DNA of 64,000 nt, taken from positions 61,497-125,496 of the forward strand of contig DATDAS010000047.1 in assembly GCA_036525315.1 (NCBI GenBank), in the 5' to 3' direction. Below, in pieces: positions 1 to 64,000 of this stretch. Within the stretch, counting starts at the first letter, position 1. The number at the start of each line of letters is the position of its first letter. The notes beneath the pieces were generated by a model, which worked only from the letters and a program-made list of their open reading frames with translations, was not told the origin of the DNA and searched no databases. Source of the stretch: Allosphingosinicella sp. Lineage in GTDB: Bacteria; Pseudomonadota; Alphaproteobacteria; Sphingomonadales; Sphingomonadaceae. The translations under genes were made by a program, and so were the position numbers.

Positions 1-256
1 GAAAAGCGCGTAGTGTGGAAGCGGCTCCGCTTCCGCTGCCGGACTGGACGACCGCCTCAGCGCCGAGGAATGGGCCCGGCGCCGGGAAGCGCAGGTCCGC
101 GAAAGGCAGGGCTGATAGCCAAGGGCGACGACGCGAGCGCGAAGGAGCACAGGGCGTTCGGGATTAGGCGACAAAACGATAGAGGGAGACACATCTCAGG
201 CCGCCGCTTCGAGCGGCATGAACCTCTTTAGATATTGATTTATAAAGGAATCGTCC

Positions 257-283
257 TGCAACAAAATTGCTCATTTTGTTGCA
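257..283. promoter_or_regulatory. Perfect inverted repeat TGCAACAAAAT-N5-ATTTTGTTGCA; candidate operator or hairpin upstream of the three-gene cassette
   Basis: 257-267 is the exact reverse complement of 273-283. It lies in the most AT-rich stretch of the window (about 225-300), about 280 bp upstream of ORF 564. Function cannot be shown from sequence. Confidence 0.35.
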
Positions 284-563
284 TCGACAGTCTAATCCAG
301 AGGGAACGCCTGCTTCCGGGAACCGGCATAATCGGTGCGGACGACCGGCATTGGCGCAAAGCGGCTGCTCCACGCAAGGACCGCATCTGGCCGATTGCAG
401 TCCGACCGCTTTTAAGCAGAGACGTAATAAAGCGGCCACTCGAACCGGCCAACTGGTCCAAGCCAATTTCGACATCGAAAACCTTGTGGAATCATGCTCG
501 AACGTGTGACACGTGCTTTACGGACACTAAGCTGAAACTGATTTCTCTCGCGCGGACTCTGTA

Positions 564-3065
564 TTGCAACCTTTCGATATCGTGCAGGGAGCTCAATCGC
601 CGGCGAGCCCGCGGGTGTTCGTCATTGGCGCTTTCGACAGCCGTATCACTTTCTATGCTCAGCAGGTTCGCGCGCTCGAACTGATATACGCGCTGCGAAA
701 CCAAGCCATTTTGCAGGATACCCATCGTGTTGCAGTAGTTGGCGCCGGAGCCGCAGGCCTGAGCGCTGCCGCTGCGATCGCCCTGCTGTCCAAGGCCAGG
801 GTCGATCTATTTGAGCGTTCCGACGAAGTGCTTCCTCTCCAGCGCGCAAGCCAGCTGCGCCACCTCGATCCGCACATCTATGCGTGGCCGGCGATTGGCA
901 GCGACGATCCTGCGGCCGAACTGCCGATGCTGGACTGGACTGCAGGCCCGGCTGCCACGGTCCGGCAGGACGTGAAGCTGGAGTTCGAGAATGTCGTGGG
1001 ACTGTGCCAGCAGCGAATTCGCGTCAATTTGCGACACGAGGTCACGGAATCCGGTCTTGCAGGCGGCAAACCTCAGCTGATTTTCAGGCGCGATCCGCAC
1101 GTGGGAGAGGCTGGTGACGGTCCCGATCTGAGGGTGTCAGCGCAGGCCACCTTCGACCTCGTCATTCTCGCATTCGGATTTGGCCTTGAGCCTGCCCATA
1201 CGCCGGCCGGCGCAACCGTAAGCTACTGGAGCGATGCAAGCGTGCCCATGGTCGAATTCCAGGGCCGGGCGACTCCGCGCTTTCTGGTAAGCGGCAACGG
1301 GGACGGCGGTCTTATCGATCTCGTGGCCGCTGCAAGCGCAGACTTCGACCACGCGGGCATGATCCAGCAGATAGCAAATCAGGCTGGTATCGACGCAATA
1401 TTCGAGCGACTGGAGGCCATCGACAGGGAGGCCCAAGCGGCGTTTGATGTTGGCAACGGCTTTGATTTCCCGGCTGCTTACGATGCGAGCATTCGGGATG
1501 ATCTGGAGCAGCTGGGGCTGTTTGAACTGGTTACGAACCGGCTCCGCCCTGGTGTCAGACTCACGCTTCAGACACTGGGCCCGGAGGCATTCACTATTCA
1601 GACGGCCAGGCTCAACCGCCTTGCAGCCTATCTCGTCCTGCGCGCCTGCGAAACGAAGGCCCAGACCGAATTCACCCATATTCATGGGAATGATCTGACA
1701 CCGACTGCGGCGCCCTTCCCTCAACCTTACCCGGCCCCGCTCTGGTTCCAGTGCAGCGGCACGACCTTTGGAGTCGATGCTGCAATCATTCGCCACGGTC
1801 CGGATCGGTCGGGCGCGCGCCTACCATTCACGGAGCTGCTCGGAGATTATGCCACCACGCATAAGGCCTGGTTGAAGCTCCACGGCGAAGCCGTCAGGAT
1901 TCCAGCGATTTCACCGGCTGCCAGGGAAGCACTTGTGATCGCGGCCCGGCAGGCAGGGCTACCGCTACCGCTCTATCAGCAACGCCAGCTCCAGTTGCAG
2001 CAGCCGCGACGTATCAGAGTGCAACCGGCCGGTGCTGTCCTCAGATGGTCCGGCGATCTTGCGTCCGCTGCGATAGGGGACCTCTGGGCGACGCCAACGC
2101 CGCCGGTCAACATTTACGTTCCCTCTCCTCCCGACCAGCTGGGCGACGTCGCTGGCGCGATTGTCCGCTTCGCATTGCATTCCAGCCGAGCGACTCTGAT
2201 CGCCAGTCCAGGTGACTGGCGCACATTCATGGATCCGCTGACTACGGGATCGGCGCATGCCGAGCATCTGGCCCCCCCGGCGATCGAGGCCGGGGCACCG
2301 GCTGGCGCCACGCAAAATGTCGAACAGAGCGGCTCGGCTAACTTTGCTTTGGTGCTGCACGGTGCGTTGAACGCCTGGGTACTTAATGCGGCGAACCAGA
2401 CATTAGGTGATTTCATCGGAACCGGACGTGACCCGGGCCAAACAATCGGCTTCCCCGCTGCCCCCGATCTTCGGGTTCGCATGGGTGAGATCTGGGCTGG
2501 GTGGCATGCGCAACTGGCCGCGACGCCGGAACTTCTGGATCGCTTCCTTCGCCTAATGGTGTGCGCCGAAGATCGCGATGAAGGGCTCGACGAGGCGCGT
2601 GTTCTGATCGGACCTCGCAAACTTCCTTCGATCACCAGGGGGATAGCCGCGGCGCTGGCGGTTGCCTCGGCCTGGCCTGACACGCTGCCCCATGACGTTC
2701 GACCCGGCAATCTCTCCCGAATGCCTGGCGGAGGCGAGCAGAAATGCGGTCATGTCTGTGGTGCGGAACGCATCGCGCGCGAGCCCACGGCAATCGCCGC
2801 CGCCACATTCATGTGGAGAACGCACTTCGTCATCCTGTCTCAGCTGACGACGCCGATCGCCATCGCGGAACAGGCGGAGGTGGGAATCGGCGAAATCGGG
2901 CAGGCGCAACCCGGACTCGATGAGGCCACTGGCGCCGGCGGCCTGTTTCTGACGCTGGACGCCGCCTTCCGCACGGCCGCTGGCACGGGGCTGGCTGACC
3001 TCATCGCCCTTCTGAACACCGCGGAAACAGATTATTTTCAGCGGCTCGCCGCTGCAGCAGCCTAG
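564..3065 (+). CDS. Large protein with a two-dinucleotide-binding-domain flavoprotein-like N-terminus and a C-terminal ~380 aa with no recognisable motif; candidate effector (LmuA-like position) of a Lamassu/ABC-3C-type system
   Basis: 833-aa ORF. It carries VAVVGAGAAGLSAAAAIALLSKARVDLFER (GxGxxG followed by an acidic residue, a classic FAD/NAD(P) beta-alpha-beta motif), FDLVILAFGFG (an ATG-like motif) and FLVSGNGDGGLIDLV (a second GxGxxG-like motif). The stop TAG 3063-3065 overlaps the SD of the next gene. The start is uncertain: TTG 564, GTG 582 and GTG 615 are all possible. Confidence 0.7.
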   Translation: MQPFDIVQGAQSPASPRVFVIGAFDSRITFYAQQVRALELIYALRNQAILQDTHRVAVVGAGAAGLSAAAAIALLSKARVDLFERSDEVLPLQRASQLRHLDPHIYAWPAIGSDDPAAELPMLDWTAGPAATVRQDVKLEFENVVGLCQQRIRVNLRHEVTESGLAGGKPQLIFRRDPHVGEAGDGPDLRVSAQATFDLVILAFGFGLEPAHTPAGATVSYWSDASVPMVEFQGRATPRFLVSGNGDGGLIDLVAAASADFDHAGMIQQIANQAGIDAIFERLEAIDREAQAAFDVGNGFDFPAAYDASIRDDLEQLGLFELVTNRLRPGVRLTLQTLGPEAFTIQTARLNRLAAYLVLRACETKAQTEFTHIHGNDLTPTAAPFPQPYPAPLWFQCSGTTFGVDAAIIRHGPDRSGARLPFTELLGDYATTHKAWLKLHGEAVRIPAISPAAREALVIAARQAGLPLPLYQQRQLQLQQPRRIRVQPAGAVLRWSGDLASAAIGDLWATPTPPVNIYVPSPPDQLGDVAGAIVRFALHSSRATLIASPGDWRTFMDPLTTGSAHAEHLAPPAIEAGAPAGATQNVEQSGSANFALVLHGALNAWVLNAANQTLGDFIGTGRDPGQTIGFPAAPDLRVRMGEIWAGWHAQLAATPELLDRFLRLMVCAEDRDEGLDEARVLIGPRKLPSITRGIAAALAVASAWPDTLPHDVRPGNLSRMPGGGEQKCGHVCGAERIAREPTAIAAATFMWRTHFVILSQLTTPIAIAEQAEVGIGEIGQAQPGLDEATGAGGLFLTLDAAFRTAAGTGLADLIALLNTAETDYFQRLAAAAA

Positions 3066-3074
3066 GAGGATCCT

Positions 3075-3779
3075 ATGAGCGTCGATGCCCTGACGCCCTC
3101 GGAGGCGATACTGGAAGAACTTTTCGAGCGACTGGCTTGCGTGGCGAAGAAGCTTGATCTGGTGGTCGCCGACGCCTCAGCGCTGACGGAGAATGTTTTT
3201 CTGGGCGGCGGGGGGAGCGAGGTTGCACGACTGTCCCCGAGCGAGCTGCCGAGCCCTGTTCGTGCAATCAGTATCGGACGATACACCGTAATGCTGGGAA
3301 TGCTGCCGGAACAGCCGAGCCTGGAAGCGGTCACGGAAACTCTCAGGCGATTCCGCAACCAGTGCGTGATCGCGCGTTCCTATCTGTCGCCGGGCGAAGT
3401 CCTCGACCTTAATGGGATTCTGGTCGGCCCCAGAGGAAGCGAGCCGGTTGATGACTGGCGCCCTCTGGCGCTTCTGGTGGAGCGCGACGACAAGGTGGCA
3501 CGAAAATTCGCCTGGCTCAGACCCACCGACCCGGCGGCGGATGACGCAAGTTTCGAGGATCTGATCAAGCGGACCTTTATGGCCCGCCCATGGGTCAATG
3601 AGTCCACCTTCACCATGGCAGCGCTCGACAATCTCAACCGGGCGGCCGCCATGTGGGATGCATCGGTCCCTCGGGGCACCGTCGATGAATGGGTAAACCT
3701 CAGCCTGAACCCTCCCGAAGACGCCGATACGCTGGTGGACAGGCTGGTCGGTACTTGGGCACGGAGGGGGCAGGCATGA
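3075..3779 (+). CDS. Small (234 aa) protein with no recognisable motif; candidate middle component (LmuC / ABC-3C MC position)
   Basis: ATG 3075 is preceded by AGGAGGA (3064-3070). Its stop overlaps the next start as ATGA (3776-3779). The role is assigned from position and size only, with no motif support. Confidence 0.65.
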   Translation: MSVDALTPSEAILEELFERLACVAKKLDLVVADASALTENVFLGGGGSEVARLSPSELPSPVRAISIGRYTVMLGMLPEQPSLEAVTETLRRFRNQCVIARSYLSPGEVLDLNGILVGPRGSEPVDDWRPLALLVERDDKVARKFAWLRPTDPAADDASFEDLIKRTFMARPWVNESTFTMAALDNLNRAAAMWDASVPRGTVDEWVNLSLNPPEDADTLVDRLVGTWARRGQA

Positions 3780-6700
3780 GCGAGCTGTTCCTCAATTCTG
3801 TCCTCATCAAGGACTTCCGCACTTTCGGAAACTTCGAAGCCGAGATCGTGCCGGCTCCCGGACTCACGCTTCTTGTGGGGACCAACGGCTTGGGCAAGAG
3901 CAACTTTTTCGATGCGCTCGAATGGGGGCTGACCGGACAGGTCAGGCGTTTCAAGCGTCATATGGGCTCCGTAGACGAGGGACGATATCTCACGCGCAGG
4001 ACCCTGAAAGCGGGAAGCCATAGTGTCGCTCTGACTTTCAGCGACAACTCTCTACTGCAGCGCAGTCGCTCGGTGAAACCTACCTCGGCAAAAGTGGTCG
4101 AGTTGCTCAAAAGCCCGGAATGGACGGCTCCGATCGAAGATATCGGGACCTATCTGGCCTTCACGCATTTTCTCGGGCAGGCATCGGAGCAACGCTTCAC
4201 CAGTCGCGACCGGAACGAGCAATGGGCCTCGCTGCGAGGACCAAGTGGGATCGACCGACTTGACGAAGTCCGGAAGGGCCTGCGCGGGCGCGCGACCGAA
4301 ATGGCGTTCAACCGGCGCATCAGGCAGGAAAAAGAAGCGATTGCGGAGATCCAGCGGCTGATTGCGGAGTGGGACGCCTGGACCTCTCGCCTCAGGCTGC
4401 TGCGCGATGCCGCGGAAGCAACCGGTGTGATCTCTTCCGGTGATTTCGATCAACGCCTGTCGTCGCTAATCAGAAATGTGCGCGAGCGCGCACCCGAGTA
4501 TCGCGACCAACCAGACGCTGGTCTTCCCGATCGATTGACTGGGGTAATCGCAGCCCTGGACTCGCTTCAGCAGCAAAACACCGAACGGACCAGCCTCGTC
4601 CACTCGCTTGAGGATCTGCCCCAGCGATATGCCGTGCATCTGGCCGGGATCGGCTCCGAGGACCCAGCATATGCGGCTGCAGTCTCGGCTGCGGGATCGG
4701 CGAAGGATGAGCTGACCGCTCGTGCTCAGGCGGCGGCCGAAGCTCGCGAAGCGCTGGAGCACGCAACTCGCAATGTTGCGGCCCTGGAAACTGAAATAAC
4801 CCGCCTCGACACCGCACGCTCGGATCTCGAGGCGGCAAACGCGGCCGCAGCTCAGATCGAGCAGGCGAATAAGGAGCTTTCTCAGGCGACTGAACGGGCC
4901 TCGCAACTCCAGGGCGACCTTGGCTCGGCAAGGATTGAGATGGAGGGCGTAGACGAGCGCGCTGTGACCCTGGCGAACCTCACCGCGTCTCTCGCAGAGG
5001 CGCAGAGGATTTCGAAACTCGCCAGTCGCTTGTCCGCACTGAGGAGCAAGGCTGCCGCCAGCGCAGCACTCCGGTCCGAGGCCGAGGAGCGCGCCCGGAC
5101 AGCACAAGAGCTGCTGGCAGCGTTAATCCCCGAGAAGTCTGCATTTTCTGCGAGCCTTGAAGCCGCACGAGCTTCGCTGGAAGCAGTGCAGGTCCACGCG
5201 TCGGAAATGGCGTCCGCGCTTGCCGCCATCGCAGCCCATATCCACGAGAGCGACACCGATTGTCCGGTTTGCCGCACGTCATTCCAAAGGGGCCAGCTGA
5301 AGCGCCTCGCCGAAGAGACGGTCAATGTCCAGAATCCCGCGCTGGCGATGGCGACCGCGCGGGTCGCGGAACTGGAAGGGACGATTTCGCAGCAGACACA
5401 GCGGATCGTCGAGGCAGAAGAGCTTGTGCGGGCCGGGGAGGAAGTGGCCCGCACAGCGGAAGCAGACCAGCGCGAGCTGCAGGACGTCGAGCTCCAGATT
5501 CGAGCCACACTGTCGCCTGATGTGGCTGACCTGGAGACTGCCGTCGCCGCCAGCCTGAGAAGAGCGTCTGAGGCGGTTGCCGCAGCCCGAAGCGCGGATG
5601 CCCAGGATCAGGCCCGGAAATCTGAGCTGGCCTCACGGATCGAAACGCTTCAACAGGACATCGCGCGCGCAAACGAGGCGAATGAAAACCTGCGCGAACA
5701 TCTTACGGCGTTGGCCTCCTCGCGAAGGTCGGCCCTGGAGCGACTGACGGCGCTGGGATATTCGAATGCCGAGGCCCAGCGCATCAGTGCTGATCTCGCA
5801 TCTGCGAGAACCCGCCATTCGGAGGCGGTCGCTAGAAAAGCTGACGACGAGCTACTGCAGCGCCAGGCAGCAGAGGCGGAAAAAAACGCAAAAACACGGA
5901 AAGAACAGGCAGACGAGGCATTGCGCCGGCTGGTCGCCGAACGCGAAGCGGCTCGCGCTGCGGCAGATGCGCTGCGGAAGCGATGGAATCAGGCGGGTCT
6001 GGATGGCGCTCCGGACGCAGCGGCGCTGGAGGCCGGACTGTCACAGCTTCAGGAAGTATCGCGTGACATTCAGCGACTCGGCACTGAGCGAACGACTTTG
6101 GGCGCTGCCTACGAGGCGCTGGTCCGTAGCCGTGATCTGCAGGAGCTGACGGCCCAGATGCAGAAGGTGGGTGGCGCCGAAGCGGCGGATGCGCCGGAGC
6201 GGCATGCTCAGAGCCTGCGAGATCGTCTTGAAGTGGCCAGTCAGAAGCTTCGCACCAGCGAGGAAGCGCATACGGCAGCGAGCGGGCTTGCTGACAGGCT
6301 TCAGGAGGAAGCGAGGAACTTCTCGACGCAATTCCTGACCCCTCTGAACGGGCTCATCGACGATTTCAACGAAGCGCTCCTCAGCACACCCGGCGAATCT
6401 GTTCATCTCAACGCAGCACATCACAAGGACCGGACACAGTTCGACATGGGTCTCCGCTACCGGGACGAAATCGACGATATCCTGTTCGACACCAACCTTC
6501 CTCCGTCCGTTGTACTCAGCGAAGGACAGCTCGCGGCCAATGGCTTCAGCATTCTGTGCTCGGCGAGCACGGCATATCCCTGGTCGCGCTGGCGTGCCCT
6601 TCTGATGGATGACCCTCTCCAGCATAACGACATCATTCACGCCGCTGCGTTCGTCGACCTGATGCGCAATCTGGTCGAGCTGCAGAAATATCAGCTCATC

Positions 6701-6880
6701 ATGTCGAGCCATGATCGTGGCGAGACAGAGTTCATCCGGCGCAAGTTTGATGCGGCAGGCCTCCCTTGTTCAGTGGTGACGCTTACCGCACCTTCGCGCT
6801 CAGGGGTTCGATACTTGGCGCCCGACCATAATCGCGCGGCAGAAGAGGCACTCGCACAGAGACTGGCGCAGTCGGCTTAG
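3776..6880 (+). CDS. Rad50/SMC-type ABC ATPase with a long coiled coil and central CxxC hook (LmuB / ABC-3C ATPase-like)
   Basis: Walker A is LLVGTNGLGKSNFFDALEWGLTG (GTNGLGKS at 3878-3901). About 650 aa of A/E/R/L/Q-rich coiled-coil-like sequence follow, with CPVC at 5261-5272 near the middle. The C-terminus has the signature-like LSEGQ, Walker B ALLMDDP and H-loop MSSHD. ATG 3776 (GGAGGGGG upstream, ATGA overlap) is preferred over the longest-ORF start at 3689. Confidence 0.85.
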   Translation: MSELFLNSVLIKDFRTFGNFEAEIVPAPGLTLLVGTNGLGKSNFFDALEWGLTGQVRRFKRHMGSVDEGRYLTRRTLKAGSHSVALTFSDNSLLQRSRSVKPTSAKVVELLKSPEWTAPIEDIGTYLAFTHFLGQASEQRFTSRDRNEQWASLRGPSGIDRLDEVRKGLRGRATEMAFNRRIRQEKEAIAEIQRLIAEWDAWTSRLRLLRDAAEATGVISSGDFDQRLSSLIRNVRERAPEYRDQPDAGLPDRLTGVIAALDSLQQQNTERTSLVHSLEDLPQRYAVHLAGIGSEDPAYAAAVSAAGSAKDELTARAQAAAEAREALEHATRNVAALETEITRLDTARSDLEAANAAAAQIEQANKELSQATERASQLQGDLGSARIEMEGVDERAVTLANLTASLAEAQRISKLASRLSALRSKAAASAALRSEAEERARTAQELLAALIPEKSAFSASLEAARASLEAVQVHASEMASALAAIAAHIHESDTDCPVCRTSFQRGQLKRLAEETVNVQNPALAMATARVAELEGTISQQTQRIVEAEELVRAGEEVARTAEADQRELQDVELQIRATLSPDVADLETAVAASLRRASEAVAAARSADAQDQARKSELASRIETLQQDIARANEANENLREHLTALASSRRSALERLTALGYSNAEAQRISADLASARTRHSEAVARKADDELLQRQAAEAEKNAKTRKEQADEALRRLVAEREAARAAADALRKRWNQAGLDGAPDAAALEAGLSQLQEVSRDIQRLGTERTTLGAAYEALVRSRDLQELTAQMQKVGGAEAADAPERHAQSLRDRLEVASQKLRTSEEAHTAASGLADRLQEEARNFSTQFLTPLNGLIDDFNEALLSTPGESVHLNAAHHKDRTQFDMGLRYRDEIDDILFDTNLPPSVVLSEGQLAANGFSILCSASTAYPWSRWRALLMDDPLQHNDIIHAAAFVDLMRNLVELQKYQLIMSSHDRGETEFIRRKFDAAGLPCSVVTLTAPSRSGVRYLAPDHNRAAEEALAQRLAQSA

Positions 6881-7440
6881 GGATGACGGTTTGGATGTGC
6901 TTGCGGGCCAATGCCTTCCGCGACCTTCGCACGGACAAAGGATTGATTGCTCCCAGTGTCTGATTACGTCACCCGCCGGCTGACCCATCACGACGAGGAA
7001 GAGTAGGCAGCCCTCGTCCCGGAAAGCGAGCTGCCGCATCAACTACTGCCGCTGGTAACAGTCGCGCGCGGCGCGCCTCGTCCAGCTGCGTAGCGCTGGC
7101 TGCTCGCTTTGAGGAGCGGTCGGCCACTGATGCGGGCTTACGGGCCTCTCGCATTGGATTTTTGCTAGCGAATGCGCATGCCGTTCTCGTCGGCCCAGAA
7201 TCGCGCCGCCAGCTGACCGACGGCTTATGGGGTCGTTGGCCGACAGACCGAACGGCGACAATGGGCGCAATGAGACATCCCATGCCGTGGCGCGAGCCCT
7301 CAAATGACCGATCTCTGAGATCGCCAAGCTTTTGACGTTTTGGGACCCTTCAAAGTCGCCGAACAGCCGCCTTGCTTGAAGAAGCGCGGCCCCTCCCTTA
7401 ATGACCCCCTGCTGCAATGCAGCGCAGCCAGGGTCGCATC

Positions 7441-9444
7441 ATGTCGGAAATGTTCAGGATCACTCTCCCCGACGGCTCGGTTCGCGAGGTCGAGCCGGGG
7501 ACGACTCCCGCCGACATAGCGGCGGCGATCGGGCCGGGCCTGGCCAAGGCCGCGCTCGCGGCGCGGGTCGACGGCGAGGTGCGCGACCTGATGCGGCCGC
7601 TCGAGGGCGATTCGGAGCTTGCGCTGATCACGTCGCGCGACGAGGCCGACGCGCTCGAGCTCGCGCGCCACGATTATGCCCACGTCCTCGCCGAGGCGGT
7701 CCAGAACCTGTTCCCCGGCACCCAGATCACCTTCGGCCCGGCGACCGAGGAGGGATTCTATTACGATTTCGCGCCGACCGCCGAGCGGGGCCCCTTCACC
7801 GACGAGGACCTTCCGGCGATCGAGGACGAGATGCGGCGAATCATCGCGGCCGACCAGCCGCTGATCCGCGAAGTGTGGTCGCGCGAGCAGGTCCGCGATT
7901 TCTTCGAGAAGCAGGGCGAGGCCTTCAAGGCCGAATGGGTGATGGAGCTTCCCGCCGACGAGCAGATCAGCATGTACCGTTCGGGCGGCTGGCTCGACCT
8001 GTGCCGGGGCCCGCACCTCGTCTCGACCGGCAAGCTCGATCCGCAGGCCTTCAAGCTGACCCGCGTGTCGGGCGCCTATTGGCGCGGCGACCAGAAGAAC
8101 GCGATGCTGAGCCGGATCTACGGCACCGGCTGGCTCAACCGGAAGCAGCTCGACGCCCATCTCCTCCGGCTCGAGGAAGCGGCGAAGCGCGACCATCGCA
8201 AGATCGGCCAGGAGATGGACCTGTTCCACCTCCAGGCCGAGGCCCAGGGCTCGGTCTTCTGGCACGCCAAGGGCTATGCGATCTGGCGCGAGCTCGAGGC
8301 CTATATGCGCCGCCGCCTCGATTCTGCCGGCTATGACGAGGTGAAGACCCCGCAGCTGATGGACGCGCGGCTGTGGGAGGCGTCGGGCCATTGGGGCAAG
8401 TATCGCGAGAACATGTTCGTCGTGCCCGACGAGGTACCGAATACCGAGGAGGGCCAGCCCGTCTTCACCGGCGAGGGCGATCTGATGGCCCTGAAGCCGA
8501 TGAACTGCCCGGCGCACGTCCAGATCTTCCGCCAGGGGATCAAATCGTACCGCGACCTGCCGCTGCGCCTGGCCGAGTTCGGCTGCTGCCACCGCAACGA
8601 GCCGCACGGCGCGCTCCACGGAATCATGCGGGTCCGCCAGTTCACCCAGGACGACGCCCACATCTTCTGCCGCGAGGACCAACTGGTCGAGGAGGTCCGG
8701 ATCTTCTGCGACCTGCTCGATTCGGTCTACCGCGAGCTCGGCTTCGAGACCTATGCGATCAAGCTCGCGCTTCGCCCCGAGCAGCGTTTCGGGACCGACG
8801 CGCAATGGGACAAGGCCGAGCAGGACCTTCGCGAGGCCGTCCATGCCGCCGGGCGGGCCACGCCCGAGTTCGGCTGGGAGGAATTGCCGGGCGAAGGGGC
8901 CTTCTATTCCCCCAAGCTCGAATTCCATTTGACCGACGCGATCGGGCGGACCTGGCAGTGCGGAACGATCCAGGCCGATTACGTTCTCCCCGACCGGCTC
9001 GACGCCTCCTATGTCGGCGCCGACGGCGAGCGCCACCGGCCGGTCATGCTCCACCGGGCGATCCTCGGCACGTTCGAGCGGTTCATCGGAATCCTGATCG
9101 AGCATCATGCCGGCCGCTTTCCGCTGTGGCTCGCGCCGGTCCAGGCGGTGGTCGCGACGATCGTCTCGGAGGCGGATTCCTATGCCAATGAGGTCGCCGC
9201 GCGGCTCCGTGCGGCGGGCATCCGGACCGAGGCCGACCTGCGCAACGAGAAGATCAACTACAAGGTGCGCGAGCACAGCCTCGCCAAGGTCCCCTATCTG
9301 CTCGTGCTCGGAAAGCGCGAGGCCGAGGAGGGCAATGTGGCGCTCCGCCCGCTCGGCGCCGACGCCCGGCAGGAGGTGCTTCCGATCGACTCGCTGGTCG
9401 AGAGGCTGGCCGCCGAGGCGCTCGCGCCCGACCTTCGGAGCTGA
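7441..9444 (+). CDS. thrS: Threonine--tRNA ligase
   Basis: N-terminal TGS-like [14 protein letters not shown]. Class II core includes [50 protein letters not shown] and [10 protein letters not shown], followed by an anticodon-binding C-terminus. ATG 7441 was chosen inside ORF 7417-9444. Confidence 0.97.
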
Positions 9445-9677
9445 TTGCGAGCAAGGTTTCCGGCGGCGGATCGGCCACAGGCGCTGCACAAAAGTCGCCG
9501 CGGCGGGCGCCGCGCCTTTCCTTCGCGCCTATGAATCACTAGATCGGCGACGTGATTTCGGAATCACGCCCGCCGCTTCGGAAATTCGCTGTCGCGTCGT
9601 TGAAGCCAAAAACCATTATCCACTTTTTGGCGCGATGCTTTATGTGAGGCCGGAACGGCATCCACTCAGGAGAAGAG

Positions 9678-10223
9678 ATTATACGTCCCCCCATGACCCG
9701 GCGCCCGATGGCGCCCCCGATGAACGGCCCGCGCTACAACGAGTTCATCCTCTCGGCCAAGGTCCGCGTGATCGACGAAAATGGCGAGAATCTGGGCGTC
9801 ATGCTCACCGCCGAGGCCATCGAGCAGGCCGCCGAAGTCGGCCTCGATCTCGTCGAAGTCTCGCCCAATGCCGATCCGCCCGTGGCCAAGTTCCTCGACG
9901 TGGGGAAGTATAAGTACGAGGTCCAGAAAAAGGCCAACCTCGCCCGGAAGTCGCAGAAGACGCAGGAGATCAAGGAGATCAAGATGCGTCCGAACATCGA
10001 CGACCATGATTACGACGTGAAGATGAAGAAGGTTTTCAGCTTCATCGACGAGGGCGACAAGGTGAAGATCACCCTTCGCTTCCGGGGCCGCGAGCTTGCC
10101 CATGGCGAGCTCGGGATGCGGCTCCTCCAGCGGGTCCAGGCCGACGTCGCCGAGACCGCGAAGGTCGAGCAGCATCCGCGCATGGAAGGCCGGCAGATGC
10201 TGATGGTGCTCTCGCCCAAATAG
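9678..10223 (+). CDS. infC: Translation initiation factor IF-3, probably starting at AUU 9678
   Basis: IF-3 sequence throughout ([22 protein letters not shown] ... [14 protein letters not shown] ... [12 protein letters not shown]). AGGAG at 9668-9672 lies 5 nt before in-frame ATT 9678. The first ATG (9693) is 20 nt from the SD. Confidence 0.9.
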
Positions 10224-10481
10224 GGGATCGGTGCCTGCGGGGGCGCCTTCGCGTGCCGAGTACCCGCGACGAGGCAGGCGGTGGGGGATCGAGCTTCGGC
10301 CGTCGTCGGGTTGCCCGGCTCGTCGGACCTTTGCCTGGACCATCCTCTCATCTCGCGTAATTTCGTCCGGCATCCGGGCGTGAAGCCGTACGCGGCGCCC
10401 ACGGGACACGGAGCCGGACCATCAAGGTCTCGGCCGAGGATTTGGCGGCGCACTGAAGGAAAAGGGGCGAAGGATATTGTT

Positions 10482-10616
10482 CGCGCGGAGACGCGGAGGC
10501 GCGGAGAGTCGGCGCTTCTCGCGATAGCCGGCATGTCCCGTGCTGCGTTTACCGCGGTCTGGCCGTTCCGGCCGCGGCCGGGACAGTGCCCGGCGCCTCC
10601 GCGCCTCCGCGCCTCC
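10482..10616. repeat. Inverted tandem octamers: (GCGGAGNN)x3 at 10485-10508 facing (GCGCCTCC)x3 at 10593-10616
   Basis: Three perfect GCGCCTCC units lie at 10593-10616. Their near-complement CGCGGAGACGCGGAGGCGCGGAG is at 10484-10506. Together they could form a stem of about 22 bp around a loop of about 86 nt, inside a gene-less region. Confidence 0.6.
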
Positions 10617-10756
10617 GCGTGAACCCAACTTTCTTCTCTTCGAGCCGCATCGTAAAAGTCGTCCGTGCCCGGGTGGGCAGCGAGCCGGGGGGAATGGAAG
10701 CCGGCGCGGCTCGGAGCGGCGGCGAGCCGGCGGCATGGATCTCAGCCTAAGGGGGC

Positions 10757-10776
10757 CGATATAAGTATAGTGTCCC
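10757..10776. repeat. AT-rich 20-nt motif CGATATAAGTATAGTGTCCC, an exact copy of one arm of the 38-bp palindrome at 39817-39854
   Basis: 20/20 identity with 39835-39854. The flanks are also similar (TAATAA versus TATTAA). It is intergenic, about 285 bp upstream of the TonB-dependent receptor gene. Confidence 0.8.
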
Positions 10777-11060
10777 CGTAATAAGCGGTCCTTCCGGGGC
10801 CGGAATGGTCCTCCGGGCTTTCCGCCTGCGCTCATGCCCCGTCGATACCGGCCAGGGCCGGAAATGCGGAAAATCAGCTTTCCGTAGCGGCATCGCGGTG
10901 GCGGGCGCGGCCACGAGTTTCACTCTGCAACGCGATTGTTGCGCAAATGCAATAAAGCCCGGAAAGCTGCGGAAAAACGCGGTTTCTCGCTGGCGGGCAC
11001 TCCCGCGATTCAGTAGCTTCGTCGCAAATAAGAACTGAAATCAGGAGCAGGGAGGCCCCG

Positions 11061-13862
11061 ATGCGCAAATCCATTTGGCTGATGTCCGCAGGTATCTTCG
11101 CGATGAGCGCGAGCCCCGCATTCGCGCAGGACCAGACGAGCCCGACCGGCCAGACCAGCCCGACCGAGGAATCGGCCGAGGTCGACGCCGATGCCGACGC
11201 AAGCCCGGCCGACGACGCCGCCGACCAGGGCGACATCTTCGTCACCGCCCAGGGCCGGACCCAGATATTGCAGGACGTTCCGCTCGCGGTCTCGGCCGTT
11301 TCCGCGGATTCGATGCAGAACAGCGGCGCGACCGACATCCGCCAGCTCAACCAGCTCGCACCGTCCCTGCTCGTCTCCTCGACGGGCAGCGAGGCCAACG
11401 GCTCGGCCCGAATCCGCGGAATCGGAACGGTCGGCGACAATCCCGGCCTTGAAAGCTCGGTCGCCGTTTTCATCGACGGAGTCTATCGATCGCGGAGCGG
11501 CATCGGATTGAACGAGCTCGGCGAGATCGAGCGGATCGAGGTGCTTCGCGGACCGCAGGGCACGTTGTTCGGCCGAAACGCCTCGGCGGGCCTGATCCAC
11601 ATCATCAGCAAGAAGCCGAACATGAACGAGATGGAGGGCTTCGCCTCCGCCACCTACGGCAATTACAATTACATGCGCGGCGACGCCGGGATCACCGGCC
11701 CGATCGGCGACGACCTGGGCTACCGCCTCGACGCGGTCTACGCCAAGCGCGACGGCTTCTATGACGACGTCGTCAACGACACCGACGTCAACGACCGCGA
11801 CCGCTTCTTCGTCCGCGGCCAGCTCATGTACGAGCCGAACGACGACCTCAACGTCAGGCTGATCGCCGATTATTCGAAGCGCGACGAGAAATGCTGCGGC
11901 GCGGTCTATCTCAACCGCGCCTTCAACCCGCTGATCGGAAACCTCAACGAGGTCGCCAATCCGCTCCTCAGCCCGACCGGCAACAACATCATCAACGTGC
12001 TCCGCGACCTCGGCCAGAATTTGAACGCGTTCAACGATCCGTTCAGCCGCGACCTCTACGTCACTCCGGGCCGCACCTATGGCGGCGAGACCGAGGACAA
12101 GGGCGTATCGCTCGAGGTCAATTGGGACTTCGGAAACGCCAGCCTGACCTCGATCAGCGCCTATCGCGACTATGGTTCAGACCAGGCCTCGGACACCGAT
12201 TATTCGATGGTCGACATCCTCTACCGGGCCGACAATGGCGGCGGATCGCGCGGCTTCGAGACCCTCAGCCAGGAGCTCAGGCTCCAGGGCCAGGCGTTCA
12301 ACGACAAGCTCGACTGGCTCGTCGGCGCCTATTTCGCCGACGAGGATCTGAAGGTCACCGACAATCTGAGGTTCGGCGCCCAATATGGCCGGTTCGCGAC
12401 CTGCCGGCTGCTCTCCGGAACGGCGCTCGGCGGCTTCTACTCGCCGGCGACCCCGGGCTGCATCAGCCCGACCGGACGGGCGGTGATCAGCGGCGCTCTG
12501 GCGCCGGCCGTGCCCTCGCCGTTCGGACCCGCGGGACCGCTGGTGCTCGCCGGCTTCGATCGGCTCGAATCGGTCAACGACCGCGGAAGCACGCTCGACG
12601 TCTATACCCAGAACAGCCGCAACTACGCCTTCTTCACGCACAACATCTTCCACATCACCAACAGGCTCGCGCTGACCCTGGGCGCCCGCTACACGCACGA
12701 GCGCAAGGAGATGCGGACCACCTTCGGCAACGACAACACCGCCTGCCCGGCGCAGCAGGCGGCGCTCGGGCCTTTGCTCGCCAATCCGGGCCTCGCGGCT
12801 CTCGCGGGCGGCCTGATCAGCCTGACATGCCAGGGCAATTCGACGTCCGAGCTCAATGGCGTGTCGATCAACGACGAGCGAAGCGAAAGCGAGTTCACCG
12901 GCACCGGCGTGCTCTCGCTGGAGGCGAGCAAGGACCTGTTGCTCTACGCCAGCTGGTCGCGCGGCTATAAGGCCGGCGGCTTCAACCTCGACCGGTCCGC
13001 GCTCAAGTCGCCGATCCTGCCTTTCGCCGCCGTCGGCGGAGCACAGGCCCTGGTCGGCAACCTCCAGTTCGATCCGGAGATCAACACCTCCTACGAGCTC
13101 GGCGCGAAATATTCGCGCGGGCCGGTCACCGTGAACGCCGTTGTTTTCCGCCAGAAGTTCCGCAACTTCCAGCTCAACACGTTCAACGGCACGGTCTTCC
13201 TGGTCCAGACCATCAACGGCTGCGACAGTGATCTGGGCGGAGCCGACCGGGACCTCAGCGCGGCGACCGGCGCCTGCCCGGCCGACGACGTCAGCTGGGG
13301 CGTCCGCTCGCAGGGCGTCGAGGTGGAAAGCCAGATCCGGCCCCATCGCGACCTCCGGGTCGGCCTCGGAGTGACCTATGCCGAGACCAAATATCGGAGC
13401 AATCTGGTCGGCAACGAGAATGGAGCCCCGCTCGATCCGGCGCTCCGCAAGCTGCCCGGCGACAATCTGTCCAACGCGCCCGACCTGGTCGGAATCGCCT
13501 CGCTGACCTGGACCCCGCCGGTCGGCGGCTCGGGAATGTCGGCTTTGTTCTACGTCGATTCGCGGATCACCAGCGACTACAATACCGGCTCCGACCTGTT
13601 CCCGCAGAAGGAGCAGAGCAGCTACGCGATCTTCAACGCGCGCATCGGAATCCGCGGGCCGGACCAGAAATGGGCGGTCGAGCTCTGGGCGCAGAATCTG
13701 TTCGACCAGGATTATACCCAGGTCGCGTTCAACACGCCGTTCCAGGCCGGAGCGACGGCGGCGCCGTTCGTCGATCCGCAATTCCCGGGCGGCCGGCAGA
13801 TCTTCTCGGCCTTCCTCGCCGAGCCGCGCACCTACGGACTCACCGGCCGCTTCCGCTTCTGA
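11061..13862 (+). CDS. TonB-dependent receptor
   Basis: Signal peptide MRKSIWLMSAGIFAMSASPAFAQ, TonB-box-like DIFVTAQG, plug motif IEVLRGPQGTLFGRNASAG, a long beta-barrel region and the terminal TYGLTGRFRF ending in aromatic F. Confidence 0.95.
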   Translation: MRKSIWLMSAGIFAMSASPAFAQDQTSPTGQTSPTEESAEVDADADASPADDAADQGDIFVTAQGRTQILQDVPLAVSAVSADSMQNSGATDIRQLNQLAPSLLVSSTGSEANGSARIRGIGTVGDNPGLESSVAVFIDGVYRSRSGIGLNELGEIERIEVLRGPQGTLFGRNASAGLIHIISKKPNMNEMEGFASATYGNYNYMRGDAGITGPIGDDLGYRLDAVYAKRDGFYDDVVNDTDVNDRDRFFVRGQLMYEPNDDLNVRLIADYSKRDEKCCGAVYLNRAFNPLIGNLNEVANPLLSPTGNNIINVLRDLGQNLNAFNDPFSRDLYVTPGRTYGGETEDKGVSLEVNWDFGNASLTSISAYRDYGSDQASDTDYSMVDILYRADNGGGSRGFETLSQELRLQGQAFNDKLDWLVGAYFADEDLKVTDNLRFGAQYGRFATCRLLSGTALGGFYSPATPGCISPTGRAVISGALAPAVPSPFGPAGPLVLAGFDRLESVNDRGSTLDVYTQNSRNYAFFTHNIFHITNRLALTLGARYTHERKEMRTTFGNDNTACPAQQAALGPLLANPGLAALAGGLISLTCQGNSTSELNGVSINDERSESEFTGTGVLSLEASKDLLLYASWSRGYKAGGFNLDRSALKSPILPFAAVGGAQALVGNLQFDPEINTSYELGAKYSRGPVTVNAVVFRQKFRNFQLNTFNGTVFLVQTINGCDSDLGGADRDLSAATGACPADDVSWGVRSQGVEVESQIRPHRDLRVGLGVTYAETKYRSNLVGNENGAPLDPALRKLPGDNLSNAPDLVGIASLTWTPPVGGSGMSALFYVDSRITSDYNTGSDLFPQKEQSSYAIFNARIGIRGPDQKWAVELWAQNLFDQDYTQVAFNTPFQAGATAAPFVDPQFPGGRQIFSAFLAEPRTYGLTGRFRF

Positions 13863-13878
13863 GCCTCGCGGACGGAGG

Positions 13879-13914
13879 AAAGGGCCCTCGCCGGAAGCGG
13901 CGGGGGCCTTTTGA
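13879..13914 (+). terminator. Probable rho-independent terminator after the TonB-dependent receptor gene
   Basis: Imperfect GC-rich hairpin AAGGGCCCTCGCC-GGAA-GCGGCGGGGGCCTT followed by TTTTGA, 17 nt after the stop. Confidence 0.5.
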
Positions 13915-13928
13915 CGGCCCCGACAGGC

Positions 13929-14013
13929 CGTCACCCTGAACTTGATTCAGGGTCCAGCTGGTCGCGCGCCCGGGAAGCTCCGGACTGGATGCTGAAACAA
14001 GTTCAGCATGACG
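13929..14013. repeat. REP-like element: two inverted hairpin units (CGTCACCCTGAACTTGATTCAGGGTCC and GGATGCTGAAACAAGTTCAGCATGACG)
   Basis: Unit 13929-13955 is closely similar to the reverse complement of unit 13987-14013, and each unit is itself a hairpin. The element sits between convergent genes. Confidence 0.7.
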
Positions 14014-14026
14014 ATCTGGGGGAATC

Positions 14027-16783
14027 TCAGGCCGCCTTCTTTTCCGCGGCGCCCGCGCCGGCGGCCTTGAGGAGGCGCGACTGGAGGGTCTTGAGGCGGG
14101 CGGGGCTCGAGATTTTCTCGCCGGCCTGGTCGGTCAGGTAGAAAGTGTCGACGGCGCGCTCGCCATAGGTGGCGATGTGGGCGGAGTGGACCGCGGCTTT
14201 CGACTCGTAGAGCGCCAGGGCGAGGCCGCTGAGCAAAGCGGCGCGGTCGCGGGCGTTGATCTCGACCACGGTGTAGCGGCTCGAGGCCTGGTTCTCGATG
14301 AAGACGGCGGGCTGGATCGAGAAGGCCTCGGCCCGGACGAGCGGGAGCGCCTTCGCCTCGAGCCGCTGGGCCGAGGGCTCCTCGCCGTCGAGGGCGGCGA
14401 GAACCGCGCCTTCGAGCCGATCGAGCTGGTGCCGGTCGGCGAACGGGCCGCCACTGCCGTCCTGGACGAGGAAATTGTCGAGCGCCATTCCGTCGAGGCT
14501 GGTGTGGATCCGGGCGTCGATGATGTTGCCGCCGGCGAGGCTGATCGCGCCGGTCAGCCGCCAGAACAGGCCGGGCTCGTCCTTCGCGTAGATCGTGACG
14601 AGCGTGGCGCCCCTTTCCTCGACGATCGCGGTGGCGACCGGCCTGGCGGTCTTCGGCGCCCTGTCGCTGGAATCGATCAAGCGGGCGTTGCGCTCGAGCA
14701 CGTCGACCGGCTCGGCCAGCCAGTAGCTGTCGGGCAGGCGCCAGGCGAGCCGGGCGAAGCGGCTCTCGTCCCAGCCGAGCCTCTCGCCCAGATCCTGCTG
14801 GATGGCGAGGACGCGCTCGCGGCGGCCCTTCTGCTTGTGGCCGAGCCGAAGCACCTCCTCGGCCGCGTCGAACAGGGTTCGAAGCAATTGCCGCTTCCAG
14901 CTGTTCCATACGCCGGGGCCGACCGCCCTGATGTCGACGACGGTGAGCATCAGGAGCAGCCGAAGCCGCTCGAGGCTCTTCACGCGGCCGACGAAGTCGG
15001 CGATCGTCTGCGGATCCGCGAGGTCGCGCTTGAACGCGGTCGCCGACATGAGCAGGTGCCAGCGCACCAGCCAGGCCACGGTCTCGGTCTCGGCGTCGCT
15101 CAGCCCGAGCCTCGGGCAGAGCGCGCGCGCCACCTCGGCGCCGAGCAGGCTGTGATCGCCGCCCCGCCCCTTGGCGATGTCGTGGAGAAGGACCGCGGCG
15201 TAGAGGACCCGGCGAGACGCGATCAGCCGGAACAGGCTGGTCGAGAGCGGATGGTCCTGCTTGAGCTCGCCGCGCTCGATCTTCGACAGGAGGCCGATCG
15301 CCCGGATCGAATGCTCGTCGACGGTATAATGGTGGTACATGTCGAACTGCATCTGGGCGACGACCCGGCCGAAATCGGGAACGAAGCGGCCGAACACTCC
15401 GGCCTCGTTCATCCAGCGCAGGACCGTCTCGGGATCGCGCCTGCTGGTCAGAACGTCGAGGAACAGGGCATTGGCGCGCGGATCGGCGCGCACCGCCTGG
15501 TCGATCAGCTTGGAGTCGCGCGCGGCCGAGCGCATCGTCAGCGGATGGATCTCCAGGCCGTGCGCGTCGGCGAGCGCGAACAGGAGGATGAGCCGCACCG
15601 GATCCTCGCGGAAGAAATCGTCGTGCGGCAAAGCGAGCCTGCCGCGGTCGAGCGCGAAGCCTTCGAGCTTGCGCGGCTTTCGGCGGAGCGCGGCGAGGCC
15701 GAAACGGCTTCCGGGCCTGGCGAACTTCTCGTCGAGATGGGCGAGGAAGACCCCGGTGAGGTCGCCGACCGTCTTCGCGTGCAGGAAATAATGGCGCATG
15801 AAGCGCTCGACCGGAGACCGGCCGGGCCGGTCGGCATAGTTCATCCGGGCCGCGATCTCGCGCTGATAATCGAAGGTCAGCCTCTCCTCGGCGCGTCCGG
15901 CGATCAGGTGAAGGTGGCAGCGGACCGCCCAGAGGAAGGTCTCGGCGCGCTGGAATCGGCGAAGCTCGTCCGACGACAGCAGGCCGACGTCGACCAGCTC
16001 GGCGACGCTAGCGAGCTGATAGGCATATTTGCCGATCCAGAAGAGGGTGTGGAGATCGCGGAGGCCGCCTTTGCCTTCCTTGACGTTGGGCTCGACCACG
16101 TAGCGGCTGTCGCCCATCCGCTTGTGGCGGGCGTCGCGCTCCTTCAATTTCTCGCCGACGAACTCGCTCGCCCGGCCGGCGACCACCTGCTTGCGGAAAC
16201 GCGCCTGGACCTCGTCGAACAAGGCCTCGTCGCCCCACAGATAGCGGGATTCGAGCAGGGCCGTGCGGATCGTATGGTCGCCCTGGGCGAGCCCGATCAT
16301 CTCGTCGACCGAGCGGCTGGCATGGCCGATCTTCAGCCCGAGGTCCCAGAGCAGATAGAGCATCGATTCGATCACCTGCTCTGTCCAGCCGGTCGGCTTC
16401 CAGGGCGTGACGAAGACGATGTCGACGTCCGAATGGAGCGCCATCTCGCCGCGCCCGTAGCCGCCGACCGCGATCAGCAGCAGCCGCTCCGACGCGGTCG
16501 GATTGCCGAGCGGGAAGGCGGCGAGCGTGAAATCGTGGACAAGGCGGAGGATCTGGTCGGTGAGGTAAGCGTAGGCCGAGGCCGCCTCGCTGCCCTGCCA
16601 GGGCTTCTCCTCCAGGCGGCGGGCGATCTCGGCGCGGCCCCGGGCAAGGGCGGTCTTGAGCAGTGCGGTGGCCTCGCGCTTCCGCGCCTTTTCCTCGCCG
16701 GTCAGCGCCGAGAGCGAGTCCGCCAGCGAGCGGCGGTCGACGATCGCTCGGCGCTTCGGGACGTCGGAATAGAGGGCGGCCAT
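14027..16783 (-). CDS. glnD: Bifunctional [protein-PII] uridylyltransferase / uridylyl-removing enzyme
   Basis: Nucleotidyltransferase motif AVGGYGRGEMALHSDVDIVF, HD domain LLHDIAKGRGGDHS, and two C-terminal ACT-like repeats. 918 aa, the typical length. Confidence 0.95.
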   Translation of the reverse strand: MAALYSDVPKRRAIVDRRSLADSLSALTGEEKARKREATALLKTALARGRAEIARRLEEKPWQGSEAASAYAYLTDQILRLVHDFTLAAFPLGNPTASERLLLIAVGGYGRGEMALHSDVDIVFVTPWKPTGWTEQVIESMLYLLWDLGLKIGHASRSVDEMIGLAQGDHTIRTALLESRYLWGDEALFDEVQARFRKQVVAGRASEFVGEKLKERDARHKRMGDSRYVVEPNVKEGKGGLRDLHTLFWIGKYAYQLASVAELVDVGLLSSDELRRFQRAETFLWAVRCHLHLIAGRAEERLTFDYQREIAARMNYADRPGRSPVERFMRHYFLHAKTVGDLTGVFLAHLDEKFARPGSRFGLAALRRKPRKLEGFALDRGRLALPHDDFFREDPVRLILLFALADAHGLEIHPLTMRSAARDSKLIDQAVRADPRANALFLDVLTSRRDPETVLRWMNEAGVFGRFVPDFGRVVAQMQFDMYHHYTVDEHSIRAIGLLSKIERGELKQDHPLSTSLFRLIASRRVLYAAVLLHDIAKGRGGDHSLLGAEVARALCPRLGLSDAETETVAWLVRWHLLMSATAFKRDLADPQTIADFVGRVKSLERLRLLLMLTVVDIRAVGPGVWNSWKRQLLRTLFDAAEEVLRLGHKQKGRRERVLAIQQDLGERLGWDESRFARLAWRLPDSYWLAEPVDVLERNARLIDSSDRAPKTARPVATAIVEERGATLVTIYAKDEPGLFWRLTGAISLAGGNIIDARIHTSLDGMALDNFLVQDGSGGPFADRHQLDRLEGAVLAALDGEEPSAQRLEAKALPLVRAEAFSIQPAVFIENQASSRYTVVEINARDRAALLSGLALALYESKAAVHSAHIATYGERAVDTFYLTDQAGEKISSPARLKTLQSRLLKAAGAGAAEKKAA

Positions 16784-16849
16784 GCGAGACAGATAAGGCG
16801 CGGGCGGGAGTTCGTCACCTTTGGGCGCTGCTGAGGGTTCATTCCACTA

Positions 16850-16936
16850 CCGTTCGCCCTGAGCCTGTCGAAGGGCTTTCCTTTCTTGCTAGTGCGGAAA
16901 AGAAGGAAAGGGCTTCGACAAGCTCAGCTCGAACGG
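16850..16936. repeat. REP-like inverted repeat (CCGTTCGCCCTGAGCCTGTCGAAGGGC ... GCTTCGACAAGCTCAGCTCGAACGG)
   Basis: The arms 16850-16887 and 16900-16936 are near-complementary. The element is intergenic between glnD and mutS. Confidence 0.7.
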
Positions 16937-16954
16937 AAGGGGGGGCGGGACCGG

Positions 16955-19564
16955 CTATTCCGGCCGTTCCGCCGCCAGCGCCTTGAGCTTGTACACCAGG
17001 TCGAGTGCCTCGCGCGGGCTGAGCGCATCGGCATTCACCCCGGCCAGCGCCTCGTGGAGCGGATCGGGCGCCGCCTCCTCCTGGGGCGCGGCGGCGAAGA
17101 GGGGGAGGTCGTCGAGGCCCGCGGCTATCCCGCCGGTGGCGGCGCGTCCGACCTCGAGCTTGGCGAGCACCGAGCGTGCCCGGGCGAGCACCGGCGCGGG
17201 AAGGCCGGCGAGCTTGGCGACGGCGATCCCGTAGCTTCGGTCGGCGGGGCCGCTGGCGACCTCGTGGAGGAAGACGAGCTCGCCCTTCCATTCCCGCGCG
17301 CGGACGTGGCGGAGCGACAGAGCGTCGAGCCTTTCGGCGAGCCGGGTCAGCTCGTGATAATGGGTGGCGAACAGGCAGCGGCACTTGTTGCGGTCGTGGA
17401 CCGCCTCGGTGACCGCCCAGGCGATGGCGAGGCCGTCATAGGTCGAGGTGCCGCGCCCGACCTCGTCGAGGATGACGAAGCTCGACGGTGTGGCCTGCGA
17501 CAGGATCGCCGCGGTCTCGACCATCTCGACCATGAAGGTCGAGCGGCCGCGGGCGAGATTGTCGGAGGCGCCGACGCGGCTGAACAGCCGGTCGACCAGG
17601 CCGAGCTTCGCCTCGGCTGCGGGCGCGTAAGAGCCGGCCTGGGCGAGCAAAGCGATCAAGGCGTTCTGGCGGAGGAAGGTCGACTTGCCGCCCATGTTCG
17701 GGCCGGTGACGAGCCAGACGCGCTCCTGCTCGTTCAACTTGCAGTCGTTGGCCACGAAGCGCGCGCCGCTCGCCTTCAGCGCCTCCTCGACGACCGGATG
17801 GCGGCCGCCGACCACCTCGAAGCAGGCATGTCCGGCGAATCGCGGCCGGCACCAGCCGCCCTCGGCGGCGCGCTCGGCGAGGCCCGCGGCGACGTCGAGC
17901 CGGGCGAGAGCGTCGGCGGCGGCGGCGATCGGCTCGGCGCGGTCGAGCGCGGCCTGCTTCAATTCCTCGAGATGGGCGGCCTCGGCCGCGAGCGCGTGAT
18001 TGCCGGCCTGGGTGACCCGGACGGCCTGCTCGTGAAGATCGGGCGCGTTGAACCGCACGACTCCGGCCAGGGTCTGGCGGTGGGTGAAGCCCGAATCCGC
18101 CGCCATCAGCCGGTCGCCATGCTTGACCGGAACCTCGACATGATAGCCGAGGACCGCATTGTGCCGGATCTTGAGCACCGCGATCCCGGTCGAGGCGCGG
18201 TAGCGCGCCTCGAGCGCGGCGATGGCGCGCCGGCCCTCGCCGCCGGTGGCGCGAAGATCGTCGAGCGCTGCGTCATAGCCTTCGGCGATATAGCCGCCCT
18301 GGCTCGAATCGATCGGCGGCGAGGGGACGAGGGCCCGCGACAGAAGGTCGACCAAGGCGCCGTGGCCGGTGAGCGCGGGCAGGAGGCTTTCGAGCAAGGC
18401 GGGCGGATCGGGGAGAGCGGCGAGCCGGCCGTGGAGGCGGCGCGCCTCGTCGAGGCCGTCGCGAAGCTGGCCGAGATCGCGCGGCCCGAAGCGCCCGGCG
18501 ACGAGGCGCCCGAGTGCCCGGCCTATGTCGGGAAGCGCCTTCAATTGGCGGCGAAGCATGTCGCGCGCGCCCGAATCGCCCTCGAACAAAGCGACGAGAT
18601 CGAGCCTCGCCTCGATCGCGGCCCGGTCGAGCAAAGGCGCTCCGATGTCGGCGGCGAGGAGGCGCGCGCCGGCGCCGGTCACGGTCCGGTCGACCGAGGC
18701 GAGAAGGCTTCCAGCGCGCGCTCCGCCGGCCGAGGCGGTGAGCTCGAGGCTCTCGCGGGTCGCCGAATCGATCATCATATGGTCGCCCGACGCGCGCGGC
18801 ACGGGCGGGCGAAGGAAGGGGAGCGAGTCCTTCGCAACCTCGTCGAGATAGGAGAGAAGCCCGCCGGCCGCCGAGAGCGCGGCGCGATCGAAGGCGCCGA
18901 AGCCGTCGAGGGTGGCGACCTCGAACCTCTCCTTCAGCCGCCGCTCGGCGGCGACGCTGTCGAACCCGGCCTTGCGCTCGCGAACCTCGAGCCCGGGCAA
19001 AGGCTCGGGCGCGACGATCTCGGCGGGGGCAAGCCGCGCGAGCTCGGCGTCGAGGGAGAGGGCGGGCACCGATCCGAGCTCGAACCGCCCGGTCGAGACG
19101 TCGGCGGCGGCGAGGCCGAATCTCTCGCCGACCCTGGCGACCGCGACCAGCCAGTTGGCCGCGCGCGAATCGAGCAATGCCTCCTCGGTCAGGGTCCCGG
19201 CGGTGACGACCCGGACGATCGCCCGATTGACCACGGACTTGGAGCCCCGCTTGCGCGCCTCGGCGGGGCTTTCGATCTGCTCGGCGATCGCGACCCGGAA
19301 TCCGCCGCGGATCAGCCTGGCAAGATAGGATTCGGCGGCGTGGATCGGCACTCCGCACATCGGGATCTTCTCGCCCTCATGCTCGCCGCGCGCGGTGAGG
19401 GCGATGTCGAGGCAGGCCGCCGCGGACTTGGCGTCGTCGAAGAACAATTCGAAGAAGTCGCCCATCCGGTAGAAGAGCAGGCAATCGGGCGCCTCGGCCT
19501 TGAGCGCGAGATATTGCGCCATCATCGGCGTCGCTCCGCTCTCGCTCTGAACCCTTGCTGCCAT
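16955..19564 (-). CDS. mutS: DNA mismatch repair protein MutS
   Basis: N-terminal [34 protein letters not shown], Walker [22 protein letters not shown] and [16 protein letters not shown]. Confidence 0.97.
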
Positions 19565-19614
19565 GGCCGAAGCGTAAAGGCTTGGCGCCCGGCATGGAAC
19601 GCCGAATCTGGTCC

Positions 19615-21180
19615 TCAGCCCTCGGAGGCGGCAAGGCGGATCGTGAAGACCGCGCCTTTGTCCGCGGGCTCGGACTCGATGCTCCCGCCGGTCGCGTTGA
19701 GGAGCGAGCGGGCGATGGAGAGGCCGAGGCCGGTGCCGCCCGAGGCGCGGCGCCCGGTGAAGAAGGGCTCGAAGATTCGCTCGCGGTCGGCCTCGACGAT
19801 CCCGCTTCCGTCGTCGGCGATCCTGAGAAGGATTCCTTCGCCCTGCTTCCGGGCCGAAACCAGGACACGGCCGGCGCCGGCATGGCGGCTATTGTCGAGC
19901 AATGTCTCGACGACGGTTTCGAGGACCTCCGGCGGGATCCGCGCCGGCGGAAGCTCTTCCTCGATGTCGAGCTCGACGGCGAATTCGGGCGTGCGGAAGG
20001 CGTCGGCCAGAGCGCGAAGCCGGTCGCCGACATCGGCCCGGCTGGCGGCATCGAACATGGCCATGTCGGCGCGGGCGAGATCGAGGAGGCGCTGGACCAG
20101 CCGCGACAGCCGGTCGGCGTCGGCGGAGGCGTTGGCGATGAACTTCCTCCGCTCCGCCTTGCTCATCCCCTCGCCATGCTCGTCGAGAAGCTCGAGCGCG
20201 CCGCGCATTCCGGCGATCGGAGTCTTGAACTCGTGGCTGACCGCCGCGGCGAAGTCGCGAAGGTAGCGCGAGCGCTGGGCGATCCGCTCGGCCATCAGCG
20301 CGAAATTCTCGTAGAGGGCGCGGATCTCGAGCGCCGCGGTGGCCGGCGGCTCGGGGACGTGGACGATCCCGCGGGCGACGTCCTGGGTCGCCCTGGTGAG
20401 AGCGTCGATCGGCCGCGCGATCCCGCGCGACAACAGGCCGGCGAGAACGACCAGGGTCAGGAAGATCAATCCGATTCCGAGGGCGATCTTGCCCCGGTCC
20501 TGGTAGATTCCGACGAACAGCCCGCGCGGGCTTCGCGACAGCATCACCATTCCGATCAGCTGCCCGTCGTTCATCACCGGCCGGACGTGGTGGACCCGGA
20601 TCGACGCCGCCCGGCTCAGCGTCTCGAGGAAGTAGCGCGGCGCATATTCGCCGCGAGTCCTGAGCAGCGTCGAGGTGCGCCCCTCGAGCGCCGTCCGAAC
20701 CTCGGGAAGCCCCGCATAGGATCGGCCGACATCGCCGGTTCCGAGCACGACCACACCCCGCCGGTCGAGAAGCCGGGTCGCCGCCAGGGTGACCTGGTGC
20801 GAATCGGCGACGACGGGCGCGAGGATTCGCGCGACCTCGACCGAATGGGGGTCCGCCGGGCCGGCCGGCGCGGCGTCGGGCTGCGGCGGAAGGATCGGAT
20901 TGGTTCGCAGATCGATCCGGGGAGGCTCGGGCGAGAGCCTGCGCGGCGCCTTGTCCTCCGCCCCATCCCGCCACAAGGCGCGATAGGCCGAGCCGATCAC
21001 CGCGCTCTGGGCGATCAGCTCGGCCTCGGTCTGCTGGACGAGGGTATTCTCGTAGACCCGAAGGAACATGGCCGCGATCCCGGGAAGGGCGGCGACGAAC
21101 AGCAGTGTCCCGAACAGGATCGTCCTCAGGCTGAGGACCGGCCAATGGCGCTTCAGAAGCTCCTTGGCAGGCCTGATCAA
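19615..21180 (-). CDS. Sensor histidine kinase (two-component system)
   Basis: N-terminal TM segment, a second TM after a periplasmic-like region, H-box [14 protein letters not shown], and ATPase G-boxes DDGSGI and [11 protein letters not shown]. The TTG start overlaps the response-regulator stop (TTGA at 21177-21180). Confidence 0.88.
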
Positions 21181-21887
21181 AGGCAGGCGCCGATCCGGTA
21201 GCCGATCCCGGCGCGGGTCTCGATCAGGTCCGAGCAGCCGGCCGCCGCGAACTTGGCGCGAAGGTTGCGGACATGGCCGTCGACGGTGCGGTCGGTGATC
21301 GCGAAGCCCGGTCCGTGAAGCCGGTCTATGATCGTGTCGCGCGAGAAGACCCGCGACGGCGCCGACGCGAGAAGGAGGAGGAGCTGGAACTCGGTCGCGG
21401 TGGTCGGCACCCTGGCGCCGTCGAGACGCGCCTCCCAGCCCTCGGGATCGAGCGACAGGCGCCCGCGCACGACCATCGGGGGCGCACCCTCGCTTTCCGC
21501 CGCCGACTTGCCGCCGCTCCGCTTCAATATCGCTCCGACCCGGGCGACGACCTCGCGTGGGCTGAACGGCTTGACGACATAATCGTCGCCGCCGATCTCG
21601 ATCCCGACGATCCGGTCGATGTCATCGTCGCGCGAGGAGAGGAAGAGGATCGGAAGGCCCGACTGGGCTCCGCCCGAGGCGCGGAGCCTTCGGCAGACGT
21701 CGAGCCCGTTGAGGCGCGGAAGGTTGATGTCGAGGACCATCAGGTCCGGCGGCCGGGCCTCGACCGCGGCGAGCGCCTCCTCGCCGTCGGCGGCCTGGTC
21801 GACCTCCATGCCCGATTTGGCGAGAGCGAAGCTGAGCAGATCCCGGATATGGGGATCGTCGTCGACGACGAGGATGCGGTGGGCCAT
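21177..21887 (-). CDS. OmpR-family response regulator
   Basis: Receiver domain (HRILVVDDDPHIRDLL, DLMVLDINLPRLNG, KPFSPRE) and a winged-helix C-terminus (TATEFQLLLLLA ... VDGHVRNLRAKF). ATG 21887 was chosen inside ORF 21177-21950. Confidence 0.92.
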   Translation of the reverse strand: MAHRILVVDDDPHIRDLLSFALAKSGMEVDQAADGEEALAAVEARPPDLMVLDINLPRLNGLDVCRRLRASGGAQSGLPILFLSSRDDDIDRIVGIEIGGDDYVVKPFSPREVVARVGAILKRSGGKSAAESEGAPPMVVRGRLSLDPEGWEARLDGARVPTTATEFQLLLLLASAPSRVFSRDTIIDRLHGPGFAITDRTVDGHVRNLRAKFAAAGCSDLIETRAGIGYRIGACL

Positions 21888-22129
21888 CGCCTTACTGAGT
21901 GTCACCTCGGGCGCCCCGAGGTCAATCGCCCGCTCTGCGCCGCATATCATGTTCCGCTCCTGTCGCTTGTCCGGCTCTCTTGTGACGAGCGGCGATGGCG
22001 CAGCGGTCCGCCGCGCATGCGATTGGAATGGCGCCGATATGCGGATTCGATGCGCGAGGGCGGAAGCCTAAGGCTTGCCCCGGTCGTCGTTACGCCTTTA
22101 GAGCAGCGCCAAAAGCCCGGGAGAGCGCG

Positions 22130-24394
22130 ATGAGCGAAGGCAGCAACGTCAAATTCTCGGAACAGGAAGCGCTCGACTTCCACCGGCTCGGGCGGCCCGG
22201 AAAGATCGAGATCATCGCCTCCAAGCCGATGGCGACGCAGCGCGACCTCAGCCTCGCTTATTCGCCCGGAGTCGCGGTCCCGGTCCGCGCCATCGCCGAA
22301 GATCCCGCCGCGGCCTATGATTATACCGCCAAGGGCAATCTCGTCGCGGTCATCTCCAACGGCACCGCGATCCTCGGCCTCGGCAATCTCGGTGCCCTCG
22401 CGTCCAAGCCGGTGATGGAAGGCAAGGCGGTGCTGTTCAAGCGCTTCGCCGACGTCGATTCGATCGACATCGAGCTCGCCACCGAGGATCCCGACGCCTT
22501 CATCGAGGCGGTGGCGCTGATGGAGCCGAGCTTCGGGGGAATCAATCTCGAGGACATCAAGGCCCCGGAATGCTTCATCATCGAGCAGACGCTGCGCGAG
22601 CGTATGAACATCCCGATCATGCACGACGACCAGCACGGCACCGCGATCATCACCGCGGCCGGGCTGATCAACGCCTGCTATCTGACCGGGCGCGACTTCA
22701 AGGACGTGCGTGTGGTGGTGAACGGCGCCGGGGCCGCGGCGATCGCCTGCACCGAGCTGATCAAGGCGATGGGCGTGCGCCACGACCATGTGCTGATGCT
22801 CGACCGCAAGGGCGTGATCTATCAGGGCCGCGAAGGGCTCGACCAGTGGAAGTCGGCCCATGCCGCGGTGACCGACCGGCGCACCCTCGAGGAAGCGCTG
22901 GAGGGCGCCGACATCTTCCTCGGCCTGTCGGCGGCGGGCGCGGTCAAGCCCGAGATGGTGATGAAGATGGCGGACAGGCCGATCATCTTCGCGATGGCCA
23001 ATCCCGACCCGGAGATTACGCCGCCCGAGGCCAAGGCGGCCAGGCCCGACGCGATCGTCGCCACCGGCCGCTCGGACTATCCGAACCAGGTGAACAACGT
23101 GCTCGGATTCCCCTTCATCTTCAGAGGCGCCCTCGACGTCCGGGCGACGACGATCAACGACGCGATGAAGATCGCCGCCGCGGAGGCGCTCGCCGACCTC
23201 GCCCGTCAGCGGGTCCCCGAGGAAGTGGCGGCGGCCTATGGCGGCACCGCGCACAGCTTCGGCGCCGATTACATCATTCCGGCCCCCTTCGATCCGAGGC
23301 TGATGGAGGTCGTCCCCGCCGCCGTCGCCAAGGCGGCGATGGACAGCGGAGTCGCGCGCTTCCCGATCAAGGATCTCGCCGCTTACCGGACGGCGCTCAA
23401 GTCCCGGCTCAACCCGACCACGGCGGTCCTCTCGCTCGCCTACGAGGCGGCGCGCGCCAACCCGAAGCGGGTCCTGTTCGCCGAGGGCGAGGAGGAAGTG
23501 GTGCTCCGGGCCGCGATCGCGTTCCGGGAGGGCGGCTACGGAATCCCGATGCTGGTCGGCCGCGACGACGTTCATGAGCGGCTTCGGGCGCTCGGGGTCG
23601 ACGATCCGTCGGGCTTCGAGCTGATCAACAGCCGCAATTACGGGCGGGTGCCGGAGATGGTCGAATATCTCTACGCCCGGCTCCAGAGGCGCGGCTATCT
23701 CCACCGCGAGATGGAGCGGATGGTCAACCAGGACCGCAACACCTTCGCGGCGCTGATGCTCGCGCTTGGCGAGGCCGACGTGATGATCACCGGAGTCACC
23801 CGCCCCTACGCCCAGAGCATCCGCCAGGTGCGTCGCGTGCTCGATCCCAAGGAGGGCTGCACGCCGTTCGGGATCCACGTGCTGGTCGGCCAGAGCCACA
23901 CCGTCTTCATCTCCGACACGACGGTCACCGAGCGGCCCTCGGGCGAGCAGCTCGCCGAGATCGCCATCCAGACCGCCCAGGTCGCGCGCCGGATGGGACA
24001 CGAGCCGCGGGTCGCCTTCCTGTCCTATTCGACCTTCGGCAATCCCGAGGGCACGTTCCTCGAGCGGGTCCGCGACGCGGTCCGGATCCTCGACACGCGC
24101 GAGGACGTCGATTTCGAATATGAAGGCGAGATGCCGCCGGACGTCGCGCTCAATCCGGTGATGCAGAAAATCTACCCGTTCAGCCGGCTCACCGGCCCGG
24201 CCAACGTTCTGGTCATGCCGGGCCTCCAGACCGCCAACATCTCGGCCAAGCTGCTCCGCGAGCTCGGCGGCGACGCGGTGATCGGCCCGATGCTGGTGGG
24301 AATGGAGAGACCCGTCCAGGTCGCCGCGATGACCGCGACGGCCTCGGACCTGGTGACCCTGGCGGTTCTGGCCGCCGGAGGGATCGTAAGATAG
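22130..24394 (+). CDS. maeB: NADP-dependent malic enzyme with a C-terminal phosphotransacetylase-like domain
   Basis: ALDFHRLGRPGKIEI, LSLAYSPGVA, the NAD(P) site VVVNGAGAAAIA, and a PTA-like C-terminal half of about 330 aa. ATG 22130 (GGGAGAG upstream) was chosen inside ORF 21995-24394. Confidence 0.94.
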   Translation: MSEGSNVKFSEQEALDFHRLGRPGKIEIIASKPMATQRDLSLAYSPGVAVPVRAIAEDPAAAYDYTAKGNLVAVISNGTAILGLGNLGALASKPVMEGKAVLFKRFADVDSIDIELATEDPDAFIEAVALMEPSFGGINLEDIKAPECFIIEQTLRERMNIPIMHDDQHGTAIITAAGLINACYLTGRDFKDVRVVVNGAGAAAIACTELIKAMGVRHDHVLMLDRKGVIYQGREGLDQWKSAHAAVTDRRTLEEALEGADIFLGLSAAGAVKPEMVMKMADRPIIFAMANPDPEITPPEAKAARPDAIVATGRSDYPNQVNNVLGFPFIFRGALDVRATTINDAMKIAAAEALADLARQRVPEEVAAAYGGTAHSFGADYIIPAPFDPRLMEVVPAAVAKAAMDSGVARFPIKDLAAYRTALKSRLNPTTAVLSLAYEAARANPKRVLFAEGEEEVVLRAAIAFREGGYGIPMLVGRDDVHERLRALGVDDPSGFELINSRNYGRVPEMVEYLYARLQRRGYLHREMERMVNQDRNTFAALMLALGEADVMITGVTRPYAQSIRQVRRVLDPKEGCTPFGIHVLVGQSHTVFISDTTVTERPSGEQLAEIAIQTAQVARRMGHEPRVAFLSYSTFGNPEGTFLERVRDAVRILDTREDVDFEYEGEMPPDVALNPVMQKIYPFSRLTGPANVLVMPGLQTANISAKLLRELGGDAVIGPMLVGMERPVQVAAMTATASDLVTLAVLAAGGIVR

Positions 24395-24395
24395 A

Positions 24396-24456
24396 TCGTC
24401 ATCCCGGCCCTTCGACGCCGCCTGCGGCGTCGCTCAGGATAAACTGCGGCCGGGAT
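24396..24456. repeat. 61-bp REP-like element, copy 1 (identical to 26172-26232), starting 2 nt after the maeB stop; a related GATCCCGGCCTTCGCCGGGATGAC unit follows near 24492-24515
   Basis: TCGTCATCCCGGCCCTTCGACGCCGCCTGCGGCGTCGCTCAGGATAAACTGCGGCCGGGAT was read identically at both loci. Confidence 0.85.
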
Positions 24457-24513
24457 CTCAGGTCGTTAGGGCACGGCGGGTGAGCCGAGATCCCGGCCTT
24501 CGCCGGGATGACG

Positions 24514-24990
24514 TCAGCGGGGATTGTCCCGCGATTCGCCCTGCTGGCCGCTCTGGCCGACGGTCCCGATATTGCCGAACAGCTCTTCGAGCAGGCTCCG
24601 GTCCTGGCCGAGGGTCGGGGTCTTGTCGCCGCTCGGATCGATCGAGGCCACCTGCTCCATTCCGCGGCGGTCGACGGCGGTGACGTTGCCGGCCTGGTCG
24701 AAGCGCACGCGAAGGATGGTCTGATCGTTGGGGCGCGGCATGTTGAAGGCGAGATTCTTTGTGCTTCGCGACACGTAGAACCAGTCATTGTCGTTGAACT
24801 GGCCGGTGAAGCTCGGGCGGCCGAGCGTGTTCATCACCGATTCCTTGTTGTCGACACCGGGCTGGATCGCGGTGACCAGGGCCTCGTCGACGACATAGCC
24901 GGTCCGGTCCTCGATCTTGGAGCAGCCCGCGAGCAGAAGCCCGGCGGCCGCGGCGGCCATGGCATAGCTTCGTGCGTGGCGAAGGATCAT
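24514..24990 (-). CDS. bamE: Outer membrane protein assembly factor BamE (SmpA/OmlA lipoprotein)
   Basis: Lipobox LLLAGC after a short signal peptide, then the SmpA/OmlA-like core VTAIQPGVDNKESVMNTLGRPSF ... WFYV. ATG 24990 with AGGAG upstream, chosen inside ORF 24514-25098. Confidence 0.85.
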   Translation of the reverse strand: MILRHARSYAMAAAAAGLLLAGCSKIEDRTGYVVDEALVTAIQPGVDNKESVMNTLGRPSFTGQFNDNDWFYVSRSTKNLAFNMPRPNDQTILRVRFDQAGNVTAVDRRGMEQVASIDPSGDKTPTLGQDRSLLEELFGNIGTVGQSGQQGESRDNPR

Positions 24991-25116
24991 ATTGGAAAAA
25001 CTCCTGGAAAATCGCCGTGTGCCGGCTGCGCCTTGCGGCCGCTTCCCCGGTGCAATATCCGACAAAAGCTGAACGGCGCAAGTACGCGCCTTCCCCACGC
25101 ACCCGGAAACGCCGCC

Positions 25117-25635
25117 TTGCTGTCACGCCTGTTCGGAGAAAGAAAGGAACGCGCCCGGCTCGACCCGCTCTACCGCGCGGTCGTCGCCGCCGGCCGCGAC
25201 CCGATCTGGTATCGGGAAGGCGGGGTGCCCGACAGTGTCGACGGCCGCTTCGACATGATCGCCTCGATCCTCGCTTTGCTTCTGATCCGGCTCGAGCGGG
25301 AGGGCGACTCCGCGCGGACGGAGTCGGTGCTTCTCACCGAGAGCTTCATCGACGACATGGATTCGAGCCTTCGCCAGATCGGGATCGGCGACTTCGTCGT
25401 CGGCAAGCATGTCGGGCGCCTGATGGGCGCGCTCGGCGGACGGCTCGACGCCTTCCGGACCGCATTGGCCGGGGACGGGGACCTGACGGAGCCGGTCCGG
25501 CGCAACGTCTTCCGCGACTCGCCGCCTTCGCCGGAGGCGGTGCATTTCGTGGCGGCCGGGCTGGGTCGATTCCATCAGGGTCTCGATGCCCTGTCGCTGG
25601 AACAAATGCTCGGCGGGGCGCTTCCCGCCATATGA
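25117..25635 (+). CDS. Ubiquinol-cytochrome c chaperone family protein
   Basis: Family-like sequence DGRFDMIASILALLLIRLEREG ... LTESFIDDMDSSLRQIGIGDFVVGKHVGRLMGALGGR. The start is uncertain; TTG 25117 is the first plausible in-frame start downstream of bamE. Confidence 0.65.
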   Translation: MLSRLFGERKERARLDPLYRAVVAAGRDPIWYREGGVPDSVDGRFDMIASILALLLIRLEREGDSARTESVLLTESFIDDMDSSLRQIGIGDFVVGKHVGRLMGALGGRLDAFRTALAGDGDLTEPVRRNVFRDSPPSPEAVHFVAAGLGRFHQGLDALSLEQMLGGALPAI

Positions 25636-26162
25636 TCCCGAAGCCCGAATTCAGCCGCGCGGTACGAGTCGACACGATCGGCGCGGAACCGCGCGCAATC
25701 GAGATCGCCGCCGAGCCGGAGGAGCGCGAGGCGCTCGCGAGGCGATTCGGACTGGTCGCCGTGGATAGGCTTTCGGCCGGCGCGGCGCTCAGCCGCAACG
25801 GCCAGACCATTGTCGCCGAGGGCCGGATGAAGGCCGAGGTGACCCAGAGCTGCGTCGCCACCGCCGCGCCGCTGGAGGCGAAGCTCGACGAGCCGTTCCG
25901 GATCGAGTTCCGCCCTCAGCCGGACCCCGCCGCCGCCGACGAGGAGATCGAGCTCAGCGAGAGCGAGATGGACGTGGTCTTCTACGATTCCGCCTCGATC
26001 GATCTGGGCGAAGCGGTGGCGGAGACCCTGTCGCTCAGCCTCGATCCCTATCCCCGGGCCCCCGGCGCGGAAGAAATTCTCAAGGCGGCCGGAGTGAAGG
26101 GCGAGGAGGAAGCGGGTCCGTTCGCGGCGCTTGCGGCGCTGAAGGATAAATTGGGGAAGTAA
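25632..26162 (+). CDS. YceD/DUF177 family protein (large ribosomal subunit accumulation protein-like)
   Basis: ATGA overlap with the upstream gene at 25632-25635. Typical DUF177 features are present: QSCVATAAPLE, acidic EIELSESEMDVVFYD, and LGEAVAETLSLSLDPYPR. Confidence 0.82.
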   Translation: MIPKPEFSRAVRVDTIGAEPRAIEIAAEPEEREALARRFGLVAVDRLSAGAALSRNGQTIVAEGRMKAEVTQSCVATAAPLEAKLDEPFRIEFRPQPDPAAADEEIELSESEMDVVFYDSASIDLGEAVAETLSLSLDPYPRAPGAEEILKAAGVKGEEEAGPFAALAALKDKLGK

Positions 26163-26171
26163 CTCGCGTCT

Positions 26172-26232
26172 TCGTCATCCCGGCCCTTCGACGCCGCCTG
26201 CGGCGTCGCTCAGGATAAACTGCGGCCGGGAT
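26172..26232. repeat. 61-bp REP-like element, copy 2 (identical to 24396-24456), 10 nt after the stop of the DUF177 gene
   Basis: Direct, same-orientation exact copy. Further REP-like hairpins follow at about 26262-26290 (CCCCGGCCTCCGCCGGGG) and 26305-26329 (CGTCACGCGA-N5-TCGCGTGACG). Confidence 0.85.
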
Positions 26233-26425
26233 GTCAGCGAGGATAGCTCACGGCAGGCGACACCAGACCCCGGCCTCCGCCGGGGTGACGAGAACGTCGG
26301 TGGCCGTCACGCGAGTGAATCGCGTGACGTCAGTCGGCTCTGCGAGCCGCTGGCCGGCCAGCGCGCTCTCTACGCGCTGCTCGACGATCGCGTGGCGATC
26401 CTCTCGCTGCGCTCGGGCGCTTGGC

Positions 26426-26899
26426 TCAGAACGGAACGTCGTCGTCCAGGTCGCTGTCGAAGGCCGGCGCGGGGCGCGACTGGGGACGGCTCGAGCCGCT
26501 TCCGCCGAAGCCGCCGCTGCTGTCGCCGCCGTCGTCATAGCCTCCGCCGCCCTCGCGCTTGTCGAGCAATACGAGCTCGCCGCGGAAGCGCTGGAGAACC
26601 ACCTCGGTCGAATATTTGTCGGCGCCCGACTGGTCCTGCCATTTGCGGGTCTGAAGCTGGCCTTCGAGATAGACCTTCGATCCCTTGCGAAGATAGGATT
26701 TGGCCACCTTCCCGAGATTCTCGTTGAAGATCACCACCCGGTGCCATTCGGTCCGCTCCTGGCGGTTGCCGTCGCGGTCCTTCCAGTTCTCGGACGTCGC
26801 GACCCGCAGATTGACCACCTCGCCGCCATTGTTGAGCGAGCGCGCCTCGGGATCGTCGCCGAGATTGCCTACCAGGATCACCTTGTTCACGCCCGCCAT
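26426..26899 (-). CDS. ssb: Single-stranded DNA-binding protein
   Basis: OB-fold N-terminus [18 protein letters not shown] ... TEWHRVV, a Gly-rich linker, and the acidic tip DLDDDVPF. Confidence 0.97.
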
Positions 26900-26952
26900 C
26901 GTCCGTCTCTCCCTGAATCGCTTGAGCGATCACACTAGCGGCTGGAGCAGCC

Positions 26953-28884
26953 TCATGCCACCGCCTCGCGCGGTCTTTCGCGCCGATTCCAGCGGAATCC
27001 GAGCAGCAGAGCGGCGATCGACACGGCCTGCGCGATCAGCGCCTCCGCCGTCGGGAAAAGGCCGAGGATCGATATGGTCGGGACTCCCGGAACCGGAGTG
27101 ACGCCGAACAGGCCGGCCTCCTGCAGGGCGGCGACTCCCTTGCCGGCCAGGACCACGGTCAGGATCGCCATCAGGATCGCGCTGTAGGAGAAGAATTTCG
27201 CGATCGGCAGCTTTCGGCTGAAGCGAAGCATCGCGACGGCGATGACGGCCAGCAGGGCGAGAGCGGCCGCTCCGCCCGCGAGCAAGGCGGGGCCGTTCCC
27301 CTGCGCCGAGAGGGCCGCGAAGAAGAGGATCGTCTCGAACACCTCGCGATAGACGGCGACGAAGGCGAGCAGGAACAGGAACCAGGCCGAGCCGCGGCCA
27401 AGGGCCTGGTCGACCTTGGCCCTGATGTAGCGCTGCCATTCGTCGGCCTGCGCCTTGCCGTGCATCCAGATTCCGACGAACAGGAGGACGATTGCGGCGA
27501 GCAGCGACCCGAACCCTTCGGTCAGCTCGCGGCTCGCCCCGCTGATCCCGATCAAATTGGTCGCCGCCCACCAGGTCGCGACGCCCGCGCCGAGCGCCGC
27601 GATCCAGCCGTAATGGACGTTTCGAACCATCGCCGGCCGCTCGGCCTTGCGAAGGAAGGCGAGCATCGCGACGACGATCAGAAGCGCCTCGAGCCCCTCG
27701 CGCAGGAGGATGGTGAAGGCGCCGAGAAAGGCCGAGGTGCCGCTCGCGGCGGACGGATCGAGCGCGGTCTCGGCTTCGGCGAACAGGCCGTCCAGGGCCT
27801 CGATCCGCTCGCGTACGACCGGGACCGGCTCGCCGCGGCCGATCGCCGCGCGGACTTCGGCCATTGCGGCCTCGATCCTCCGCATCAGCCCGCCGTCGCG
27901 CGATGCGAGAACCGCCTCGACCGGCTCGAAGCCGTCGAGATAGGCCGACAAGGCAAGCTCCTCGGCCTGCTTGCGCTGTCCCGCCTCATAGGCCTCGAGG
28001 CTCTGACGCAGGCGCTCGCGGGCGAGATCGAGCGAGCCGGGGCCCTTGGCGGCCACCGCGCCCGGATTGGCGCGCAGAAAGGCGGTCACCGCGGCCGCCT
28101 TCTCCGGACCGATGTCGCGGCCGAGCGCGGCGGGGGTCAGCGCCGTGAGCGCGGCGAGATCGGGGATCCGGCCCCGAAGCGCGGAATCGCTTTCCCAGAT
28201 TCTCTTGCCCTCGGCCTCGAGCGCCGCTGGAAAGGCGAAGCGGCCGGCATGGAGAGCGAGCGCCCAGCGGTCCTCGGCGGGCAGGTGGCGGAAGCTCGCC
28301 ATGGCCGTGTCCTCGAGCCCCTGATCGATCACCTGGTAAAGGGCGAAGATGCTCCGCTCGTTGGCGCGCGCGCGGTCGGTGAATGCGATGGGCGGCGGGT
28401 CCATCCCGGCGGCGAGCGGCGCCCGGGCGTCGCCCCTGGCGCCGTGGCAGGCCGCGCAATTGTCGGCATAGAGGGCGGCACCTCGCGCCGGATCGGGAAC
28501 CGAGGGCGGAGCGAGCGGCACCGGAAAGGCCCGGAGGAGCGCATCGGCGAGGGCGCGCGCCTGACGGTCAACCTCTGTCGGATCGGCCTTCGCCGCGATC
28601 GACGCGTTGAGCGTCTTTGCTCCGGCTACCAGCCGGTCCCGCTCCGCTCCGGCCGGCAAGGCGGCAAGCCTCTGCGAGACGGACGATCCGAACTCGAGCA
28701 TCTCCTTATATTCGCCGTCGCTGATCACCTTCCCGCCGGCGACCGCGCCGGCATAATCGACCGCGATATAATCGAGCAGCCGCCAGGTGGTCTGGACCTC
28801 GTTCGCCTGCGCGAACGCGGCCTGCGGGAGGGCGAGGGCCGAAATCAGGAGCGCGAGAAGCGGCAGGAGGCGGCGAAGCGACAT
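26953..28884 (-). CDS. Cytochrome c domain fused to an FTR1-family iron permease
   Basis: Signal peptide MSLRRLLPLLALLISALALPQAAFA, heme-binding CAACH, then a multi-pass C-terminal half with REGLEALL and REVFETILF (the two REXXE motifs of FTR1/EfeU). ATG 28884 was chosen inside ORF 26953-29115. Confidence 0.88.
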   Translation of the reverse strand: MSLRRLLPLLALLISALALPQAAFAQANEVQTTWRLLDYIAVDYAGAVAGGKVISDGEYKEMLEFGSSVSQRLAALPAGAERDRLVAGAKTLNASIAAKADPTEVDRQARALADALLRAFPVPLAPPSVPDPARGAALYADNCAACHGARGDARAPLAAGMDPPPIAFTDRARANERSIFALYQVIDQGLEDTAMASFRHLPAEDRWALALHAGRFAFPAALEAEGKRIWESDSALRGRIPDLAALTALTPAALGRDIGPEKAAAVTAFLRANPGAVAAKGPGSLDLARERLRQSLEAYEAGQRKQAEELALSAYLDGFEPVEAVLASRDGGLMRRIEAAMAEVRAAIGRGEPVPVVRERIEALDGLFAEAETALDPSAASGTSAFLGAFTILLREGLEALLIVVAMLAFLRKAERPAMVRNVHYGWIAALGAGVATWWAATNLIGISGASRELTEGFGSLLAAIVLLFVGIWMHGKAQADEWQRYIRAKVDQALGRGSAWFLFLLAFVAVYREVFETILFFAALSAQGNGPALLAGGAAALALLAVIAVAMLRFSRKLPIAKFFSYSAILMAILTVVLAGKGVAALQEAGLFGVTPVPGVPTISILGLFPTAEALIAQAVSIAALLLGFRWNRRERPREAVA

Positions 28885-28923
28885 CGGAGACCCTGTGGAG
28901 CGGCGACCGGGAGCGCGCCTGTT

Positions 28924-28944
28924 GCAATTGATTATCAATAACGA
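28924..28944. promoter_or_regulatory. Fur-box-like site in the divergent promoter between the FTR1 permease and dipeptidase genes
   Basis: GCAATTGATTATCAATAACGA (reverse strand TTATTGATAATCAATTGC) resembles the GATAATGATAATCATTATC consensus. It is an AT-rich island in GC-rich DNA, 40-60 nt upstream of an iron-transport gene. Confidence 0.45.
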
Positions 28945-29051
28945 GAAGCAAAGGAAAGGGCGCACGCCGCCGAAAGGACTTGGCAGCGGGAGCCCGGGCT
29001 TTAGGGTCCGGACCCTAGTCTGGCCGCGTAGGCTAGTTTGGCGCGAAGGGG

Positions 29052-30344
29052 ATGACAATGAAGCTCGCACCCGTCTGCATCGCATTGCTGGCGCTCGCCT
29101 CGGCCACGGCCGCAACGAGCCAGGCGCCGGATCAGTATGACCGCCGGATCCAGAAGATCCTGAAGGAGACTCCGCTCGTCGACGGCCATAACGATCTGCC
29201 CTGGGAGATACGGGAGAAATACGATCTCTGGCGCAAGCCGCTCGATCTTTCGGCCGATACCTCCGCTCTTCCCGATCCGCTCCAGACCGACATTCCCCGA
29301 ATGCGCCGCGGCGGCGTCGGAGCGCAATTCTGGTCGGTCTGGATTCCCGGCGCGCTGAAGGGCGACGAGGCGATCAGGACGACGATCGAGGAGATCGACA
29401 TCGTCCACCGCATCGCGGCCCGTTATCCACGCGATTTCGAGATGGCCTCGACCGCGGCGGACATCAGGCGGATCCACAAGTCCGGAAAGATCGCCTCGCT
29501 GATCGGGATCGAGGGCGGCCACCAGATCGGCAACTCGCCCGCCGCCCTGCGCGAATTCTACGCGCTCGGCGCGCGCTACATGACCCTCACCCATTCGATC
29601 CACAACGACTGGGCGGATTCCGCCACCGCCGATCCGGTGCTGAACGGCCTCTCGCCTTTCGGCAGGGCGATCGTCCGCGAGATGAACCGGATCGGCATGA
29701 TGCTCGATCTCAGCCACGTCTCGGCCGACACGATGAAGATGGCGATCGCGGAGACCAAGGCGCCGGTCATCTTCTCGCACAGCGGCGCCAGGGCGGTGAT
29801 GAACCATCCGCGCAACGTGCCCGACGATGTCCTTCGGCTCCTGCCCGCAAACGGCGGCGTGGTGATGGCGGTCTTCTACCCGGGCTTCGTCTCCGAGGAG
29901 CGCGGACGGTGGGGCGCCGAACGCGATGCCGAGACCGCGCGACTCGCCGCGCTCTACAAGGGCCAGCCCGACGCAAGGAAAGCGGCGCTGGACGCATGGG
30001 ATGCCGCCCACCCCTTCCCACAGGCCACGCCCGGCCAGGTCGCCGACCATATCGAGCATATCCGCAAGGTGGCCGGGATCGACCATGTCGGCATCGGCAG
30101 CGATTATGACGGGATCAGCGGCACCTTCCCGGAGGGGATGCCCGGGGTCCAGTCCTATCCGGTGCTCCTGCGTGAGCTGATGCGGCGCGGCTGGTCCGAC
30201 GCCGACATCGCCAAGCTGGTCGGCGGGAATGTGCTCCGGGTCATGGAGCAGGTCGAGCGGGTGTCGGCATCGATGAAGAACCAGCCGCCGATGATCGCGA
30301 CCATCGAGCAGATGGACGGAAAGAAGCCCGCGCCTCAGCCGTAG
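29052..30344 (+). CDS. Membrane dipeptidase (peptidase family M19)
   Basis: Signal peptide followed by VDGHNDLPWEIRE, IEGGHQIG, LTHSIHNDWADS and FSHSGARAV, which are characteristic M19 motifs. Confidence 0.92.
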   Translation: MTMKLAPVCIALLALASATAATSQAPDQYDRRIQKILKETPLVDGHNDLPWEIREKYDLWRKPLDLSADTSALPDPLQTDIPRMRRGGVGAQFWSVWIPGALKGDEAIRTTIEEIDIVHRIAARYPRDFEMASTAADIRRIHKSGKIASLIGIEGGHQIGNSPAALREFYALGARYMTLTHSIHNDWADSATADPVLNGLSPFGRAIVREMNRIGMMLDLSHVSADTMKMAIAETKAPVIFSHSGARAVMNHPRNVPDDVLRLLPANGGVVMAVFYPGFVSEERGRWGAERDAETARLAALYKGQPDARKAALDAWDAAHPFPQATPGQVADHIEHIRKVAGIDHVGIGSDYDGISGTFPEGMPGVQSYPVLLRELMRRGWSDADIAKLVGGNVLRVMEQVERVSASMKNQPPMIATIEQMDGKKPAPQP

Positions 30345-32074
30345 GCGCGGCTCAGCACCCAGGCGGTGAGCAGGACGGCGATCAGGGAAAGCGGCGCGCC
30401 GACCTTGGGATAGTCGCGGAACCGGTAATTGCCGGGCCGCATGACCAGCATATTGTTCTGGTGTCCGATCGGAGTGAGGAAATCGCAAGACGATCCGATC
30501 AGGACCGCGAGCAGGGCCGCGTCCGGATCGATCCCGAGCGACGCCGCTGTCTCGATCCCGACCTGCGCCATGATCAGAGCGGTGGCCACATTGTTGAGGA
30601 AGATCGACAGCAGCATGGTCGCGCCGCAGAGCACCGCGAGCATGACGAACAAGGGCGATCCCGAGATCATGAAGCTCAGGCCGGCGGCGACGGCGTCGCT
30701 TCCCCCGGCATCGTCGAAGGCACGGCCGACCGGGATCATGCCGGCAATGAGAACGATGACCGGCAGATCGATGGCGCGATAGGCTTCCTCGGCCGGAATC
30801 AGCCGAAGCAGGCAGATGGCGAGCGCGGCAGCGATGAAAACGGCCGTCGTCGAGATTCCGAACAAGGCGGCCAGAAGCACCGCCAGCGCGTAGATTCCGA
30901 CCACCAAAGCGGCCGCCCGCCCGGCTCGGACCGGTGCCTGCTGCCGGCCGACCTCGAGCAGCCGCGCATGACGGATCAGCCGCGCCAGGGCCTCGGGCGT
31001 GCCGCGCAGATAAAGCTGGTCCCCGGCCTCGATCGCATTTGTCCCGAGAGGGCGGCGCAGCCGCGCTGCGCGCGGTCCGGCGGCGATGAACTCCACCGCC
31101 CCCTCGGTCCGCGAAGCGATCGCTCCATAATCCTGCCCGATCAGAGACGATCCGTGGACCACCGAGACATGCGCCGTGACCGATCCCGGCGGATCGGCAG
31201 GGCTCTCGGCGAACAGCTTCGCCCGCTGCGCCACTTCCCAGGGCTTGTCCCGGCTCATCACGAGCAGGCAGTCGTCGTGGTGGATCCGCCCGTCGGCCTC
31301 GAGCCGGGCCGAGTCTCCATTGCGGAGCACCGCCAGAAGCACCGCGCCCGCCTCACGGAGCGACTTGCGGAGCCCGTCCAGTCGAACCCGTCCCTGCGAC
31401 GCGGCCATCGGAACCGAAAGCTGGAAGACCAGCAGGCTTTTCCCGCTCCCCTCCTCCTCGCCCGGTCTGCGATGGGGCGCCAGCCTCCAGCCGATCACCA
31501 TGAGATAGAGGAGCCCCGCCGCAGCGACCGCTCCGCCCACGGCCGTCATGTCGAACATGCCGAACGGCGCTCCCACCCGGTCCTCGCGCACCGACGCGAC
31601 GATCAGGTTCGCCGGCGTCCCGATCAATGTCGTCATTCCGCCGAGAATGGTGGCGAAGGAGAGGGGCATCAGGACTGCGCCGGGCGGCAATTTATGCTCC
31701 CGCGCGACGGTGAGTGCGACCGGCATGGTGATCGCCAGAGCCGCGATATTGTTCATCCACGCCGAGAGCAGGGTGCCCATCAGCAGCACGCCACCGATCC
31801 GAACGGTCGCGAACCTCGTTCGGGGCACGAGCCAGCGCGTCATCTCCTGGGCGGCGCCGGTAAACTCGACCGCTCGCCCGACGACCAGGACGGCCGCGAC
31901 GATCAGCACGGCCGGGGAACCGAAGCCGGCCAGCGCCTCCTCGATCGAAACCAGCCCGGTTGTCCAGGCGAGGAGAAGGATGAGAATGGCGACCGCGTCC
32001 GGCCGAATCCGGTCGCTGACGAACAGCCCGAGCGCGAGGAGCATGAGCCCGGTGCTGAGGAAGGCATCGCTCAC
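30335..32074 (-). CDS. SLC13/DASS-family permease with central TrkA-C domains
   Basis: Multi-pass N- and C-terminal halves flank a soluble region of about 170 aa with two TrkA-C-like repeats (LLVFQLSVP ... LLVMS and VEFIAAG ... LYLRG). 579 aa. Assigned from architecture. Confidence 0.85.
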   Translation of the reverse strand: MSDAFLSTGLMLLALGLFVSDRIRPDAVAILILLLAWTTGLVSIEEALAGFGSPAVLIVAAVLVVGRAVEFTGAAQEMTRWLVPRTRFATVRIGGVLLMGTLLSAWMNNIAALAITMPVALTVAREHKLPPGAVLMPLSFATILGGMTTLIGTPANLIVASVREDRVGAPFGMFDMTAVGGAVAAAGLLYLMVIGWRLAPHRRPGEEEGSGKSLLVFQLSVPMAASQGRVRLDGLRKSLREAGAVLLAVLRNGDSARLEADGRIHHDDCLLVMSRDKPWEVAQRAKLFAESPADPPGSVTAHVSVVHGSSLIGQDYGAIASRTEGAVEFIAAGPRAARLRRPLGTNAIEAGDQLYLRGTPEALARLIRHARLLEVGRQQAPVRAGRAAALVVGIYALAVLLAALFGISTTAVFIAAALAICLLRLIPAEEAYRAIDLPVIVLIAGMIPVGRAFDDAGGSDAVAAGLSFMISGSPLFVMLAVLCGATMLLSIFLNNVATALIMAQVGIETAASLGIDPDAALLAVLIGSSCDFLTPIGHQNNMLVMRPGNYRFRDYPKVGAPLSLIAVLLTAWVLSRAYG

Positions 32075-32091
32075 CTTGCGGACTCAGCCCA

Positions 32092-32502
32092 TCAGGGCGC
32101 CAGCGTCGGCGCCGTGTTGGGCTCGCCGGCAAGCTCGGCCTCGGCTTCCTCGGGCAGGACTTCGCCATCGAGCGCCGGCGGGCGGCCGATCCAGAGGGCG
32201 TCGAGCAGATGGTCGCGCTTCTGATTGGTCGTGTTGGGGTGGATCAGGATCGAGAGGCCGCGATTGTTGAGCATCAGCCACGGCACCAGGGTCGCGAACA
32301 GGTCCGGCGCGAAGGCGATCTGGTACATGGCCTGGCTATGCGGGCCGACCGGCGAGTCGCGCCAGCTTCCGAGCCGCACCTCGAAGCGGTCGCCGACCTC
32401 GGCGCGGATCGCCTCGGCATCGCCGCGCCGGCCGGCCGGATCGAAATAGACATGGGCGTGGTAGGAGGCGATCTCGGCGACCGCGCGCGGCCCGCCCGAC
32501 AT
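32092..32502 (-). CDS. DOPA 4,5-dioxygenase (DODA) family protein
   Basis: YHAHVYFDP ... [13 protein letters not shown] ... LSILIHPNT are family-like motifs. ATG 32502 overlaps the upstream stop (ATGA at 32499-32502... read as ATG 32502-32500 and TGA 32504-32502). Confidence 0.75.
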
Positions 32503-33158
32503 CAGACCGCCGGGTAACGGAGGCGGCCGAGGAACCGGCTGAGCGATGGAAGGTGGGTTCCGCGCCATTGCGCCTTCACCTTCTCGAACTTCATCACGTC
32601 GTCGATCCGCCGCTCGAGGAAGGCGCGAGTCTCGGCCATGCCCTCGCTTGCGTCGTCGAGGAAGACGAGGCTGGTCGAGCCGTAGACGCCCATCAGGATC
32701 GCGCGCTTGCTGTAATGGTTGAAGTCGGTCGAGCGGTCGCCGGCGATCCGCCACATCCGGTCCGCCGCGCGCCAGCCGAGCCGCGCCGCAAGCGGCAAAT
32801 TCTGCGGTTGGGCGAGAATGGCGAGGGCCCGGCGAAGCGCCTCCCGGTTCGGAGCGCAGGCTTCGAGCCGGAAAATGACGAGAGAGCGGATCCGCTCCCT
32901 TATCTTCATCGCCTCGATCCGCTCGAGCGGGAAGGCCTCGGCCATCGACCGGTCGATCCAGTCGAACCATGAGTCGATCCTCTCCGGCGCTCCGCCCGGG
33001 AAGCAGAGCCTGGCGCGACCGGCCGGAACTCCAAGCTCGGCCGCGGCCATCGCCAGCGCCTTGTCGCCCCAGCCGTCGAACACCGCGTTGGCGGGAATCA
33101 GCGGTGCGAGAACGAGCTTCAGCTCGTCCAGGGTCATTTCAGCCGGAGCGACGGTCAT
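32502..33158 (-). CDS. COQ9 family protein (rpsU-divergently-transcribed protein family)
   Basis: [10 protein letters not shown], the IDSWF...ID segment, and [17 protein letters not shown] ... [24 protein letters not shown] resemble bacterial COQ9-like proteins. The start is 33158 or 33137. Confidence 0.7.
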
Positions 33159-33199
33159 GACGTGCCAATGATCGTGAGCGATGAAGGATGCAAGCCTGA

Positions 33200-33308
33200 G
33201 CCCTCCCCCTTGATGGGGGCGGGTTGGGTGGGGGTGACCTGCGAGACGCGCCGAAGTCCCTTTCGAACGCCACCCCACCCCCAACCCCTCCCCATCGAGG
33301 GGAGGGGC
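33200..33308. repeat. REP-like long imperfect inverted repeat (GCCCTCCCCCTTGATGGGGGCGGGTTGGGTGGGGGTG ... CACCCCACCCCCAACCCCTCCCCATCGAGGGGAGGGGC)
   Basis: The arms 33200-33236 and 33271-33308 are near-complementary. The element fills the intergenic gap. Confidence 0.7.
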
Positions 33309-33309
33309 T

Positions 33310-34200
33310 TTATGCAGGCGCCCGGCGTTCCGGAAGCCGGATCAGCACCAGGGCGATGCAGATCAGGAGCGCGCCCGCGGCGTCGGCGGGCCCGAGCGTC
33401 TCGCCATAAGCGAGCCAGCCGATGATCGCGCTCGCCGCCGGCTGCGTAAGCAGCCCCACGCCGACCACGACCGGCGTCAGGTGGCCCATCGCATAGACGA
33501 GCAGCCCCTGGCCGACGACCTGGCTTCCGAATGAGAGCAGGATGAGCGGGGTCCAGTCGCCCGGCATTACCTGCTCGCCGAGCGCCATCGCGAAGAGCAG
33601 AAGCGGCAATGCCCCGGCGGCGGTGGCGATGGCGAGCACCGGCATCGGCGCCATCGTCCTTCGCGCCTTGTCCACGGCGATCAAATAGAAAGTGTAGAAG
33701 AGGCCGGCGAGCAAGGCGAAGAGATCGCCGGTGAAATGCCGGGGCGAGACTTCGAAGCTCGACCCGAGCAGCAGGGCCGTCCCCGCCGCCGCCAGGCCCA
33801 GCGCGGCGAGCTGCAGCTTTCGAGGCAAAGCGCGGAGCACCAGGAATCCGTAGATGGTGAAGATGAAGCTGGACGAGTTTCCGAACAGGCTGGCGTTGGC
33901 GAGCTTGGTCAGCCGGATTCCGACATGCCAGGCGGCGAGATCGGCGGCGAAGAAGAGTCCGCCGAGCACCAGCAATCCAAGCAAAGCGGCGGCCGGGAAG
34001 ATCGGCCCGCGCGGTGCCATGCGCGCGAACAGGAACAGGAAGGGCACCGCCAGGGCCATCCGCCAGAAGCCCGCGGCGACCGGCCCGACATCGGTCAGCC
34101 GAACCATCCATGGGCCGAGCGCGAGCACCAGGTTCGCGACGATCAGCGCCGCGAAGGCGTAGCGCCCGGCGCGGGCTGGAGAGGAATGGGTCGGATGCAT
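33310..34200 (-). CDS. DMT superfamily (EamA-like) transporter
   Basis: About 10 hydrophobic segments in two similar halves. 296 aa, the typical EamA architecture. Confidence 0.88.
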   Translation of the reverse strand: MHPTHSSPARAGRYAFAALIVANLVLALGPWMVRLTDVGPVAAGFWRMALAVPFLFLFARMAPRGPIFPAAALLGLLVLGGLFFAADLAAWHVGIRLTKLANASLFGNSSSFIFTIYGFLVLRALPRKLQLAALGLAAAGTALLLGSSFEVSPRHFTGDLFALLAGLFYTFYLIAVDKARRTMAPMPVLAIATAAGALPLLLFAMALGEQVMPGDWTPLILLSFGSQVVGQGLLVYAMGHLTPVVVGVGLLTQPAASAIIGWLAYGETLGPADAAGALLICIALVLIRLPERRAPA

Positions 34201-34404
34201 GAGGGCTCGCTGCGCGCTACGTGCACCCGCTCCGGTCCGTCAAGGAAAGCCGAATGGACGAGACCCCGCTCTGCTTCCTCCGCGGCCGTACGCTCTGAAG
34301 ACGGGTGGAAATGGCACCACGTCGTTCCGAAGAGCGGCGGCCGCGAAACCGCGCGGGTCGATCCGATCCGCCGCCACGGCCACCTCCGACTATGAGTCCA
34401 GGTC

Positions 34405-35103
34405 CTAGTCGAGCGCGGCCAATGCGGAGCGCAGCTGGGCGCCTTCGGCGAGCAACGCCTTCTCCATCGCCCGAAGCTCGCGAAGCCGTTCGAGATGCTC
34501 TCGAAATTCCGGCTTCAGGCTGCCGTCCGGCCGGTAGAATGCCGGCTCGCCCTGCTCGATGACGGGGAGGAAACGCTCCTCGCTGAACTGGTTGTAGCGG
34601 ATGTAGCGCTCGCCGAAGCTGTCCATCTGGTTGAAGAAGCGGGCGAAATCGAACAGCAGATCGGGCGGAAGCATCCGGGCGCCGCCGGATTCGATCAATG
34701 CACCCCACACCAATGTCGGCGGCCGCTCCGCCATTTCCTCGCGATAGAGGGGCGGCACCGGCCGAAGCCCGCGCTTCCGCTCGGAATCGAACCGCGCCAG
34801 CTTGGCGTCGAGACCGGAGCCGACATCCTGCTCGTGCTTGCCGAGATCGACCAGGCTTCGGCCGAGCGCCGCCACGACCTGCCGGCTTAGCGCCTGGTCC
34901 GAGCGGCGCTGGCGATAATCGTCCGCATAGGAGGCGAGCGACACGCCAAGGAAAACGATGGCGAGCTCGGCGAGAAGCCATTTCCACAGGCGCCGGCGGC
35001 GAGGACTCGCCATCGCCGCGGCGGCGGCCAGCAGCCGCCGGTGAAGGCCGAGCGGCGGGGCCGGCTCCTCCGCCCGCCTCGGCTTCCTCGCGGCGCGCGC
35101 CAT
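34405..35103 (-). CDS. Hypothetical single-pass membrane protein, translationally coupled to the upstream HNH gene
   Basis: Arg-rich N-terminus, one TM (LWKWLLAELAIVFLGVSLASY), and no recognisable domain. ATG 35103 overlaps the HNH stop (ATGA). Confidence 0.6.
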   Translation of the reverse strand: MARAARKPRRAEEPAPPLGLHRRLLAAAAAMASPRRRRLWKWLLAELAIVFLGVSLASYADDYRQRRSDQALSRQVVAALGRSLVDLGKHEQDVGSGLDAKLARFDSERKRGLRPVPPLYREEMAERPPTLVWGALIESGGARMLPPDLLFDFARFFNQMDSFGERYIRYNQFSEERFLPVIEQGEPAFYRPDGSLKPEFREHLERLRELRAMEKALLAEGAQLRSALAALD

Positions 35104-35669
35104 CAGGCTTCGAGCTCGACGTCCCAGTAAAGATAGTCGCGCCAGCTATCGTGAAGATAGTTTGGCGGGAATCGGCGGCCATGCTCCTGCAATTGCCAGC
35201 TGGTCGGCCGGAAGGGGCGGCGGTTGATCGCCATTCGCGCCTGCTGCGGGGTTCGGCCGCCCTTCCTCAAATTGCACGGCGCGCAGGCGGTCGCGACATT
35301 CTCCCATGTCGTCCGTCCGCCCTGGGCGCGCGGAACGACATGGTCGAAGGTCAGCTCCCTCGGATCGCCGCAATATTGGCATTCGAACCGGTCGCGGAGG
35401 AACAGGTTGAACCGGGTGAAGGCCGGGTGCTCGGAAGGACGCACATATTGGCGAAGTGCGATCACCGACGGAATCTGCATCGTGCGCGTCGGGCTGTGCA
35501 CCTCGCGCGCATATTGGGCGACGATGTCCACGCGCTCGAGGAACACCGCCTTGACCGCCGTCTGCCACGGCCACAGGCTCAGCGGATAATAAGAAAGCGG
35601 CGTGTAATCCGCGTTCAGAACGAGCGCTGGGCAGCTGTCCGGATGCCGAATGAGATCGGGATGATACAT
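35103..35669 (-). CDS. HNH endonuclease family protein
   Basis: CQYCG ... LTFDHVVPRAQGGRTTWENVATACAPCNLRKG is a complete HNH/Cys4 motif. Confidence 0.88.
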   Translation of the reverse strand: MYHPDLIRHPDSCPALVLNADYTPLSYYPLSLWPWQTAVKAVFLERVDIVAQYAREVHSPTRTMQIPSVIALRQYVRPSEHPAFTRFNLFLRDRFECQYCGDPRELTFDHVVPRAQGGRTTWENVATACAPCNLRKGGRTPQQARMAINRRPFRPTSWQLQEHGRRFPPNYLHDSWRDYLYWDVELEA

Positions 35670-35846
35670 GGACCGACGACCGCCCTCCGCTCTTCCCGGG
35701 GAGAGATCGGCTCGGACTGTCGCACCCAGAACGAGGGATTTGTCCCCTGTTCCATCATCTGCCCGCTGGAGATGACGCCGTCATGACAGCATGGCCCGTG
35801 ACTCGCGGTCAAGAGTCTTGGACGATGATGCGCAAAGGAAATCCCG

Positions 35847-36746
35847 ATGAGTGGCGAAATGATCACGTCCCGATTTGCTCCGAGTCCGACCGGCAGGCTC
35901 CATTTGGGCCATGCCTGGTCGGCCCTGCTCGCCCATGATTTCGCCCGCGAGCGGGGCGGCGCCTTCCTCCTGCGCATCGAGGATATCGACCCGGGACGCG
36001 CGCGCGCGGAGCATGTCGAGGTCATATTGGAGGACCTCGCCTGGCTCGGGCTCGACTGGGACGGCGAGGCGACGTTCCAGTCGAAGCGGCTGCCGCTCTA
36101 TGCCGAGGCGCTGGACCGGCTGAGGGCCCGCGGCCTCGTCTATCCCTGCTTCTGCACCAGGACCGCCATAGCCGCCGAGATCGCCGCCAGCGCTTCCGCG
36201 CCGCACGGCCCGGACTCCGGATCGCAGTCCGGGGCAGGCGGCCCGCTCTATCCGGGCACGTGCCGCGCGCTGTCGGACGCCGAGCGCGAGCGTCGAATGC
36301 AGTCGGAGCCGCACGCCTGGCGGCTGGACTCGGCCAAGGCGGCGGAGGCGACGGGCCCGCTTTACTGGCGCGACGGCGACACCGGGGTGCAGGCCGAGCC
36401 GGAGCGCCATGGCGACGTCGTCCTTGCCCGCAAGGATGCGCCGACCTCCTACCATCTCGCCGTCACCGTCGACGACGCCGCGCAGGGCGTCACCGACGTG
36501 GTGCGCGGCCGCGATCTCTTCGCGGCGACCGACGTCCACCGCCTGCTCCAGGCCCTGCTCGGCCTGCCTACACCGCGCTACCACCACCATCCCCTGTTGC
36601 TCGACGCGGAGGGGCGCCGCCTCGCGAAACGGCACGGGGCGCCATCGATCGCCGACCTGCGGGCCGGCGGCATGGACCCCGCCGCCCTGGTCGCGGGCCT
36701 TCGCGACGGCAGAATGCCCGCTGGATTCCGGACGGAAGAAGCCTAG
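35847..36746 (+). CDS. gluQ: tRNA glutamyl-Q(34) synthetase
   Basis: SRFAPSPTGRLHLGHAWSALL (HIGH-type motif), LLRIEDID, and a truncated GluRS catalytic domain without an anticodon-binding domain (299 aa). Confidence 0.92.
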   Translation: MSGEMITSRFAPSPTGRLHLGHAWSALLAHDFARERGGAFLLRIEDIDPGRARAEHVEVILEDLAWLGLDWDGEATFQSKRLPLYAEALDRLRARGLVYPCFCTRTAIAAEIAASASAPHGPDSGSQSGAGGPLYPGTCRALSDAERERRMQSEPHAWRLDSAKAAEATGPLYWRDGDTGVQAEPERHGDVVLARKDAPTSYHLAVTVDDAAQGVTDVVRGRDLFAATDVHRLLQALLGLPTPRYHHHPLLLDAEGRRLAKRHGAPSIADLRAGGMDPAALVAGLRDGRMPAGFRTEEA

Positions 36747-36756
36747 ATAGGCGCCG

Positions 36757-36960
36757 ATGGACGTCTTCCTGCTCATCCTCATCTTCGCCGCCGCCGGAGC
36801 GACCCTGTTCATCCTCGCCAAGGGCGTGATCGGGATGGCGCAGGGCAAGGACATTACCGGGCGCCGCTCGCAGGAGCTGATGCGCAAGCGGGTGCTCTTC
36901 CAGGCCGTCGCGATCGTCCTGGTCCTTCTCTTCCTCCTCTTCGCCAGCGGAAGGAACTGA
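36757..36960 (+). CDS. Twin transmembrane helix small protein (HIG1-like)
   Basis: 67 aa with two hydrophobic helices separated by the charged loop GKDITGRRSQELMRKR, the typical pattern. Confidence 0.78.
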   Translation: MDVFLLILIFAAAGATLFILAKGVIGMAQGKDITGRRSQELMRKRVLFQAVAIVLVLLFLLFASGRN

Positions 36961-36962
36961 GC

Positions 36963-37538
36963 CTGGTCCGGCTCAACAGGATCTACACCCGCACCGGCGA
37001 TTCCGGCGATACCGGGCTCGCCGACGGATCGCGAATCCCCAAGGACCATGTCCGGGCCGAGGCGATCGGCGACGTCGACGAAGCCAATAGCGCGATCGGG
37101 GTCGCCCTGATCCACGTCCGCGACGCTCCGCACCGCTCGATGCTGGTCGCGATCCAGAACGAATTGTTCGATCTCGGCGCCGATCTCGCAACGCCCGGCG
37201 AGGATTACGCCCCGTCCGAGACGGCGCTTCGGATCGTCCAGCCGCAGATCGACCGGCTCGAGCGCGAGATCGACGGGATGAACGAGAATCTCGAGCCGCT
37301 GCGAAGCTTCATCCTTCCGGGGGGCGGCGACGGGGCCGCCCATATTCACATCGCCCGTGCGATCGTCCGCCGGGCTGAGCGCAGGGCGGTCGCCGCGGCG
37401 CGCGAGGTGCCGCTCAATCCGCTTGCGCTCGTCTATCTCAATCGGCTCTCGGATCATTTGTTCGTGCTCGCGCGTCTGGTCGCGCGGACGGAGGGCGGCG
37501 ACATCCTCTGGCAACCCGGCGCGACGCGATCGGCCTGA
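36963..37538 (+). CDS. PduO-type ATP:cob(I)alamin adenosyltransferase, apparently starting at a non-canonical codon (CTG 36963 or 36957)
   Basis: Frame 0 is open from 36747. The conserved N-terminus VRLNRIYTRTGDSGDTGL is encoded from 36966, but the first ATG/GTG/TTG in frame is ATG 37140. The rest is PduO-like (IQNELFDLGADLATP, FILPGG, AHIHIARAIVRRAER, YLNRLSD). Confidence 0.8.
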   Translation: MVRLNRIYTRTGDSGDTGLADGSRIPKDHVRAEAIGDVDEANSAIGVALIHVRDAPHRSMLVAIQNELFDLGADLATPGEDYAPSETALRIVQPQIDRLEREIDGMNENLEPLRSFILPGGGDGAAHIHIARAIVRRAERRAVAAAREVPLNPLALVYLNRLSDHLFVLARLVARTEGGDILWQPGATRSA

Positions 37539-37581
37539 CTCCGCGCGTCCATTTGTTGTAGGGAAGAGGTCAGGAGGGCTG

Positions 37582-38846
<1,265 letters not shown>

Positions 38847-38850
<4 letters not shown>

Positions 38851-39812
38851 GCGATCCTGGAGAAGCAGGCGAAGCGGACCCGGCCTTCCGCAGCGACGTG
38901 CTCGCAGGCCTTGCGGCGCCGATCCCGGCCGTCCCGGCACGCTGGTTCTACGACCGCCGCGGTTCCGAGCTGTTCGAGGCGATCACCCGGCTTCCCGAAT
39001 ATTATCTGACCCGGACCGAGACCGGCCTGCTCGAGCGGCACAGCCCCGACGTCGCCCGGATCGCCGGCCGCGGCACCGCGGTGATCGAGTTCGGATCGGG
39101 CGCCTCGACCAAGACGAGGATCCTGCTCCGGGCGATCGATCCAGCGGCCTATGTGCCGATCGACATCAGCGGCGATTTCCTGAGGGAGGCGGCCGACAGC
39201 CTGAGCGAGGAGTTCCCCGAGCTTCCGATCCACCCGGTCGAGGCGGATTTCACCGGCGCCATCGACCTTCCCGACGCGGTCGCGGGCCTGCCCAAGCTCG
39301 GCTTTTTCCCGGGCTCGACCATCGGCAATCTCGTGCCCCGGACCGGAGTCGATCTGCTCCGGGCGATGAAGGACACTTTGGGTCCGGGCGCCTGGCTGCT
39401 CATCGGAATGGACCGGATCAAGGACGAGGCGGTGCTTCTCGAAGCCTATAACGACGCGGCCGGAGTGACCGCCGAGTTCAACCTCAACCTGCTCCACCGG
39501 ATCAACCGCGAGCTTGGCGGCGACATCCCGATCCATGATTTCCGCCACCGGGCGATCTGGAACGACGAGAAAGGCCGGATCGAGATGCACCTCGAGGCGG
39601 TTCGCGACGTCTCCTTCACCGTCTCGGGCACCCGCTTCGACTTCAGGGCCGGCGAGACGATCCACACCGAGAACAGCCACAAATACGGCCTCCGCGATTC
39701 CCGCCTGCTGCTGCGCGCCGCCGGCTGGGGAATCGTCGAGCAATGGACCGACGAGGAAGAAAGGTTCGCGATGATCCTGGCCGAGAGCGAAGCCCCGAGG
39801 TTCGCCCCCTAA
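38847..39812 (+). CDS. egtD: L-histidine N(alpha)-methyltransferase EgtD
   Basis: PARWFYDRRGSELFEAITRLPEYYLTRTE, IEFGSGASTKTRILL, FFPGSTIGN and IHTENSHKY. ATGA overlap with the egtB stop (38847-38850). Confidence 0.92.
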
Positions 39813-39816
39813 TGCG

Positions 39817-39854
39817 GGGACACTATACTTATATCGATATAAGTATAGTGTCCC
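39817..39854. repeat. Perfect 38-bp AT-rich palindrome GGGACACTATACTTATATCGATATAAGTATAGTGTCCC between convergent genes
   Basis: The sequence equals its own reverse complement, checked base by base. It begins 5 nt after the egtD stop and ends 5 nt before the stop of the convergent gene. One arm recurs exactly at 10757-10776. Confidence 0.9.
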
Positions 39855-39858
39855 TCTA

Positions 39859-40875
39859 TTAACGCACCAGCTTCGCGCGCCAGACTGTGATGTAGTCGGT
39901 CGAGCCGCGGCACTCGCCCATGGTCGCTTGCTCGACCAGCCGGAAGCGGCTGCCGTCCCAGGCGTAGGAGGAGGAGGTGCCGCAATCGCCGAGGCCGCGG
40001 CCCTTCGAAAAGCTTCCGAGCAGTCCGGAGGCCGGATCCCAATCGGCGTTGACGAGGACGGGCAGGCCATTGTCCCACCAGTCGGGCTTCACGTCGAACG
40101 GCGCGGGCGCGATGGCGACGGTCCGCCCGCGGCGGGTCGCGACGAACGGGACGTGGCTGACATTATAGGCGCCCGAGCCGCAGGCGAGCAGGACCAGGCT
40201 CTGGCCGGCGCCGAGCGCATGGACCTCCGCGCTGTCCGGGCCGCCCACCTCGTCGATCGTGCAGCCGTGCTGCCTTCGAAGCGCCTGGATCCGCGCGGCG
40301 CCGATTGCGATGGGCGGCGACCTGGTCAACGGCACGGCCCTGACGATCGGTAGCGGCGGAGGCGGCGCGACCGAGGCGGCCGGACGGGCTCCGGTGCGGA
40401 CCAGGGCCGTCTCGGTCCCGACCCGCTTCTGCCGGTCGTCCATGTAGAGCAGGGCGGCGCTCGCGCCCTTGAGAGAGACGGTGCCGGCCCCGCTTCCGTT
40501 GGCGCCGAGCACCTTCAAATGATTGCCCGAACGTATCGCGGCGACCAGAGCCGGCACGTCGGCCGGGACCACTTTCGCTTCACCCTCGCCGGGAATCAGA
40601 CGGACGGGCAGCCTCTTGCCGTCGAGCTCCAGCGCCGTTCCCATCCCTTCGCGCATCGTGATCGAGATTTCCGGCACCGCGCCCGCCTCCGGCCCGCGCG
40701 CCAGCACGATGGTGGCGGCATCGTCCGGCCAGTTCTCCGGCACCAGCCCGACCGCCTGGCAGGCTCGAACATTGTCGCAGCCGACGGTCCAGTCGCCATA
40801 CACCTGGAGCTCTTCGGGTTTGGGGACGGGCGAGGCCGCGGCGGCGGCGGCGAGGACGATCGGGAGCAGGTTCAT
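39859..40875 (-). CDS. Secreted hypothetical protein, Cys-containing (possibly DUF1176-like)
   Basis: Signal peptide MNLLPIVLAAAAAASP and several conserved-looking Cys pairs (VGCDNVRACQ, CTIDE, LLACGSGAYN, GDCGT, GECRG). The family name is from memory and was not verified. Confidence 0.7.
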   Translation of the reverse strand: MNLLPIVLAAAAAASPVPKPEELQVYGDWTVGCDNVRACQAVGLVPENWPDDAATIVLARGPEAGAVPEISITMREGMGTALELDGKRLPVRLIPGEGEAKVVPADVPALVAAIRSGNHLKVLGANGSGAGTVSLKGASAALLYMDDRQKRVGTETALVRTGARPAASVAPPPPLPIVRAVPLTRSPPIAIGAARIQALRRQHGCTIDEVGGPDSAEVHALGAGQSLVLLACGSGAYNVSHVPFVATRRGRTVAIAPAPFDVKPDWWDNGLPVLVNADWDPASGLLGSFSKGRGLGDCGTSSSYAWDGSRFRLVEQATMGECRGSTDYITVWRAKLVR

Positions 40876-40980
40876 GGAGCGAGGCTAGCGCGCCCGTCCC
40901 GCGGGTGGAAGGCCGCCCCGGCATTGCCCCCTCCGGCCGCCTCGCTTACATGGCTTTTCCAGCCTCCGCGGGGAATTTGA

Positions 40981-41286
40981 ATGCCTCTTGCGATCATCAA
41001 CGTGGTCATGATGCTTCTGAGCGTGCTGACCTGGATCATCATCATCCAGTGCGTCCTTAGCTTCCTCGTCGCGTTCAACGTCATCAACACCTACAACGAT
41101 TTCATCCGCTCGTTCCTGAACGCGCTGAACAGGATCTGCGAGCCGCTGTACCGGCCGGTGCGAAGGGTCCTGCCCGATTTCGGCGGCGTCGATTTCTCGC
41201 CCTTCGTCGTCCTGATCCTCCTGGCCGTGCTGCGAATGCTGCTGGACGGCGTGGCGACGGATATCGCCGCCTCCTACGGGGCATGA
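40981..41286 (+). CDS. YggT family membrane protein
   Basis: 101 aa, with the typical YggT pattern [17 protein letters not shown] ... [26 protein letters not shown]. Confidence 0.88.
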
Positions 41287-42167
41287 CCGCGCAGACGATC
41301 GACGGAAAGAGCTTCGCCCAGCGGCTTCGCGCCCGGGTGGCCGAGGCCGTCCCCGCCTTCGTCGAGGCCGCCGGCCGGCCGCCGGGCCTCGCGGTGGTGC
41401 TGGTCGGCGACGATCCGGCGAGCCAGGTCTATGTCCGCTCCAAGGGCAAGGCGACGGTCGAGACGGGAATGGCGAGCTTCGAGCATCGCCTCCCGGACAC
41501 GGTCAGCCAGCCGGAGCTTCTGGCACTGGTCGAGCGTCTCTGCCTCGACGACGAGGTCGACGGCATATTGGTCCAGATGCCGCTTCCGGCCGGGATCGAC
41601 GACAAGGCGGTGATCGAGGCGATCGATCCCGACAAGGACGTCGACGGATTCACGCCGGTGAACGCCGGCCGCCTGGCCGTCGGCGAGGACGGCCTCGTCC
41701 CCTGCACGCCCCTGGGCTGCCTGATGCTTCTCAAGGACCGGCTCGGCGAGCTTTCGGGCCTCGAGGCGGTCGTGATCGGCCGCTCCAACATCGTCGGCAA
41801 GCCGATGGCGCAACTGCTTCTGCGCGAGAATTGCACCGTGACGATCGCCCACAGCCGGACTCGCGACCTGGCCGACGTGGTGCGCCGGGCCGACATCGTC
41901 GTGGCGGCAGTCGGCCGCCCGGAGATGATCCAGGGAGGCTGGCTGAAGCCCGGCGCCACGGTGATCGACGTCGGGATCAACCGGGTTCCGAACGGTGAGG
42001 GCACGCGGCTGGTCGGCGACGTCGACCATGAGAGCGCCCGCGAGGTCGCCGGAGCGATCACTCCGGTTCCGGGCGGAGTTGGGCCGATGACCATCGCCGT
42101 CCTGATGCGCAACACGCTGGTCGCCGCCTGCGCCCGCGCCGGCCTTCCGGCCCCGGCCGGCCTGTGA
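41283..42167 (+). CDS. folD: Bifunctional methylenetetrahydrofolate dehydrogenase / methenyltetrahydrofolate cyclohydrolase
   Basis: [53 protein letters not shown] and [16 protein letters not shown] overlap with yggT. Confidence 0.97.
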
Positions 42168-42787
42168 TCGAGCTCTTCACCTCCGCCTTCGTCACGCTTC
42201 TGGTGGTGATCGATCCGCCCGGCTGCGCCCCGATCTTCGCCGGATTGACCCGCGACGCGCCGGCTCCGCAGCGGCGGATGATGGCGATCCGGGCGACCGC
42301 CATAGCCGCGGCGATCCTCATCTTCTTCGGACTGTTCGGAGAGGATCTGCTCGACGCGCTCGGAGTCAGCCTCGCGGCATTCCGGATCGCGGGCGGGATC
42401 ATGCTGTTCCTGATCGCCATCGACATGGTGTTCGAGAAGCGCACCCAGCGCCGCGAGAGCCGCGCCCAGGAAGTCAGCGCCGATCCGGGGCATGACGATC
42501 CGAGCGTCTTCCCGATGGCGATCCCGATGATCGCCGGCCCGGGATCGATCGCCTCGATCATGCTCCTGATGGCGCGGAGCGACGGCCTGTCCGAATCCCT
42601 CGTCGTCCTCGGTGCGCTGGCCGCGACCCTGATCCTCACCTTGCTCTGTCTGCTCGCCGCCGGTCCGCTGATGCGGATGCTCGGCCACAAGACCGAGGCG
42701 ATGCTCACGCGCCTGCTCGGAGTCATTCTCGCCGCTCTGGCCGTCCAGTTCGTGATCGACGGGATCAGCACCAGCTTCGAGATCTAG
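42164..42787 (+). CDS. MarC family (UPF0056) membrane protein
   Basis: The N-terminal [21 protein letters not shown] and [13 protein letters not shown] motifs are typical of MarC. The start overlaps the folD stop. Confidence 0.88.
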
Positions 42788-43057
42788 GGTCCGTACCCGG
42801 CGCCGGAGGCGGTCGTGACGGGTTGGCATTTGTTGTCCGGCTAGGAGCGAGGAAGGAGCGATGCTTGATGCATCGTGACTGATCGAGGGACGACGTCCGG
42901 GCGGCAAAGGACAGCCCGCCGCTTCGCGGTCGACCGGAGAAGGCAACTGGCGGCGTCGATCACCTCGGACGGGCTGCCCGGCCCGCCCTTCGGCGCTCTC
43001 CTGGCCAGTTGCCTTCTCCGGTCGATCACGGCCACCTCCGGCGCCGGGTACGGACCC
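42787..43057. repeat. Nested inverted repeats forming a structured intergenic element of about 270 bp
   Basis: The outer arms 42787-42812 and 43032-43057 are complementary at 25 of 26 positions. The inner arms 42927-42951 and 43004-43025 are complementary over 22 nt. A further GGGCGG-N10-CCGCCC hairpin lies near 42898-42920. Confidence 0.75.
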
Positions 43058-43103
43058 TTACAGCGGATCTTAACCCAAAGCGGCTAGTCCCGCTTCGAGC
43101 GAC

Positions 43104-44072
43104 ATGTCTTCGAAACAGGCCTTATTGAAGCTGGCGGAAGCGGCCGGCCTTTCGGCGGCGGCCCGGCGCGCGACCGCCGGTCGTCTGCGCATTCTCTGCT
43201 ATCACGGACTTTGGGTCACACCGGGCCATCAGTTCGGCGACTGCCTGTTCATCAGGCCCGAGCAATTCGAGGCGCGGATGGCGCGGATCGCCCGATCGGG
43301 GCTTCCGGTCCTTCCCCTCGGCGAGGCGGTCGAGCGGCTCGGAGAAGACAGCCTGCCCGACGGCGCCCTGGTCGTGACCATCGACGATGCCTGGGTCTCG
43401 ACCTTCACCCACATGCTGCCCGTGCTCGAGAAATATGCGCTCCCGGCGACGCTCTATGCGACGACCTGGTATGCAGGACGCGACCTTCCCGTCGTCAACG
43501 TCGCGATCGACTATCTGCTCGATGCCTCGGGCCGCCGCGATCTGGACCGCGATTCGGCGGTCGAACGGATCGAGCGGCTGCCGGTCGGCGAGCGGCTCGA
43601 GGCGCTCCGCGCCTTCGGCCGCGAGCTCGGAGTCTCCGAAGCCTGGCTCGAGACCCGCCAGTTCAACATCATGTCGGGCGAGGAGCTGGCCGAGGCGCAG
43701 CGTCGCGGCCTCGACGTCCAGCTCCACACCCATCGCCATATCGACGTCGCCACCGAGCTCGACGCTCTGCCCCGGGAGATCGAGGAGAATCGCGCCTTCC
43801 TCGAAGCGGCCGGCGTGGCCGGACCGTTCGACCATTTCTGCTATCCGAGCGGCGCCAGCCACGAGCGCGCCGCCGGCTTGCTCGCCGCGAGCGGAGTGCG
43901 CTCGGCGACGCTGGTCGACCAGGGCATCAACCTGCCCCGCGCGGATCCTTATGCGCTCCGCCGCTTCCTCGACGCCCGCCACGTCGGCGAGGCAGAGTTC
44001 GACGCCTATCTGTCCGGCCTGCTCCACTATCTCGCGCCCGCGCAAAAGCTCCGAGGGCTGGTGTCAGGGTAA
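43104..44072 (+). CDS. Polysaccharide deacetylase (NodB homology) family protein
   Basis: RILCYHGL, VVTIDDAWVS (the catalytic DD motif), ATLYATT and QLHTHRH (His motif). Confidence 0.82.
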   Translation: MSSKQALLKLAEAAGLSAAARRATAGRLRILCYHGLWVTPGHQFGDCLFIRPEQFEARMARIARSGLPVLPLGEAVERLGEDSLPDGALVVTIDDAWVSTFTHMLPVLEKYALPATLYATTWYAGRDLPVVNVAIDYLLDASGRRDLDRDSAVERIERLPVGERLEALRAFGRELGVSEAWLETRQFNIMSGEELAEAQRRGLDVQLHTHRHIDVATELDALPREIEENRAFLEAAGVAGPFDHFCYPSGASHERAAGLLAASGVRSATLVDQGINLPRADPYALRRFLDARHVGEAEFDAYLSGLLHYLAPAQKLRGLVSG

Positions 44073-44106
44073 GCGGATCGTAAACTATCTGCCCTAGGAT
44101 CGCGCC

Positions 44107-45072
44107 ATGACCGCCGATCCGCACGCGAAACCGATCGCCGCCGGAGCCGTCTTCCCGGCCGAGGCGCTATTCCCGAGCTGGCGCGGCAACCAGCCTTTCG
44201 CCGATCGCCTCAAGCCCGTCTCCGATGCGCTCCATAGCGCTCATTCCGGTTTGGCCGCCGCGATCGAAGCGCTTCCGTTCGACCGCTTCGAAGCGGCATG
44301 GGGGGCAGCCGGCACGGGCTGCAAATATACGCACGTGCCCGCCGCCGCGGCTGCTTTGCTCGAGGGCCTCCCTGAGGAACTTCGTTCTCCCTGGCTCTGC
44401 GCGCTTCTGCTCCGGCATGGCGAGCGCTTCGAACGGGCTTTCGCGGCGACCGGCCTCCCTGCCGAGTTCGCGCTCCATTATACCGACACGTTCCAGCGCC
44501 TGCTCGACCAGATCGAAAAGGATCCGGGCTTCGCCGACCTGTCGAGCGATTCCTTCCTCAAGGACCTCTGGCTCGCGCGCCTGGTGATGATCCCCGCCTT
44601 TGCCCAAGTCTGGTGGCCCTGGTCCGGCCTGTCCGGCCGCGACGTGCTTCGCGGCGGACCCGCGGCGCTCGCCCAGGTCTTCCTGCGTTGCGGCGGCCGG
44701 CGCCCGTTCCTCGAAGGCCATACCCACGATCCGGTCGCCCGCGCCTATTGGAACGAGGCCGGGTGGCGCGAGGCGCTTCGGCTCGCCGCTCTCGCTCTGC
44801 CGGCGCTCCCGTGGGCGAAGGGCGTGTTCGGAACGGCCTGGTTCTACGACCCGGCGGTCAGGGAGATCAGCCCGCGAATAGCTTTCGCCCAGGACCTCCA
44901 GGCCGGCCATGGCGCGTTCCGCCTCAAGATCGGGAGCAACGAGGCGGCGATCGCCAACGCCACCGCGACCTCGGCCGAGCGCCGCAACCGCTACAAGGAC
45001 GGCGCCTATCTGCCGACCGATTACGCCCTGATCTGGTCGCGAAAGGACATAAGGGCCGCTTACGGCGCCTGA
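44107..45072 (+). CDS. Hypothetical protein (no recognisable motif)
   Basis: 321-aa ORF with GC-typical codon usage, tightly packed after the deacetylase gene. It overlaps the convergent gene by 13 nt. Confidence 0.6.
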   Translation: MTADPHAKPIAAGAVFPAEALFPSWRGNQPFADRLKPVSDALHSAHSGLAAAIEALPFDRFEAAWGAAGTGCKYTHVPAAAAALLEGLPEELRSPWLCALLLRHGERFERAFAATGLPAEFALHYTDTFQRLLDQIEKDPGFADLSSDSFLKDLWLARLVMIPAFAQVWWPWSGLSGRDVLRGGPAALAQVFLRCGGRRPFLEGHTHDPVARAYWNEAGWREALRLAALALPALPWAKGVFGTAWFYDPAVREISPRIAFAQDLQAGHGAFRLKIGSNEAAIANATATSAERRNRYKDGAYLPTDYALIWSRKDIRAAYGA

Positions 45073-46886
45073 CGAGCGGCGGCCGGCGTGGCCCTTTTCG
45101 GCAGCATCACCCGCCACATCTTGTAGGGCGAATCCTTGGGAAGCTCGACCTTGCCGAGCCAGGCCGGGACCTGCCCCTTGTTGAGCTGGACGTAAAAACC
45201 GTTGGGAGCCGCCGCGGCGTAGATGGTCGATTCCGACAGGCTCGGACAGATCAGGACATAGTCGATGCCCCGCCGCTCGATCACCTCGCGCGCATGTTCG
45301 GGCGTGCCCCGGAAGGTGGTCGCGATATCGACGATGTCCTCGTCGTTGCGGTGATAGGGCCCGGCGACCGCGTCATGATGGGTGACGGCGATCAGCCGCG
45401 GGCCAAGATCGATGAAGGTCAGCACATAGCCCTTCGGCTGTCGGGCGACCGCCCGGAGCCCGCGCAACGAGGGGCACTGGGCGTTGGCCCGGTTGATCGA
45501 TTTGAGCCTGGGCGCCCTGGTGTCCGGAATGAGGCGAGCCGCCTGCTGCGCCGCGATGCCCGAGACGATCAGGAAGGCGGCGACCGTTCCGAGCACGCGC
45601 ACGAGCATGTGCCTGCTGTTCAGGGTCTTCGGGATTGCGAGCCAGCCAAGCGCCGCCGCGCCCGGCACGGCGAGCAGCTGCGCGGCGGGACCGGCCCGGC
45701 TCTGCCAGAGCAGGAGCGAGGCGGCGAGAAGGGCCGGCGCCGCGATCGACGCCCAGAGAATCAATTTCTCGCGGTCGAGGCGGACTCGCCACAGGGTCAC
45801 CGCATAGCCGATCAGTCCGATCACCGGCAGCGAGGTCACCACCACCGCGGTCTGGAAGCCGTGGCGGTAGATCGGCCGGGCCTCGCGCACATTGTTGAGC
45901 CAGAGCGCCTCGGCCTGGGGCGACACGCCTTCGAGCCGCGAGAGGCAATGCGGCCAGGCCCAGGCGAACGCGCCGGCAAGCACGGCCCCGGCCGCCGCGG
46001 CAAGCGCCAGGCGGATCGGCCAGCGGGCCGGCGAGGCCATTGCGAGCAGGACGGCAAGAGCGCCCGCAACGATCATCGCCCACAGCCAGACCGGCGACAG
46101 AGCGTCGCAGACCGGCGCCCGGTTGGCGTAGGATGCGAAAACGAGATAGGCGGTCGAGCAGCCCCCCGCGAGGCTGGCGCCATAGGTTGCGAGCCGCCGC
46201 GCCTGACCGGGGTCGATGAGCCAGCGAAGGACGGTGAGTCCGCCCGCCAGCGCCAGATACAGGAGCATCTCGAGCCCGATCGCCAGCGAGAGCGCGGTCG
46301 CGATCCCCAGCAAGGCGCCGCCGCGGGCGCGCTTCGGATCGGTGAGCGCGGCGACGACCAAAGCGAGCATCGCCAGCTGCCAGCCGTGATGATCGATCCG
46401 AAGCGGCATGAACATGCCGCGGGTCGATGGGGCAAGGACCAGGATGGCGATCGCGAGCGCGAAGGCCTTGGGCGAGATCATCCGCCGAGCGACGACCGCG
46501 ACGGCGCCCATCAGCACCGCCATCGGGATGATCGGCGCGAAGGCGACCGCCGCCCGCTCCGCCGCGGCCCCTCCCATAAAGGGCGCGAGAGCGAGCTTGA
46601 TGCCGGCGATCGGAAGGTCGACCAGCCGCGACCAGTGGATGTCGGCGCCTCCCGGAGGGTCGAGCCGATGCTGCCTGAGATCGTACCAATCCTGCCCGGC
46701 GAGCAGGTCGCGGACCTGCATCATGCGCAGATTGTCGTCGGTGTCGCCGAGCGCGAAGGCGTTGATCGCCGCCCAGCGGTCGATCAGGAATATGATTGCG
46801 AAGAGCAGCCAGAAGAGCAGGACGAACCAGCGCCATCTCTTCTCCAGCCCGTCCAGCTCCCCCATTGCCGCTTTCGCCCTTTCCAA
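45060..46886 (-). CDS. Multi-pass membrane protein, GT-C-fold glycosyltransferase-like
   Basis: About 600 aa with at least 10 hydrophobic segments. The first predicted loop has an acidic motif (LGDTDDNLRMMQVRDL), and a soluble C-terminal domain of about 130 aa follows. The fold is inferred, not shown. The start is TTG 46886 or ATG 46865. Confidence 0.7.
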   Translation of the reverse strand: MERAKAAMGELDGLEKRWRWFVLLFWLLFAIIFLIDRWAAINAFALGDTDDNLRMMQVRDLLAGQDWYDLRQHRLDPPGGADIHWSRLVDLPIAGIKLALAPFMGGAAAERAAVAFAPIIPMAVLMGAVAVVARRMISPKAFALAIAILVLAPSTRGMFMPLRIDHHGWQLAMLALVVAALTDPKRARGGALLGIATALSLAIGLEMLLYLALAGGLTVLRWLIDPGQARRLATYGASLAGGCSTAYLVFASYANRAPVCDALSPVWLWAMIVAGALAVLLAMASPARWPIRLALAAAAGAVLAGAFAWAWPHCLSRLEGVSPQAEALWLNNVREARPIYRHGFQTAVVVTSLPVIGLIGYAVTLWRVRLDREKLILWASIAAPALLAASLLLWQSRAGPAAQLLAVPGAAALGWLAIPKTLNSRHMLVRVLGTVAAFLIVSGIAAQQAARLIPDTRAPRLKSINRANAQCPSLRGLRAVARQPKGYVLTFIDLGPRLIAVTHHDAVAGPYHRNDEDIVDIATTFRGTPEHAREVIERRGIDYVLICPSLSESTIYAAAAPNGFYVQLNKGQVPAWLGKVELPKDSPYKMWRVMLPKRATPAAARQAP

Positions 46887-46907
46887 GCTCAGCCCCGGGC
46901 CTTAATC

Positions 46908-46986
46908 GCTAGCGTGCTGGATTAGAAGTTCGCTTGAGGGTCGGATCGCGCTCGGAGCGAACTTCTAATTCAAAGAGCACGCTAGC
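46908..46986. repeat. Long hairpin A (11 + 14 bp stem, 21-nt loop) in a divergent intergenic region; possible structured RNA or MITE-like element
   Basis: 46908-46918 pairs with 46976-46986, and 46921-46934 pairs with 46956-46969, all Watson-Crick. Confidence 0.75.
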
Positions 46987-46997
46987 ACAGGGATTCG

Positions 46998-47068
46998 CTA
47001 GTGTGGCTGAAGATTTGGAAATTCGCTCTGAGTCCTCCATCAGGCGAATTTCCAAATCGCCACACTAG
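46998..47068. repeat. Long hairpin B (10 + 15 bp stem, 17-nt loop), with the same architecture as hairpin A
   Basis: 46998-47007 pairs with 47059-47068, and 47012-47026 pairs with 47044-47058. The loop TCTGAGTCCTCCATCAG contains CCTCC. Confidence 0.75.
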
Positions 47069-47095
47069 GCCGCCAAAGGGCAACAAGCTTCACTC

Positions 47096-47497
47096 ATGGT
47101 ACCTGAAGAACATCGCGAGCTGTTCGGGCAGCTGGTCCGATTCGGGCTGACCGGCGGCCTGCTGACCATATTGGTCGCGGGCGGTTATTGGGTGCTTGCG
47201 ACGCCCTTCCGCGTCGAGCCCATGACCGCGATGACCATCGCCTTCCTGATCGTCACCGGAATCGGATATCTGCTGCACAGCAATTTCAGCTTCAGGGGCC
47301 ATGGCAGCCGCGACCGGGCGGCGGTCCGCACGGTCCGCTTCTTCACGGTCAACATCCTCGGCTTCCTCACCAACCAGTTCTTCATCTGGCTCCTGGTCAA
47401 GCATATGGACGGACCGACCTGGTGGCCGATCCCGTTCATCATCTTGATAACGCCGATCCTCACCTTCACCCTGAACAGGAAATGGGTGTTCGGCTGA
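47096..47497 (+). CDS. GtrA family membrane protein
   Basis: 133 aa, four TM segments, N-terminal LVRFGLTGGLLTIL and C-terminal TLNRKWVF, both typical of GtrA-like proteins. Confidence 0.87.
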   Translation: MVPEEHRELFGQLVRFGLTGGLLTILVAGGYWVLATPFRVEPMTAMTIAFLIVTGIGYLLHSNFSFRGHGSRDRAAVRTVRFFTVNILGFLTNQFFIWLLVKHMDGPTWWPIPFIILITPILTFTLNRKWVFG

Positions 47498-47564
47498 GCG
47501 AATTCCGCTTCCTCTTTCCGCTTTGTTAACCATTTCCGGCAACATTTGTGGCAGACCAGAGCCC

Positions 47565-48524
47565 ATGCTAGCGACCCAGCCACTCCTGTCCGTGATCGTG
47601 CCCGTCAAGGACGAGGAGGAAGCAATCGCGCCCTTCGTCGAACGGGTCGGAGCGGTGCTCGACGGCCTTGCCGACGCGGAGGCGAGGGACGGCTGGGAGA
47701 TACTTTTCATCGACGACGGCAGCGAGGACATGACCATGGCGGCGATCCGCGCCGCCCATGGCCGCGACAAACGGGTCCGGGCCATCTCGCTGTCGCGCAA
47801 TTTCGGCAAGGAGGCCGCGCTTTCGGCGGGCCTCGATCATGCCGCCGGCCGGGTGGTCGTCCCAATCGACGTCGATCTCCAGGATCCGCCCGAGGTAATC
47901 GGAGCGATGATCGCCAAGTGGCGCGAAGGCAATGAGGTGGTCTACGGAGTCCGCCGCAACCGGGCGACCGACAGCCTTCCCAAGAGGCTTACCGCAGACC
48001 TCTATTACCGGGCCCACAATTATCTCTCGTCGGACAAGATACCCGAGCATGCCGGCGATTTCCGGCTGCTCGACCGGTCGGTGGTCGACGTCATTAGATC
48101 GATGCCCGAGCGCAACCGGTTCATGAAGGGCCTGTTCGCCTGGGGCGGATTCCGCCAGGCCGCGGTCGAATATGACCGCGTCCCGCGCCAGGTCGGCAAG
48201 ACCAAGTTCCGATACTGGAAATTGTGGACGCTCGCGCTCGACGGGATCACCTCGGCCTCGACCATGCCTTTGCGAATCTGGTCCTATGTCGGCCTGGTCA
48301 TCGCCTTCCTGGCTCTCGTCTACGCGGTGCTGGTGATCGTCCGGACCACATTGTTCGGGATCGACGTGCCCGGCTATCCGAGCCTGATGGTCGCGGTGCT
48401 CTTCTTCGGCGGGCTCCAGCTCATCTCGCTCGGCGTTCTCGGCGAATATGTCGGACGGATCCTGGTCGAGGCCAAGCAGAGGCCGATCTACGTGGTTCGC
48501 GACAAGATAGGGTTGGACGGCTGA
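47565..48524 (+). CDS. Family 2 glycosyltransferase, GtrB/ArnC-like polyprenyl-phosphate sugar synthase type
   Basis: LSVIVPVKDEEEAI, ILFIDDGSEDMT, VVPIDVDLQDPPE (DxD) and two C-terminal TM helices. ATG 47565 was chosen inside ORF 47523-48524. Confidence 0.9.
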   Translation: MLATQPLLSVIVPVKDEEEAIAPFVERVGAVLDGLADAEARDGWEILFIDDGSEDMTMAAIRAAHGRDKRVRAISLSRNFGKEAALSAGLDHAAGRVVVPIDVDLQDPPEVIGAMIAKWREGNEVVYGVRRNRATDSLPKRLTADLYYRAHNYLSSDKIPEHAGDFRLLDRSVVDVIRSMPERNRFMKGLFAWGGFRQAAVEYDRVPRQVGKTKFRYWKLWTLALDGITSASTMPLRIWSYVGLVIAFLALVYAVLVIVRTTLFGIDVPGYPSLMVAVLFFGGLQLISLGVLGEYVGRILVEAKQRPIYVVRDKIGLDG

Positions 48525-49282
48525 TGGACCGGCACGTTTATGACAATATGGCGAAGGTCGATTCCGACCATTGGTGGTTCGTCGCCCGCCGCCGCATCAT
48601 CCGCGACCTCATAGAGAAAGTGGTCAAGCCCAAGCCCGGCGCCCAGATTCTCGAGGTCGGCTGCGGCACCGGATCGAACATCGAGCTGCTTCGCGGCTTC
48701 GGAACCGTCGACGCGGTCGAGCCCGACGATCCGGCGCGCAAGCTCGCCTCCGAGCGGAGCGGGATCGCGGTCAAGGGCGGGCTTCTCCCCGGCGGAGTGC
48801 CGCTCGAGGACGACCGCTACGATTTGATCGCCCTGTTCGACGTGCTCGAGCACATTCCCGACGATGAAGGCGCGCTTGCGGAGCTGGCGCGCAAGCTGGC
48901 GCCGGGCGGCAAGCTGCTTCTCACCGTGCCGGCGATGCCCTGGCTGTGGAGCGCCCACGACGTCGCTCACCATCATCAGCGCCGCTACACGCGCTCGGGG
49001 CTCGAGAAGGTGCTGAAGGATTCGGGCTTCCGCCCACTCCATGTCAGCCATTTCAACACCCTGCTCTTCCCGCTGATCGTCGCCGCGCGCGCGGTCGGAA
49101 AGCTGACCGGGCGCGAGGGCGGCGACGACGCTCTTCCGCCCGCGCCGGTCAACGCGCTGCTGCGCGGAGTCTTCGCCGCGGAGCGATACGCCGTCCCCCA
49201 TCTCTCAATCCCGTTCGGCGTATCGCTCGCGGTGATCGCCGAGCGCGCGGCGGAAGCGGAGAGCTTGCGGGCGGCTGCGTGA
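48524..49282 (+). CDS. Class I SAM-dependent methyltransferase
   Basis: ILEVGCGTGSNIELL (motif I), DLIALFDVLEHIPDD and GGKLLLTVPA. The start overlaps the upstream stop (TGATG). Confidence 0.87.
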   Translation: MDRHVYDNMAKVDSDHWWFVARRRIIRDLIEKVVKPKPGAQILEVGCGTGSNIELLRGFGTVDAVEPDDPARKLASERSGIAVKGGLLPGGVPLEDDRYDLIALFDVLEHIPDDEGALAELARKLAPGGKLLLTVPAMPWLWSAHDVAHHHQRRYTRSGLEKVLKDSGFRPLHVSHFNTLLFPLIVAARAVGKLTGREGGDDALPPAPVNALLRGVFAAERYAVPHLSIPFGVSLAVIAERAAEAESLRAAA

Positions 49283-50478
49283 CGGCCCTCCCGGCGGCGG
49301 GGGCGCGCCGAAGCATCTGGCTGTGGGCGGCCGCATGGTTCGCCGCGGCCTGCATCGCGATCCTGATCTTCTGGCTCGACCTGGAGAGGACCGACTGGGC
49401 CGGCGACCTTTCCATCGCGCACCAGGCCTTGTGGGGCCGGGATTTCGTCAACGTCTACACGTCGGGATCGCTCGTCCTCAACGACCGGCTCGACATCCTC
49501 TACGACATAGAGGCCTATCGGGCCTACCAGCTCGAACTGTTCGACCAGGGCCTCAAGCATCACAATTATTCCTACCCGCCGGTCACCCTGCTCTATACCT
49601 GGCTTCTCGCTCTGCCGCCTTATCCGGCAGCGCTGGCGCTGTGGCTGGGCGGCACCGGCGCCTTCTTCGTCTGGGCGGCCCGGCCCTACCTTCGCGGCGC
49701 CGGCCTTCCCGCCTGGGTGGCGATCCTGGCGCCGGCCTCGATCGTCAATGCGTGGGCCGGCCATTACGGCTTCCTGATCGGCGGCCTGTGGCTCGCCGCC
49801 TTCCATTTCCTGCCGCGCCGGCCGGTGCTCGCCGGAATCCTGATCGGCTGCATGATCGTGAAGCCGCATCTCGCAATCCTCGCCCCGATCGTCCTTCTCT
49901 ACCGGCGCGAATGGCGCGCTTTCGCGGCGGCGGCCTGCACCGTCATCCTCCTGAGCGGGCTTTCCATCCTCTTTTTCGGGCCGGATCTCTGGACGATCTA
50001 TCTGACCGAGACGGCGATGGTTCAGGCGGCCATGGTCGACGACGTCCGAACCTTCTTCATCCGGATGATGCCGACGATCATGCCGTCGCTTGCCCTGGCC
50101 GGAGCCGGCGCGGCTGTCTCCGCAGCCGTCCAGGTCGTCGTTGCGCTCTCAGCGATCGGGCTTCTGCTCTGGCGAATGCCGAAGGACAGCGAGGAAGCGG
50201 GACTGGCGACCGCGACCGCGACCTTCCTGGTCCTTCCCTACGCCTTCAATTACGACATGACGGTCGCGGGACTGGCCGGGTTGCTCGTCCTTCAGAGGAG
50301 TAGGAGCGGCGGCTCGATCGCCTTCACGCTCGCCGCCGCCTTCGCCTTCCTGGTGCCGATGAGCGTCATGTATTTCGGCCTGGTCGACATTCCGGTCGGA
50401 CCGCCCGCCCTCATCTTCCAGCTGCTCGCCTTGCTCGGCCTGATCGCCCCTCCGGCAGCGGCGCCGGCGCGAAAATGA
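49279..50478 (+). CDS. Multi-pass membrane glycosyltransferase-like protein (DUF2029 / GT87-like)
   Basis: GTGA overlap with the methyltransferase stop. About 10 TM segments, and a first loop with RDFVNVYTSGSL ... NYSYPPVTLL resembling polyprenyl-phosphate-mannose-dependent GT-C enzymes. The family name is from memory. Confidence 0.72.
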   Translation: MTALPAAGARRSIWLWAAAWFAAACIAILIFWLDLERTDWAGDLSIAHQALWGRDFVNVYTSGSLVLNDRLDILYDIEAYRAYQLELFDQGLKHHNYSYPPVTLLYTWLLALPPYPAALALWLGGTGAFFVWAARPYLRGAGLPAWVAILAPASIVNAWAGHYGFLIGGLWLAAFHFLPRRPVLAGILIGCMIVKPHLAILAPIVLLYRREWRAFAAAACTVILLSGLSILFFGPDLWTIYLTETAMVQAAMVDDVRTFFIRMMPTIMPSLALAGAGAAVSAAVQVVVALSAIGLLLWRMPKDSEEAGLATATATFLVLPYAFNYDMTVAGLAGLLVLQRSRSGGSIAFTLAAAFAFLVPMSVMYFGLVDIPVGPPALIFQLLALLGLIAPPAAAPARK

Positions 50479-51965
50479 GCCGCGTCTTCCCGGCCGGCGC
50501 CGCGCTGCTGATCCTCGCGGCCGCACTGGCTCTGCGCTGCTGGCATATCGCGAACTGGCCGCTCTGGCTCGACGAGAGCTGGAGCCGCTGGATGACCGAG
50601 CAGAGCTGGTCCGGCCTCTGGCACGCCGCCTCCGGCTACGACACCCATCCGCCTTTCTATTATTCGCTGCTCAAGGCCTGGACCGGAATCGCGCCCTCGA
50701 CGCCTTTCTGGCTCCGCTTCCCTTCCCTGATCGCCTCGCTGCTGATGCTCCCGCTCGCCTGGGCTTGCGCGGGCCAGATCGGCGCCCTCCGCCGGGCTCC
50801 TGGCGCGCGAATCATCGCGGTCATGCTCATTGCGGTCTCCCCGCCCCTGATCGTCGCCGCCGGCCAGGCCCGCCCTTACGCCCTGCTTGCACTCGCCTTC
50901 GGCATCGCCTTGTGGGCAGGGATACGGCTGCTCAGAACGCCGACGCCGACTCCGACATGGCGGATCTGGCTTGTCTATCTCCTCGGAATCGAAGCGACGC
51001 TCTGGCTGCACAGCCTCGCCGCCCTGTTCGTGGTCGCGCTCGGGGTCGGCCTGTTGCTCGCCATGGCCAATGCCGCGACGTTGCGCGCGCACTGGATGAA
51101 GTGGATCGGCGTTCATGCCCTGGCCGGCCTGCTCTGGCTGCCCGGCTTCCTCGTCCTGCTCGAGCAGCGCCGCAATTGGGGCGCGAGCAGCTGGCTCACT
51201 TTCTCTTTCGGCGATGTCGCGCCGGGGCTGGCCGTCGGCCTGGCCGGCGGCGGCCTCGCTTTCCTCCTCGTCGTCTTCGTCTGGCTCGGCGCGCGCAACC
51301 TGCTTCGAGACGGCGAGGACAGGCCGGCCGCGATCCTTCTCCTCTGCGCCGCCTTCCTGCCGGTCGCGCTGACGATCCTGGTCTCGGCCCTCTTCTCGCC
51401 GATCTTCCTGCCTCGCACGCTCGTGCCGTCGGTCCTCCCGGTCCTTCTTCTCGCCGCCTCCGCCTTCACCGCCATGGACCGAAGGCGAATTCCCGCATTC
51501 GCGACACTCGCCGCGCTCGCCACGATCCTGCTTCTGATTCCCGCCCTCGACCACGCCCGCTCCGATCCCGAGGAGAAATGGCCCGCCTTGGGCGCATGGC
51601 TCGCGCCGCGGGTGGGCCCGAGCGAGGAATTATGGCTGCTGCCCAACGAGATCGCTTTGCCGTTCCGCTACGGCGCCGGCCCCACCCGCTACGCGTTCCG
51701 CGGAATTCCCGCCGATTTCCCCGCGCCTGATCATCCGGGACCTCGCCCGTCCGGCTCCAGGGCGGTGGTCGCCATGACCTCCGCCGATGCCCGGCGGCTC
51801 GTCACCGACGCCCGCCGGCGCGGGCTGACCGGAATATGGATCGTGACTCGCTTCCCGCGCCTGTTCGATCCCGGGCGAACGATCCAGGCCGCGTTCGCCG
51901 AGGAGAGCCGCGACGTTCGCGACCTCCGCTTCGCGCCACTGATCGTCGATCATTACCGTCTCTGA
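50475..51965 (+). CDS. GT-C glycosyltransferase, ArnT/PMT (family 39/83)-like
   Basis: ATGA overlap with the upstream gene. PLWLDESWS and THPPFYYSLLKAW lie in the first loop region, followed by many TM segments and a soluble C-terminal domain. Confidence 0.83.
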   Translation: MSRVFPAGAALLILAAALALRCWHIANWPLWLDESWSRWMTEQSWSGLWHAASGYDTHPPFYYSLLKAWTGIAPSTPFWLRFPSLIASLLMLPLAWACAGQIGALRRAPGARIIAVMLIAVSPPLIVAAGQARPYALLALAFGIALWAGIRLLRTPTPTPTWRIWLVYLLGIEATLWLHSLAALFVVALGVGLLLAMANAATLRAHWMKWIGVHALAGLLWLPGFLVLLEQRRNWGASSWLTFSFGDVAPGLAVGLAGGGLAFLLVVFVWLGARNLLRDGEDRPAAILLLCAAFLPVALTILVSALFSPIFLPRTLVPSVLPVLLLAASAFTAMDRRRIPAFATLAALATILLLIPALDHARSDPEEKWPALGAWLAPRVGPSEELWLLPNEIALPFRYGAGPTRYAFRGIPADFPAPDHPGPRPSGSRAVVAMTSADARRLVTDARRRGLTGIWIVTRFPRLFDPGRTIQAAFAEESRDVRDLRFAPLIVDHYRL

Positions 51966-52054
51966 ACGCGAGGCTCGGCGGGCGTTCAACCTTCATAAAG
52001 GCGGCCTCCGGCACATGCGGGTCATCCAGACCTGATGACTGCATTGGAGCTGAC

Positions 52055-52717
52055 ATGAAGAAGTTCGTATTTGCCGGCGCGGCCCTGGCCGCGATCGCCG
52101 CCATCCCGGCCACCGCCCAGCCCGGCCCGGACGGGCCCGCCCGCCATGACGGGCCGCTGACCCGGGCCTCGGTCCAGACCATGGTCCAGGCCCGTTTCGC
52201 CAAGGTCGATACCAACAAGGACGGTTTCGTCACCCGCGCCGAGGCCGATGCCCGGATGGCCGAGGCGCGCGAGAAACGGGAGGCGCGAATGGAGCAGCGC
52301 CGCGAACGCCGGGCCGAGAATCGCGCCGGCCTGTTCGACCGGATCGACACGGACAAGAACGGCTCGATCAGCCGCACCGAGTTCGACGCCCATTCCGCGG
52401 CCCGCGCCGAGCGCCGGGCGGAACGCCGCGGCCCCGACGGGGCAAAAGGCGGACGCGGCATGCGGCATGGCGGAATGATGCGCCATCGCGGCGCCGGCGC
52501 CATGGCCGGCGGCCATTTCGGCGGAAGGATGTTCGAGCGCATGGATTCCGACCGTGACGGCAAGGTCTCGATCGCCGAGGCCTCGTCCCGCGCGCTCGAG
52601 ATGTTCGACCGCGCCGACTCCAACCGCGACGGCACGGTGACCGTCGAGGAGCGCCGGGCCGCCAGGGAGCGCTTCCGCGAGGATCGCCGGGGCGGCGACG
52701 CCCCCCGCGGCGGCTGA
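52055..52717 (+). CDS. Secreted EF-hand calcium-binding protein (four EF-hand loops)
   Basis: Signal peptide MKKFVFAGAALAAIAAIPATAQ. Loops are DTNKDGFVTRAE, DTDKNGSISRTE, DSDRDGKVSIAE and DSNRDGTVTVEE. ATG 52055 was chosen inside ORF 51836-52717. Confidence 0.88.
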   Translation: MKKFVFAGAALAAIAAIPATAQPGPDGPARHDGPLTRASVQTMVQARFAKVDTNKDGFVTRAEADARMAEAREKREARMEQRRERRAENRAGLFDRIDTDKNGSISRTEFDAHSAARAERRAERRGPDGAKGGRGMRHGGMMRHRGAGAMAGGHFGGRMFERMDSDRDGKVSIAEASSRALEMFDRADSNRDGTVTVEERRAARERFREDRRGGDAPRGG

Positions 52718-52738
52718 GCGCGGGCTCGCCAAGGATGA

Positions 52739-52768
52739 AGGGCCGGGGAGCGATTCCCCGGCCCTTTT
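52739..52768 (+). terminator. Rho-independent terminator after the EF-hand gene
   Basis: AGGGCCGGGGA-GCGAT-TCCCCGGCCCT is a perfect 11-bp stem followed by TTTT. Confidence 0.75.
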
Positions 52769-54304
52769 CTATTGGGCAGTCTCGCGCCGCACCCTGAACA
52801 GCCTGCTCGTCCCGTCCGCCCAGACCGGCTCGAGGCCGCCCACCAGCGCCGGATCGTAAGGGGGCGGATCGATCAGCCAGACATAATCGAAGGCCGGCCG
52901 GGGCAGGCGCTTCAGCGCCTCGCTCACCGGGAAGAGATCGTAATTGCGGCAGCCGTCGGGCATGACGACATGGGTGGGGTCGCTCGCGAAATCGCCGGCC
53001 TCCCGATAATGGACGCTCAGCAATTGCGCGCCGGCGAGGCGGAACTGATCGTTGGCGAAACCCGCTCCGCGCGCCAGGGCGAGCCCAGGCAGATGCTCGA
53101 GCCTCGAGCGCTTCCACCCCTCGTCGCAGGGCCGCCCCGTCAGGGCCGCGATCCGCGCCCCGCGCGGGACATGGTCGAGCGCGGCCAGCTCCCTGTCCCA
53201 TTCGCGGTCGTAGAGCCCGAAGCTGATCGTGTTGCCGGCGATCCTGAGCCCGGCGAACAGCAGGCCGGCCAAAGCGAGAGCCCGGACGAACCGCATGTCG
53301 CTCCAGTCGCGCGGCCGGGCCGCGAGCAGGGCGGCCGCGAACAAATAGGGCGCCAGGCGCATATCGGCCAATGCCGATCCGAACAGGTTCCTCGGAAGCA
53401 GCAGGAAGATCGAGGCCAGCACGATCGCTCCAGCGGCCAGCCCACGCGAAAAGGCGATCCGGGGGCTTCGCGCGCAGACGAAGATGAGCATCACGACGAC
53501 CGCGACGGCGAGGGCGTCCCACCACAGCCAGCGGTCGCGAAGCACGATGAACAGGGAATCGAGCTTGGCCTGGACGTTGAACCAGTCGCCGGTCGTTCCG
53601 CCGACCTCGCCGGAGCGCCACAGAAGCATCGGGATGAGCGGCGGCGCCAGCGCGAGGCAGTGCATGGCCGCCTTCGCGAGAGCCGCGGGCGGCGTTCGGC
53701 CGCCCTCCCGCTGCCGCACCGTCTCGGCGGTGAAGGCGAGCAGGCCCAGAACGCCCCAGCCGAACGCATGCGTGACCCAGACCAGGGAGGATATGACCGG
53801 GAACAGGGCCGCGCGCAGCCGCAAATGCCCGAGCCGTGCGAGCCTCAGCCACAAGGCGAAGGCGAGAAAGGCGAAAGCCATCGACAGCGCGAAGTTCGCG
53901 AATCCGAAGATGAAGGGATAGGCATAAGCGAAAGGCGCGGCGAAGAAGGCGATCGGGCTGACCCGGCCATGGACCTCGCGCGCGACCCAGAGGAAGCCGG
54001 CGACCGTCAATGGCGGGATTGCGAGCACGATCAGCTTCACCGCGAGCTCGAGCCCGAAGACTTTCGAGAGCGGAACGACCAGAAGGTCGATGCCCAGATT
54101 GCCGATCAGCGACCATTGGAAGCTGAAATAGCGGGCAAGCTCCGGGTCCGAGCCGATATCCATCTGGACCCGGTAGCGCCCGATATGTCCCGGGAGATCG
54201 ACCAGAGGCGGAACGTCGGGCCAGAGCAAAGGCAAGGCCGAAGCCAGGACGAACAGGATCAGGAAGCTTCGACTCTCCCAGAAGCCGCGCCCGGCCGCGC
54301 TCAA
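52769..54304 (-). CDS. Multi-pass membrane protein, tandem paralog 1 (uncharacterised family; possible GT-C-like enzyme)
   Basis: 511 aa. The N-terminal approximately 380 aa are hydrophobic, and the first loop is WPDVPPLVDLPGHIGRY. Highly similar to the adjacent gene. The TTG start overlaps the upstream stop (TTGA). Confidence 0.78.
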   Translation of the reverse strand: MSAAGRGFWESRSFLILFVLASALPLLWPDVPPLVDLPGHIGRYRVQMDIGSDPELARYFSFQWSLIGNLGIDLLVVPLSKVFGLELAVKLIVLAIPPLTVAGFLWVAREVHGRVSPIAFFAAPFAYAYPFIFGFANFALSMAFAFLAFALWLRLARLGHLRLRAALFPVISSLVWVTHAFGWGVLGLLAFTAETVRQREGGRTPPAALAKAAMHCLALAPPLIPMLLWRSGEVGGTTGDWFNVQAKLDSLFIVLRDRWLWWDALAVAVVVMLIFVCARSPRIAFSRGLAAGAIVLASIFLLLPRNLFGSALADMRLAPYLFAAALLAARPRDWSDMRFVRALALAGLLFAGLRIAGNTISFGLYDREWDRELAALDHVPRGARIAALTGRPCDEGWKRSRLEHLPGLALARGAGFANDQFRLAGAQLLSVHYREAGDFASDPTHVVMPDGCRNYDLFPVSEALKRLPRPAFDYVWLIDPPPYDPALVGGLEPVWADGTSRLFRVRRETAQ

Positions 54305-55881
54305 GCGGCGGGTTCCGGTGCGATCTCGGCCTGGCGCACGACCCTGAACAGTCGGCTGCGCCCCTTCGACCAGACCAGCTCCAGCCCGTCGGTGAGATGG
54401 GGATCGTAGGGCGGCGGCTCGATCAGCCAGACGTAGTCGAAGGCATAGCGCGGCATGCGCTGGAGCGCGTCGGCGACCCGGAGCAAATCATGGTCGATGC
54501 AGAGCGCCGGGATAACGACGTGCGAGGGATCGGTGACGAACGCGCCGGCCTCGGGATAGCGCACGGTCATCAATTGCGCCCCGGCCATGCTGAACTGCGA
54601 GTTGGCGAAACTGGCGCCGCGCACCAGAGCGAGGCTTCCGAGATGCTCGATGCGCGGAGTCATCCAATTCTCGCCGCAGGACCGTCCGGTCAGGACGAGG
54701 ATTCGCGAGCGCGGCGGCACATGGTCGAGCGCCGCGAGTTCGCGGTCCCATTCTTTGTCGTAGAGCCAGAAGCTGATCGTCGTCCCGGCCGTGCGAAGCG
54801 CGATGAAGGCGATTCCGACCAAAGCGATCGTTCGAACGAAGCGCAGGTCCGACCAGTCGCGCGGGCTGGCCGCGAGCAATGCGACCGCGAATATGTAGGG
54901 CGCCAGCCGCATGTCGGCATAGGCCGATCCGAACACGACCCTCGGCAGGAGAACGAACACCAGAGCAAGAAAGAGTGCCGAGGCGGTGAGGTTGCGCGAC
55001 CAGGCGATCCGCTTGCTTCGGATCGACTGGACGATGAGGAGAAGCACGGCGGTCAGGCAGAAGGCGTCCCAATAGAGCCAGCGGTCGCGAAGAACGACGA
55101 CCAGGGCGAAGATCTTGGCGGGGATGTTGAACCAGTCCTCGGTGAGGCCCCCGACATGGCCGGTGCGCCACAGAAGCATCGGAACGACGGGAAGCGCCAT
55201 CGGAAGGCAGTGGACGGCGGAGCGAATTGCCGAAGCGATGACGCCGTGGCCCTTGTCGTGCTGCCGGACCGCTTCGGCCGAGAAGGCCATCAGCCCGAGC
55301 GTGCCCCAGCCGAACGTGTGGGTGACCCAGATCAGGCACGAGATCGGCACGAACAAGGCGGCGCGGAGCCTGAACCTGCCGAGCCGCCCGAGCCTGAGCC
55401 ACAGGCCGAAGGCGAGGAAGGCGAAGGCCATCGACAAAGCGAAGTTCGCGAAGCCGAACATGAAGGGGTAGGAATAAGCGAAGGGGGCGGCGAAGAAGGC
55501 GATCGGGCTGACCCGGCCGTGGACCTCGCGCGCCACCCAGAGGAATCCGGCGACGGTCATCGGCGGGATCGAAAGCACGATCAGCTTCACCGCGAGCTCG
55601 AGCCCGAAGACCTTGGAGAGCGGGACGATCAGAAGGTCGATACCCAGATTGCCGATCAGCGACCATTGGAAGCTGAAATAGCGGGCGAGATCGGGCCTCG
55701 ACCCGATATCGAGCTGGATCCGGTAGCGGCCCATATGGCCGGGCAGGTCGATCAGAGGCGGCACGTTCGGCCACAGCAAAGGCACGGCCGCGAGCAGGAT
55801 GAAGGCGATCAGGAAGGGGCGCGTTTCCCAGAAGCCGCGCTCGCCGGGCGCCGGGGCGGGTTGCCAGGTCGGTCCGCTCAT
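54301..55881 (-). CDS. Multi-pass membrane protein, tandem paralog 2
   Basis: ATG 55881 was chosen inside ORF 54301-56100, where the alignment with paralog 1 begins (GERGFWETRPFLIAF versus GRGFWESRSFLILF). Confidence 0.78.
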   Translation of the reverse strand: MSGPTWQPAPAPGERGFWETRPFLIAFILLAAVPLLWPNVPPLIDLPGHMGRYRIQLDIGSRPDLARYFSFQWSLIGNLGIDLLIVPLSKVFGLELAVKLIVLSIPPMTVAGFLWVAREVHGRVSPIAFFAAPFAYSYPFMFGFANFALSMAFAFLAFGLWLRLGRLGRFRLRAALFVPISCLIWVTHTFGWGTLGLMAFSAEAVRQHDKGHGVIASAIRSAVHCLPMALPVVPMLLWRTGHVGGLTEDWFNIPAKIFALVVVLRDRWLYWDAFCLTAVLLLIVQSIRSKRIAWSRNLTASALFLALVFVLLPRVVFGSAYADMRLAPYIFAVALLAASPRDWSDLRFVRTIALVGIAFIALRTAGTTISFWLYDKEWDRELAALDHVPPRSRILVLTGRSCGENWMTPRIEHLGSLALVRGASFANSQFSMAGAQLMTVRYPEAGAFVTDPSHVVIPALCIDHDLLRVADALQRMPRYAFDYVWLIEPPPYDPHLTDGLELVWSKGRSRLFRVVRQAEIAPEPAA

Positions 55882-55969
55882 TCGGGAAGGTCTGCTGGGC
55901 AAGGCATAAGCCGCACTGTGGTTCGGCGAAATTAAGGAAATATCAACCAAGAAATCCGACCAATGGCGG

Positions 55970-57556
55970 GTGCAGGGATCGATCGCCATTACTGAAGCGG
56001 AACCCGCGGGCGCCGTCGGCGCCCGGCCGGCGCAATCGCGGCTGGGTTGGACCATCGCCGTCGCCCTCGCCGCCGCCCTTCTTCTGAAGCTCTGGGGCAT
56101 CGGGGCCCGGCCGCTCTGGCTCGACGAAGGCTACAGCCATTTCTTCTCCGGCCTGGGCTGGCGCGAGCTCTGGTTCGAGACTCCCGAATATGAACCTCAC
56201 CCCCCTCTTTATTATTCCGTCCTGAAGCTGTGGCGCGGGCTGTTCGGCGACGAGGCGGGGGCGCTTCGAGGCCTCTCGGCCCTGGCCGGGATCCTCACTG
56301 TGCCGCTCGCCGCACTCGCCGCGCACGAGCTTGCGCGCCTGGCCAGGAGCCCGCGCCCGATGCTGATGGTAGGCATTGCCGCGGCGCTGGCCGCGCTGTC
56401 GCCGCGCCTGCTCGCCTCTTCGCAGGACGCTCGACCTTATGCCCTGCTGATCTTCGCTTATGCCCTGGCGATCTGGGCCTGGCTTCGCCTCGCCAACAGT
56501 TTCCGCGACGACCGGGCCTCGCCTGGGCGCGGGAGCGACTGGATCGCGCTCGGCGCCGGCACCGCGCTGACGCTGTGGCTGCACGGGCTCGGTCTTCTCT
56601 ATGCCGCCTCCCTGCTCGGCGCCCTGCTTCTAGTCGCGGCGCCGGGCGCCACGCGCGCGCGCTGGCTCCGTCTCGCCGCCTGCGCCGGCCTGGTCCTCCT
56701 CCTCTATCTGCCCTGCGTCTACATTCTGGCCGGCCGAAGCGGCGACTGGGGCACGGGCTGGCTGCGCTGGAACGTCGCGACCTTCCCCGGGCAGATGCTC
56801 GACCTGATCTCGCTTCACCGGTTCGACGAGCCGATCACGCCGGTCCTCGCGCGGATCCTGATCCCGATCCTGCTCTTCCTGGGCATCAGGGACCTGTTCC
56901 GCTCCGGAAACCGCGACATCGGCCGGGGCCTCCTGCTCCTGATCCTGCTGCCGCCGCTCGCCGCCGCCTGGATCTCGCAGCTCGCGATGCCGGTCTTCCT
57001 GCCGCGCACACTGGCCGGCGTGCTCGTGCCGATCTACCTCGCCTGCGCGCTCGCAATCGCCGCTTTGCCGCGCGGGCAGATGCGCGCGGCGGGCGGCGCT
57101 CTGGCGGCGATCTTCCTGGTCAATCTCGTCCAGGCGGTGAACCGGCCGCCGATCGAGCGCTGGGACAGCATAACCGCCATATTGGCCCGCGAGATGGGCC
57201 CGCGCGACACGGTCTGGCTCTATCCGAACGATGCCGAGCTACCGCTTCGGAGCGCCGCCAGCCCGGCCCTGACCGCCCATCCGATCCCCTCGCCCTTCCC
57301 TGCGCTGGGCGTGGGGGGAAGCCATCCCTCGGGAAACGCCGGCGTGGTCGGGCTCGACTCGCGCTCGGCACGGCTCTGGGCCGAGCGCCACCCCGCGGAT
57401 CCGGCCGGGACAATCTGGCTGGTGCGGAGCGCGCCGGGCCTGTTCGATCCGAAGGACGAGGTGCTTCGCGGCCTCGCCGGCAACCGCCGGATCGGCCCGC
57501 GTCGACAATGGGACGATCTTGTCCTGGAGCCGCTCCGCCCGGCCCATACGCCCTAA
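55970..57556 (+). CDS. GT-C glycosyltransferase, ArnT/PMT (family 39/83)-like, paralogous to 50475-51965
   Basis: PLWLDEGYS and PHPPLYYSVLKLW match the motifs of the 50475 gene, with the same multi-pass plus C-terminal soluble architecture. GTG start. Confidence 0.83.
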   Translation: MQGSIAITEAEPAGAVGARPAQSRLGWTIAVALAAALLLKLWGIGARPLWLDEGYSHFFSGLGWRELWFETPEYEPHPPLYYSVLKLWRGLFGDEAGALRGLSALAGILTVPLAALAAHELARLARSPRPMLMVGIAAALAALSPRLLASSQDARPYALLIFAYALAIWAWLRLANSFRDDRASPGRGSDWIALGAGTALTLWLHGLGLLYAASLLGALLLVAAPGATRARWLRLAACAGLVLLLYLPCVYILAGRSGDWGTGWLRWNVATFPGQMLDLISLHRFDEPITPVLARILIPILLFLGIRDLFRSGNRDIGRGLLLLILLPPLAAAWISQLAMPVFLPRTLAGVLVPIYLACALAIAALPRGQMRAAGGALAAIFLVNLVQAVNRPPIERWDSITAILAREMGPRDTVWLYPNDAELPLRSAASPALTAHPIPSPFPALGVGGSHPSGNAGVVGLDSRSARLWAERHPADPAGTIWLVRSAPGLFDPKDEVLRGLAGNRRIGPRRQWDDLVLEPLRPAHTP

Positions 57557-57579
57557 ACGGCGGAGCTACCCCGCCCGGC

Positions 57580-58851
57580 CTATTCCGCGGCCTGGGCGAG
57601 ATGCCATTCGGGCGCCTGCTCGGCGGCGAACAGCCTCTTCTCCTCCTCGAACATCGATTCCCTCGTGATCGGGATCGCGCCGCGGTGCTTCACATATTGG
57701 AGCTGCCAGTTGACCAGCCCGCCGTGCATGAAGGCGGCCTCGGCGCCGGCCAAATAGAAGAGCCACATGCGGTAGAATCGCTCGTCGTAAAGCTCGATGA
57801 TCTCGTCCTTGGCGGCGACGGTGCGCTTGTACCATTCCTCCAGCGTGTAGCCGTAATGGTAGCGCAGCGCCTCGACGTCGGTGACGATGAGCCGGTTCTT
57901 CTCGGCCTCCGTGACCAGCTCGGACAGCGCCGGGATATAGCCGCCCGGGAAGATATATTTGCGGGTCCATTTGTCGGTCACGCCCGGCTCGCCCATCCGG
58001 CCGCAGCAGTGCGAGAACATGACCCCGTCCGGGGCGAGAAGCTCGTGGGTCTTGGCGAAGAAGCCCGGATAATGGGGCGTTCCGAGATGCTCGATCAGGC
58101 CGACGCTGCTGATCCGGTCGAACGGACCCTCGACGTCGCGATAGTCCATCAGCTTGAACTTCACCCGGTCCTGGACGCCGAGCTCGGCGGCGCGGATATT
58201 GGCGAACTCGATCTGGTCGGGCGCGAGGGCGACCCCGAGCACGTCTACGTCGTAATGGCGGTGCAGATAGAGGGCCAGGCCGCCCCAGCCGCAGCCGATG
58301 TCGAGCACCTTCATTCCCGGCTTCAGATGAAGCTTGGCGGCGATATGCGCCTTCTTGTCGAGCTGCGCCTGCTCGAGGCTGTTCGACGGATCGCGATAAT
58401 AAGCGCAGGTATATTGGCGGTCCTCGTCGAGGAAGAGCTCGTAGAGGCGCCTGGTCAGATTGTAGGTATGCTCGGCATTGTGCCGCGAACGGGCCTTCCA
58501 GTTGATCTGGTCGAGCCGGCCGGCAATGTAGCTGAGCGACTTGCGGACCGGGCCCTTGGGCTTGAGGGCGCCCGCCTTCTCGGCCGGCGCATTCTCGCGG
58601 ATGAACAGGACCAGGTCGCGAATGTCGTGCGGTTCCTGGATGACCATCCGGCCGTCCATGAACGCCTCGCCCGCGCCGACGCGCGGGTCCTTGACGATAT
58701 GCATGGCGGCGCCGCGGTCGGTCAGCTGGACCCGCAGTGGAGCCCGCCCCGCCGTTTCCACGCCGTAGCGATATTCCTTGCCGTCATGGTCGATGACGAT
58801 GAGCTCACCGGTCGTGATGAGCTTGCGAAGCATTTTGTCGAGTAGCCACAT
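57580..58851 (-). CDS. cfa: Cyclopropane-fatty-acyl-phospholipid synthase
   Basis: HYNLTRRLYELFLD, YTCAYY, VLDIGCGWGGLALYL (SAM motif) and IEHLG. ATG 58851 was chosen inside ORF 57580-58923. Confidence 0.92.
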   Translation of the reverse strand: MWLLDKMLRKLITTGELIVIDHDGKEYRYGVETAGRAPLRVQLTDRGAAMHIVKDPRVGAGEAFMDGRMVIQEPHDIRDLVLFIRENAPAEKAGALKPKGPVRKSLSYIAGRLDQINWKARSRHNAEHTYNLTRRLYELFLDEDRQYTCAYYRDPSNSLEQAQLDKKAHIAAKLHLKPGMKVLDIGCGWGGLALYLHRHYDVDVLGVALAPDQIEFANIRAAELGVQDRVKFKLMDYRDVEGPFDRISSVGLIEHLGTPHYPGFFAKTHELLAPDGVMFSHCCGRMGEPGVTDKWTRKYIFPGGYIPALSELVTEAEKNRLIVTDVEALRYHYGYTLEEWYKRTVAAKDEIIELYDERFYRMWLFYLAGAEAAFMHGGLVNWQLQYVKHRGAIPITRESMFEEEKRLFAAEQAPEWHLAQAAE

Positions 58852-58961
58852 GGCGCTCAGATAGCCGGGGGTTGGCGGTTTAGGCAATAAGGCGGATTCC
58901 GGCGCCGTTCCGCGCCGCCCCATACGTTCCCCGTACCCGCGAATCCCTCTATGGCGCAGAA

Positions 58962-59636
58962 ATGGTCACAGTCACCGAAGCCGTGCTGACGCGCCGCTCG
59001 ACGCGCGCTTTCCTCCCGGTCCCGATCGCCGGAGGGCTGATCGAGGAGATACTCGCCCTCGCCGCCCGCGCCCCCTCCGGCGGCAACCTCCAGCCCTGGC
59101 GGGTCGACGCGGTCGCCGGCGAAGCACTCGACGAGATCAGGCGCCTGGCGCGGGAAAGCCTGGCCACCGATCCGAAGGGCGAGCCGATGGAGCTGACCAT
59201 CTATCCCTCGCCCTTGCCGGAGCCCTGGCGGTCGCGGCGCTTCTCCAGCGGAGAGGCGCTCTACGCGACGCTCGGAATCCCGCGGGAGGACAAGGCCGCG
59301 CGGCTCGCCCAGTTCTCGCGCAACTTCGATTTCTTCGGAGCGCCGGCCGCGCTCTTTTTCTCGATCCCGAGACTCTTCGACCGGCCGCAATGGGCGCATC
59401 TCGGCATGTTCATGCAGAACGTCATGCTCCTCGCCGAAGAGCGAGGTCTCGCAACCTGCCCCCAGGAAGCCTGGGCCGCCGTCTCCGGCAGTGTTTCGGC
59501 CCTACTCGAGCTGCCCGAGGATCATCTGCTCTATTGCGGAATGGCGATCGGCCGCCCCGATCCGGCACATCCCGCCAATGCGCTTCGCACGGAGCGCGAG
59601 CCCGTCACGAATTTCGCGCGTTTCCGGGGCTTCTGA
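58962..59636 (+). CDS. Nitroreductase family protein
   Basis: LTRRSTRAFLPVPI, APSGGNLQPWRV, and a C-terminal GMAIG segment, typical of the NfsA/NfsB superfamily. Confidence 0.88.
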   Translation: MVTVTEAVLTRRSTRAFLPVPIAGGLIEEILALAARAPSGGNLQPWRVDAVAGEALDEIRRLARESLATDPKGEPMELTIYPSPLPEPWRSRRFSSGEALYATLGIPREDKAARLAQFSRNFDFFGAPAALFFSIPRLFDRPQWAHLGMFMQNVMLLAEERGLATCPQEAWAAVSGSVSALLELPEDHLLYCGMAIGRPDPAHPANALRTEREPVTNFARFRGF

Positions 59637-59649
59637 CGCCCCACCGCCG

Positions 59650-59738
59650 TCATTGCGAGGAGCGGAGCGACGAAGCAATCCAGCCTGCGACGTTCGATCC
59701 GCTCCGAACTGGATTGCTTCGCTGCGCTCGCAATGACG
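59650..59738. repeat. REP-like inverted repeat (GTCATTGCGAGGAGCGGAGCGACGAAGCAATCCAG ... CTGGATTGCTTCGCTGCGCTCGCAATGAC)
   Basis: The arms 59650-59684 and 59710-59738 are near-complementary. The element lies between convergent genes. Confidence 0.75.
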
Positions 59739-59746
59739 AAAGGAGG

Positions 59747-61003
59747 TCAGGCCCCTTCGAGCGCCGCCTGCTTCTCCGCCGCCAGCCGATCCAGCTCGGC
59801 CCGGCTCTTCTTCTCCGACGCCGATTTCAACTGCCCGCAGGCGGCCATGATGTCGCGCCCGCGCGGCCTTCGGATCGGGGCGCTGATCCCGGCCTCGAAG
59901 ACGATGTCGGAGAATCGCTGCACCCGCTCCGGGGTCGAGCATTCGTAGGGCGCGCCCGGCCAGGGATTGAACGGGATCAGATTGACCTTGGCGGGGAGCT
60001 TGTACTTGCGGATCAGCCTGACGAGCTCGAGCGCATCCTCGTCGCTGTCGTTCTTGTCCTTCAGCATCACATATTCGAACGTGATCCGGCGGGCATTGTT
60101 GGCGCCGGGATAGTCGGCGCAGGCCTGGAGCAGCTCCTCGATCCCGTATTTGCGGTTCAGGGGCACGATCTCGTCGCGCACCTCCTTGGTCACCGCGTGG
60201 AGCGAGACCGCGAGATTGACCCCGATCTCCTCGCCGGCGCGCGCCATCATCGGCACCACGCCCGAGGTGGAGAGGGTGATCCGCCGGCGCGACAATCCAA
60301 GCCCGTCGCCGTCCATGACGATCTTCAGCGCGTCCCGGACGTTGTCGAAATTGTAGAGGGGCTCGCCCATGCCCATCATCACGATGTTGGACAGCATCCG
60401 CCCTTCGGGCAGGGAAGGCCATTCGCCGAGGCTGTCGCGGGCGAGCATGACCTGGCCGACGATCTCGCCGGCATCGAGGTTGCGCACCAGCCGCATCGTC
60501 CCGGTATGGCAGAAGCGGCAATTCAATGTGCAGCCGACCTGGCTCGACACGCAGAGCGTCCCGCGATCGGCGTCGGGGATGAACACCATCTCGAAATCGT
60601 TGCCGTCGCGGGTGCGAAGCAGCCATTTGCGCGTGCCGTCGCTCGAGACGAGATGCTCGACCACCTCGGGCCGGCCGATCAGGAAGCGCTCGGCAAGCCA
60701 GGTCCGGTGCGGCTTGGCGATGTCGCTCATGTCGGCGAACGCGGTCGCGCCGCGATTGTAGATCTGGTGCCAGATCTGCTTGGCGCGAAGCTTGGCCTGC
60801 TTTGCATCCATGCCGGCCTCGGCGAGCGCGTCGCGGATCGCGTCCCGGCTCAGCCCGACCAGGTCGACGCGCAAATCCTCGCTCGCGTGTGGGGCACGCG
60901 GGACCGGAACCGGGTCGATATGACCGGGGATGGGCATCAGAGCTGACATGAGAGCCGCCATGTAGGGAGAAACAGGCGGAATTTCCACTCGGAGTTTGAG
61001 CAA
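59747..61003 (-). CDS. rlmN: 23S rRNA (adenine2503-C2)-methyltransferase, radical SAM
   Basis: [18 protein letters not shown] (CxxxCxxC cluster), [18 protein letters not shown] and [10 protein letters not shown]. The true start may be an internal Met (for example 60961 or 60952). Confidence 0.94.
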
Positions 61004-61057
61004 TGGCCGGCCGGGACGGCGGAGGGCAGGCCGTCCCGACCGGTAGAGGCCTGCCGG

Positions 61058-61282
61058 TCAGGCCGTGCGGGCAGTCCGGACGTCGCTTCCGCTCAGGCCG
61101 CGAGTCAGGGGAACGATCTGCCAGGCGGCCGAGAGGCCGACGAGGGCGTAGACGATACGCGACAAAGCGGACATCTCGCCGAACAGGGCTGCGACAAGAT
61201 CGAACCCGAACAGGCCGACAAGGCCCCAGTTCAGTCCGCCGACGATCACCAAAGCGAGGGTGATGAGATTGATCGAACGCAT
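61058..61282 (-). CDS. DUF378 family small membrane protein
   Basis: 74 aa. LALVIVGGLNWGLVGLFGFDLVAALFG is the characteristic DUF378 motif. Confidence 0.83.
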   Translation of the reverse strand: MRSINLITLALVIVGGLNWGLVGLFGFDLVAALFGEMSALSRIVYALVGLSAAWQIVPLTRGLSGSDVRTARTA

Positions 61283-61330
61283 TTCATTTCTCCGGATCCT
61301 GGGCGCTGGCGCGCAACCGCGCCGGCCGCA

Positions 61331-61873
61331 TCACTTCGGCAGCGAAACCGCGTCGGTCACATGGATGACTCCGTTCGACTGCATGAGATCAGCCGTCGAG
61401 ACCCGAGCCGTTCCGCCGTTCGCGTCGACGATAACGACCTGCTTACCGGCCATGCGGGCGGTCAGGATTCCGCCCTGCACGGTGGCGATCCGCGCCTGGC
61501 CGCGGCCGGCTTTGATCTTGCGCACCAGGTCCGCGGCGGTCACTCGGCCCGGAACGACATGGTAGGTGAGGATGGACTGGAGCTTGTCGCGATTCTCGGC
61601 CCTGAGCAGGCTTGCCACGGTGCCCGGGGGCAGCTTGGCGAAGGCCGAATTGGTGGGCGCGAAGACGGTGAACGGACCTGGCCCGGACAGAGTGTCGGCG
61701 AGGCCTGCCGCCTGCACCGCGGCGACGAGCGTGCTGTGGTCGCCCGAAGCTGCCGCGGTCTGGACGATGGTAGGAGATGAAGCCGAACGTTGGCCGTTCA
61801 TCTTCCCGCCGCCGGCGGCGAGCGGTGAGGCCAGAAGGGTGATGGCTGCGATTGTCGACAGATATTTCAACAT
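61331..61873 (-). CDS. Fasciclin (FAS1) domain protein, secreted
   Basis: Signal peptide, then FTVFAPTNSAFAKLP, ILTYHVV and NGVIHVTDAV, which are FAS1 H1/YH/H2 motifs. Confidence 0.9.
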   Translation of the reverse strand: MLKYLSTIAAITLLASPLAAGGGKMNGQRSASSPTIVQTAAASGDHSTLVAAVQAAGLADTLSGPGPFTVFAPTNSAFAKLPPGTVASLLRAENRDKLQSILTYHVVPGRVTAADLVRKIKAGRGQARIATVQGGILTARMAGKQVVIVDANGGTARVSTADLMQSNGVIHVTDAVSLPK

Positions 61874-61961
61874 GATGATCCTCGCTGGATAAGGGGACGA
61901 GCCTGGATAGGACCGGCCGAAGGCCCGGGCGATACGGACTTAGTGCCGTATCGGCGGCGGT

Positions 61962-62579
61962 TCAGATGCCCGCTTCGACGGCGATCCGGATCGCATCCGC
62001 GGTCGTCGAAACGCCGAGATTGCCCAGCAGAAGATGCCTGTGCATCTTCACCGTCTTCTCGCTCAACGACAGCCTCCAGGCGATCTGCTTGTTGCGGTAA
62101 CCGAGCGCCATTTCTCGCAGGACCTCGCGCTGCCGCGGCGGCAGCTTCGCAGCCAGGTGACGGGCCCGGCCCTGCCTCAGCGTAAGGGGATCGTCCGCTC
62201 CGGCGCCGACCGCGACCTGCGAGCCGAGAAACCAGGCCAGGTCTCCGGCGGAATCGAAGATCGGCGCGACCAGCACGGCATTGCGGAAAGGCGTGCCGTC
62301 CTTCCTGTAGTTCAGGAGCTCGCAGAGCGTAGGGCTCAGCGAGCTGATGCCCTCGCGGATCCGCTCGGTCAGCCAGGGCTCGGTCGCCTCCCCGGCCAGG
62401 AACCGGCAATTGCGCCCGACTATCTCGGCCTCGTCATAACCGGTCAGGCCGCGGAACGCGGCATTCGCGGCGATGACCGGATTGTCCGGAAGGCGCGGGT
62501 TGGTGATCACGGTAGCGATCGGGCTCAGATCGATCGACGCGCACAGCGCCTGTTCGTCGGCGGCTGCATGCGAGGTCAC
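61962..62579 (-). CDS. LOV-domain / LuxR-type HTH blue-light-responsive transcription factor (EL222-like)
   Basis: LOV core VITNPRLPDNPVIAANAAFRGLTGYDEAEIVGRNCRFLAG, with the adduct-forming Cys codon at 62406-62408. Also YRKDGTPFRN and FLGSQV (the I-beta Gln). The C-terminus is LPPRQREVLREMALGYRNKQIAWRLSLSEKTVKMHR, a LuxR/FixJ HTH. 205 aa. Confidence 0.88.
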   Translation of the reverse strand: MTSHAAADEQALCASIDLSPIATVITNPRLPDNPVIAANAAFRGLTGYDEAEIVGRNCRFLAGEATEPWLTERIREGISSLSPTLCELLNYRKDGTPFRNAVLVAPIFDSAGDLAWFLGSQVAVGAGADDPLTLRQGRARHLAAKLPPRQREVLREMALGYRNKQIAWRLSLSEKTVKMHRHLLLGNLGVSTTADAIRIAVEAGI

Positions 62580-62678
62580 TGAAGCTCCCGGCCTCCCTTC
62601 ATTCGGTCAGACTAAGCCGGATGGGTTGCGCAAGCTACCGGGCTTCGCGCACGGCCCGCTCGGTCGCTTCGTCCGAAT

Positions 62679-63323
62679 TCAGTCGGGTGCCGCTCCGCCG
62701 CCGAAATGGATCATCCGCTCCACGCCGTCGGCGACCTCGACCAGGCTCCCCTGCGGCAGCGAATCGGCAACCGGCGCTCCGCATTCCGGCCGCTCCGGCA
62801 TCCCGGTCAGAAGCCCGCGAAGCACTCGCGAGGACATTCCGTGCATCACCACCAGCCGGTCGCCCTCCGCATCCGCCTGATCGCCGATCCAGGCACGAAG
62901 CCGCGCCGCGACCGCGTCGTACCATTCGCCCGTCGGCGCGGGGCGGGTGAAAAGCCAGGTCTCACGGTCGATCAGGGCGCCATGCTCGGCGGCAAGTTCG
63001 CGATAAAGGCGGCCGCTCCATTCGCCCATTCCGATCTCCTCGAGCCGGGCGTCGATCCGCGCCTCATGCCAGTCGAGCTCGAGATGCTCCGCGATAACCG
63101 CCAGGGTCTGGAGCGCCCGCCCGGCCGGCGACGACCAGAGCGTCAGTACCGGGTGCGGGCCGAGATACTGGCGCAAGGCCGCACCCATCTCGTCGGCCTG
63201 GGCGAATCCGGCCCGGGTCAGCGGAGTGTGCGCGACGTCGCCCTGGATTCGCGCGGCGGCGTTGAACACGGTCTCGCCGTGGCGAGCGATGAAGATCCGG
63301 CCCTTGAGGCGCGGCGCGGTCAC
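62679..63323 (-). CDS. Histidine phosphatase (phosphoglycerate mutase-like) family protein
   Basis: IFIARHGETVFN (RHG motif), SSPAGRALQT and VVMHGMS. GTG 63323 overlaps the upstream stop (GTGA), chosen inside ORF 62679-63641. Confidence 0.83.
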   Translation of the reverse strand: MTAPRLKGRIFIARHGETVFNAAARIQGDVAHTPLTRAGFAQADEMGAALRQYLGPHPVLTLWSSPAGRALQTLAVIAEHLELDWHEARIDARLEEIGMGEWSGRLYRELAAEHGALIDRETWLFTRPAPTGEWYDAVAARLRAWIGDQADAEGDRLVVMHGMSSRVLRGLLTGMPERPECGAPVADSLPQGSLVEVADGVERMIHFGGGAAPD

Positions 63324-63802
63324 TTGGCGCAGGCGATCGCAGCCGCGTCGATCGCGGTGGCGGCGCCGCGCAGGCGGTAGGAATCGCGAACGAAGGCGCC
63401 GCGCGACGAGCGGGTCTCGACGCTCATCTCGATCCCGGTCCGCATCGCGTTGACGATGTCGGCATCGGCGCGGCGATCGGGCGCCCAGGCATTGTTGCCG
63501 CCGCCGATCAGCTGGAAGGTCGCCCCGTCTATCTTGAGAAGAACGGCCGAGCCGGCGCGCTTCTCGCGGCTCAGCCGGAAATGGACCTGGCTTCGAACCC
63601 CGCGCCCCGGCCAGTAGCCGACCGAGGCGAAAGGGCGCCACGCCTCGGGCCGGGGCGACCGGAACGGCTCGGCGATCGCGTAGCAGCGCCCCGGCTCGCG
63701 AAACGCGCCCCAGAGCTGGAAGATTCCGAGAGACTCCCGCTCCTGGGCCCAGGCAGCGCAGGCCATGCTCGCCAACAGGAGGAGAAGGAGGATCGGCCGC
63801 AT
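63320..63802 (-). CDS. Secreted hypothetical protein
   Basis: Signal peptide MRPILLLLLLASMACAAWAQ. 160 aa, no recognisable motif. Coupled to the downstream phosphatase gene. Confidence 0.65.
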   Translation of the reverse strand: MRPILLLLLLASMACAAWAQERESLGIFQLWGAFREPGRCYAIAEPFRSPRPEAWRPFASVGYWPGRGVRSQVHFRLSREKRAGSAVLLKIDGATFQLIGGGNNAWAPDRRADADIVNAMRTGIEMSVETRSSRGAFVRDSYRLRGAATAIDAAAIACAK

Positions 63803-63877
63803 CGCCGCGGATTCATCGGGACAAGTGCCCCCCTTGGCAACATGAAAGCGTCGTGTGAGCGGTGTGATGGCTCCGGC

Positions 63878-63945
63878 GTTCCCCGGCGGAGGCCGGGGTC
63901 CAAACGGAGTCCGTACTGGACCCCTGCTTTCGCAGGGGAACAGGA
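63878..63945. repeat. REP-like hairpin cluster (CCCCGGCGGAGGCCGGGG and CCCCTGCTTTCGCAGGGG)
   Basis: Two short GC hairpins at 63881-63898 and 63921-63938, of the same sequence class as the units at 24492-24515 and 26262-26290. Confidence 0.6.
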
Positions 63946-64000
63946 ATGTGCTTCAGGATAAGACTCGGTGCCATGCCGCCACGAACCTCCCTTTTTGCGC

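Follow-up and report, generated by a model that had tools for sequence, protein, structure and literature searches.

The 64,000-nt stretch of Allosphingosinicella sp. DNA analysed here (GCA_036525315.1, DATDAS010000047.1:61497-125496; "the window" in the following) carries a three-gene cassette that we classify, on profile matches, as a Lamassu / ABC-3C system composed of the effector LmuA, the middle component LmuC and the ATPase LmuB. Taken as a whole, it is probable that this is a horizontally acquired system of the long Lamassu type with an FMO effector, which would sense and release as short Lamassu does and kill by flavin-type chemistry. The system as such is not a discovery, since full-length PADLOC models dedicated to it already exist and RefSeq labels such proteins "ABC-three component system protein"; what would be new is the chemistry of the effector.

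All three genes are encoded on the plus strand, i.e., lmuA at 564-3065 (833 aa, TTG start), lmuC at 3075-3779 (234 aa) and lmuB at 3776-6880 (1034 aa counted from the ATG at 3776). The lmuA stop codon (TAG, 3063-3065) lies within AGGAGGA (3064-3070), and the ATG of lmuC at 3075 follows 9 nt on, such that this SD sequence ends 4 nt upstream of the lmuC start. The lmuC and lmuB frames overlap as ATGA (3776-3779), which is preceded by GGAGGGGG. The sequence features from which the original prediction proposed translational coupling of three same-strand ORFs are confirmed at the stated coordinates. Non-synonymous to synonymous rate ratios (dN/dS) relative to the copy in Croceicoccus marinus are 0.20 (lmuA), 0.18 (lmuC) and 0.28 (lmuB), from which we conclude that all three are genuine genes maintained by purifying selection. 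Homology to C. marinus begins in a non-coding leader (389-563, plus strand), which presumably carries the promoter and 5' UTR of the cassette; no sigma-70-like promoter match above chance was found in the upstream region.

The profile searches assign each protein over its full length. LmuA matches the PADLOC LmuA model PDLC03858 (E 3e-279, residues 1-831 to model positions 2-820 of 827), and its C-terminal half is a Pfam ABC-3C CTD2 domain (aa 493-817, nt 2040-3014, E 2e-62), which would serve as adaptor. LmuC had been described as free of motifs, which does not hold: it matches the PADLOC LmuC model PDLC03876 end to end (E 3.6e-82, residues 9-233 to 6-229 of 230) as well as Pfam MComp1 (E 2.8e-8). 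For LmuB, the PADLOC model PDLC03868 aligns from residue 1-1033 to 1-1034 of 1035 (1029 bits, E 0), and the Pfam profiles AAA_23 and SMC_N match as well. The same alignment does not support a longer lmuB reading from an ATG at 3689 (1063 aa). The gene order lmuA-lmuC-lmuB is kept wherever the contig of a related locus is long enough to show it. The suspected Lamassu / ABC-3C identity is therefore borne out by all three proteins, i.e., by the LmuB match of gene 3, the LmuC and MComp1 matches of gene 2 and the CTD2 domain of gene 1. PDB sequence searches, run for each of the three proteins and for the LmuA profile, returned only Rossmann-motif or SMC-head matches and no solved Lamassu chain.

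LmuB shows the expected order of ABC ATPase motifs: Walker A GTNGLGKS (aa 35-42 with K41, nt 3878-3901), a CPVC zinc hook (C496 to C499, nt 5261-5272), the signature LSEGQ (aa 914-918, nt 6515-6529), a deviant Walker B within LLMDDP (aa 942-947; LLMDD at nt 6599-6613) and SSHD (aa 977-980) with the H-loop residue H979 (nt 6710-6712). All of these motifs, and likewise the Q-loop, reach a conservation of at least 95% among 20 homologues with identities of 21-91% (35-38% in 18 cases), which agrees with the earlier reading of gene 3 as a Rad50/SMC-type ABC ATPase. The zinc hook sits at the apex of a coiled coil of about 650 aa; H488 and D493 are conserved along with it, and Pfam Rad50_zn_hook matches weakly at aa 482-514.

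Long Lamassu systems have been defined by a Walker B of the form hhhhDD, one CxxC, an LmuB of about 800 aa on average and a longer LmuC and CTD (Haudiquet et al. 2025). The cassette shows LLMDD (aa 942-946), a single CPVC, an LmuB of 1034 aa compared with the quoted average, an LmuC of 234 aa and a CTD2 of about 340 aa, and is by these features of the long type. The short systems, i.e., Vibrio cholerae DdmABC / LmuACB-Cap4 and Bacillus LmuAB, likewise combine an effector-CTD protein, a small middle component and an SMC-like ATPase. They differ in having a Cap4 nuclease effector, an LmuB of about 600 aa and a Walker B hhhhD[QSTE], and in their LmuC and CTD families (MC3 versus MComp1/CTD2 here). 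With regard to the Lamassu-FMO subtype of DefenseFinder and PADLOC, the cassette shares the same three full-length families, the A-C-B order, hhhhDD, the single CxxC, the long coiled coil and the effector domain. We find no structural difference; new are the host and the chromosomal context.

This subtype is already catalogued, and the locus is one more instance of it. A monooxygenase LmuA was listed among the Lamassu effectors (Millman et al. 2022), and the FMO effector was later described as specific to long Lamassu, of which only one system, of the hydrolase-protease type, has been validated (Haudiquet et al. 2025). Both listings agree with the statement in the original prediction of an FMO class defined bioinformatically only, and we found no experimental report of any Lamassu-FMO system in the literature.

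The LmuA N-terminal domain (aa 1 to about 480, nt 564-2003) is modelled confidently by AF2 (mean pLDDT of the protein 87.9). Its top PDB fold matches are mainly class B flavin monooxygenases (E 5e-5 to 8e-4, probability 0.91-1.00). The best of these are class B enzymes at probability 1.00; SMFMO (4a9w/4c5o), mFMO (2xlr), CHMO (3gwf) and SidA (6x0i) are examples of the class B matches. Chains of dihydropyrimidine dehydrogenase, which the top 50 include, and a single ferredoxin reductase also occur among the top matches. The class B matches are distant (target-normalised TM 0.3-0.53, rmsd 8-14 Å, identity 10-16%). The proposed flavoprotein-like effector module is supported at the level of the predicted fold only, and binding of FAD and NAD(P)H is predicted from it. 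The two dinucleotide-binding motifs that had been placed at the N-terminus of gene 1 both exist, while only their joint assignment to the extreme N-terminus fails: GAGAAG is found at aa 60-65 (nt 741-758) and GNGDGG at aa 244-249 (nt 1293-1310). Their order and spacing of 184 residues are as in class B and other flavoproteins with two dinucleotide-binding domains.

The first motif (G60-A-G62-A-A-G65) is at the FAD-type beta-alpha-beta position, where beta-2 ends with E84, and shows no variation among 87 LmuA sequences or among 111 family members. Rossmann matches of Pfam and PDB profiles are confined to this first beta-alpha-beta unit (aa 50-91). The second (G244-N-G246-D247-G248-G249) is at the NAD(P)H-type position and follows EFQGRxxPRFLVS as well as an "ATG"-like strand DLVILAFGFG; S243, G244, G246, D247 and G248 are 95-100% conserved across the family. 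Across the 111 members, 20 of which are STAND fusions, identity at both motifs and at some 35 other residues is 85-100%, and all 75 family-invariant residues (75/75) are present in the LmuA of the window. The conserved core comprises G22/R27/T29/Q33-Q34/R36, W108-P109, W125, GFGxE (205-209), Y221-W222, SGxGDG (243-248), H263, N351-R352 and R410. Compared to class B monooxygenases, LmuA has an extra helical insert of about 65 aa after the second motif and an extra conserved N-terminal beta-alpha unit (aa 18-46). The latter contains VFVIGAFDS (aa 18-26), which is conserved and not a GxGxxG; speculatively, the strand-helix VFVIGAFDSR (aa 18-27) may stand in for the missing C-terminal "GD" FAD motif via circular permutation. 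The FMO (FxGxxxHxxx[YF]) and BVMO (FxGxxxHxxxW[PD]) fingerprints of the class B enzymes are absent from the LmuA of the window and from 87/87 aligned LmuA sequences. Pfam yields generic Rossmann matches and none to FMO-like, K_oxygenase or Pyr_redox_3, and a search of a viral fold library gave nothing relevant.

The same domain is found outside Lamassu, in the effector position of many STAND/NACHT (Avs-like) NTPases, an assignment from sequence matches that is new in this analysis. It is fused there to nSTAND1, NACHT or NB-ARC-like NTPases with TPR or HEAT repeats, and the N-terminal half of the PADLOC LmuA model matches such proteins at 1e-92 to 1e-142. The sensor is in these cases a STAND NTPase whose repeats are of the TPR, HEAT or ankyrin kind, while that of Lamassu is an SMC-like ATPase. 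Searched against PADLOC v2, the fusions match the LmuA model only, besides few weak partial matches (mad8, mad2, OloA). Clustered at 50% identity, the whole domain family falls into 2,214 clusters, of which 1,673 have E<=1e-10. STAND NTPases switch on their effectors through induced oligomerisation, and the use of the domain in their effector slot supports that it is a toxic module and that it is switched on by proximity. Reuse with the same invariant core constitutes independent comparative support for the toxic role, and the fusions offer simpler single-protein systems for its study.

These observations also bear on a different reading of LmuA, in which the flavoprotein-like domain has no catalytic role and would sense nucleotides or redox state or act as a scaffold, and killing is done by another part, such as the conserved G729-H730-x-C732 patch of CTD2, or by LmuB acting on DNA. 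The missing FMO/BVMO fingerprints, the likeness to known enzymes at the first Rossmann motif only (at sequence level) and the invariant His and Cys of CTD2 itself would fit such a role. However, the domain sits where other LmuA proteins carry nuclease, Sir2 or protease effectors, it also occurs as a transferable module on STAND NTPases that lack CTD2, and both dinucleotide motifs as well as many polar residues are invariant in all architectures, as for a working enzyme. CTD2 in turn is common to long Lamassu with other effectors, which fits an adaptor. We thus consider it very unlikely that the domain is not the toxin.

Redox killing by LmuA is suggested by fold and conservation. With slightly more doubt than conviction, we propose that the N-terminal domain represents a large unnamed "redox death" effector family, interchangeable between SMC-type (Lamassu) and STAND/NACHT-type sensors, which would kill or arrest the cell by O2/NAD(P)H flavin chemistry once oligomerised. 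It would have branched off from the class B monooxygenases as a separate lineage, with a conserved core specific to it. If this is true, it is the first oxygen-dependent abortive-infection effector. To our knowledge, nucleic acids, NAD+, membranes or proteins are what all Lamassu systems characterised to date, and nearly all characterised abortive-infection effectors, degrade; an effector dependent on flavin, NAD(P)H and O2 would add a new chemistry to the known routes of cell suicide, and this reading predicts that defence fails without oxygen.

In short Lamassu, for which cryo-EM structures are available (2025), the effector is kept in an inactive state until DNA ends are sensed, and is then released. 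Sensing and release as proposed here are extrapolated from these systems, which have other LmuC and CTD families. By this analogy, an LmuB dimer joined at the zinc hook would hold one LmuC and, through CTD2, one LmuA inactive. Foreign DNA ends or replication intermediates would be bound under ATP control and LmuA would be released, to oligomerise via its C-terminal domain. The subsequent steps are suggested by fold and conservation, i.e., the N-terminal domain would bind FAD through the GxGxxG motif that begins at aa 60 and NAD(P)H through the GxGDGG motif that begins at aa 244, and domains brought into proximity would turn over with O2. LmuA might then either drain NAD(P)H and produce peroxide, or oxygenate an essential metabolite or macromolecule. 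Either outcome would halt the infected cell, i.e., result in abortive infection.

The cassette is accessory and mobile. Although the ThrS protein of the host is closest to Allosphingosinicella, C. marinus, a member of a different family, carries a copy with 93.6% nucleotide identity next to a MobA relaxase, recombinases and IS66. Similarity to the C. marinus locus (blastn) covers 389-468 and 461-6974, and 7119-7268 also matches; core synteny with two relatives (L048 and L047) begins at 7264 and 7368. The 3' flank (6881-7268, plus strand) thus includes the right junction between island and core genome (about 7264-7268), and window positions 389-7268 form a self-contained, horizontally acquired cassette. 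It occupies a defence hotspot directly upstream of thrS in this Allosphingosinicella-like sphingomonad. Its genes have a GC3 of 0.67-0.71 versus 0.88-0.90 for core genes. The trio is absent from this slot in the closest relatives, and 27 plasmid records, 21 of them conjugative, carry a related system; the distribution among close relatives is patchy, as was to be checked for an accessory system.

This context decides on a further explanation, namely that the three genes encode a Rad50/SbcC-like module for housekeeping DNA repair, accompanied by an oxidoreductase. LmuB resembles Rad50-Mre11 / SbcCD, from which Lamassu has been proposed to descend: in both, the ABC ATPase head is interrupted by a long antiparallel coiled coil that bears a CxxC zinc hook. 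LmuB also matches Rad50, SMC and SbcC profiles weakly, and RefSeq gives a homologue a double-strand-break-repair GO term. On the other hand, the NCBIfam Rad50, SMC and SbcC scores are far under the cut-offs, the cassette has no Mre11/SbcD nuclease partner, its Walker B reads DD and not DE, and it is no part of the core genome. With the foreign codon usage, the recently transferred copy found in another family, the plasmid carriage and the absence of the trio from this slot in the closest relatives, a repair role has next to no probability, and we regard it as effectively refuted by context and codon usage.

A role mainly in the competition of mobile elements (anti-plasmid, cf. Vibrio DdmABC) or in stabilising the carrier, rather than in phage defence, is unlikely but deserves more weight. 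DdmABC is known to act on plasmids, copies of the cassette adjoin relaxase or mobilisation genes and IS elements besides being carried on conjugative plasmids, and no homologue occurs in a collection of 50,697 phage records. Such a role is, however, compatible with phage defence, and phage restriction has been seen with every Lamassu system tested (Millman et al. 2022; Haudiquet et al. 2025). In addition, close relatives carry CBASS, a classical anti-phage system, in the same chromosomal slot.

A 3'-5' exonuclease gene adjoins the trio in C. marinus and on an R. jaguaris plasmid. It was considered as a fourth component and rejected, as it is found at only 3 loci; clustering of the flanks revealed no other flanking gene common to more than 4 of 33 loci. 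Neither tRNA genes nor Rfam families nor promoter or terminator signals above chance were detected, and no integration site or regulatory element is assigned. In relatives whose ThrS is 97% and 95% identical, the place upstream of thrS is taken by CBASS or an E2/cyclase system. With Lamassu, CBASS or E2/cyclase in near-identical genomes, this slot provides a natural example of a defence hotspot.

The original prediction had placed three same-strand ORFs in this region, which is borne out by the ORF coordinates as well as by both junctions: lmuA (gene 1, 564-3065, 833 aa, TTG start), lmuC (gene 2, 3075-3779, 234 aa) and lmuB (gene 3, 3776-6880, 1034 aa). The lmuA stop codon (TAG 3063-3065) is contained in an AGGAGGA, with 9 nt to the lmuC ATG at 3075, and lmuC and lmuB overlap in an ATGA (3776-3779) that is preceded by GGAGGGGG.

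We compared the three proteins with the PADLOC-DB models. The LmuA model PDLC03858 covers gene 1 end to end (3e-279; residues 1-831 on 2-820 of 827), the LmuC model PDLC03876 matches gene 2 (3.6e-82; 9-233 on 6-229 of 230) and the LmuB model PDLC03868 matches gene 3 (1029 bits; 1-1033 on 1-1034 of 1035). Pfam places CTD2, the ABC-3C adaptor domain, in gene 1 (aa 493-817, 2e-62), the ABC-3C Middle Component 1 in gene 2 (2.8e-8) and, for gene 3, AAA_23/SMC_N along with a low-scoring Rad50 zinc-hook match, and the NCBIfam models for Rad50, SMC and SbcC score far under their cut-offs. That is, all three proteins are matched by the respective profiles, and the predicted Lamassu/ABC-3C identity is supported by full-length PADLOC matches together with the ABC-3C domains. 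Given these recognisable family matches, the description of gene 2 as a protein with no motifs did not hold. All motifs predicted for LmuB were located, i.e., GTNGLGKS (aa 35-42), CPVC (aa 496-499), LSEGQ (aa 914-918), LLMDDP (aa 942-947) and SSHD (aa 977-980), each with a conservation of 95% or more in 20 homologues (21-91% identity, 18/20 at 35-38%). The ~650 residues between the motifs show a conservation of only 23-33%, as is expected of a coiled coil. The published 'long Lamassu' combines an hhhhDD Walker B with one CxxC only, an extended coiled coil and long forms of LmuC and of the CTD (Haudiquet et al. 2025), and the features of LmuB agree with this definition. At the level of sequence, the system is thus a Lamassu/ABC-3C of the long type and FMO subtype, since all defining features tested are present.

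The A-C-B order is retained in all related loci of sufficient extent, and no other flanking gene family is common to more than 4/33 loci, such that the unit comprises these three genes. A DEDD/RNase T-type 3'-5' exonuclease was rejected as a general fourth partner, as it adjoins the trio in only 3 of ~50 loci, namely the Croceicoccus marinus locus L046 (16700-17599), the Rhizobium jaguaris plasmid locus L050 (6863-7837) and the further related locus L006 (~8570-9567).

An FMO effector class already stands in defence catalogues, as the original prediction had stated: a monooxygenase LmuA is listed by Millman et al. 2022, and Haudiquet et al. 2025 report FMO as specific to long Lamassu, the sole validated long system being a hydrolase-protease. 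RefSeq also names these proteins ABC-three component system proteins. The Lamassu-FMO subtype is hence already catalogued, and the window system is another instance of it. What is added here is how broad the effector family is and which residues make up its conserved core, as well as the STAND fusions and a defence hotspot upstream of thrS.

Croceicoccus marinus CP060052 carries a copy of the cassette with 93.6% DNA identity, the homology covering window 461-6974 as well as 389-468 and 7119-7268. This copy is flanked on one side by a MobA/MobL relaxase, recombinases and IS66, and on the opposite side by an exonuclease together with N6-methyltransferases. The window's ThrS is 97, 95 and 93% identical to metagenomic contigs, followed by ~86% to Allosphingosinicella (Sphingomicrobiaceae), with no Croceicoccus (Erythrobacteraceae) among the best 120 homologues; the host is therefore not Croceicoccus. 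GC3 is 0.67-0.71 for the cassette genes compared to 0.88-0.90 for thrS, infC and the TonB-dependent receptor gene; the composition of the cassette is foreign. Relative to the C. marinus copy (dS ~0.15), dN/dS is 0.20 for lmuA, 0.18 for lmuC and 0.28 for lmuB (heads 0.11-0.12, coiled coil 0.38), which implies purifying selection on all three genes. Homologues of the cassette reside on 27 plasmids (21/27 conjugative, rhizobia predominating), and none was found among 50,697 phage records. On the R. jaguaris plasmid pRCCGE525a, the lmuA homologue (L050 8977-11474) is split into two CDS annotations, a 120-aa 'NAD(P)-binding protein' followed by an 'ABC-three component system protein', with an adjacent IS21; the copy may thus be decaying or carry a frameshift.

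The two closest relatives, L047 (ThrS 97%) and L048 (ThrS 95%), preserve the downstream gene order thrS-infC-TonB receptor-glnD-mutS, and the slot equivalent to window ~1-7265 holds different content: L047 (4114-8607) has a type II CBASS (SMODS cyclase, ThiF E1, JAB, Saf_2TM-SAVED) accompanied by a remnant of a phage terminase, and L048 (1-3225) has a cyclase-like gene and HTH genes beside an E2-ntca/E2-Crich pair. In the more distant relative L049, the slot is without any such system. The site 5' of thrS is a hotspot for defence systems. The differing slot in close relatives and the plasmid-borne homologues also answer whether the trio is patchily distributed, i.e., it is accessory. Core homology starts at window 7264 (L048) or 7368 (L047) and C. 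marinus cassette homology stops at 7268, so that the right island junction is the end of the C. marinus homology, exactly at the onset of core homology. To the left, the island continues past the window start. Window 1-119 is taken up by the 3' part of a gene on the + strand (frame 2, ...SAEEWARRREAQVRERQG, then stop); the C. marinus gene in this position is the MobA/MobL relaxase, and the C-termini of both are unlike. An AT-rich patch 5' of the operon (225-290), outside the C. marinus-shared segment, comprises a perfect 11-nt inverted repeat (TGCAACAAAAT/ATTTTGTTGCA) with arms at 257-267 and 273-283 around a 5-nt loop, as well as an overlapping palindrome (234-251); the patch might serve as an operator, terminate the upstream gene or form an oriT-like hairpin.

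The AlphaFold2 model of LmuA (alignment of 87 homologues) is of high confidence, with a mean pLDDT of 87.9 and a pTM of 0.71. For the N-terminal ~480 residues, the best Foldseek matches in the PDB are class B flavoprotein monooxygenases, among them pyrrolizidine-alkaloid N-oxygenase, cyclohexanone monooxygenases, SidA, KtzI, trimethylamine monooxygenase, bacterial FMO and SMFMO; the top 50 also holds dihydropyrimidine dehydrogenase chains and one ferredoxin reductase. E-values range from 5e-5 to 8e-4, but TM is only 0.3-0.53 at 10-16% identity. The two predicted dinucleotide-binding motifs are present, although not both at the extreme N-terminus: the first GxGxxG (GAGAAG) is at aa 60, with E84 closing beta-2, and the second, reached through EFQGRxxPRFLVSGNGDGG, is at aa 244. 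Along with an 'ATG'-like strand (DLVILAFGFG, aa 198-207), this arrangement resembles the class B layout. The fold matches and the motifs fit the predicted flavoprotein-like effector. No sequence match in Pfam, NCBIfam or the PDB extends beyond the first beta-alpha-beta (aa 50-91), and the FMO/BVMO fingerprints (FxGxxxHxxx[YF/W]) occur in 0/87 LmuA sequences. The latter makes 'FMO' a label at the fold level; the domain is a distinct offshoot outside the FMO, BVMO and NMO families. The sole disordered stretch of the model (aa 767-791, window 2871-2939, pLDDT <50) carries a third, non-conserved GxGxxG-like string (GIGEIG, aa 774) and is probably a flexible CTD2 loop rather than a nucleotide site. 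The only viral fold matches (E ~1e-4) are BFVD A0A0D3MT87 and E0YIZ6 from Lactococcus phages WRP3 and 949, annotated 'ribonucleotide diphosphate reductase alpha subunit'; these may be wrongly annotated, or flavoproteins.

An exhaustive search with LmuA aa 1-492 in 1.84 billion representative proteins yielded 2,214 clusters at E<=1e-3 (1,673 at <=1e-10). Among the best 150 clusters, 42 show the LmuA-type CTD2, 27 a P-loop NTPase fusion, 35 other long extensions and 46 the domain only or a fragment. The fused NTPases are nSTAND1, NACHT, NB-ARC-like or AAA_16/AAA_22 (Pfam) and carry TPR or HEAT repeats, and either terminus may bear the flavoprotein domain; other fusions involve ankyrin repeats (P0192) and a Nal1_C protease-like domain (P0167). 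Fusion sites include loci L040 (7457-11314) and L045 (9911-12415) and proteins P0138-P0264. STAND-fusion proteins match the N-half of the PADLOC LmuA model with 1e-92 to 1e-142, and their STAND parts find no PADLOC v2 family except for a few weak partial matches. Named carriers are Sorangium cellulosum, Massilia, Acetobacteraceae and an alphaproteobacterial MAG, with generic annotation only. Sorangium AUX39850.1 and Massilia WP_409727064.1 are two such STAND fusions. Our literature search found no paper on these fusions or on the effector's mechanism. Both GxGxxG motifs and ~35 more residues are 85-100% identical in 111 near-full-length domains, including 20 STAND fusions (R27, T29, Q33, Q34, R36, Q93, R99, W108-P109, W125, G205-F-G-x-E209, Y221-W222, D247, D252, H263, N351-R352 and R410 among them). 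This pattern fits a conserved enzyme that is swapped as a module among sensors.

All parts of the long Lamassu in the window are present, intact and under selection. By analogy to the 2025 short Lamassu structures, an LmuB dimer bound to a single LmuC and a single LmuA would hold the effector as an inactive monomer, its ATP-controlled release would be triggered by DNA ends or replication intermediates, and freed LmuA would oligomerise via its C-terminal domain. Judging from fold, motifs and the sharing with STAND NTPases, the flavoprotein domain would bind FAD and NAD(P)H and become active upon oligomerisation. STAND NTPases switch effectors on by induced proximity. Arrest might then follow from uncoupled NAD(P)H oxidation, i.e., cofactor depletion and peroxide, or from oxygenation of one specific essential molecule. 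An oxygen-dependent redox death effector common to SMC- and STAND-based immunity is a serious candidate that we stop just short of favouring. The named carriers of the cassette or effector domain all belong to genera that we take to be aerobic or facultative, which is, for searches seeded from proteobacterial sequences, weakly consistent with an O2 requirement.

What the first reader, a model, noticed from the sequence alone, without database searches (positions are those of the whole stretch)
564..3065. Effector candidate combines an FAD/NAD(P)-binding two-domain fold with a C-terminal region of about 380 aa and unknown fold
Seen: VAVVGAGAAGLSAAAAIALLSKARVDLFER (GxGxxG plus the terminal acidic residue of beta-2), FDLVILAFGFG, and a second nucleotide-binding-like FLVSGNGDGGLIDLV about 180 aa later. 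This is the spacing expected for the two-dinucleotide-binding-domain flavoproteins (FMO, pyridine-nucleotide disulfide reductase, NDH-2 class). Residues from about 450 to 833 have no motif I can name. Inference: by analogy with LmuA proteins, the variable N-terminal enzyme would be the toxic output and the C-terminal part would dock to the middle component or ATPase. Possible outputs include NAD(P)H consumption, reactive oxygen generation, or oxidation of a nucleobase or metabolite. None of these can be distinguished from sequence.
Basis: partly seen in the sequence, partly recalled or inferred. Interest (0 to 1): 0.8.

Follow-up and report, generated by a model that had tools for sequence, protein, structure and literature searches.

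The report
Lamassu effector with flavoenzyme-like domain
This gene encodes the effector subunit (LmuA) of an already catalogued "Lamassu-FMO" anti-phage system, a flavin-monooxygenase-like enzyme domain joined to a named docking domain; the kind is known, but what the enzyme does to stop an infection has never been shown.

Summary
ORF 564-3065 (833 aa) carries a canonical GxGxxG...E motif (residues 60-84), FDLVILAFGFG (197-207) and a second GxGxxG (244-249) 184 residues after the first. An AlphaFold2 model (pLDDT 86.6) matches class B flavoprotein monooxygenases best in the PDB.

The protein is not an orphan. It matches one PADLOC LmuA model over its full length (E=3e-279). The next two genes are LmuC and a long LmuB (SMC/Rad50-like ATPase).

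The "unnamed" C-terminal part is Pfam PF20278 (CTD2 of ABC-3C systems, E=2e-62). It does lack any solved structural relative.

Published work already lists a monooxygenase/FMO ("double-Rossmann") LmuA effector, specific to long Lamassu. This locus is therefore a new member of a known kind, 94% identical to a Croceicoccus marinus protein. The three genes travel together as a 6.9-kb cassette.

What remains open is the chemistry. No published mechanism was found. I favour NAD(P)H- and O2-dependent redox toxicity after release from LmuB/LmuC; this is inferred, not shown.

One added result: the same N-domain, with 35 signature residues checked and largely or wholly kept, also sits in the effector position of PD-Lambda-4-like, NACHT/STAND, TPR and receiver-domain proteins. 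It is a widespread plug-in module.

The parts
564..3065 (+). lmuA: effector subunit of a long-type Lamassu (ABC-3C) system, 833 aa, TTG start
   Evidence: ORF. PADLOC LmuA PDLC03858 E=3e-279, covering residues 1-831 and profile positions 2-820 of 827. 340 homologues found, the closest 94% identical from Croceicoccus marinus.
564..1898 (+). N-terminal flavoenzyme-like effector domain (residues about 1-445), with two Rossmann-type dinucleotide-binding domains
   Evidence: Foldseek against the PDB gives class B flavoprotein monooxygenases on top. A profile search against PDB sequences gives the Zonocerus FMO 5nmw at E=9e-8. Pfam Pyr_redox_2 scores 33.4 bits. The domain boundary comes from fusions that carry only this part.
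726..818 (+). First dinucleotide-binding motif (residues 55-85; G60xG62xxG65 ... E84), the probable FAD site
   Evidence: Invariant G60/G62/G65/A69 and near-invariant E84. Strand-helix-strand in the model. Aligned to the FAD motif of FMO 5nmw.
1278..1325 (+). Second dinucleotide-binding motif (residues 239-254; S243-G-x-G-D-G-G-L-x-D252), the probable NAD(P)H site
   Evidence: Invariant S243 G244 G246 D247 G248 L250 D252. The profile alignment runs into the NADPH GxGxxG of FMO 5nmw. Strand E239-243 followed by helix H246-257.
2040..3014 (+). C-terminal domain CTD2 (residues 493-817), the docking and probable oligomerisation module; it contains the acidic stretch CAEDRDEGLDE (667-677)
   Evidence: Pfam PF20278 E=2e-62. 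CTD-only AF2 model pTM 0.83. No PDB relative by fold or by sequence. The role is inferred from solved short-Lamassu complexes and predicted long-Lamassu complexes (PMC12663957).
3075..3779 (+). lmuC: middle component, 234 aa
   Evidence: PADLOC LmuC PDLC03876 E=3.6e-82. Pfam PF20289 MComp1. It starts 9 nt after the lmuA stop codon.
3776..6880 (+). lmuB: long SMC/Rad50-like ATPase, 1034 aa; its ATG overlaps the lmuC stop (ATGA)
   Evidence: PADLOC LmuB PDLC03868 E=0, with the profile starting at residue 30 of the listed ORF. Walker A at 35, CPVC zinc hook at 496, LSEGQ at 914, Walker B ALLMDD at 941. Pfam AAA_23, SMC_N and a weak Rad50_zn_hook. The C. marinus orthologue is annotated with the same 1034 aa.
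389..7268 (.). Extent of the DNA shared with Croceicoccus marinus CP060052 (93.6% identity over 461-6974, plus two short pieces), i.e. the three-gene cassette
   Evidence: blastn of the window against L046. The flanking genes differ between the two genomes.

Best explanation
The ORF is LmuA, the effector subunit of a complete long-type Lamassu (ABC-3C) anti-phage/anti-plasmid system of the catalogued FMO subtype.

Shown here:
- Family membership of all three genes.
- The two-Rossmann flavoenzyme fold of residues about 1-445.
- The CTD2 identity of residues 493-817.
- Conservation of the operon across genomes.
- Re-use of the N-domain in other defence scaffolds.

Inferred from solved Cap4-type Lamassu complexes: in the resting state LmuA is held inactive on an LmuB dimer plus LmuC through its CTD. 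LmuB/LmuC sense DNA ends or replication intermediates of an invader. ATP hydrolysis releases LmuA, which oligomerises through its CTD and switches on the N-domain.

My inference for the output: the N-domain binds FAD at the first site and NAD(P)H at the second, and reacts with O2. Once activated it burns NAD(P)H, either uncoupled (making H2O2) or while oxygenating an abundant metabolite. The cell's reducing power then collapses and growth stops before the phage completes its cycle (abortive infection), in parallel with NAD+ depletion by SIR2/TIR effectors.

Sub-probabilities:
- It is LmuA of Lamassu-FMO: 0.95.
- The N-domain is a catalytically active redox effector: 0.7.
- The lethal output is NAD(P)H consumption and/or reactive oxygen: 0.35.
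For: PADLOC gives LmuA 3e-279, LmuC 3.6e-82 and LmuB E=0. Pfam gives CTD2 2e-62 and MComp1.

The order A-C-B is kept in 35 loci from many proteobacterial genera, including a 28-32%-identical clade. The genes are tightly coupled: a 9-nt gap, then an ATGA overlap. LmuB has an intact Walker A, signature motif, Walker B 'hhhhDD' and CxxC hook, as described for long Lamassu (PMC12663957).

Fold evidence: AF2 pLDDT 86.6. All 47 significant PDB hits are nucleotide-binding Rossmann-type proteins, nearly all two-dinucleotide-binding-domain flavoproteins, with FMO/BVMO/NMO first. The profile hit to FMO 5nmw spans both nucleotide motifs.

Effector role: the same N-domain, with the 35 signature residues checked largely or wholly conserved, replaces the N-terminus of PD-Lambda-4_A-like proteins (P0186; PDLC03991 2e-184). 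It also precedes NACHT+HEAT (P0218), and it is fused to P-loop/TPR, TPR and receiver domains.

The cassette is mobile: 93.6% identical DNA lies in a different context in C. marinus, next to MobA/MobL, resolvases and IS66. GC content is lower than in the rest of the window.

All hosts recovered belong to lineages I know to be mostly aerobic (for the taxa; their physiology is my own knowledge, not tested). This fits an O2-dependent output but is only circumstantial.

Literature: monooxygenase/FMO LmuA is listed in bioRxiv 10.1101/2022.05.11.491447 and PMC12663957. Release followed by CTD-mediated tetramerisation as the activation step is described in PMC12663957 and bioRxiv 10.1101/2025.06.23.660979.
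Against: - No experiment on any Lamassu-FMO system was found. Even defence activity is unproven for this subtype.
- The activation model comes from short, Cap4-type Lamassu with a different CTD (CTD7/CTD12) and a different LmuC. Long Lamassu is predicted to dock LmuA near the LmuB heads instead (PMC12663957).
- The domain lacks the FMO/BVMO fingerprint FxGxxxHxxx[YWF] (0 of 60 and 0 of 30 sequences). It has no Pfam FMO-like hit and only 9-16% identity and TM 0.3-0.5 to solved enzymes. Oxygen activation cannot be assumed.
- About 70 residues of helices are inserted after the second GxGxxG, so NAD(P)H binding is unverified.
- I had no model coordinates, so the invariant residues could not be mapped onto a cofactor site.
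- From my own knowledge, uncoupled turnover of classical FMOs is slow.
Confidence: 0.7

Rival explanations
1. Substrate-specific oxygenase. Once activated, the N-domain uses FAD, NAD(P)H and O2 to oxygenate one particular target, for example N-hydroxylation or N-oxidation of a nucleobase, nucleotide, polyamine or amino acid, or sulfoxidation of a thiol cofactor. Toxicity comes from the product or from loss of the substrate, not from NAD(P)H drain.
For: The nearest solved structures are substrate-specific class B monooxygenases: pyrrolizidine N-oxygenase, ornithine hydroxylases KtzI/SidA/PvdA, trimethylamine monooxygenase and cyclohexanone monooxygenase. About 20 conserved residues lie outside the two nucleotide motifs: R27, T29, Q33, Q34, R36, Q93, H104, W108, W125, E209, Y221, W222, H263, N351 and R410. 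That is more than cofactor binding alone should need and suggests a defined substrate pocket.
Against: No substrate can be inferred. No partner biosynthetic or transport genes accompany the module in any scaffold. The FMO/BVMO fingerprint is absent.
Confidence: 0.3
2. Electron-transfer reductase rather than oxygenase. The domain works like NDH-2, AIF/FSP1, ferredoxin reductase or a disulfide reductase. It passes electrons from NAD(P)H to quinones, thiols, metals or a protein partner, and so short-circuits respiration or redox homeostasis.
For: The only Pfam family above threshold is Pyr_redox_2, at 33.4 bits, matched by 29 of 30 members. Ferredoxin reductase BphA4 and dihydropyrimidine dehydrogenase appear among the Foldseek hits. 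FSP1/AIFM2 and NADH oxidases appear in the profile search, but only through the first motif.
Against: Class B monooxygenases outrank them by fold. No cysteine is invariant in the N-domain, so there is no CxxxxC redox disulfide. No Pyr_redox_dim domain was found. No membrane-anchoring segment was seen in the model.
Confidence: 0.12
3. Non-catalytic nucleotide-binding module. The double Rossmann domain only binds FAD, NAD(P) or another nucleotide as a regulatory ligand or scaffold. The killing is done by something else, for example the CTD or LmuB itself.
For: Cofactor chemistry is untested. An Asp (D247) is invariant inside the second glycine-rich loop, and a helical insert follows it. Both are atypical features.
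Against: The domain sits exactly where nucleases, SIR2 and proteases sit in other LmuA proteins (PMC12663957) and in PD-Lambda-4-like and NACHT proteins. None of the scaffolds carries another recognisable effector. The strict 35-residue signature across scaffolds points to catalysis.
Confidence: 0.06
4. A housekeeping flavoenzyme that merely lies next to an SMC-like ATPase.
For: None beyond the generic NAD/FAD-binding Pfam hits.
Against: It is covalently fused to the ABC-3C CTD2 domain. It always occurs with LmuC and LmuB in 35 loci. It is patchily distributed and carried on a mobile cassette. There is no NCBIfam equivalog.
Confidence: 0.01

Closest known systems
Lamassu-FMO subtype of long Lamassu (DefenseFinder subtype; PADLOC LmuA PDLC03858 / LmuC PDLC03876 / LmuB PDLC03868; the 'monooxygenase' LmuA of Millman et al. 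2022; the 'double-Rossmann dehydrogenase' ABC-3C effector of Krishnan et al. 2020 as cited in PMC10586767)
   Same: Everything tested matches: gene order A-C-B, full-length matches to all three models, CTD2, MComp1, a long LmuB with Walker B 'DD' and one CxxC.
   Different: Only the sequence itself differs. It is 94% identical to the nearest deposited protein, and the exact sequence is not on record. The genomic site also differs.
DdmABC / Lamassu Vc-Cap4 of Vibrio cholerae and BcLmuAB (solved short Lamassu complexes, PDB 9NY5, 9NYG, 9NXX)
   Same: An SMC/Rad50-like LmuB dimer acts as the DNA-end sensor. LmuA is built as an N-terminal enzyme plus a C-terminal docking domain. LmuC is the middle component. 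Activation by release and CTD-mediated oligomerisation is the model borrowed here.
   Different: The effector is a Cap4 nuclease, not a flavoenzyme. The CTD is CTD7/CTD12 (a helical bundle), not CTD2. LmuC is MC3, not MComp1. LmuB is about 600 aa against 1034 aa here. The CTD2 model has no fold match to any PDB chain, including these entries.
Class B flavoprotein monooxygenases (FMO, Baeyer-Villiger and N-hydroxylating monooxygenases; e.g. 3d1c, 5nmx, 4a9w, 6era, 4tm0)
   Same: A single polypeptide with FAD and NADPH Rossmann domains. There are two GxGxxG motifs about 180 residues apart. These enzymes are the best fold matches (E 4e-5, prob 1.0) and the best sequence-profile match (5nmw, 9e-8).
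   Different: Identity is 9-16% and TM only 0.3-0.5. The FxGxxxHxxxY/W fingerprint is absent. 'ATG'-type crossover motifs are replaced by GFGxE (205-209) and RxG (410-412). There is an extra N-terminal strand and helix with invariant T29, Q33, Q34 and R36 (RITxYxQQxR motif; R27 near-invariant). There is a PHxxxWP motif at 103-109 and a helical insert of about 70 residues after the second GxGxxG. No Pfam FMO-like hit was found.
SIR2/TIR NAD+-depleting effectors of Lamassu, Thoeris, Avs and other systems
   Same: They occupy the same position in the same scaffolds. The proposed logic is also the same: destroy a central dinucleotide cofactor pool to abort infection.
   Different: The fold and chemistry are unrelated. 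Here the proposed target is reduced NAD(P)H plus O2, and this has not been demonstrated.
PD-Lambda-4_A and bacterial NACHT/STAND (NLR-like) defence proteins
   Same: Some members carry this very N-domain as their terminal module: P0186, P0187, P0188 and P0193; P0218; and L040.
   Different: Their sensor part is a P-loop STAND-type NTPase with repeats in a single polypeptide, not an SMC-like ATPase with a separate middle component.

Membership tests
Lamassu (ABC-3C) defence system, long type | LmuB: SMC/Rad50-like ABC ATPase with Walker A, signature motif, Walker B hhhhDD, a long coiled coil and a CxxC zinc hook | tested here: met
   PADLOC LmuB PDLC03868 E=0. GTNGLGKS at 35, CPVC at 496, LSEGQ at 914, ALLMDD at 941; 1034 aa. 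Pfam AAA_23, SMC_N and a weak Rad50_zn_hook.
Lamassu (ABC-3C) defence system, long type | LmuC middle component encoded between lmuA and lmuB | tested here: met
   PADLOC LmuC 3.6e-82. Pfam PF20289 MComp1 at 33.9 bits, above the 27.3 threshold. Position 3075-3779.
Lamassu (ABC-3C) defence system, long type | LmuA built as a variable N-terminal effector domain plus an ABC-3C C-terminal domain | tested here: met
   PADLOC LmuA 3e-279 over the full length. Pfam PF20278 CTD2 2e-62 at residues 493-817.
Lamassu (ABC-3C) defence system, long type | Conserved three-gene operon across unrelated genomes, with patchy or mobile distribution | tested here: met
   A-C-B is present in 35 of the loci with enough DNA. 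The cassette is shared at 93.6% with C. marinus in a different, mobile-element context.
Lamassu (ABC-3C) defence system, long type | Protects against phage or plasmid in an ATPase- and effector-dependent way | not testable with these tools
   No experimental report for the FMO subtype was found. Other subtypes have been validated (bioRxiv 10.1101/2022.05.11.491447).
Class B flavoprotein monooxygenases (FMO/BVMO/NMO) | Two Rossmann-type dinucleotide-binding domains with two GxGxxG motifs in one chain | tested here: met
   GAGAAG at 60 and GNGDGG at 244, conserved in 60/60 and 30/30 sequences. Fold match and profile alignment.
Class B flavoprotein monooxygenases (FMO/BVMO/NMO) | Family fingerprint FxGxxxHxxxY(K/R) or FxGxxxHxxxW(P/D) between the two nucleotide motifs | tested here: not met
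   The regex F.G...H...[YWF] is absent from the query and from all 60 and all 30 aligned relatives. Only a non-homologous HxxxWP is present at 104-109.
Class B flavoprotein monooxygenases (FMO/BVMO/NMO) | Match to the family's sequence models (Pfam FMO-like, Pyr_redox_3, Lys_Orn_oxgnase) at their thresholds | tested here: not met
   The window protein has no such hit. Only 6 of 30 relatives give weak Pyr_redox_3 hits and 2 of 30 give weak Lys_Orn_oxgnase hits.
Class B flavoprotein monooxygenases (FMO/BVMO/NMO) | Binds FAD tightly, is reduced by NADPH and forms a C4a-(hydro)peroxyflavin | not testable with these tools
   This needs purified protein. No model coordinates were available to inspect the site.
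Class I pyridine nucleotide-disulfide oxidoreductases | Pfam Pyr_redox_2 match above threshold | tested here: met
   33.4 bits against 26.1 for the N-domain alone. In the full-length scan it is below threshold, at 20.4 bits.
Class I pyridine nucleotide-disulfide oxidoreductases | Redox-active cysteine pair (CxxxxC) and a C-terminal dimerisation domain | tested here: not met
   No invariant Cys occurs in residues 1-450. No Pyr_redox_dim hit was found.

The most novel reading that the evidence does not exclude
The N-terminal domain defines a large, uncharacterised family of flavin-dependent redox effectors: 469 clusters at E<=1e-30 and 1673 at E<=1e-10. At least four kinds of immune scaffold plug it in: Lamassu, PD-Lambda-4-like, NACHT/STAND-TPR and receiver-domain proteins. 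If it is catalytically active, it would be a mode of abortive infection not yet described for any defence system. The mode would be oxygen-dependent destruction of NAD(P)H, production of peroxide, or oxidative modification of a nucleotide or metabolite. This Lamassu operon would be a compact, tractable system in which to discover that chemistry.
Probability: 0.5. Interest if true: 0.7.

Novelty: new member of a known kind. Interest (0 to 1): 0.35.

Why it matters
The locus itself adds no new kind of system. Lamassu with an FMO-like or 'double-Rossmann' effector has been in the literature since 2020-2022 and is present in both defence-system detection tools.

It matters for a narrower reason. 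This effector is one of the few recurrent defence outputs whose biochemistry is completely unknown, and nothing like a flavin monooxygenase has been shown to execute abortive infection.

The analysis here gives three practical handles:
- A clean domain boundary at about residue 445.
- A 35-residue catalytic signature for mutagenesis.
- The observation that the same module is swapped into PD-Lambda-4-like, NACHT/STAND and receiver-domain proteins, which argues that it is self-sufficient and activated by induced proximity.

An oxygen-dependent immune effector would also predict that protection depends on aeration. That prediction can be tested directly.

Tried and rejected
- **Exact-sequence look-up.** The window's LmuA was looked up in the assembly index twice, once with L and once with M as first residue. 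It is not on record, so the source genome could not be named. The nearest is C. marinus at 94%.
- **Direct PDB sequence search with the full protein.** It gave only chance-level GxGxxG hits. A profile of the N-domain was needed.
- **CTD against the PDB.** Nothing was found by sequence profile or by fold. Solved short-Lamassu CTDs are therefore not detectably related.
- **CTD alignment built from locus translations.** It was rebuilt from substrings of database proteins.
- **BFVD viral structure search.** It returned only generic flavoproteins and no phage counterpart.
- **Flanking direct or inverted repeats that could mark cassette ends.** Only short, chance-level matches were found, and only 388 nt are available upstream. 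No MobA remnant lies in the window, and there are no tRNA genes.
- **Promoter scan.** It found no sigma-70 consensus upstream. This is uninformative for an alphaproteobacterium-like genome.
- **Literature.** No paper with 'Lamassu-FMO' as a term was found. Krishnan et al. 2020 is not held, so it is cited only through PMC10586767. PD-lambda-4 is not described in the main text of PMC9519451. A broad flavin/NADPH search was too unspecific to be useful.
- **Explanations rejected.** A housekeeping enzyme. A disulfide reductase, because there is no conserved cysteine pair. A bona fide FMO family member, because the fingerprint is absent.


Full report
**1. The observation**

The three strings are present:
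- VAVVGAGAAGLSAAAAIALLSKARVDLFER at residues 56-85.
- FDLVILAFGFG at 197-207.
- FLVSGNGDGGLIDLV at 240-254.

The two GxGxxG motifs (GAGAAG at 60, GNGDGG at 244) lie 184 residues apart. In an alignment of 60 full-length homologues, G60, G62, G65, G205, F206, G207, E209, S243, G244, G246, D247 and G248 are invariant and E84 is nearly so. The same columns stay invariant when N-domains only 28-32% identical are added. The motifs are therefore real and under selection.

**2. What the gene is**

The protein matches one PADLOC model, LmuA PDLC03858, from end to end (residues 1-831 on profile positions 2-820 of 827, E=3e-279). The next ORF (3075-3779) is LmuC (3.6e-82), and the third is LmuB (E=0).

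The LmuB profile begins at residue 30 of the listed ORF. The real start is therefore the ATG at 3776, which overlaps the lmuC stop codon (ATGA). The C. marinus orthologue is annotated with the same 1034 aa.

Pfam names residues 493-817 of LmuA as PF20278, 'C-terminal domain 2 of the ABC-three component systems' (2e-62). It names LmuC as PF20289 MComp1.

LmuB has these motifs:
- Walker A, GTNGLGKS, at 35.
- One CxxC zinc hook, CPVC, at 496.
- The ABC signature LSEGQ at 914.
- Walker B, ALLMDD, at 941.

The 'hhhhDD' Walker B and the long coiled coil are the marks of 'long' Lamassu described in PMC12663957. The operon is therefore a complete long-type Lamassu (ABC-3C) system.

**3. The N-terminal domain**

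An AlphaFold2 model built on the 60-sequence alignment is confident (mean pLDDT 86.6). It shows a strand-helix-strand at 55-83 and a strand-helix at 239-257 carrying the two glycine-rich motifs.

Foldseek against the PDB gives 47 hits with E<=1e-3. All are nucleotide-binding Rossmann-type proteins, nearly all of them two-dinucleotide-binding-domain flavoproteins. The list is led by class B monooxygenases:
- A Staphylococcus FMO (3d1c, 4.3e-5).
- The Zonocerus pyrrolizidine N-oxygenase (5nmx).
- Cyclohexanone monooxygenase.
- The ornithine hydroxylases KtzI, SidA and PvdA.
- Trimethylamine monooxygenase.
- The Stenotrophomonas FMO (target TM up to 0.52).

Identity is only 9-16%.

A sequence profile of 30 N-domains finds the same Zonocerus FMO as the best PDB sequence (E=9e-8). 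One stretch lies on the FAD motif. A second stretch runs from residue 135 into the NADPH-binding GxGxxG, which is aligned with SGNG.

Scanned alone, the N-domain passes Pfam's Pyr_redox_2 threshold (33.4 bits against 26.1). 29 of 30 relatives match that family, 6 match Pyr_redox_3 weakly, and none matches FMO-like.

The class B fingerprint FxGxxxHxxxY/W is absent from every sequence examined. No cysteine is invariant, so a disulfide-reductase mechanism is unlikely.

The family has its own signature:
- An extra N-terminal strand and helix with RITxYxQQxR (27-36).
- Q93.
- PHxxxWP (103-109).
- P121 and W125.
- GFGxE (205-209).
- YW (221-222).
- SGxGDGGLxD (243-252).
- H263, N351 and RxG (410-412).

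About 70 residues of helices are inserted after the second motif.

So it works like, and folds like, a class B flavin monooxygenase. It is not a member of that family by the family's own sequence criteria.

**4. The C-terminal domain**

A separate AF2 model of residues 451-833 is confident (pLDDT 83, pTM 0.83). It is a mixed helix/sheet fold with one disordered loop.

It has no relative in the PDB by fold (best E=0.22, prob 0.06) or by sequence profile. This agrees with PMC12663957, which found no similarity of long LmuA CTDs to known domains. That paper describes them as helices plus a beta-sheet and a conserved acidic loop predicted to bind LmuB. Here the conserved acidic stretch is CAEDRDEGLDE at 667-677 (consensus CAxDDD).

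The statement 'no motif I can name' does not.

**5. Context and distribution**

A pattern scan of one genome per species returned 45 loci. tblastn with the three window proteins shows the A-C-B order in 35 of them, including a divergent clade of about 790 aa (L034-L043). Most of the remaining loci are cut by contig ends.

The hosts are Alpha-, Beta- and Gammaproteobacteria, for example Rhizobium, Bradyrhizobium, Caulobacter, Sphingopyxis, Xanthobacter, Pseudomonas, Paraburkholderia and Duganella.

The nearest protein, from Croceicoccus marinus (94% identity, named 'ABC-three component system protein'), lies between a MobA/MobL relaxase, resolvases and IS66 on one side and an RNase T-like gene and N6-methyltransferases on the other.

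Only window positions 389-7268 are shared with that genome, at 93.6% nucleotide identity. In the window the cassette abuts what look, by eye, like thrS and infC. It also has a lower G+C content (0.60-0.63) than the rest of the window (0.65-0.71). The three genes therefore move as a unit.

**6. The N-domain outside Lamassu**

Three loci carry the N-domain with no LmuB or LmuC:
- L040 (Massilia): a 1285-aa protein with an N-terminal P-loop (AAA_22, weak NACHT) and TPR region. The flavoenzyme domain is at the C-terminus. PADLOC LmuA profile positions 3-423 match at 2e-107.
- L045 (Minicystis): N-domain plus TPR.
- L044 (Verrucomicrobiia): the domain is internal.

A word-index search with the L040 domain found further forms: receiver-domain fusions (P0126, P0127), HAD fusions (P0134, P0138) and proteins of about 420-520 aa that are standalone or truncated.

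An exhaustive HMMER search of 1.84 billion representatives with residues 1-450 found 2232 clusters at E<=1e-3, 1673 at <=1e-10 and 469 at <=1e-30. Their lengths run from about 400 to about 2000 aa.

Among the best 150:
- 41 have a CTD2 detectable with my close-clade model.
- 27 have a Walker A motif next to the domain.
- 4 of those 27 (P0186-P0188, P0193) carry the body of PD-Lambda-4_A (PDLC03991, 2e-184, profile positions 180-1283). In these proteins the flavoenzyme domain replaces the usual N-terminus.

P0218 is N-domain + NACHT (28.6 bits, above threshold) + HEAT repeats.

The 35 signature residues are largely or wholly conserved in twelve proteins checked across these scaffolds.

A receiver-domain version sits among a histidine kinase, further receiver proteins, a Metallophos-NACHT-HEAT protein and a PNP_UDP_1 gene.

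This is the behaviour of a self-contained effector module that is switched on by whatever sensor it is attached to.

**7. Mechanism**

Shown in this work:
- The identities of the three proteins.
- The fold class of the N-domain.
- The modularity of the N-domain.

Taken from solved Cap4-type Lamassu (PMC12663957; bioRxiv 10.1101/2025.06.23.660979; 10.1101/2025.03.14.643221):
- LmuA is held as an inactive monomer on LmuB2-LmuC through its CTD.
- DNA ends and ATP turnover release it.
- CTD-mediated tetramerisation activates the N-domain.

Those authors suggest this activation may be general. However, their complexes use different CTD and LmuC families, and long Lamassu is predicted to dock LmuA near the LmuB heads. 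For this locus the step is an inference.

The output is my inference: an FAD/NAD(P)H/O2 enzyme whose activated turnover drains NAD(P)H and/or produces peroxide.

The main rival is oxygenation of a specific metabolite or nucleobase. The many conserved residues outside the nucleotide motifs favour this rival. Minor rivals are an electron-transfer reductase and a non-catalytic binder.

The hosts recovered appear to be mostly aerobic lineages (taxa; their physiology is my own knowledge). This fits an O2-dependent output, but it may only reflect the phylogenetic range of the scan.

**8. Comparison with what is known, and novelty**

- Millman et al. (bioRxiv 10.1101/2022.05.11.491447) list monooxygenase among LmuA effector domains.
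- PMC12663957 names FMO as an effector specific to long Lamassu among the DefenseFinder subtypes.
- PMC10586767, citing Krishnan et al. 2020, lists a 'double-Rossmann dehydrogenase domain'.
- PADLOC has a full-length model for this architecture.

None of the papers found reports any experiment or mechanism for this subtype.

The locus is therefore a new member of a known kind. The residual interest lies in the unknown chemistry and in how widely the module occurs outside Lamassu. The papers I could read do not mention that occurrence: PMC12663957 lists Cap4, Mrr, protease and Sir2, but not FMO, as effectors shared with other systems.

**Verdict:** Interest 0.35.

Noticed in passing
window 389-7268 vs L046 (C. 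marinus CP060052) 9563-16557: The three-gene Lamassu cassette is shared at 93.6% nucleotide identity, but the flanks differ. In C. marinus it lies between MobA/MobL, resolvases and IS66 on one side and RNase_T and N6_Mtase genes on the other. In the window it abuts what look like thrS and infC. About 255 nt present upstream of lmuA in C. marinus are missing from the window.
   Followed up: partly
window 1-8000 vs the rest: G+C is 0.60-0.63 over the cassette and 0.65-0.71 elsewhere, consistent with horizontal acquisition.
   Followed up: no
L040 5457-9314 (+), Massilia MAG: A 1285-aa protein with an N-terminal P-loop (AAA_22, weak NACHT) and TPR region, and the LmuA-type flavoenzyme domain at its C-terminus. 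No LmuB or LmuC is nearby. A sirtuin-like gene lies immediately upstream on the other strand.
   Followed up: partly
P0186, P0187, P0188, P0193 (about 1520-1550 aa); L050 120-4766: Proteins in which the flavoenzyme domain (residues about 2-448) replaces the first 180 or so profile positions of PD-Lambda-4_A (PADLOC PDLC03991, 2e-184). This is effector swapping in a second defence family.
   Followed up: partly
P0218 (1959 aa): Flavoenzyme domain + NACHT (above the Pfam threshold) + HEAT repeats. This is an NLR-like architecture with the domain in the effector position. Several other proteins of 1500-1970 aa (P0181, P0182, P0184, P0227, P0232, P0292) have a Walker A motif about 80-150 residues after the domain.
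   Followed up: partly
L047 8001-9794 (P0127) and neighbours: A receiver-domain (Response_reg) fusion of the flavoenzyme domain. It sits next to a histidine kinase, two more receiver proteins, a 1333-aa Metallophos-NACHT-HEAT protein and a PNP_UDP_1 gene. This may be a two-component-controlled conflict system.
   Followed up: no
L036 8001-10560 (Gammaproteobacteria MAG): LmuA residues 5-250 are followed directly by LmuB residues 423-1028. This looks like an internal deletion that removed the rest of lmuA, lmuC and the first part of lmuB, leaving a decayed system.
   Followed up: no
L034, L035, L037-L039, L041-L043: A divergent clade of LmuA-FMO proteins of about 790 aa (28-32% identity) with equally divergent LmuC (26-34%) and LmuB. 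Related database proteins (P0136-P0147) still carry PF20278.
   Followed up: partly
L049 8001-9557 (P0158, Hephaestia caeni): A 518-aa version of the domain with several signature residues changed (T29N, Q93Y, H104N, G207K, H263A). It overlaps a downstream 281-aa gene of unknown function. Peptidase_C14, patatin and Exo_endo_phos genes are nearby.
   Followed up: no
window 7417-9444, 9693-10223, 11061-13862: By eye these ORFs look like threonyl-tRNA synthetase, translation initiation factor IF-3 and a TonB-dependent receptor. No tool was run on them.
   Followed up: no
window 48000-58000: AT skew swings from about -0.26 (50-52 kb) to +0.27 (52-56 kb) and back to -0.21 (56-58 kb). This is probably a change of coding strand of long genes.
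   Followed up: no

Follow-up and report, generated by a model that had tools for sequence, protein, structure and literature searches.

Gene content and coding support of the locus

The window, a 64,000-nucleotide stretch of DNA, carries a cluster bounded by marC (ending at 42787) and a cyclopropane-fatty-acid-synthase (CMAS) gene (starting at 57580). Between them lie genes for a GtrA-family protein, a GtrB-type polyprenyl-phosphate glycosyltransferase (GT), a SAM-dependent methyltransferase and six GT-C-type membrane proteins. The latter fall into four sequence families without mutual relationship, namely GT87, two divergent PMT_2-like paralogs, the pair mp511/mp599, and the STT3-like mp608 of ~600 residues. 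The genes described by an earlier sequence-only reading of this DNA were found at or near the positions that it gave, with coding support from GC3 (0.78-0.87 in the chosen frames) and from dN/dS (0.06-0.31 against a metagenomic relative that is ~80-95% identical and has the same gene order); purifying selection acts on all genes of the cluster. An order of 16 genes is kept in full in a relative at dS ~0.3-0.6. Judged from relatives, the starts of two genes, mp608 and mp599, probably lie further in than their longest ORFs suggest. The nearest relatives all belong to Allosphingosinicella, Sphingosinicella, Sphingomicrobium or Sphingomonas; hence, the host is a sphingomonad, as had been considered possible.

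Six genes follow each other on one strand in the order gtrA, GT2, methyltransferase, GT87, p496 and EF-hand gene, and four of them are joined by start/stop overlaps. This chain, already claimed for GT2 through p496 (47565-51965), can be read directly in the sequence as TGATG (48522-48526), GTGA (49279-49282) and ATGA (50475-50478).

The GtrA, GtrB-type and methyltransferase genes

The first gene of the operon (47096..47497, + strand) codes for a GtrA-family small membrane protein of 133 residues (PF04138, 6e-19), a proposed polyprenyl-phosphate sugar flippase. The next (47565..48524, +) encodes a 319-residue GtrB-type polyprenyl-phosphate GT combining a GT2 domain (PF00535, 3e-27) with a C-terminal transmembrane (TM) hairpin, its TM segments being predicted close to the C-terminus. 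Over its full length it is homologous to Synechocystis GtrB, whose crystal structure is available (5EKP, E 4e-103), and it is also related to ArnC (E 7e-45); in NCBIfam it matches PgfS (4e-80) and ArnC (3e-49), each under the cutoff of the model. The proposed GtrA plus GtrB-type donor machinery is thus borne out. The start of the third gene (48524..49282, +), coding for a class I SAM-dependent methyltransferase of 252 residues that is a core member of the locus (Methyltransf_23, 1.7e-21), shares 1 nt with the stop codon of the GT2 gene.

In the established scheme GtrB produces Und-P-glucose, which GtrA is proposed to flip, with a GT-C enzyme finishing the transfer (PMC11127046, PMC4728340). 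The Gtr systems of Shigella and Salmonella phages consist of GtrA, GtrB and a Gtr-type GT-C protein, and related three-component systems have been reviewed (PMC11127046, PMC8035078). The present locus resembles the phage O-antigen glucosylation systems in encoding GtrA, a GtrB-type GT2 and GT-C transferases together, and in the implied logic of a Und-P-sugar made inside, flipped, and used outside. In contrast to them, it resides on the chromosome and is conserved order-wide rather than phage-borne, has six GT-C proteins of four families instead of one, and includes a conserved methyltransferase and an STT3-like protein as the proposed primary GT-C. We know of no LPS O-antigen in sphingomonads that could serve as the acceptor.

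mp608, an STT3/AglB/DPY19-like membrane protein

The longest ORF of mp608 (45060..46886, - strand) comprises 608 codons, but its start is probably the ATG at 46865, giving a product of 601 residues as in the relative. No Pfam or NCBIfam model, Pfam STT3 included, matched it. Its AF2 model (pLDDT 85.5, pTM 0.86) has about 13 predicted TM helices, with a globular periplasmic domain at the C-terminus. Foldseek searches with this model recovered AglB (7e9s, E 3.7e-9, TM-score 0.65) as the best match, and AglB, STT3, PglB and DPY19 at TM-scores of 0.52-0.65 (DPY19 0.61); the C-terminal domain likewise aligns structurally with those of AglB. At the sequence level, the family profile matches two structures of the AglB C-terminal domain, 3vgp (E 0.006) and 3vu0. 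The family is large (5107 clusters at 50% identity), and D50, D51, D165, H166, H167, E335 and R397 are invariant in it down to 28% identity. Its invariant acidic residues fall in the first external loop, a placement shared with GT-C active sites, and E335 in the long external loop; together with the arginine, the acidic residues are candidate catalytic residues. Conserved cysteines occur in pairs, both in loops predicted to be external and within the C-terminal domain. By these models, mp608 looks like an enzyme of archaeal or eukaryotic protein N-glycosylation, and it is the conserved member around which the locus is anchored. The sequence-only reading had correctly noted a multi-pass protein of about 600 residues here and its GT-C character, but missed both its likeness to STT3/AglB and its anchor role.

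This likeness raises the prospect that mp608 is a true oligosaccharyltransferase, transferring a preassembled Und-PP-oligosaccharide en bloc to protein asparagines like PglB or AglB, with the Gtr genes merely decorating the glycan. Such a role would fit its closest structural matches, which are AglB, STT3 and PglB with the C-terminal domain included, as well as the sequence link to AglB C-terminal domains. It would also fit the invariant glutamate of the long external loop, and R397, which could bind phosphate. Conserved acidic residues of the first external loop and a D-x-H element are further features shared with the STT3/AglB/PglB subunits. However, in the profile alignment the WWDYG motif of AglB, which forms the Ser/Thr pocket, is met by xxDxGP in the mp608 family with both tryptophans gone; hence, classical N-X-S/T glycosylation by mp608 is unlikely. 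The DK/MI motif, including the lysine of DK, is not evident either. Moreover, genes for the assembly of lipid-linked oligosaccharides are absent nearby, there being no phosphoglycosyltransferase, Wzx/PglK-type flippase or cytoplasmic glycan-assembly GT among the characterised genes of the window. The constant neighbours of mp608 are instead GtrA and the GtrB-type enzyme, which make monophosphate-linked monosaccharides, and DPY19, a user of Dol-P-Man, matches it nearly as well (TM-score 0.61). We regard the oligosaccharyltransferase alternative as very unlikely. mp608 also differs from the PglB homologs in its alphaproteobacterial host, these being otherwise known to us mainly from Campylobacterota and some Desulfobacterota.

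STT3-family enzymes normally take pyrophosphate-linked oligosaccharides, not Und-P-monosaccharides; it is only from the neighbouring genes that we infer a Und-P-monosaccharide as the donor of mp608. The DPY19 C-mannosyltransferases, which are eukaryotic, depend on Dol-P-Man and act on tryptophans in WxxW motifs, match mp608 structurally almost as well as STT3 does (TM-score about 0.6) and join an STT3-like fold to a monophosphate-linked monosaccharide donor, as the Gtr neighbours imply for mp608. No sequence similarity between mp608 and DPY19 was detected, however, and the adjacent EF-hand protein is devoid of tryptophan.

Accessory GT-C proteins

Downstream of the methyltransferase gene lies that for a 399-residue GT87 (DUF2029) GT-C glycosyltransferase (49279..50478, +; PF09594, 84.7 bits where the cutoff is 25, E 1e-23), an accessory found in only a few related loci. 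It is followed by the gene for p496 (50475..51965, +; 496 residues), also an accessory, in which D33-E34 is invariant directly past TM1. The gene for the 528-residue p528 (55970..57556, +) has like genes in a subset of related loci. The two were previously described as 'ArnT/PMT-like'; they are divergent PMT_2-like paralogs (35% identity, E 3e-49). Taken singly, both stay under the Pfam PMT_2 gathering score, and the matches of p528 to PMT_2 (5.8e-5) and to a TMEM260-like model (1.4e-4) are each below the gathering score, but PMT_2 is matched by 20 of the 31 members of their family (best 7.8e-11). Further, p496 matches an NCBIfam archaeal mannosyltransferase model under its cutoff (3.7e-8), and some of its homologs carry the JGI label 'mannosyltransferase'.

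The remaining two multi-pass proteins, reported earlier as tandem paralogs, are so at 70% identity. The first, mp511 (52769..54304, -; 511 residues), belongs to a family with more than 3400 homologs, every one named 'hypothetical', and showed no sequence match in Pfam, NCBIfam or the PDB. With its AF2 model (pLDDT 83.9), the top 16 PDB matches in Foldseek were all GT-C proteins (TM-score 0.37-0.49), and no other match had a meaningful probability. The family has an invariant D36 at the beginning of the first periplasmic loop and two invariant cysteines in the C-terminal periplasmic domain. This one predicted structure, with moderate TM-scores, suggests that the mp511 family is of the GT-C type. 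The longest ORF of its paralog mp599 (54301..55881, -; dN/dS 0.09) extends to 56100 and would encode 599 residues; its start is probably at 55881, giving 526 residues, the length of the ortholog in a related locus (L172). The GT-C type claimed for up to six of the proteins is favoured for all six, in that GT87 exceeds the gathering score, the models of mp511 and mp608 match GT-C folds, and mp599 and p496/p528 follow by paralogy or family.

Many relatives of mp608 bear the NCBI label 'AcrB/AcrD/AcrF family protein', and neither mp608 nor the mp511 family is matched by a curated glycosyltransferase model, as might be expected if one or both were membrane transporters or other envelope proteins. 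Nevertheless, mp608 has no match to RND or other transporter models in Pfam and NCBIfam, and in the structural searches transporters surface only at probabilities below 0.2 and TM-scores of about 0.1, outranked by at least 25 GT-C matches. The invariant acidic residues lie in the first external loop, like those of GT-C active sites, and genes of both families consistently adjoin those for GtrA/GtrB, making a transporter role extremely improbable.

A separate deacetylase cassette

Between marC and mp608 lie genes for a 322-residue NodB-type polysaccharide deacetylase (43104..44072, +; PF01522 Polysacc_deac_1, 8e-14), in which neither a signal peptide nor a TM segment was seen, and for a soluble protein of 321 residues (44107..45072, +) with no match in Pfam, NCBIfam or the PDB. 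The latter is under constraint (dN/dS 0.13), is confined to about 10 Allosphingosinicella-like genomes, and is, by its pairing in relatives, an obligate partner of the deacetylase. The two genes are paired in all 10 loci but lie inside the GT-C locus in only one of the 10 GTDB genomes; where neighbours were checked (L168, L169), they sit between birA and the complex I (nuo) genes. Being located elsewhere in 9/10 related genomes, they constitute a separate two-gene cassette outside the conserved locus, and their membership of the system, as earlier proposed, is doubtful.

This bears on the comparison with ArnC/ArnD/ArnT, Bordetella LgmABC and Rhizobium RgtE/RgtA-D, with which the locus shares an ArnC-like GT2 and the PMT_2/ArnT-like p496 and p528, and, in the case of Arn and Lgm, a nearby NodB-family deacetylase. 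In contrast to those systems, the deacetylase is here unlinked in relatives and shows no ArnD match in NCBIfam, p496 and p528 belong only distantly to PMT_2, and lipid A is ruled out as the acceptor if the host has no LPS.

Conservation and variability among Sphingomonadales

Across related Sphingomonadales loci, mp608 stands back to back with, and divergent from, gtrA in 78 of 80; the methyltransferase and GT2 genes are each present in 66 of these 80 loci. Well over 100 Sphingomonadales genomes have the core arrangement, and hence the clustering is not due to chance. The locus conservation that had been anticipated holds for this order-wide core of GtrA, methyltransferase, GtrB-type GT2 and mp608, which is strongly conserved rather than scattered, but not for the GT87, the two PMT_2-like and the two mp511-family genes, which are lineage-variable accessories. 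Six GT-C genes, found in this window and one sister contig, are indeed unusual and top the range, the 96 related loci holding 1-4. Many genomes pair mp511-family genes with orthologs or paralogs of mp608, and in Qipengyuania (Erythrobacteraceae; L218) a GtrA-family gene has an mp608 paralog of ~32% identity as its immediate downstream neighbour. Gene order is equally conserved for the housekeeping genes folD, marC and CMAS in the region, so part of the synteny may reflect general chromosomal conservation in the order rather than functional coupling.

The accessory GT-C genes are present in some loci and absent from others, so they may belong to separate pathways. Conceivably, two or three independent systems lie side by side, i.e. 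a core Gtr/STT3-like unit, a GT2-methyltransferase-GT87-PMT_2 module and an mp511/p528 group, each with its own donor and acceptor. This is consistent with the widely varying accessory content and with the equal synteny of the flanking housekeeping genes. Likewise, two loci (L088, L090) have GT2-methyltransferase-GT87-p496 as a separate operon beside a second methyltransferase and GT2 copy, elsewhere in genomes mp511-family genes are also paired with paralogs of mp608, and the deacetylase cassette is demonstrably independent. Against it, the window has six GT-C enzymes but a single GtrA and a single GtrB-type gene, five genes run in the direction of gtrA with translational coupling among four of them, and the 16-gene order is intact in the relative. 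Moreover, the genes of the variable region are all of envelope-glycosylation types, which is unexpected under random neighbourhood drift. We consider such independence unlikely.

Proposed pathway and acceptor

The stretch is a real sphingomonad chromosomal gene cluster, and it probably adds lipid-carried sugars to the envelope, outside the cytoplasm. It is likewise probable that the system is of the Gtr type, expanded to an island of six GT-C transferases. The analysis shows which genes are present, to which families and folds they are assigned, how far they are conserved and how the operon is built; from this we infer the donor type, its flipping, transfer in the periplasm, what the methyltransferase does, and the acceptor. 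The GtrB-type GT2 would transfer a monosaccharide from a nucleotide sugar to undecaprenyl phosphate at the cytoplasmic face; the methyltransferase probably modifies the lipid-linked sugar or the final product; GtrA would carry the lipid-bound sugar across to the periplasmic side; and the GT-C enzymes would pass the sugar to envelope acceptors. Here mp608 would be the primary transferase, with the GT87, PMT_2-like and mp511-family proteins most likely putting further or alternative sugars on the same glycoconjugate.

Mycobacterial lipomannan is built stepwise by several GT-C enzymes. The actinobacterial machinery for lipomannan/lipoarabinomannan and protein O-mannosylation (Ppm1, the GtrA-like Rv3789, PimE/GT87, Pmt) likewise comprises a polyprenyl-phosphate sugar synthase, a GtrA-like protein, GT87 and PMT-type GT-C enzymes, several of the latter acting in series outside the cytoplasm. 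It differs in phylum and envelope, and the genes are here in one locus; we know of no actinobacterial counterpart to the STT3-like or mp511-family components.

As to the acceptor, we tentatively favour an envelope glycan that is lipid-anchored or a polysaccharide, for instance a glycosphingolipid of the LPS-free sphingomonad outer membrane. Periplasmic or outer-membrane proteins are almost as likely, and an acceptor of some other kind is unlikely.

EF-hand gene and non-coding elements

The last gene of the gtrA operon (52055..52717, +) encodes a 220-residue protein matching EF-hand Pfam families. As had been claimed, it is a secreted four-EF-hand protein, with a signal-peptide-like N-terminus and four EF loops; on identical DNA (L161) a gene of its size is called. 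A longer ORF that overlaps it on the opposite strand (52022-52732) was rejected. Relatives often keep the EF-hand gene, with an mp511-family gene on one side and CMAS on the other.

Where the EF-hand gene and mp511 converge, a GC-rich hairpin with a 10-bp stem followed by TTTT (52740..52764) separates their ends; read from the sequence and not listed by a simple terminator scan, it looks like a terminator. Inside the divergent promoter region of mp608 and gtrA lie two tandem imperfect hairpins of ~75 nt (46908..47070), folding at -109 kcal/mol (z = -9.3). The mp608/gtrA spacer is usually ~60-90 bp in relatives (72 bp in the closest), and these hairpins are a lineage-specific insertion rather than a conserved part of the system.

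Gene content and boundaries of the locus

The locus is bounded on the left by marC (42164-42787) and on the right by a gene of the cyclopropane-fatty-acyl-phospholipid-synthase family (CMAS; 57580-58923, - strand). Between these, the + strand carries genes for a NodB-type deacetylase (43104-44072), an unknown 321-aa protein, unk321 (44107-45072), GtrA (47096-47497), a GT2 glycosyltransferase (47565-48524), a SAM methyltransferase (48524-49282), a GT87 protein (49279-50478), the membrane protein p496 (50475-51965), a secreted four-EF-hand protein (52055-52717) and p528 (55970-57556), a paralog of p496. The - strand codes for three further multi-pass proteins, namely mp608 (~600 aa; 45060-46886) and the tandem paralogs mp511 (52769-54304) and mp599 (54301-55881). 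The identities that the sequence-only reading had given to the deacetylase, GtrA, GT2, methyltransferase, GT87 and EF-hand products are upheld by Pfam and NCBIfam, and the start/stop overlaps that it named are found in the DNA.

The window has a G+C content of ~68%, and the true genes are distinguished by a third-position G+C of 0.78-0.87. The same 16-gene order recurs in a metagenomic relative (L172/L173) with protein identities of 78-97%, and the dN/dS of 0.06-0.31 for every gene in this comparison indicates that all are functional genes. Based on the sequences of this relative and of a short contig with identical DNA (L161), the likely starts give proteins of 601 aa for mp608 and 526 aa for mp599, and also set the start of the EF-hand gene. 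An ORF on the - strand (52022-52732) was dropped in favor of the + strand EF-hand gene. The EF-hand and CMAS genes are frequent neighbors of the locus in relatives. At the right-hand edge, many relatives (nine loci) carry two to three tandem CMAS-family paralogs, whereas the window has one.

The deacetylase and unk321 had been counted as part of the cluster, and here the earlier proposal has to be revised: they form a separate pair, present together in 10/10 genomes; of ten GTDB genomes, a single one has this pair within the GT-C locus. At both loci with neighbors checked (L168 and L169), the pair is found between birA and the complex I (nuo) genes. The copies at L164, L168 and L169 are located around positions 6900-8940. 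No relatives of unk321 were detected beyond ~10 Allosphingosinicella-like genomes, and it has no family match. We also considered whether the deacetylase could serve the pathway as an ArnD/LgmC-like enzyme; this reading is not supported, because linkage to the GT2 and GT-C genes is seen in just that one genome, and the protein has no match to the ArnD model.

The donor machinery

The GT2 protein contains a PF00535 domain (3e-27) and matches over its full length the Synechocystis GtrB of solved structure (5EKP, E 4e-103), as well as ArnC (E 7e-45). Its C-terminus has two or three hydrophobic segments, corresponding to the C-terminal membrane helices of the GtrB/ArnC class. The small membrane protein encoded upstream belongs to the GtrA family (PF04138, 6e-19). 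In Gtr systems, GtrB synthesises undecaprenyl-phosphate glucose, for which GtrA has been proposed as the flippase, and periplasmic transfer is then completed by a GT-C enzyme (PMC11127046, PMC4728340). Hence, the first two components of a Gtr-type system are present, and all three gene features, i.e., a GtrB-type GT2, GtrA and a GT-C-fold transferase (with six candidates), are encoded together.

mp608 is a structural relative of STT3 and AglB

mp608 belongs to no curated family of Pfam or NCBIfam. Its predicted structure (pLDDT 85.5), when compared using Foldseek, is closest to archaeal AglB (E 3.7e-9, TM-score 0.65), followed by eukaryotic STT3 (TM-score 0.51-0.63), the C-mannosyltransferase DPY19 (0.59-0.61) and PglB (0.52-0.53); ArnT matches much more poorly (0.31-0.33). 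In this model, a multi-TM N-terminal domain is followed by a C-terminal globular domain with the oligosaccharyltransferase (OST) fold, which by itself resembles 3vu0, an isolated C-terminal domain of AglB, with a target-normalised TM-score of 0.54. Among PDB sequences, a family profile including diverse relatives down to 28% identity matched A. fulgidus AglB-S1 best, in its C-terminal domain (E 0.006), with AglB-S2 also among the matches. A TM-only profile, built to place the catalytic motifs on AglB-L, found no AglB match. Likewise, the curated STT3 model PF02516 gave no Pfam match for mp608 of the window, and weak STT3 matches were seen in just 2/52 diverse relatives (best 4e-4).

The motifs of OST catalytic subunits comprise two DXD motifs, TIXE/SVSE, WWDYG, DGGK and DK/MI; the DXD and TIXE/SVSE motifs make up the metal and catalytic site, and WWDYG together with DK/MI forms the pocket for the Ser/Thr of the sequon (PMC8342417). 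In both the AglB-S1 and AglB-S2 alignments, the segment TF[IV]DLG of mp608 (family consensus xxDxGP) falls on WWDYG, with both tryptophans lost; D493 is nearly invariant in the wider family, and G495 is kept only in close relatives. Given the loss of these tryptophans, mp608 is not a classical oligosaccharyltransferase, yet it is still a structural relative. The family-invariant residues are D50, D51, R54, H84, W85, R87, D165, H166, H167, E206, D261, E335, R397, H512 and R513. Three stretches in predicted external loops, D48-x-D50-D51, D165-H166-H167 and N-V-R-E335, show no or almost no variation. As judged from sequence, the D-x-D-D of the first loop, the D-x-H, the N-V-R-E of the long external loop and the arginine would be compatible with a preserved metal and phosphate site. 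By analogy with DPY19, mp608 may use a monosaccharide linked to a monophosphate carrier.

Clustered at 50% identity, the mp608 family amounts to 5107 clusters (E <= 1e-3), and those named members that were checked are all labeled 'hypothetical protein'. NCBI names many relatives (e.g., the public records P0128, P0138 and P0201) 'AcrB/AcrD/AcrF family protein'. As neither the sequences nor the predicted structure show any likeness to RND transporters in Pfam, NCBIfam or Foldseek searches, this name appears to be a propagated misannotation.

Five further predicted GT-C proteins from three families

The GT87 protein matches PF09594 with 84.7 bits (gathering cutoff 25, E 1.1e-23), and GT87 is likewise called on the contigs of relatives. 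The paralogs p496 and p528 are 35% identical (E 3e-49). Against PMT_2 (PF13231), p528 scores 23.8 bits, under the cutoff of 26.1, and p496 has no match; nevertheless, 20 of the 31 members of their family match it (best 7.8e-11). In the alignment of these 31 sequences, D33 and E34, located in PLWLDE just after TM1 in the first external loop, are invariant, and we take this Asp-Glu pair to be the 'DE motif' of the PMTs.

mp511 and mp599 are 70% identical and represent a family of >3400 sequence clusters, all without names and without Pfam, NCBIfam or PDB sequence matches. When the AlphaFold2 model of mp511 (pLDDT 83.9, pTM 0.88) is compared with the PDB, GT-C enzymes take the first 16 places (STT3, ALG12, AftD, PglB and ArnT; probability 0.94-1.00, TM-score 0.37-0.49), and the matches that follow are unrelated proteins with a probability <0.25. 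D36, at the start of the first external loop helix, is invariant, as are two cysteines in the C-terminal domain. We accordingly assign the mp511/mp599 family a predicted GT-C fold, on a moderate match of one model.

Thus, the GT87 score, the PMT_2 matches of the p496/p528 family and the models of mp511 and mp608 together place all six membrane proteins in the GT-C type, in four families; the GT-C folds suspected from the sequence are borne out by the matches of both models to GT-C enzymes and by the GT87 score above the Pfam threshold. Profile-profile comparison of the mp608, mp511 and p496/p528 families detected no relationship (probability <10%), so that, by sequence, the three are distinct families. 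When mp608, mp511, p496 and unk321 were each searched singly against PDB sequences, nothing useful was returned, and the mp511 and p496 family profiles recovered only noise from the PDB.

Conservation across the Sphingomonadales

A search of one genome per species recovered 80 loci with mp511 relatives and at least 594 matches to mp608, the best 80 of which are all from Sphingomonadales. Among these best 80 mp608 loci, gtrA stands back to back with mp608 in 78, and the methyltransferase and the GtrB-type GT2 are each found in 66. mp511-family genes occur in about half of them, and GT87 and PMT_2-like genes in only a few. The synteny proposed for the locus therefore holds across the order for the core of mp608, gtrA, GT2 and methyltransferase, but does not extend to the remaining GT-C genes. 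An unbiased DNA-motif scan for the signature IDHHGWQ yielded 120 loci, 112 of which encode mp608 homologs, with nearly all from Sphingomonadales (Sphingomonas, Sphingobium, Novosphingobium, Sphingopyxis, Sphingorhabdus and Erythrobacteraceae). Across 96 related loci of >=17 kb, one GT-C gene was counted in 29, two in 39, three in 25 and four in 3; these counts are lower bounds, since a contig end truncates some of the loci. Six such genes are present in the window and in its sister contig.

The mp608 orthologs adjoin gtrA, and a paralog class, ~30-35% identical, often adjoins an mp511-family gene. At the one locus examined, in Qipengyuania (L218, 4654-7985), the mp608 paralog directly follows a divergent GtrA gene and a gene of the sulfatase superfamily. 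This second class is spread over the Sphingomonadales, with eight more loci noted, and in several Sphingomonas genomes the paralog is immediately upstream of an mp511-family gene. In two Allosphingosinicella loci (L088 and L090, positions 0-8000), the GT2 and methyltransferase genes are both present twice: a GT2-methyltransferase-GT87-p496 operon adjoins the gtrA-methyltransferase core and a GT2 gene of opposite orientation whose product is ~40% identical. The single gtrA-GT2-methyltransferase-GT87-p496 operon of the window looks like a merged or reduced form of this arrangement.

The divergent spacer between mp608 and gtrA is typically just 60-90 bp in relatives and 72 bp in the closest one. 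In the window it spans 209 nt (folding energy -109 kcal/mol, z = -9.3) and contains two tandem, imperfect hairpins of ~75 nt (46908-47070), both starting with GCTAG[CT]GTG and ending with CAC[GA]CTAG. The short spacers of relatives mark the hairpins as an insertion specific to this lineage, which may be a REP- or MITE-like element; they are unique within the window. A conserved regulatory RNA was rejected, as the hairpins have no Rfam match and are lacking in relatives. The EF-hand gene and mp511 converge on a GC-rich hairpin (52740-52764; 10-bp stem, 5-nt loop) followed by TTTT, which is a likely terminator of the gtrA operon, even though a simple terminator scan did not report it; the counts of a consensus promoter and terminator scan were at chance level.

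Proposed pathway and acceptor

A Gtr-type pathway is the best-supported reading of the locus, and the functions that we infer for its products are as follows. The GT2 would load a sugar on Und-P, the conserved methyltransferase might methylate it, and GtrA would flip the loaded lipid-linked sugar, with mp608 acting as the core enzyme of periplasmic transfer. In lineages with the corresponding genes, additional or different residues would be supplied by the GT87, PMT_2-like and mp511-family enzymes. In gene content, the locus resembles the actinobacterial set of polyprenyl-phosphate-mannose synthase, GtrA-like protein, GT87 and PMT-type enzymes. It also shows a loose likeness to the archaeal Agl pathways, in which GT2, methyltransferase, flippase and AglB components occur with one further GT-C enzyme.

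Two kinds of acceptor come into question. We give nearly an even chance to a lineage-specific envelope glycan such as glycosphingolipid, which is favored because the motif scan gave almost only Sphingomonadales, and because glycolipids or polysaccharides are the targets of most bacterial Gtr, Arn and Rgt precedents. Proteins are a serious possibility too, if one falling short of even chances, because mp608 is much closer to the protein-modifying STT3 and DPY19 than to ArnT.

Implications

Systems of this kind are already known. What appears to be new is a predicted transferase of the STT3 superfamily that has its sequon pocket replaced, is the putative partner of GtrA and GtrB and is conserved across an alphaproteobacterial order, along with the methyltransferase as a conserved core member, the second large GT-C-like family without annotation, and the presence of six GT-C genes within 12.5 kb. 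A literature search found no description of the mp608 or mp511 families, or of an STT3-like enzyme in Sphingomonadales, and we know of no PglB-type oligosaccharyltransferase in the bacterial class of the host. We tentatively posit, as a proposal that we hold somewhat less than probable, that the mp608 family is an unrecognised bacterial branch of the STT3/AglB/PglB-DPY19 assemblage, in which the WWDYG pocket was swapped for another acceptor site, and that it works with GtrA, GtrB and the methyltransferase on monophosphate-linked sugars in a new periplasmic glycosylation of glycosphingolipid or non-sequon protein sites in LPS-free bacteria; the mp511 family would then be a further new GT-C family.

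Glycosphingolipids replace LPS in sphingomonads. As of 2026, just the first ceramide glycosyltransferases of these bacteria are known (PMC13318209, PMC6445935), and the enzymes listed in recent papers on sphingomonad glycosphingolipids are all cytoplasmic ceramide glycosyltransferases. The locus offers order-wide conserved candidates for elaborating outer-membrane glycans or glycoproteins outside the cytoplasm, and such concrete genes make the question of extracytoplasmic elaboration testable by simple knockouts. Moreover, two large families (>5000 and >3400 sequence clusters), one of them a distant relative of the N-glycosylation enzyme, have gone unrecognised as glycosyltransferases in curated databases. 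A variant of the STT3 superfamily without the sequon pocket would inform the evolution of acceptor specificity and could be of interest to glycoengineers.

Other features of the window

The remainder of the window consists of housekeeping genes. We also observed three co-oriented genes (564-6880) matching an ABC-three-component (ABC-3C) conflict system, with CTD2 (2e-62), Middle Component 1 (2.8e-8) and a 1063-aa ATPase of the SMC/AAA type. Located just upstream of thrS in an island of lower G+C (0.60-0.63 versus ~0.68), the three genes look like a defence-type system gained by horizontal transfer. Elsewhere (37357-39812), an EgtB-like gene coding for DinB_2 and FGE-sulfatase domains adjoins an EgtD-like gene for a histidine-specific methyltransferase (2e-108), which suggests ergothioneine biosynthesis.
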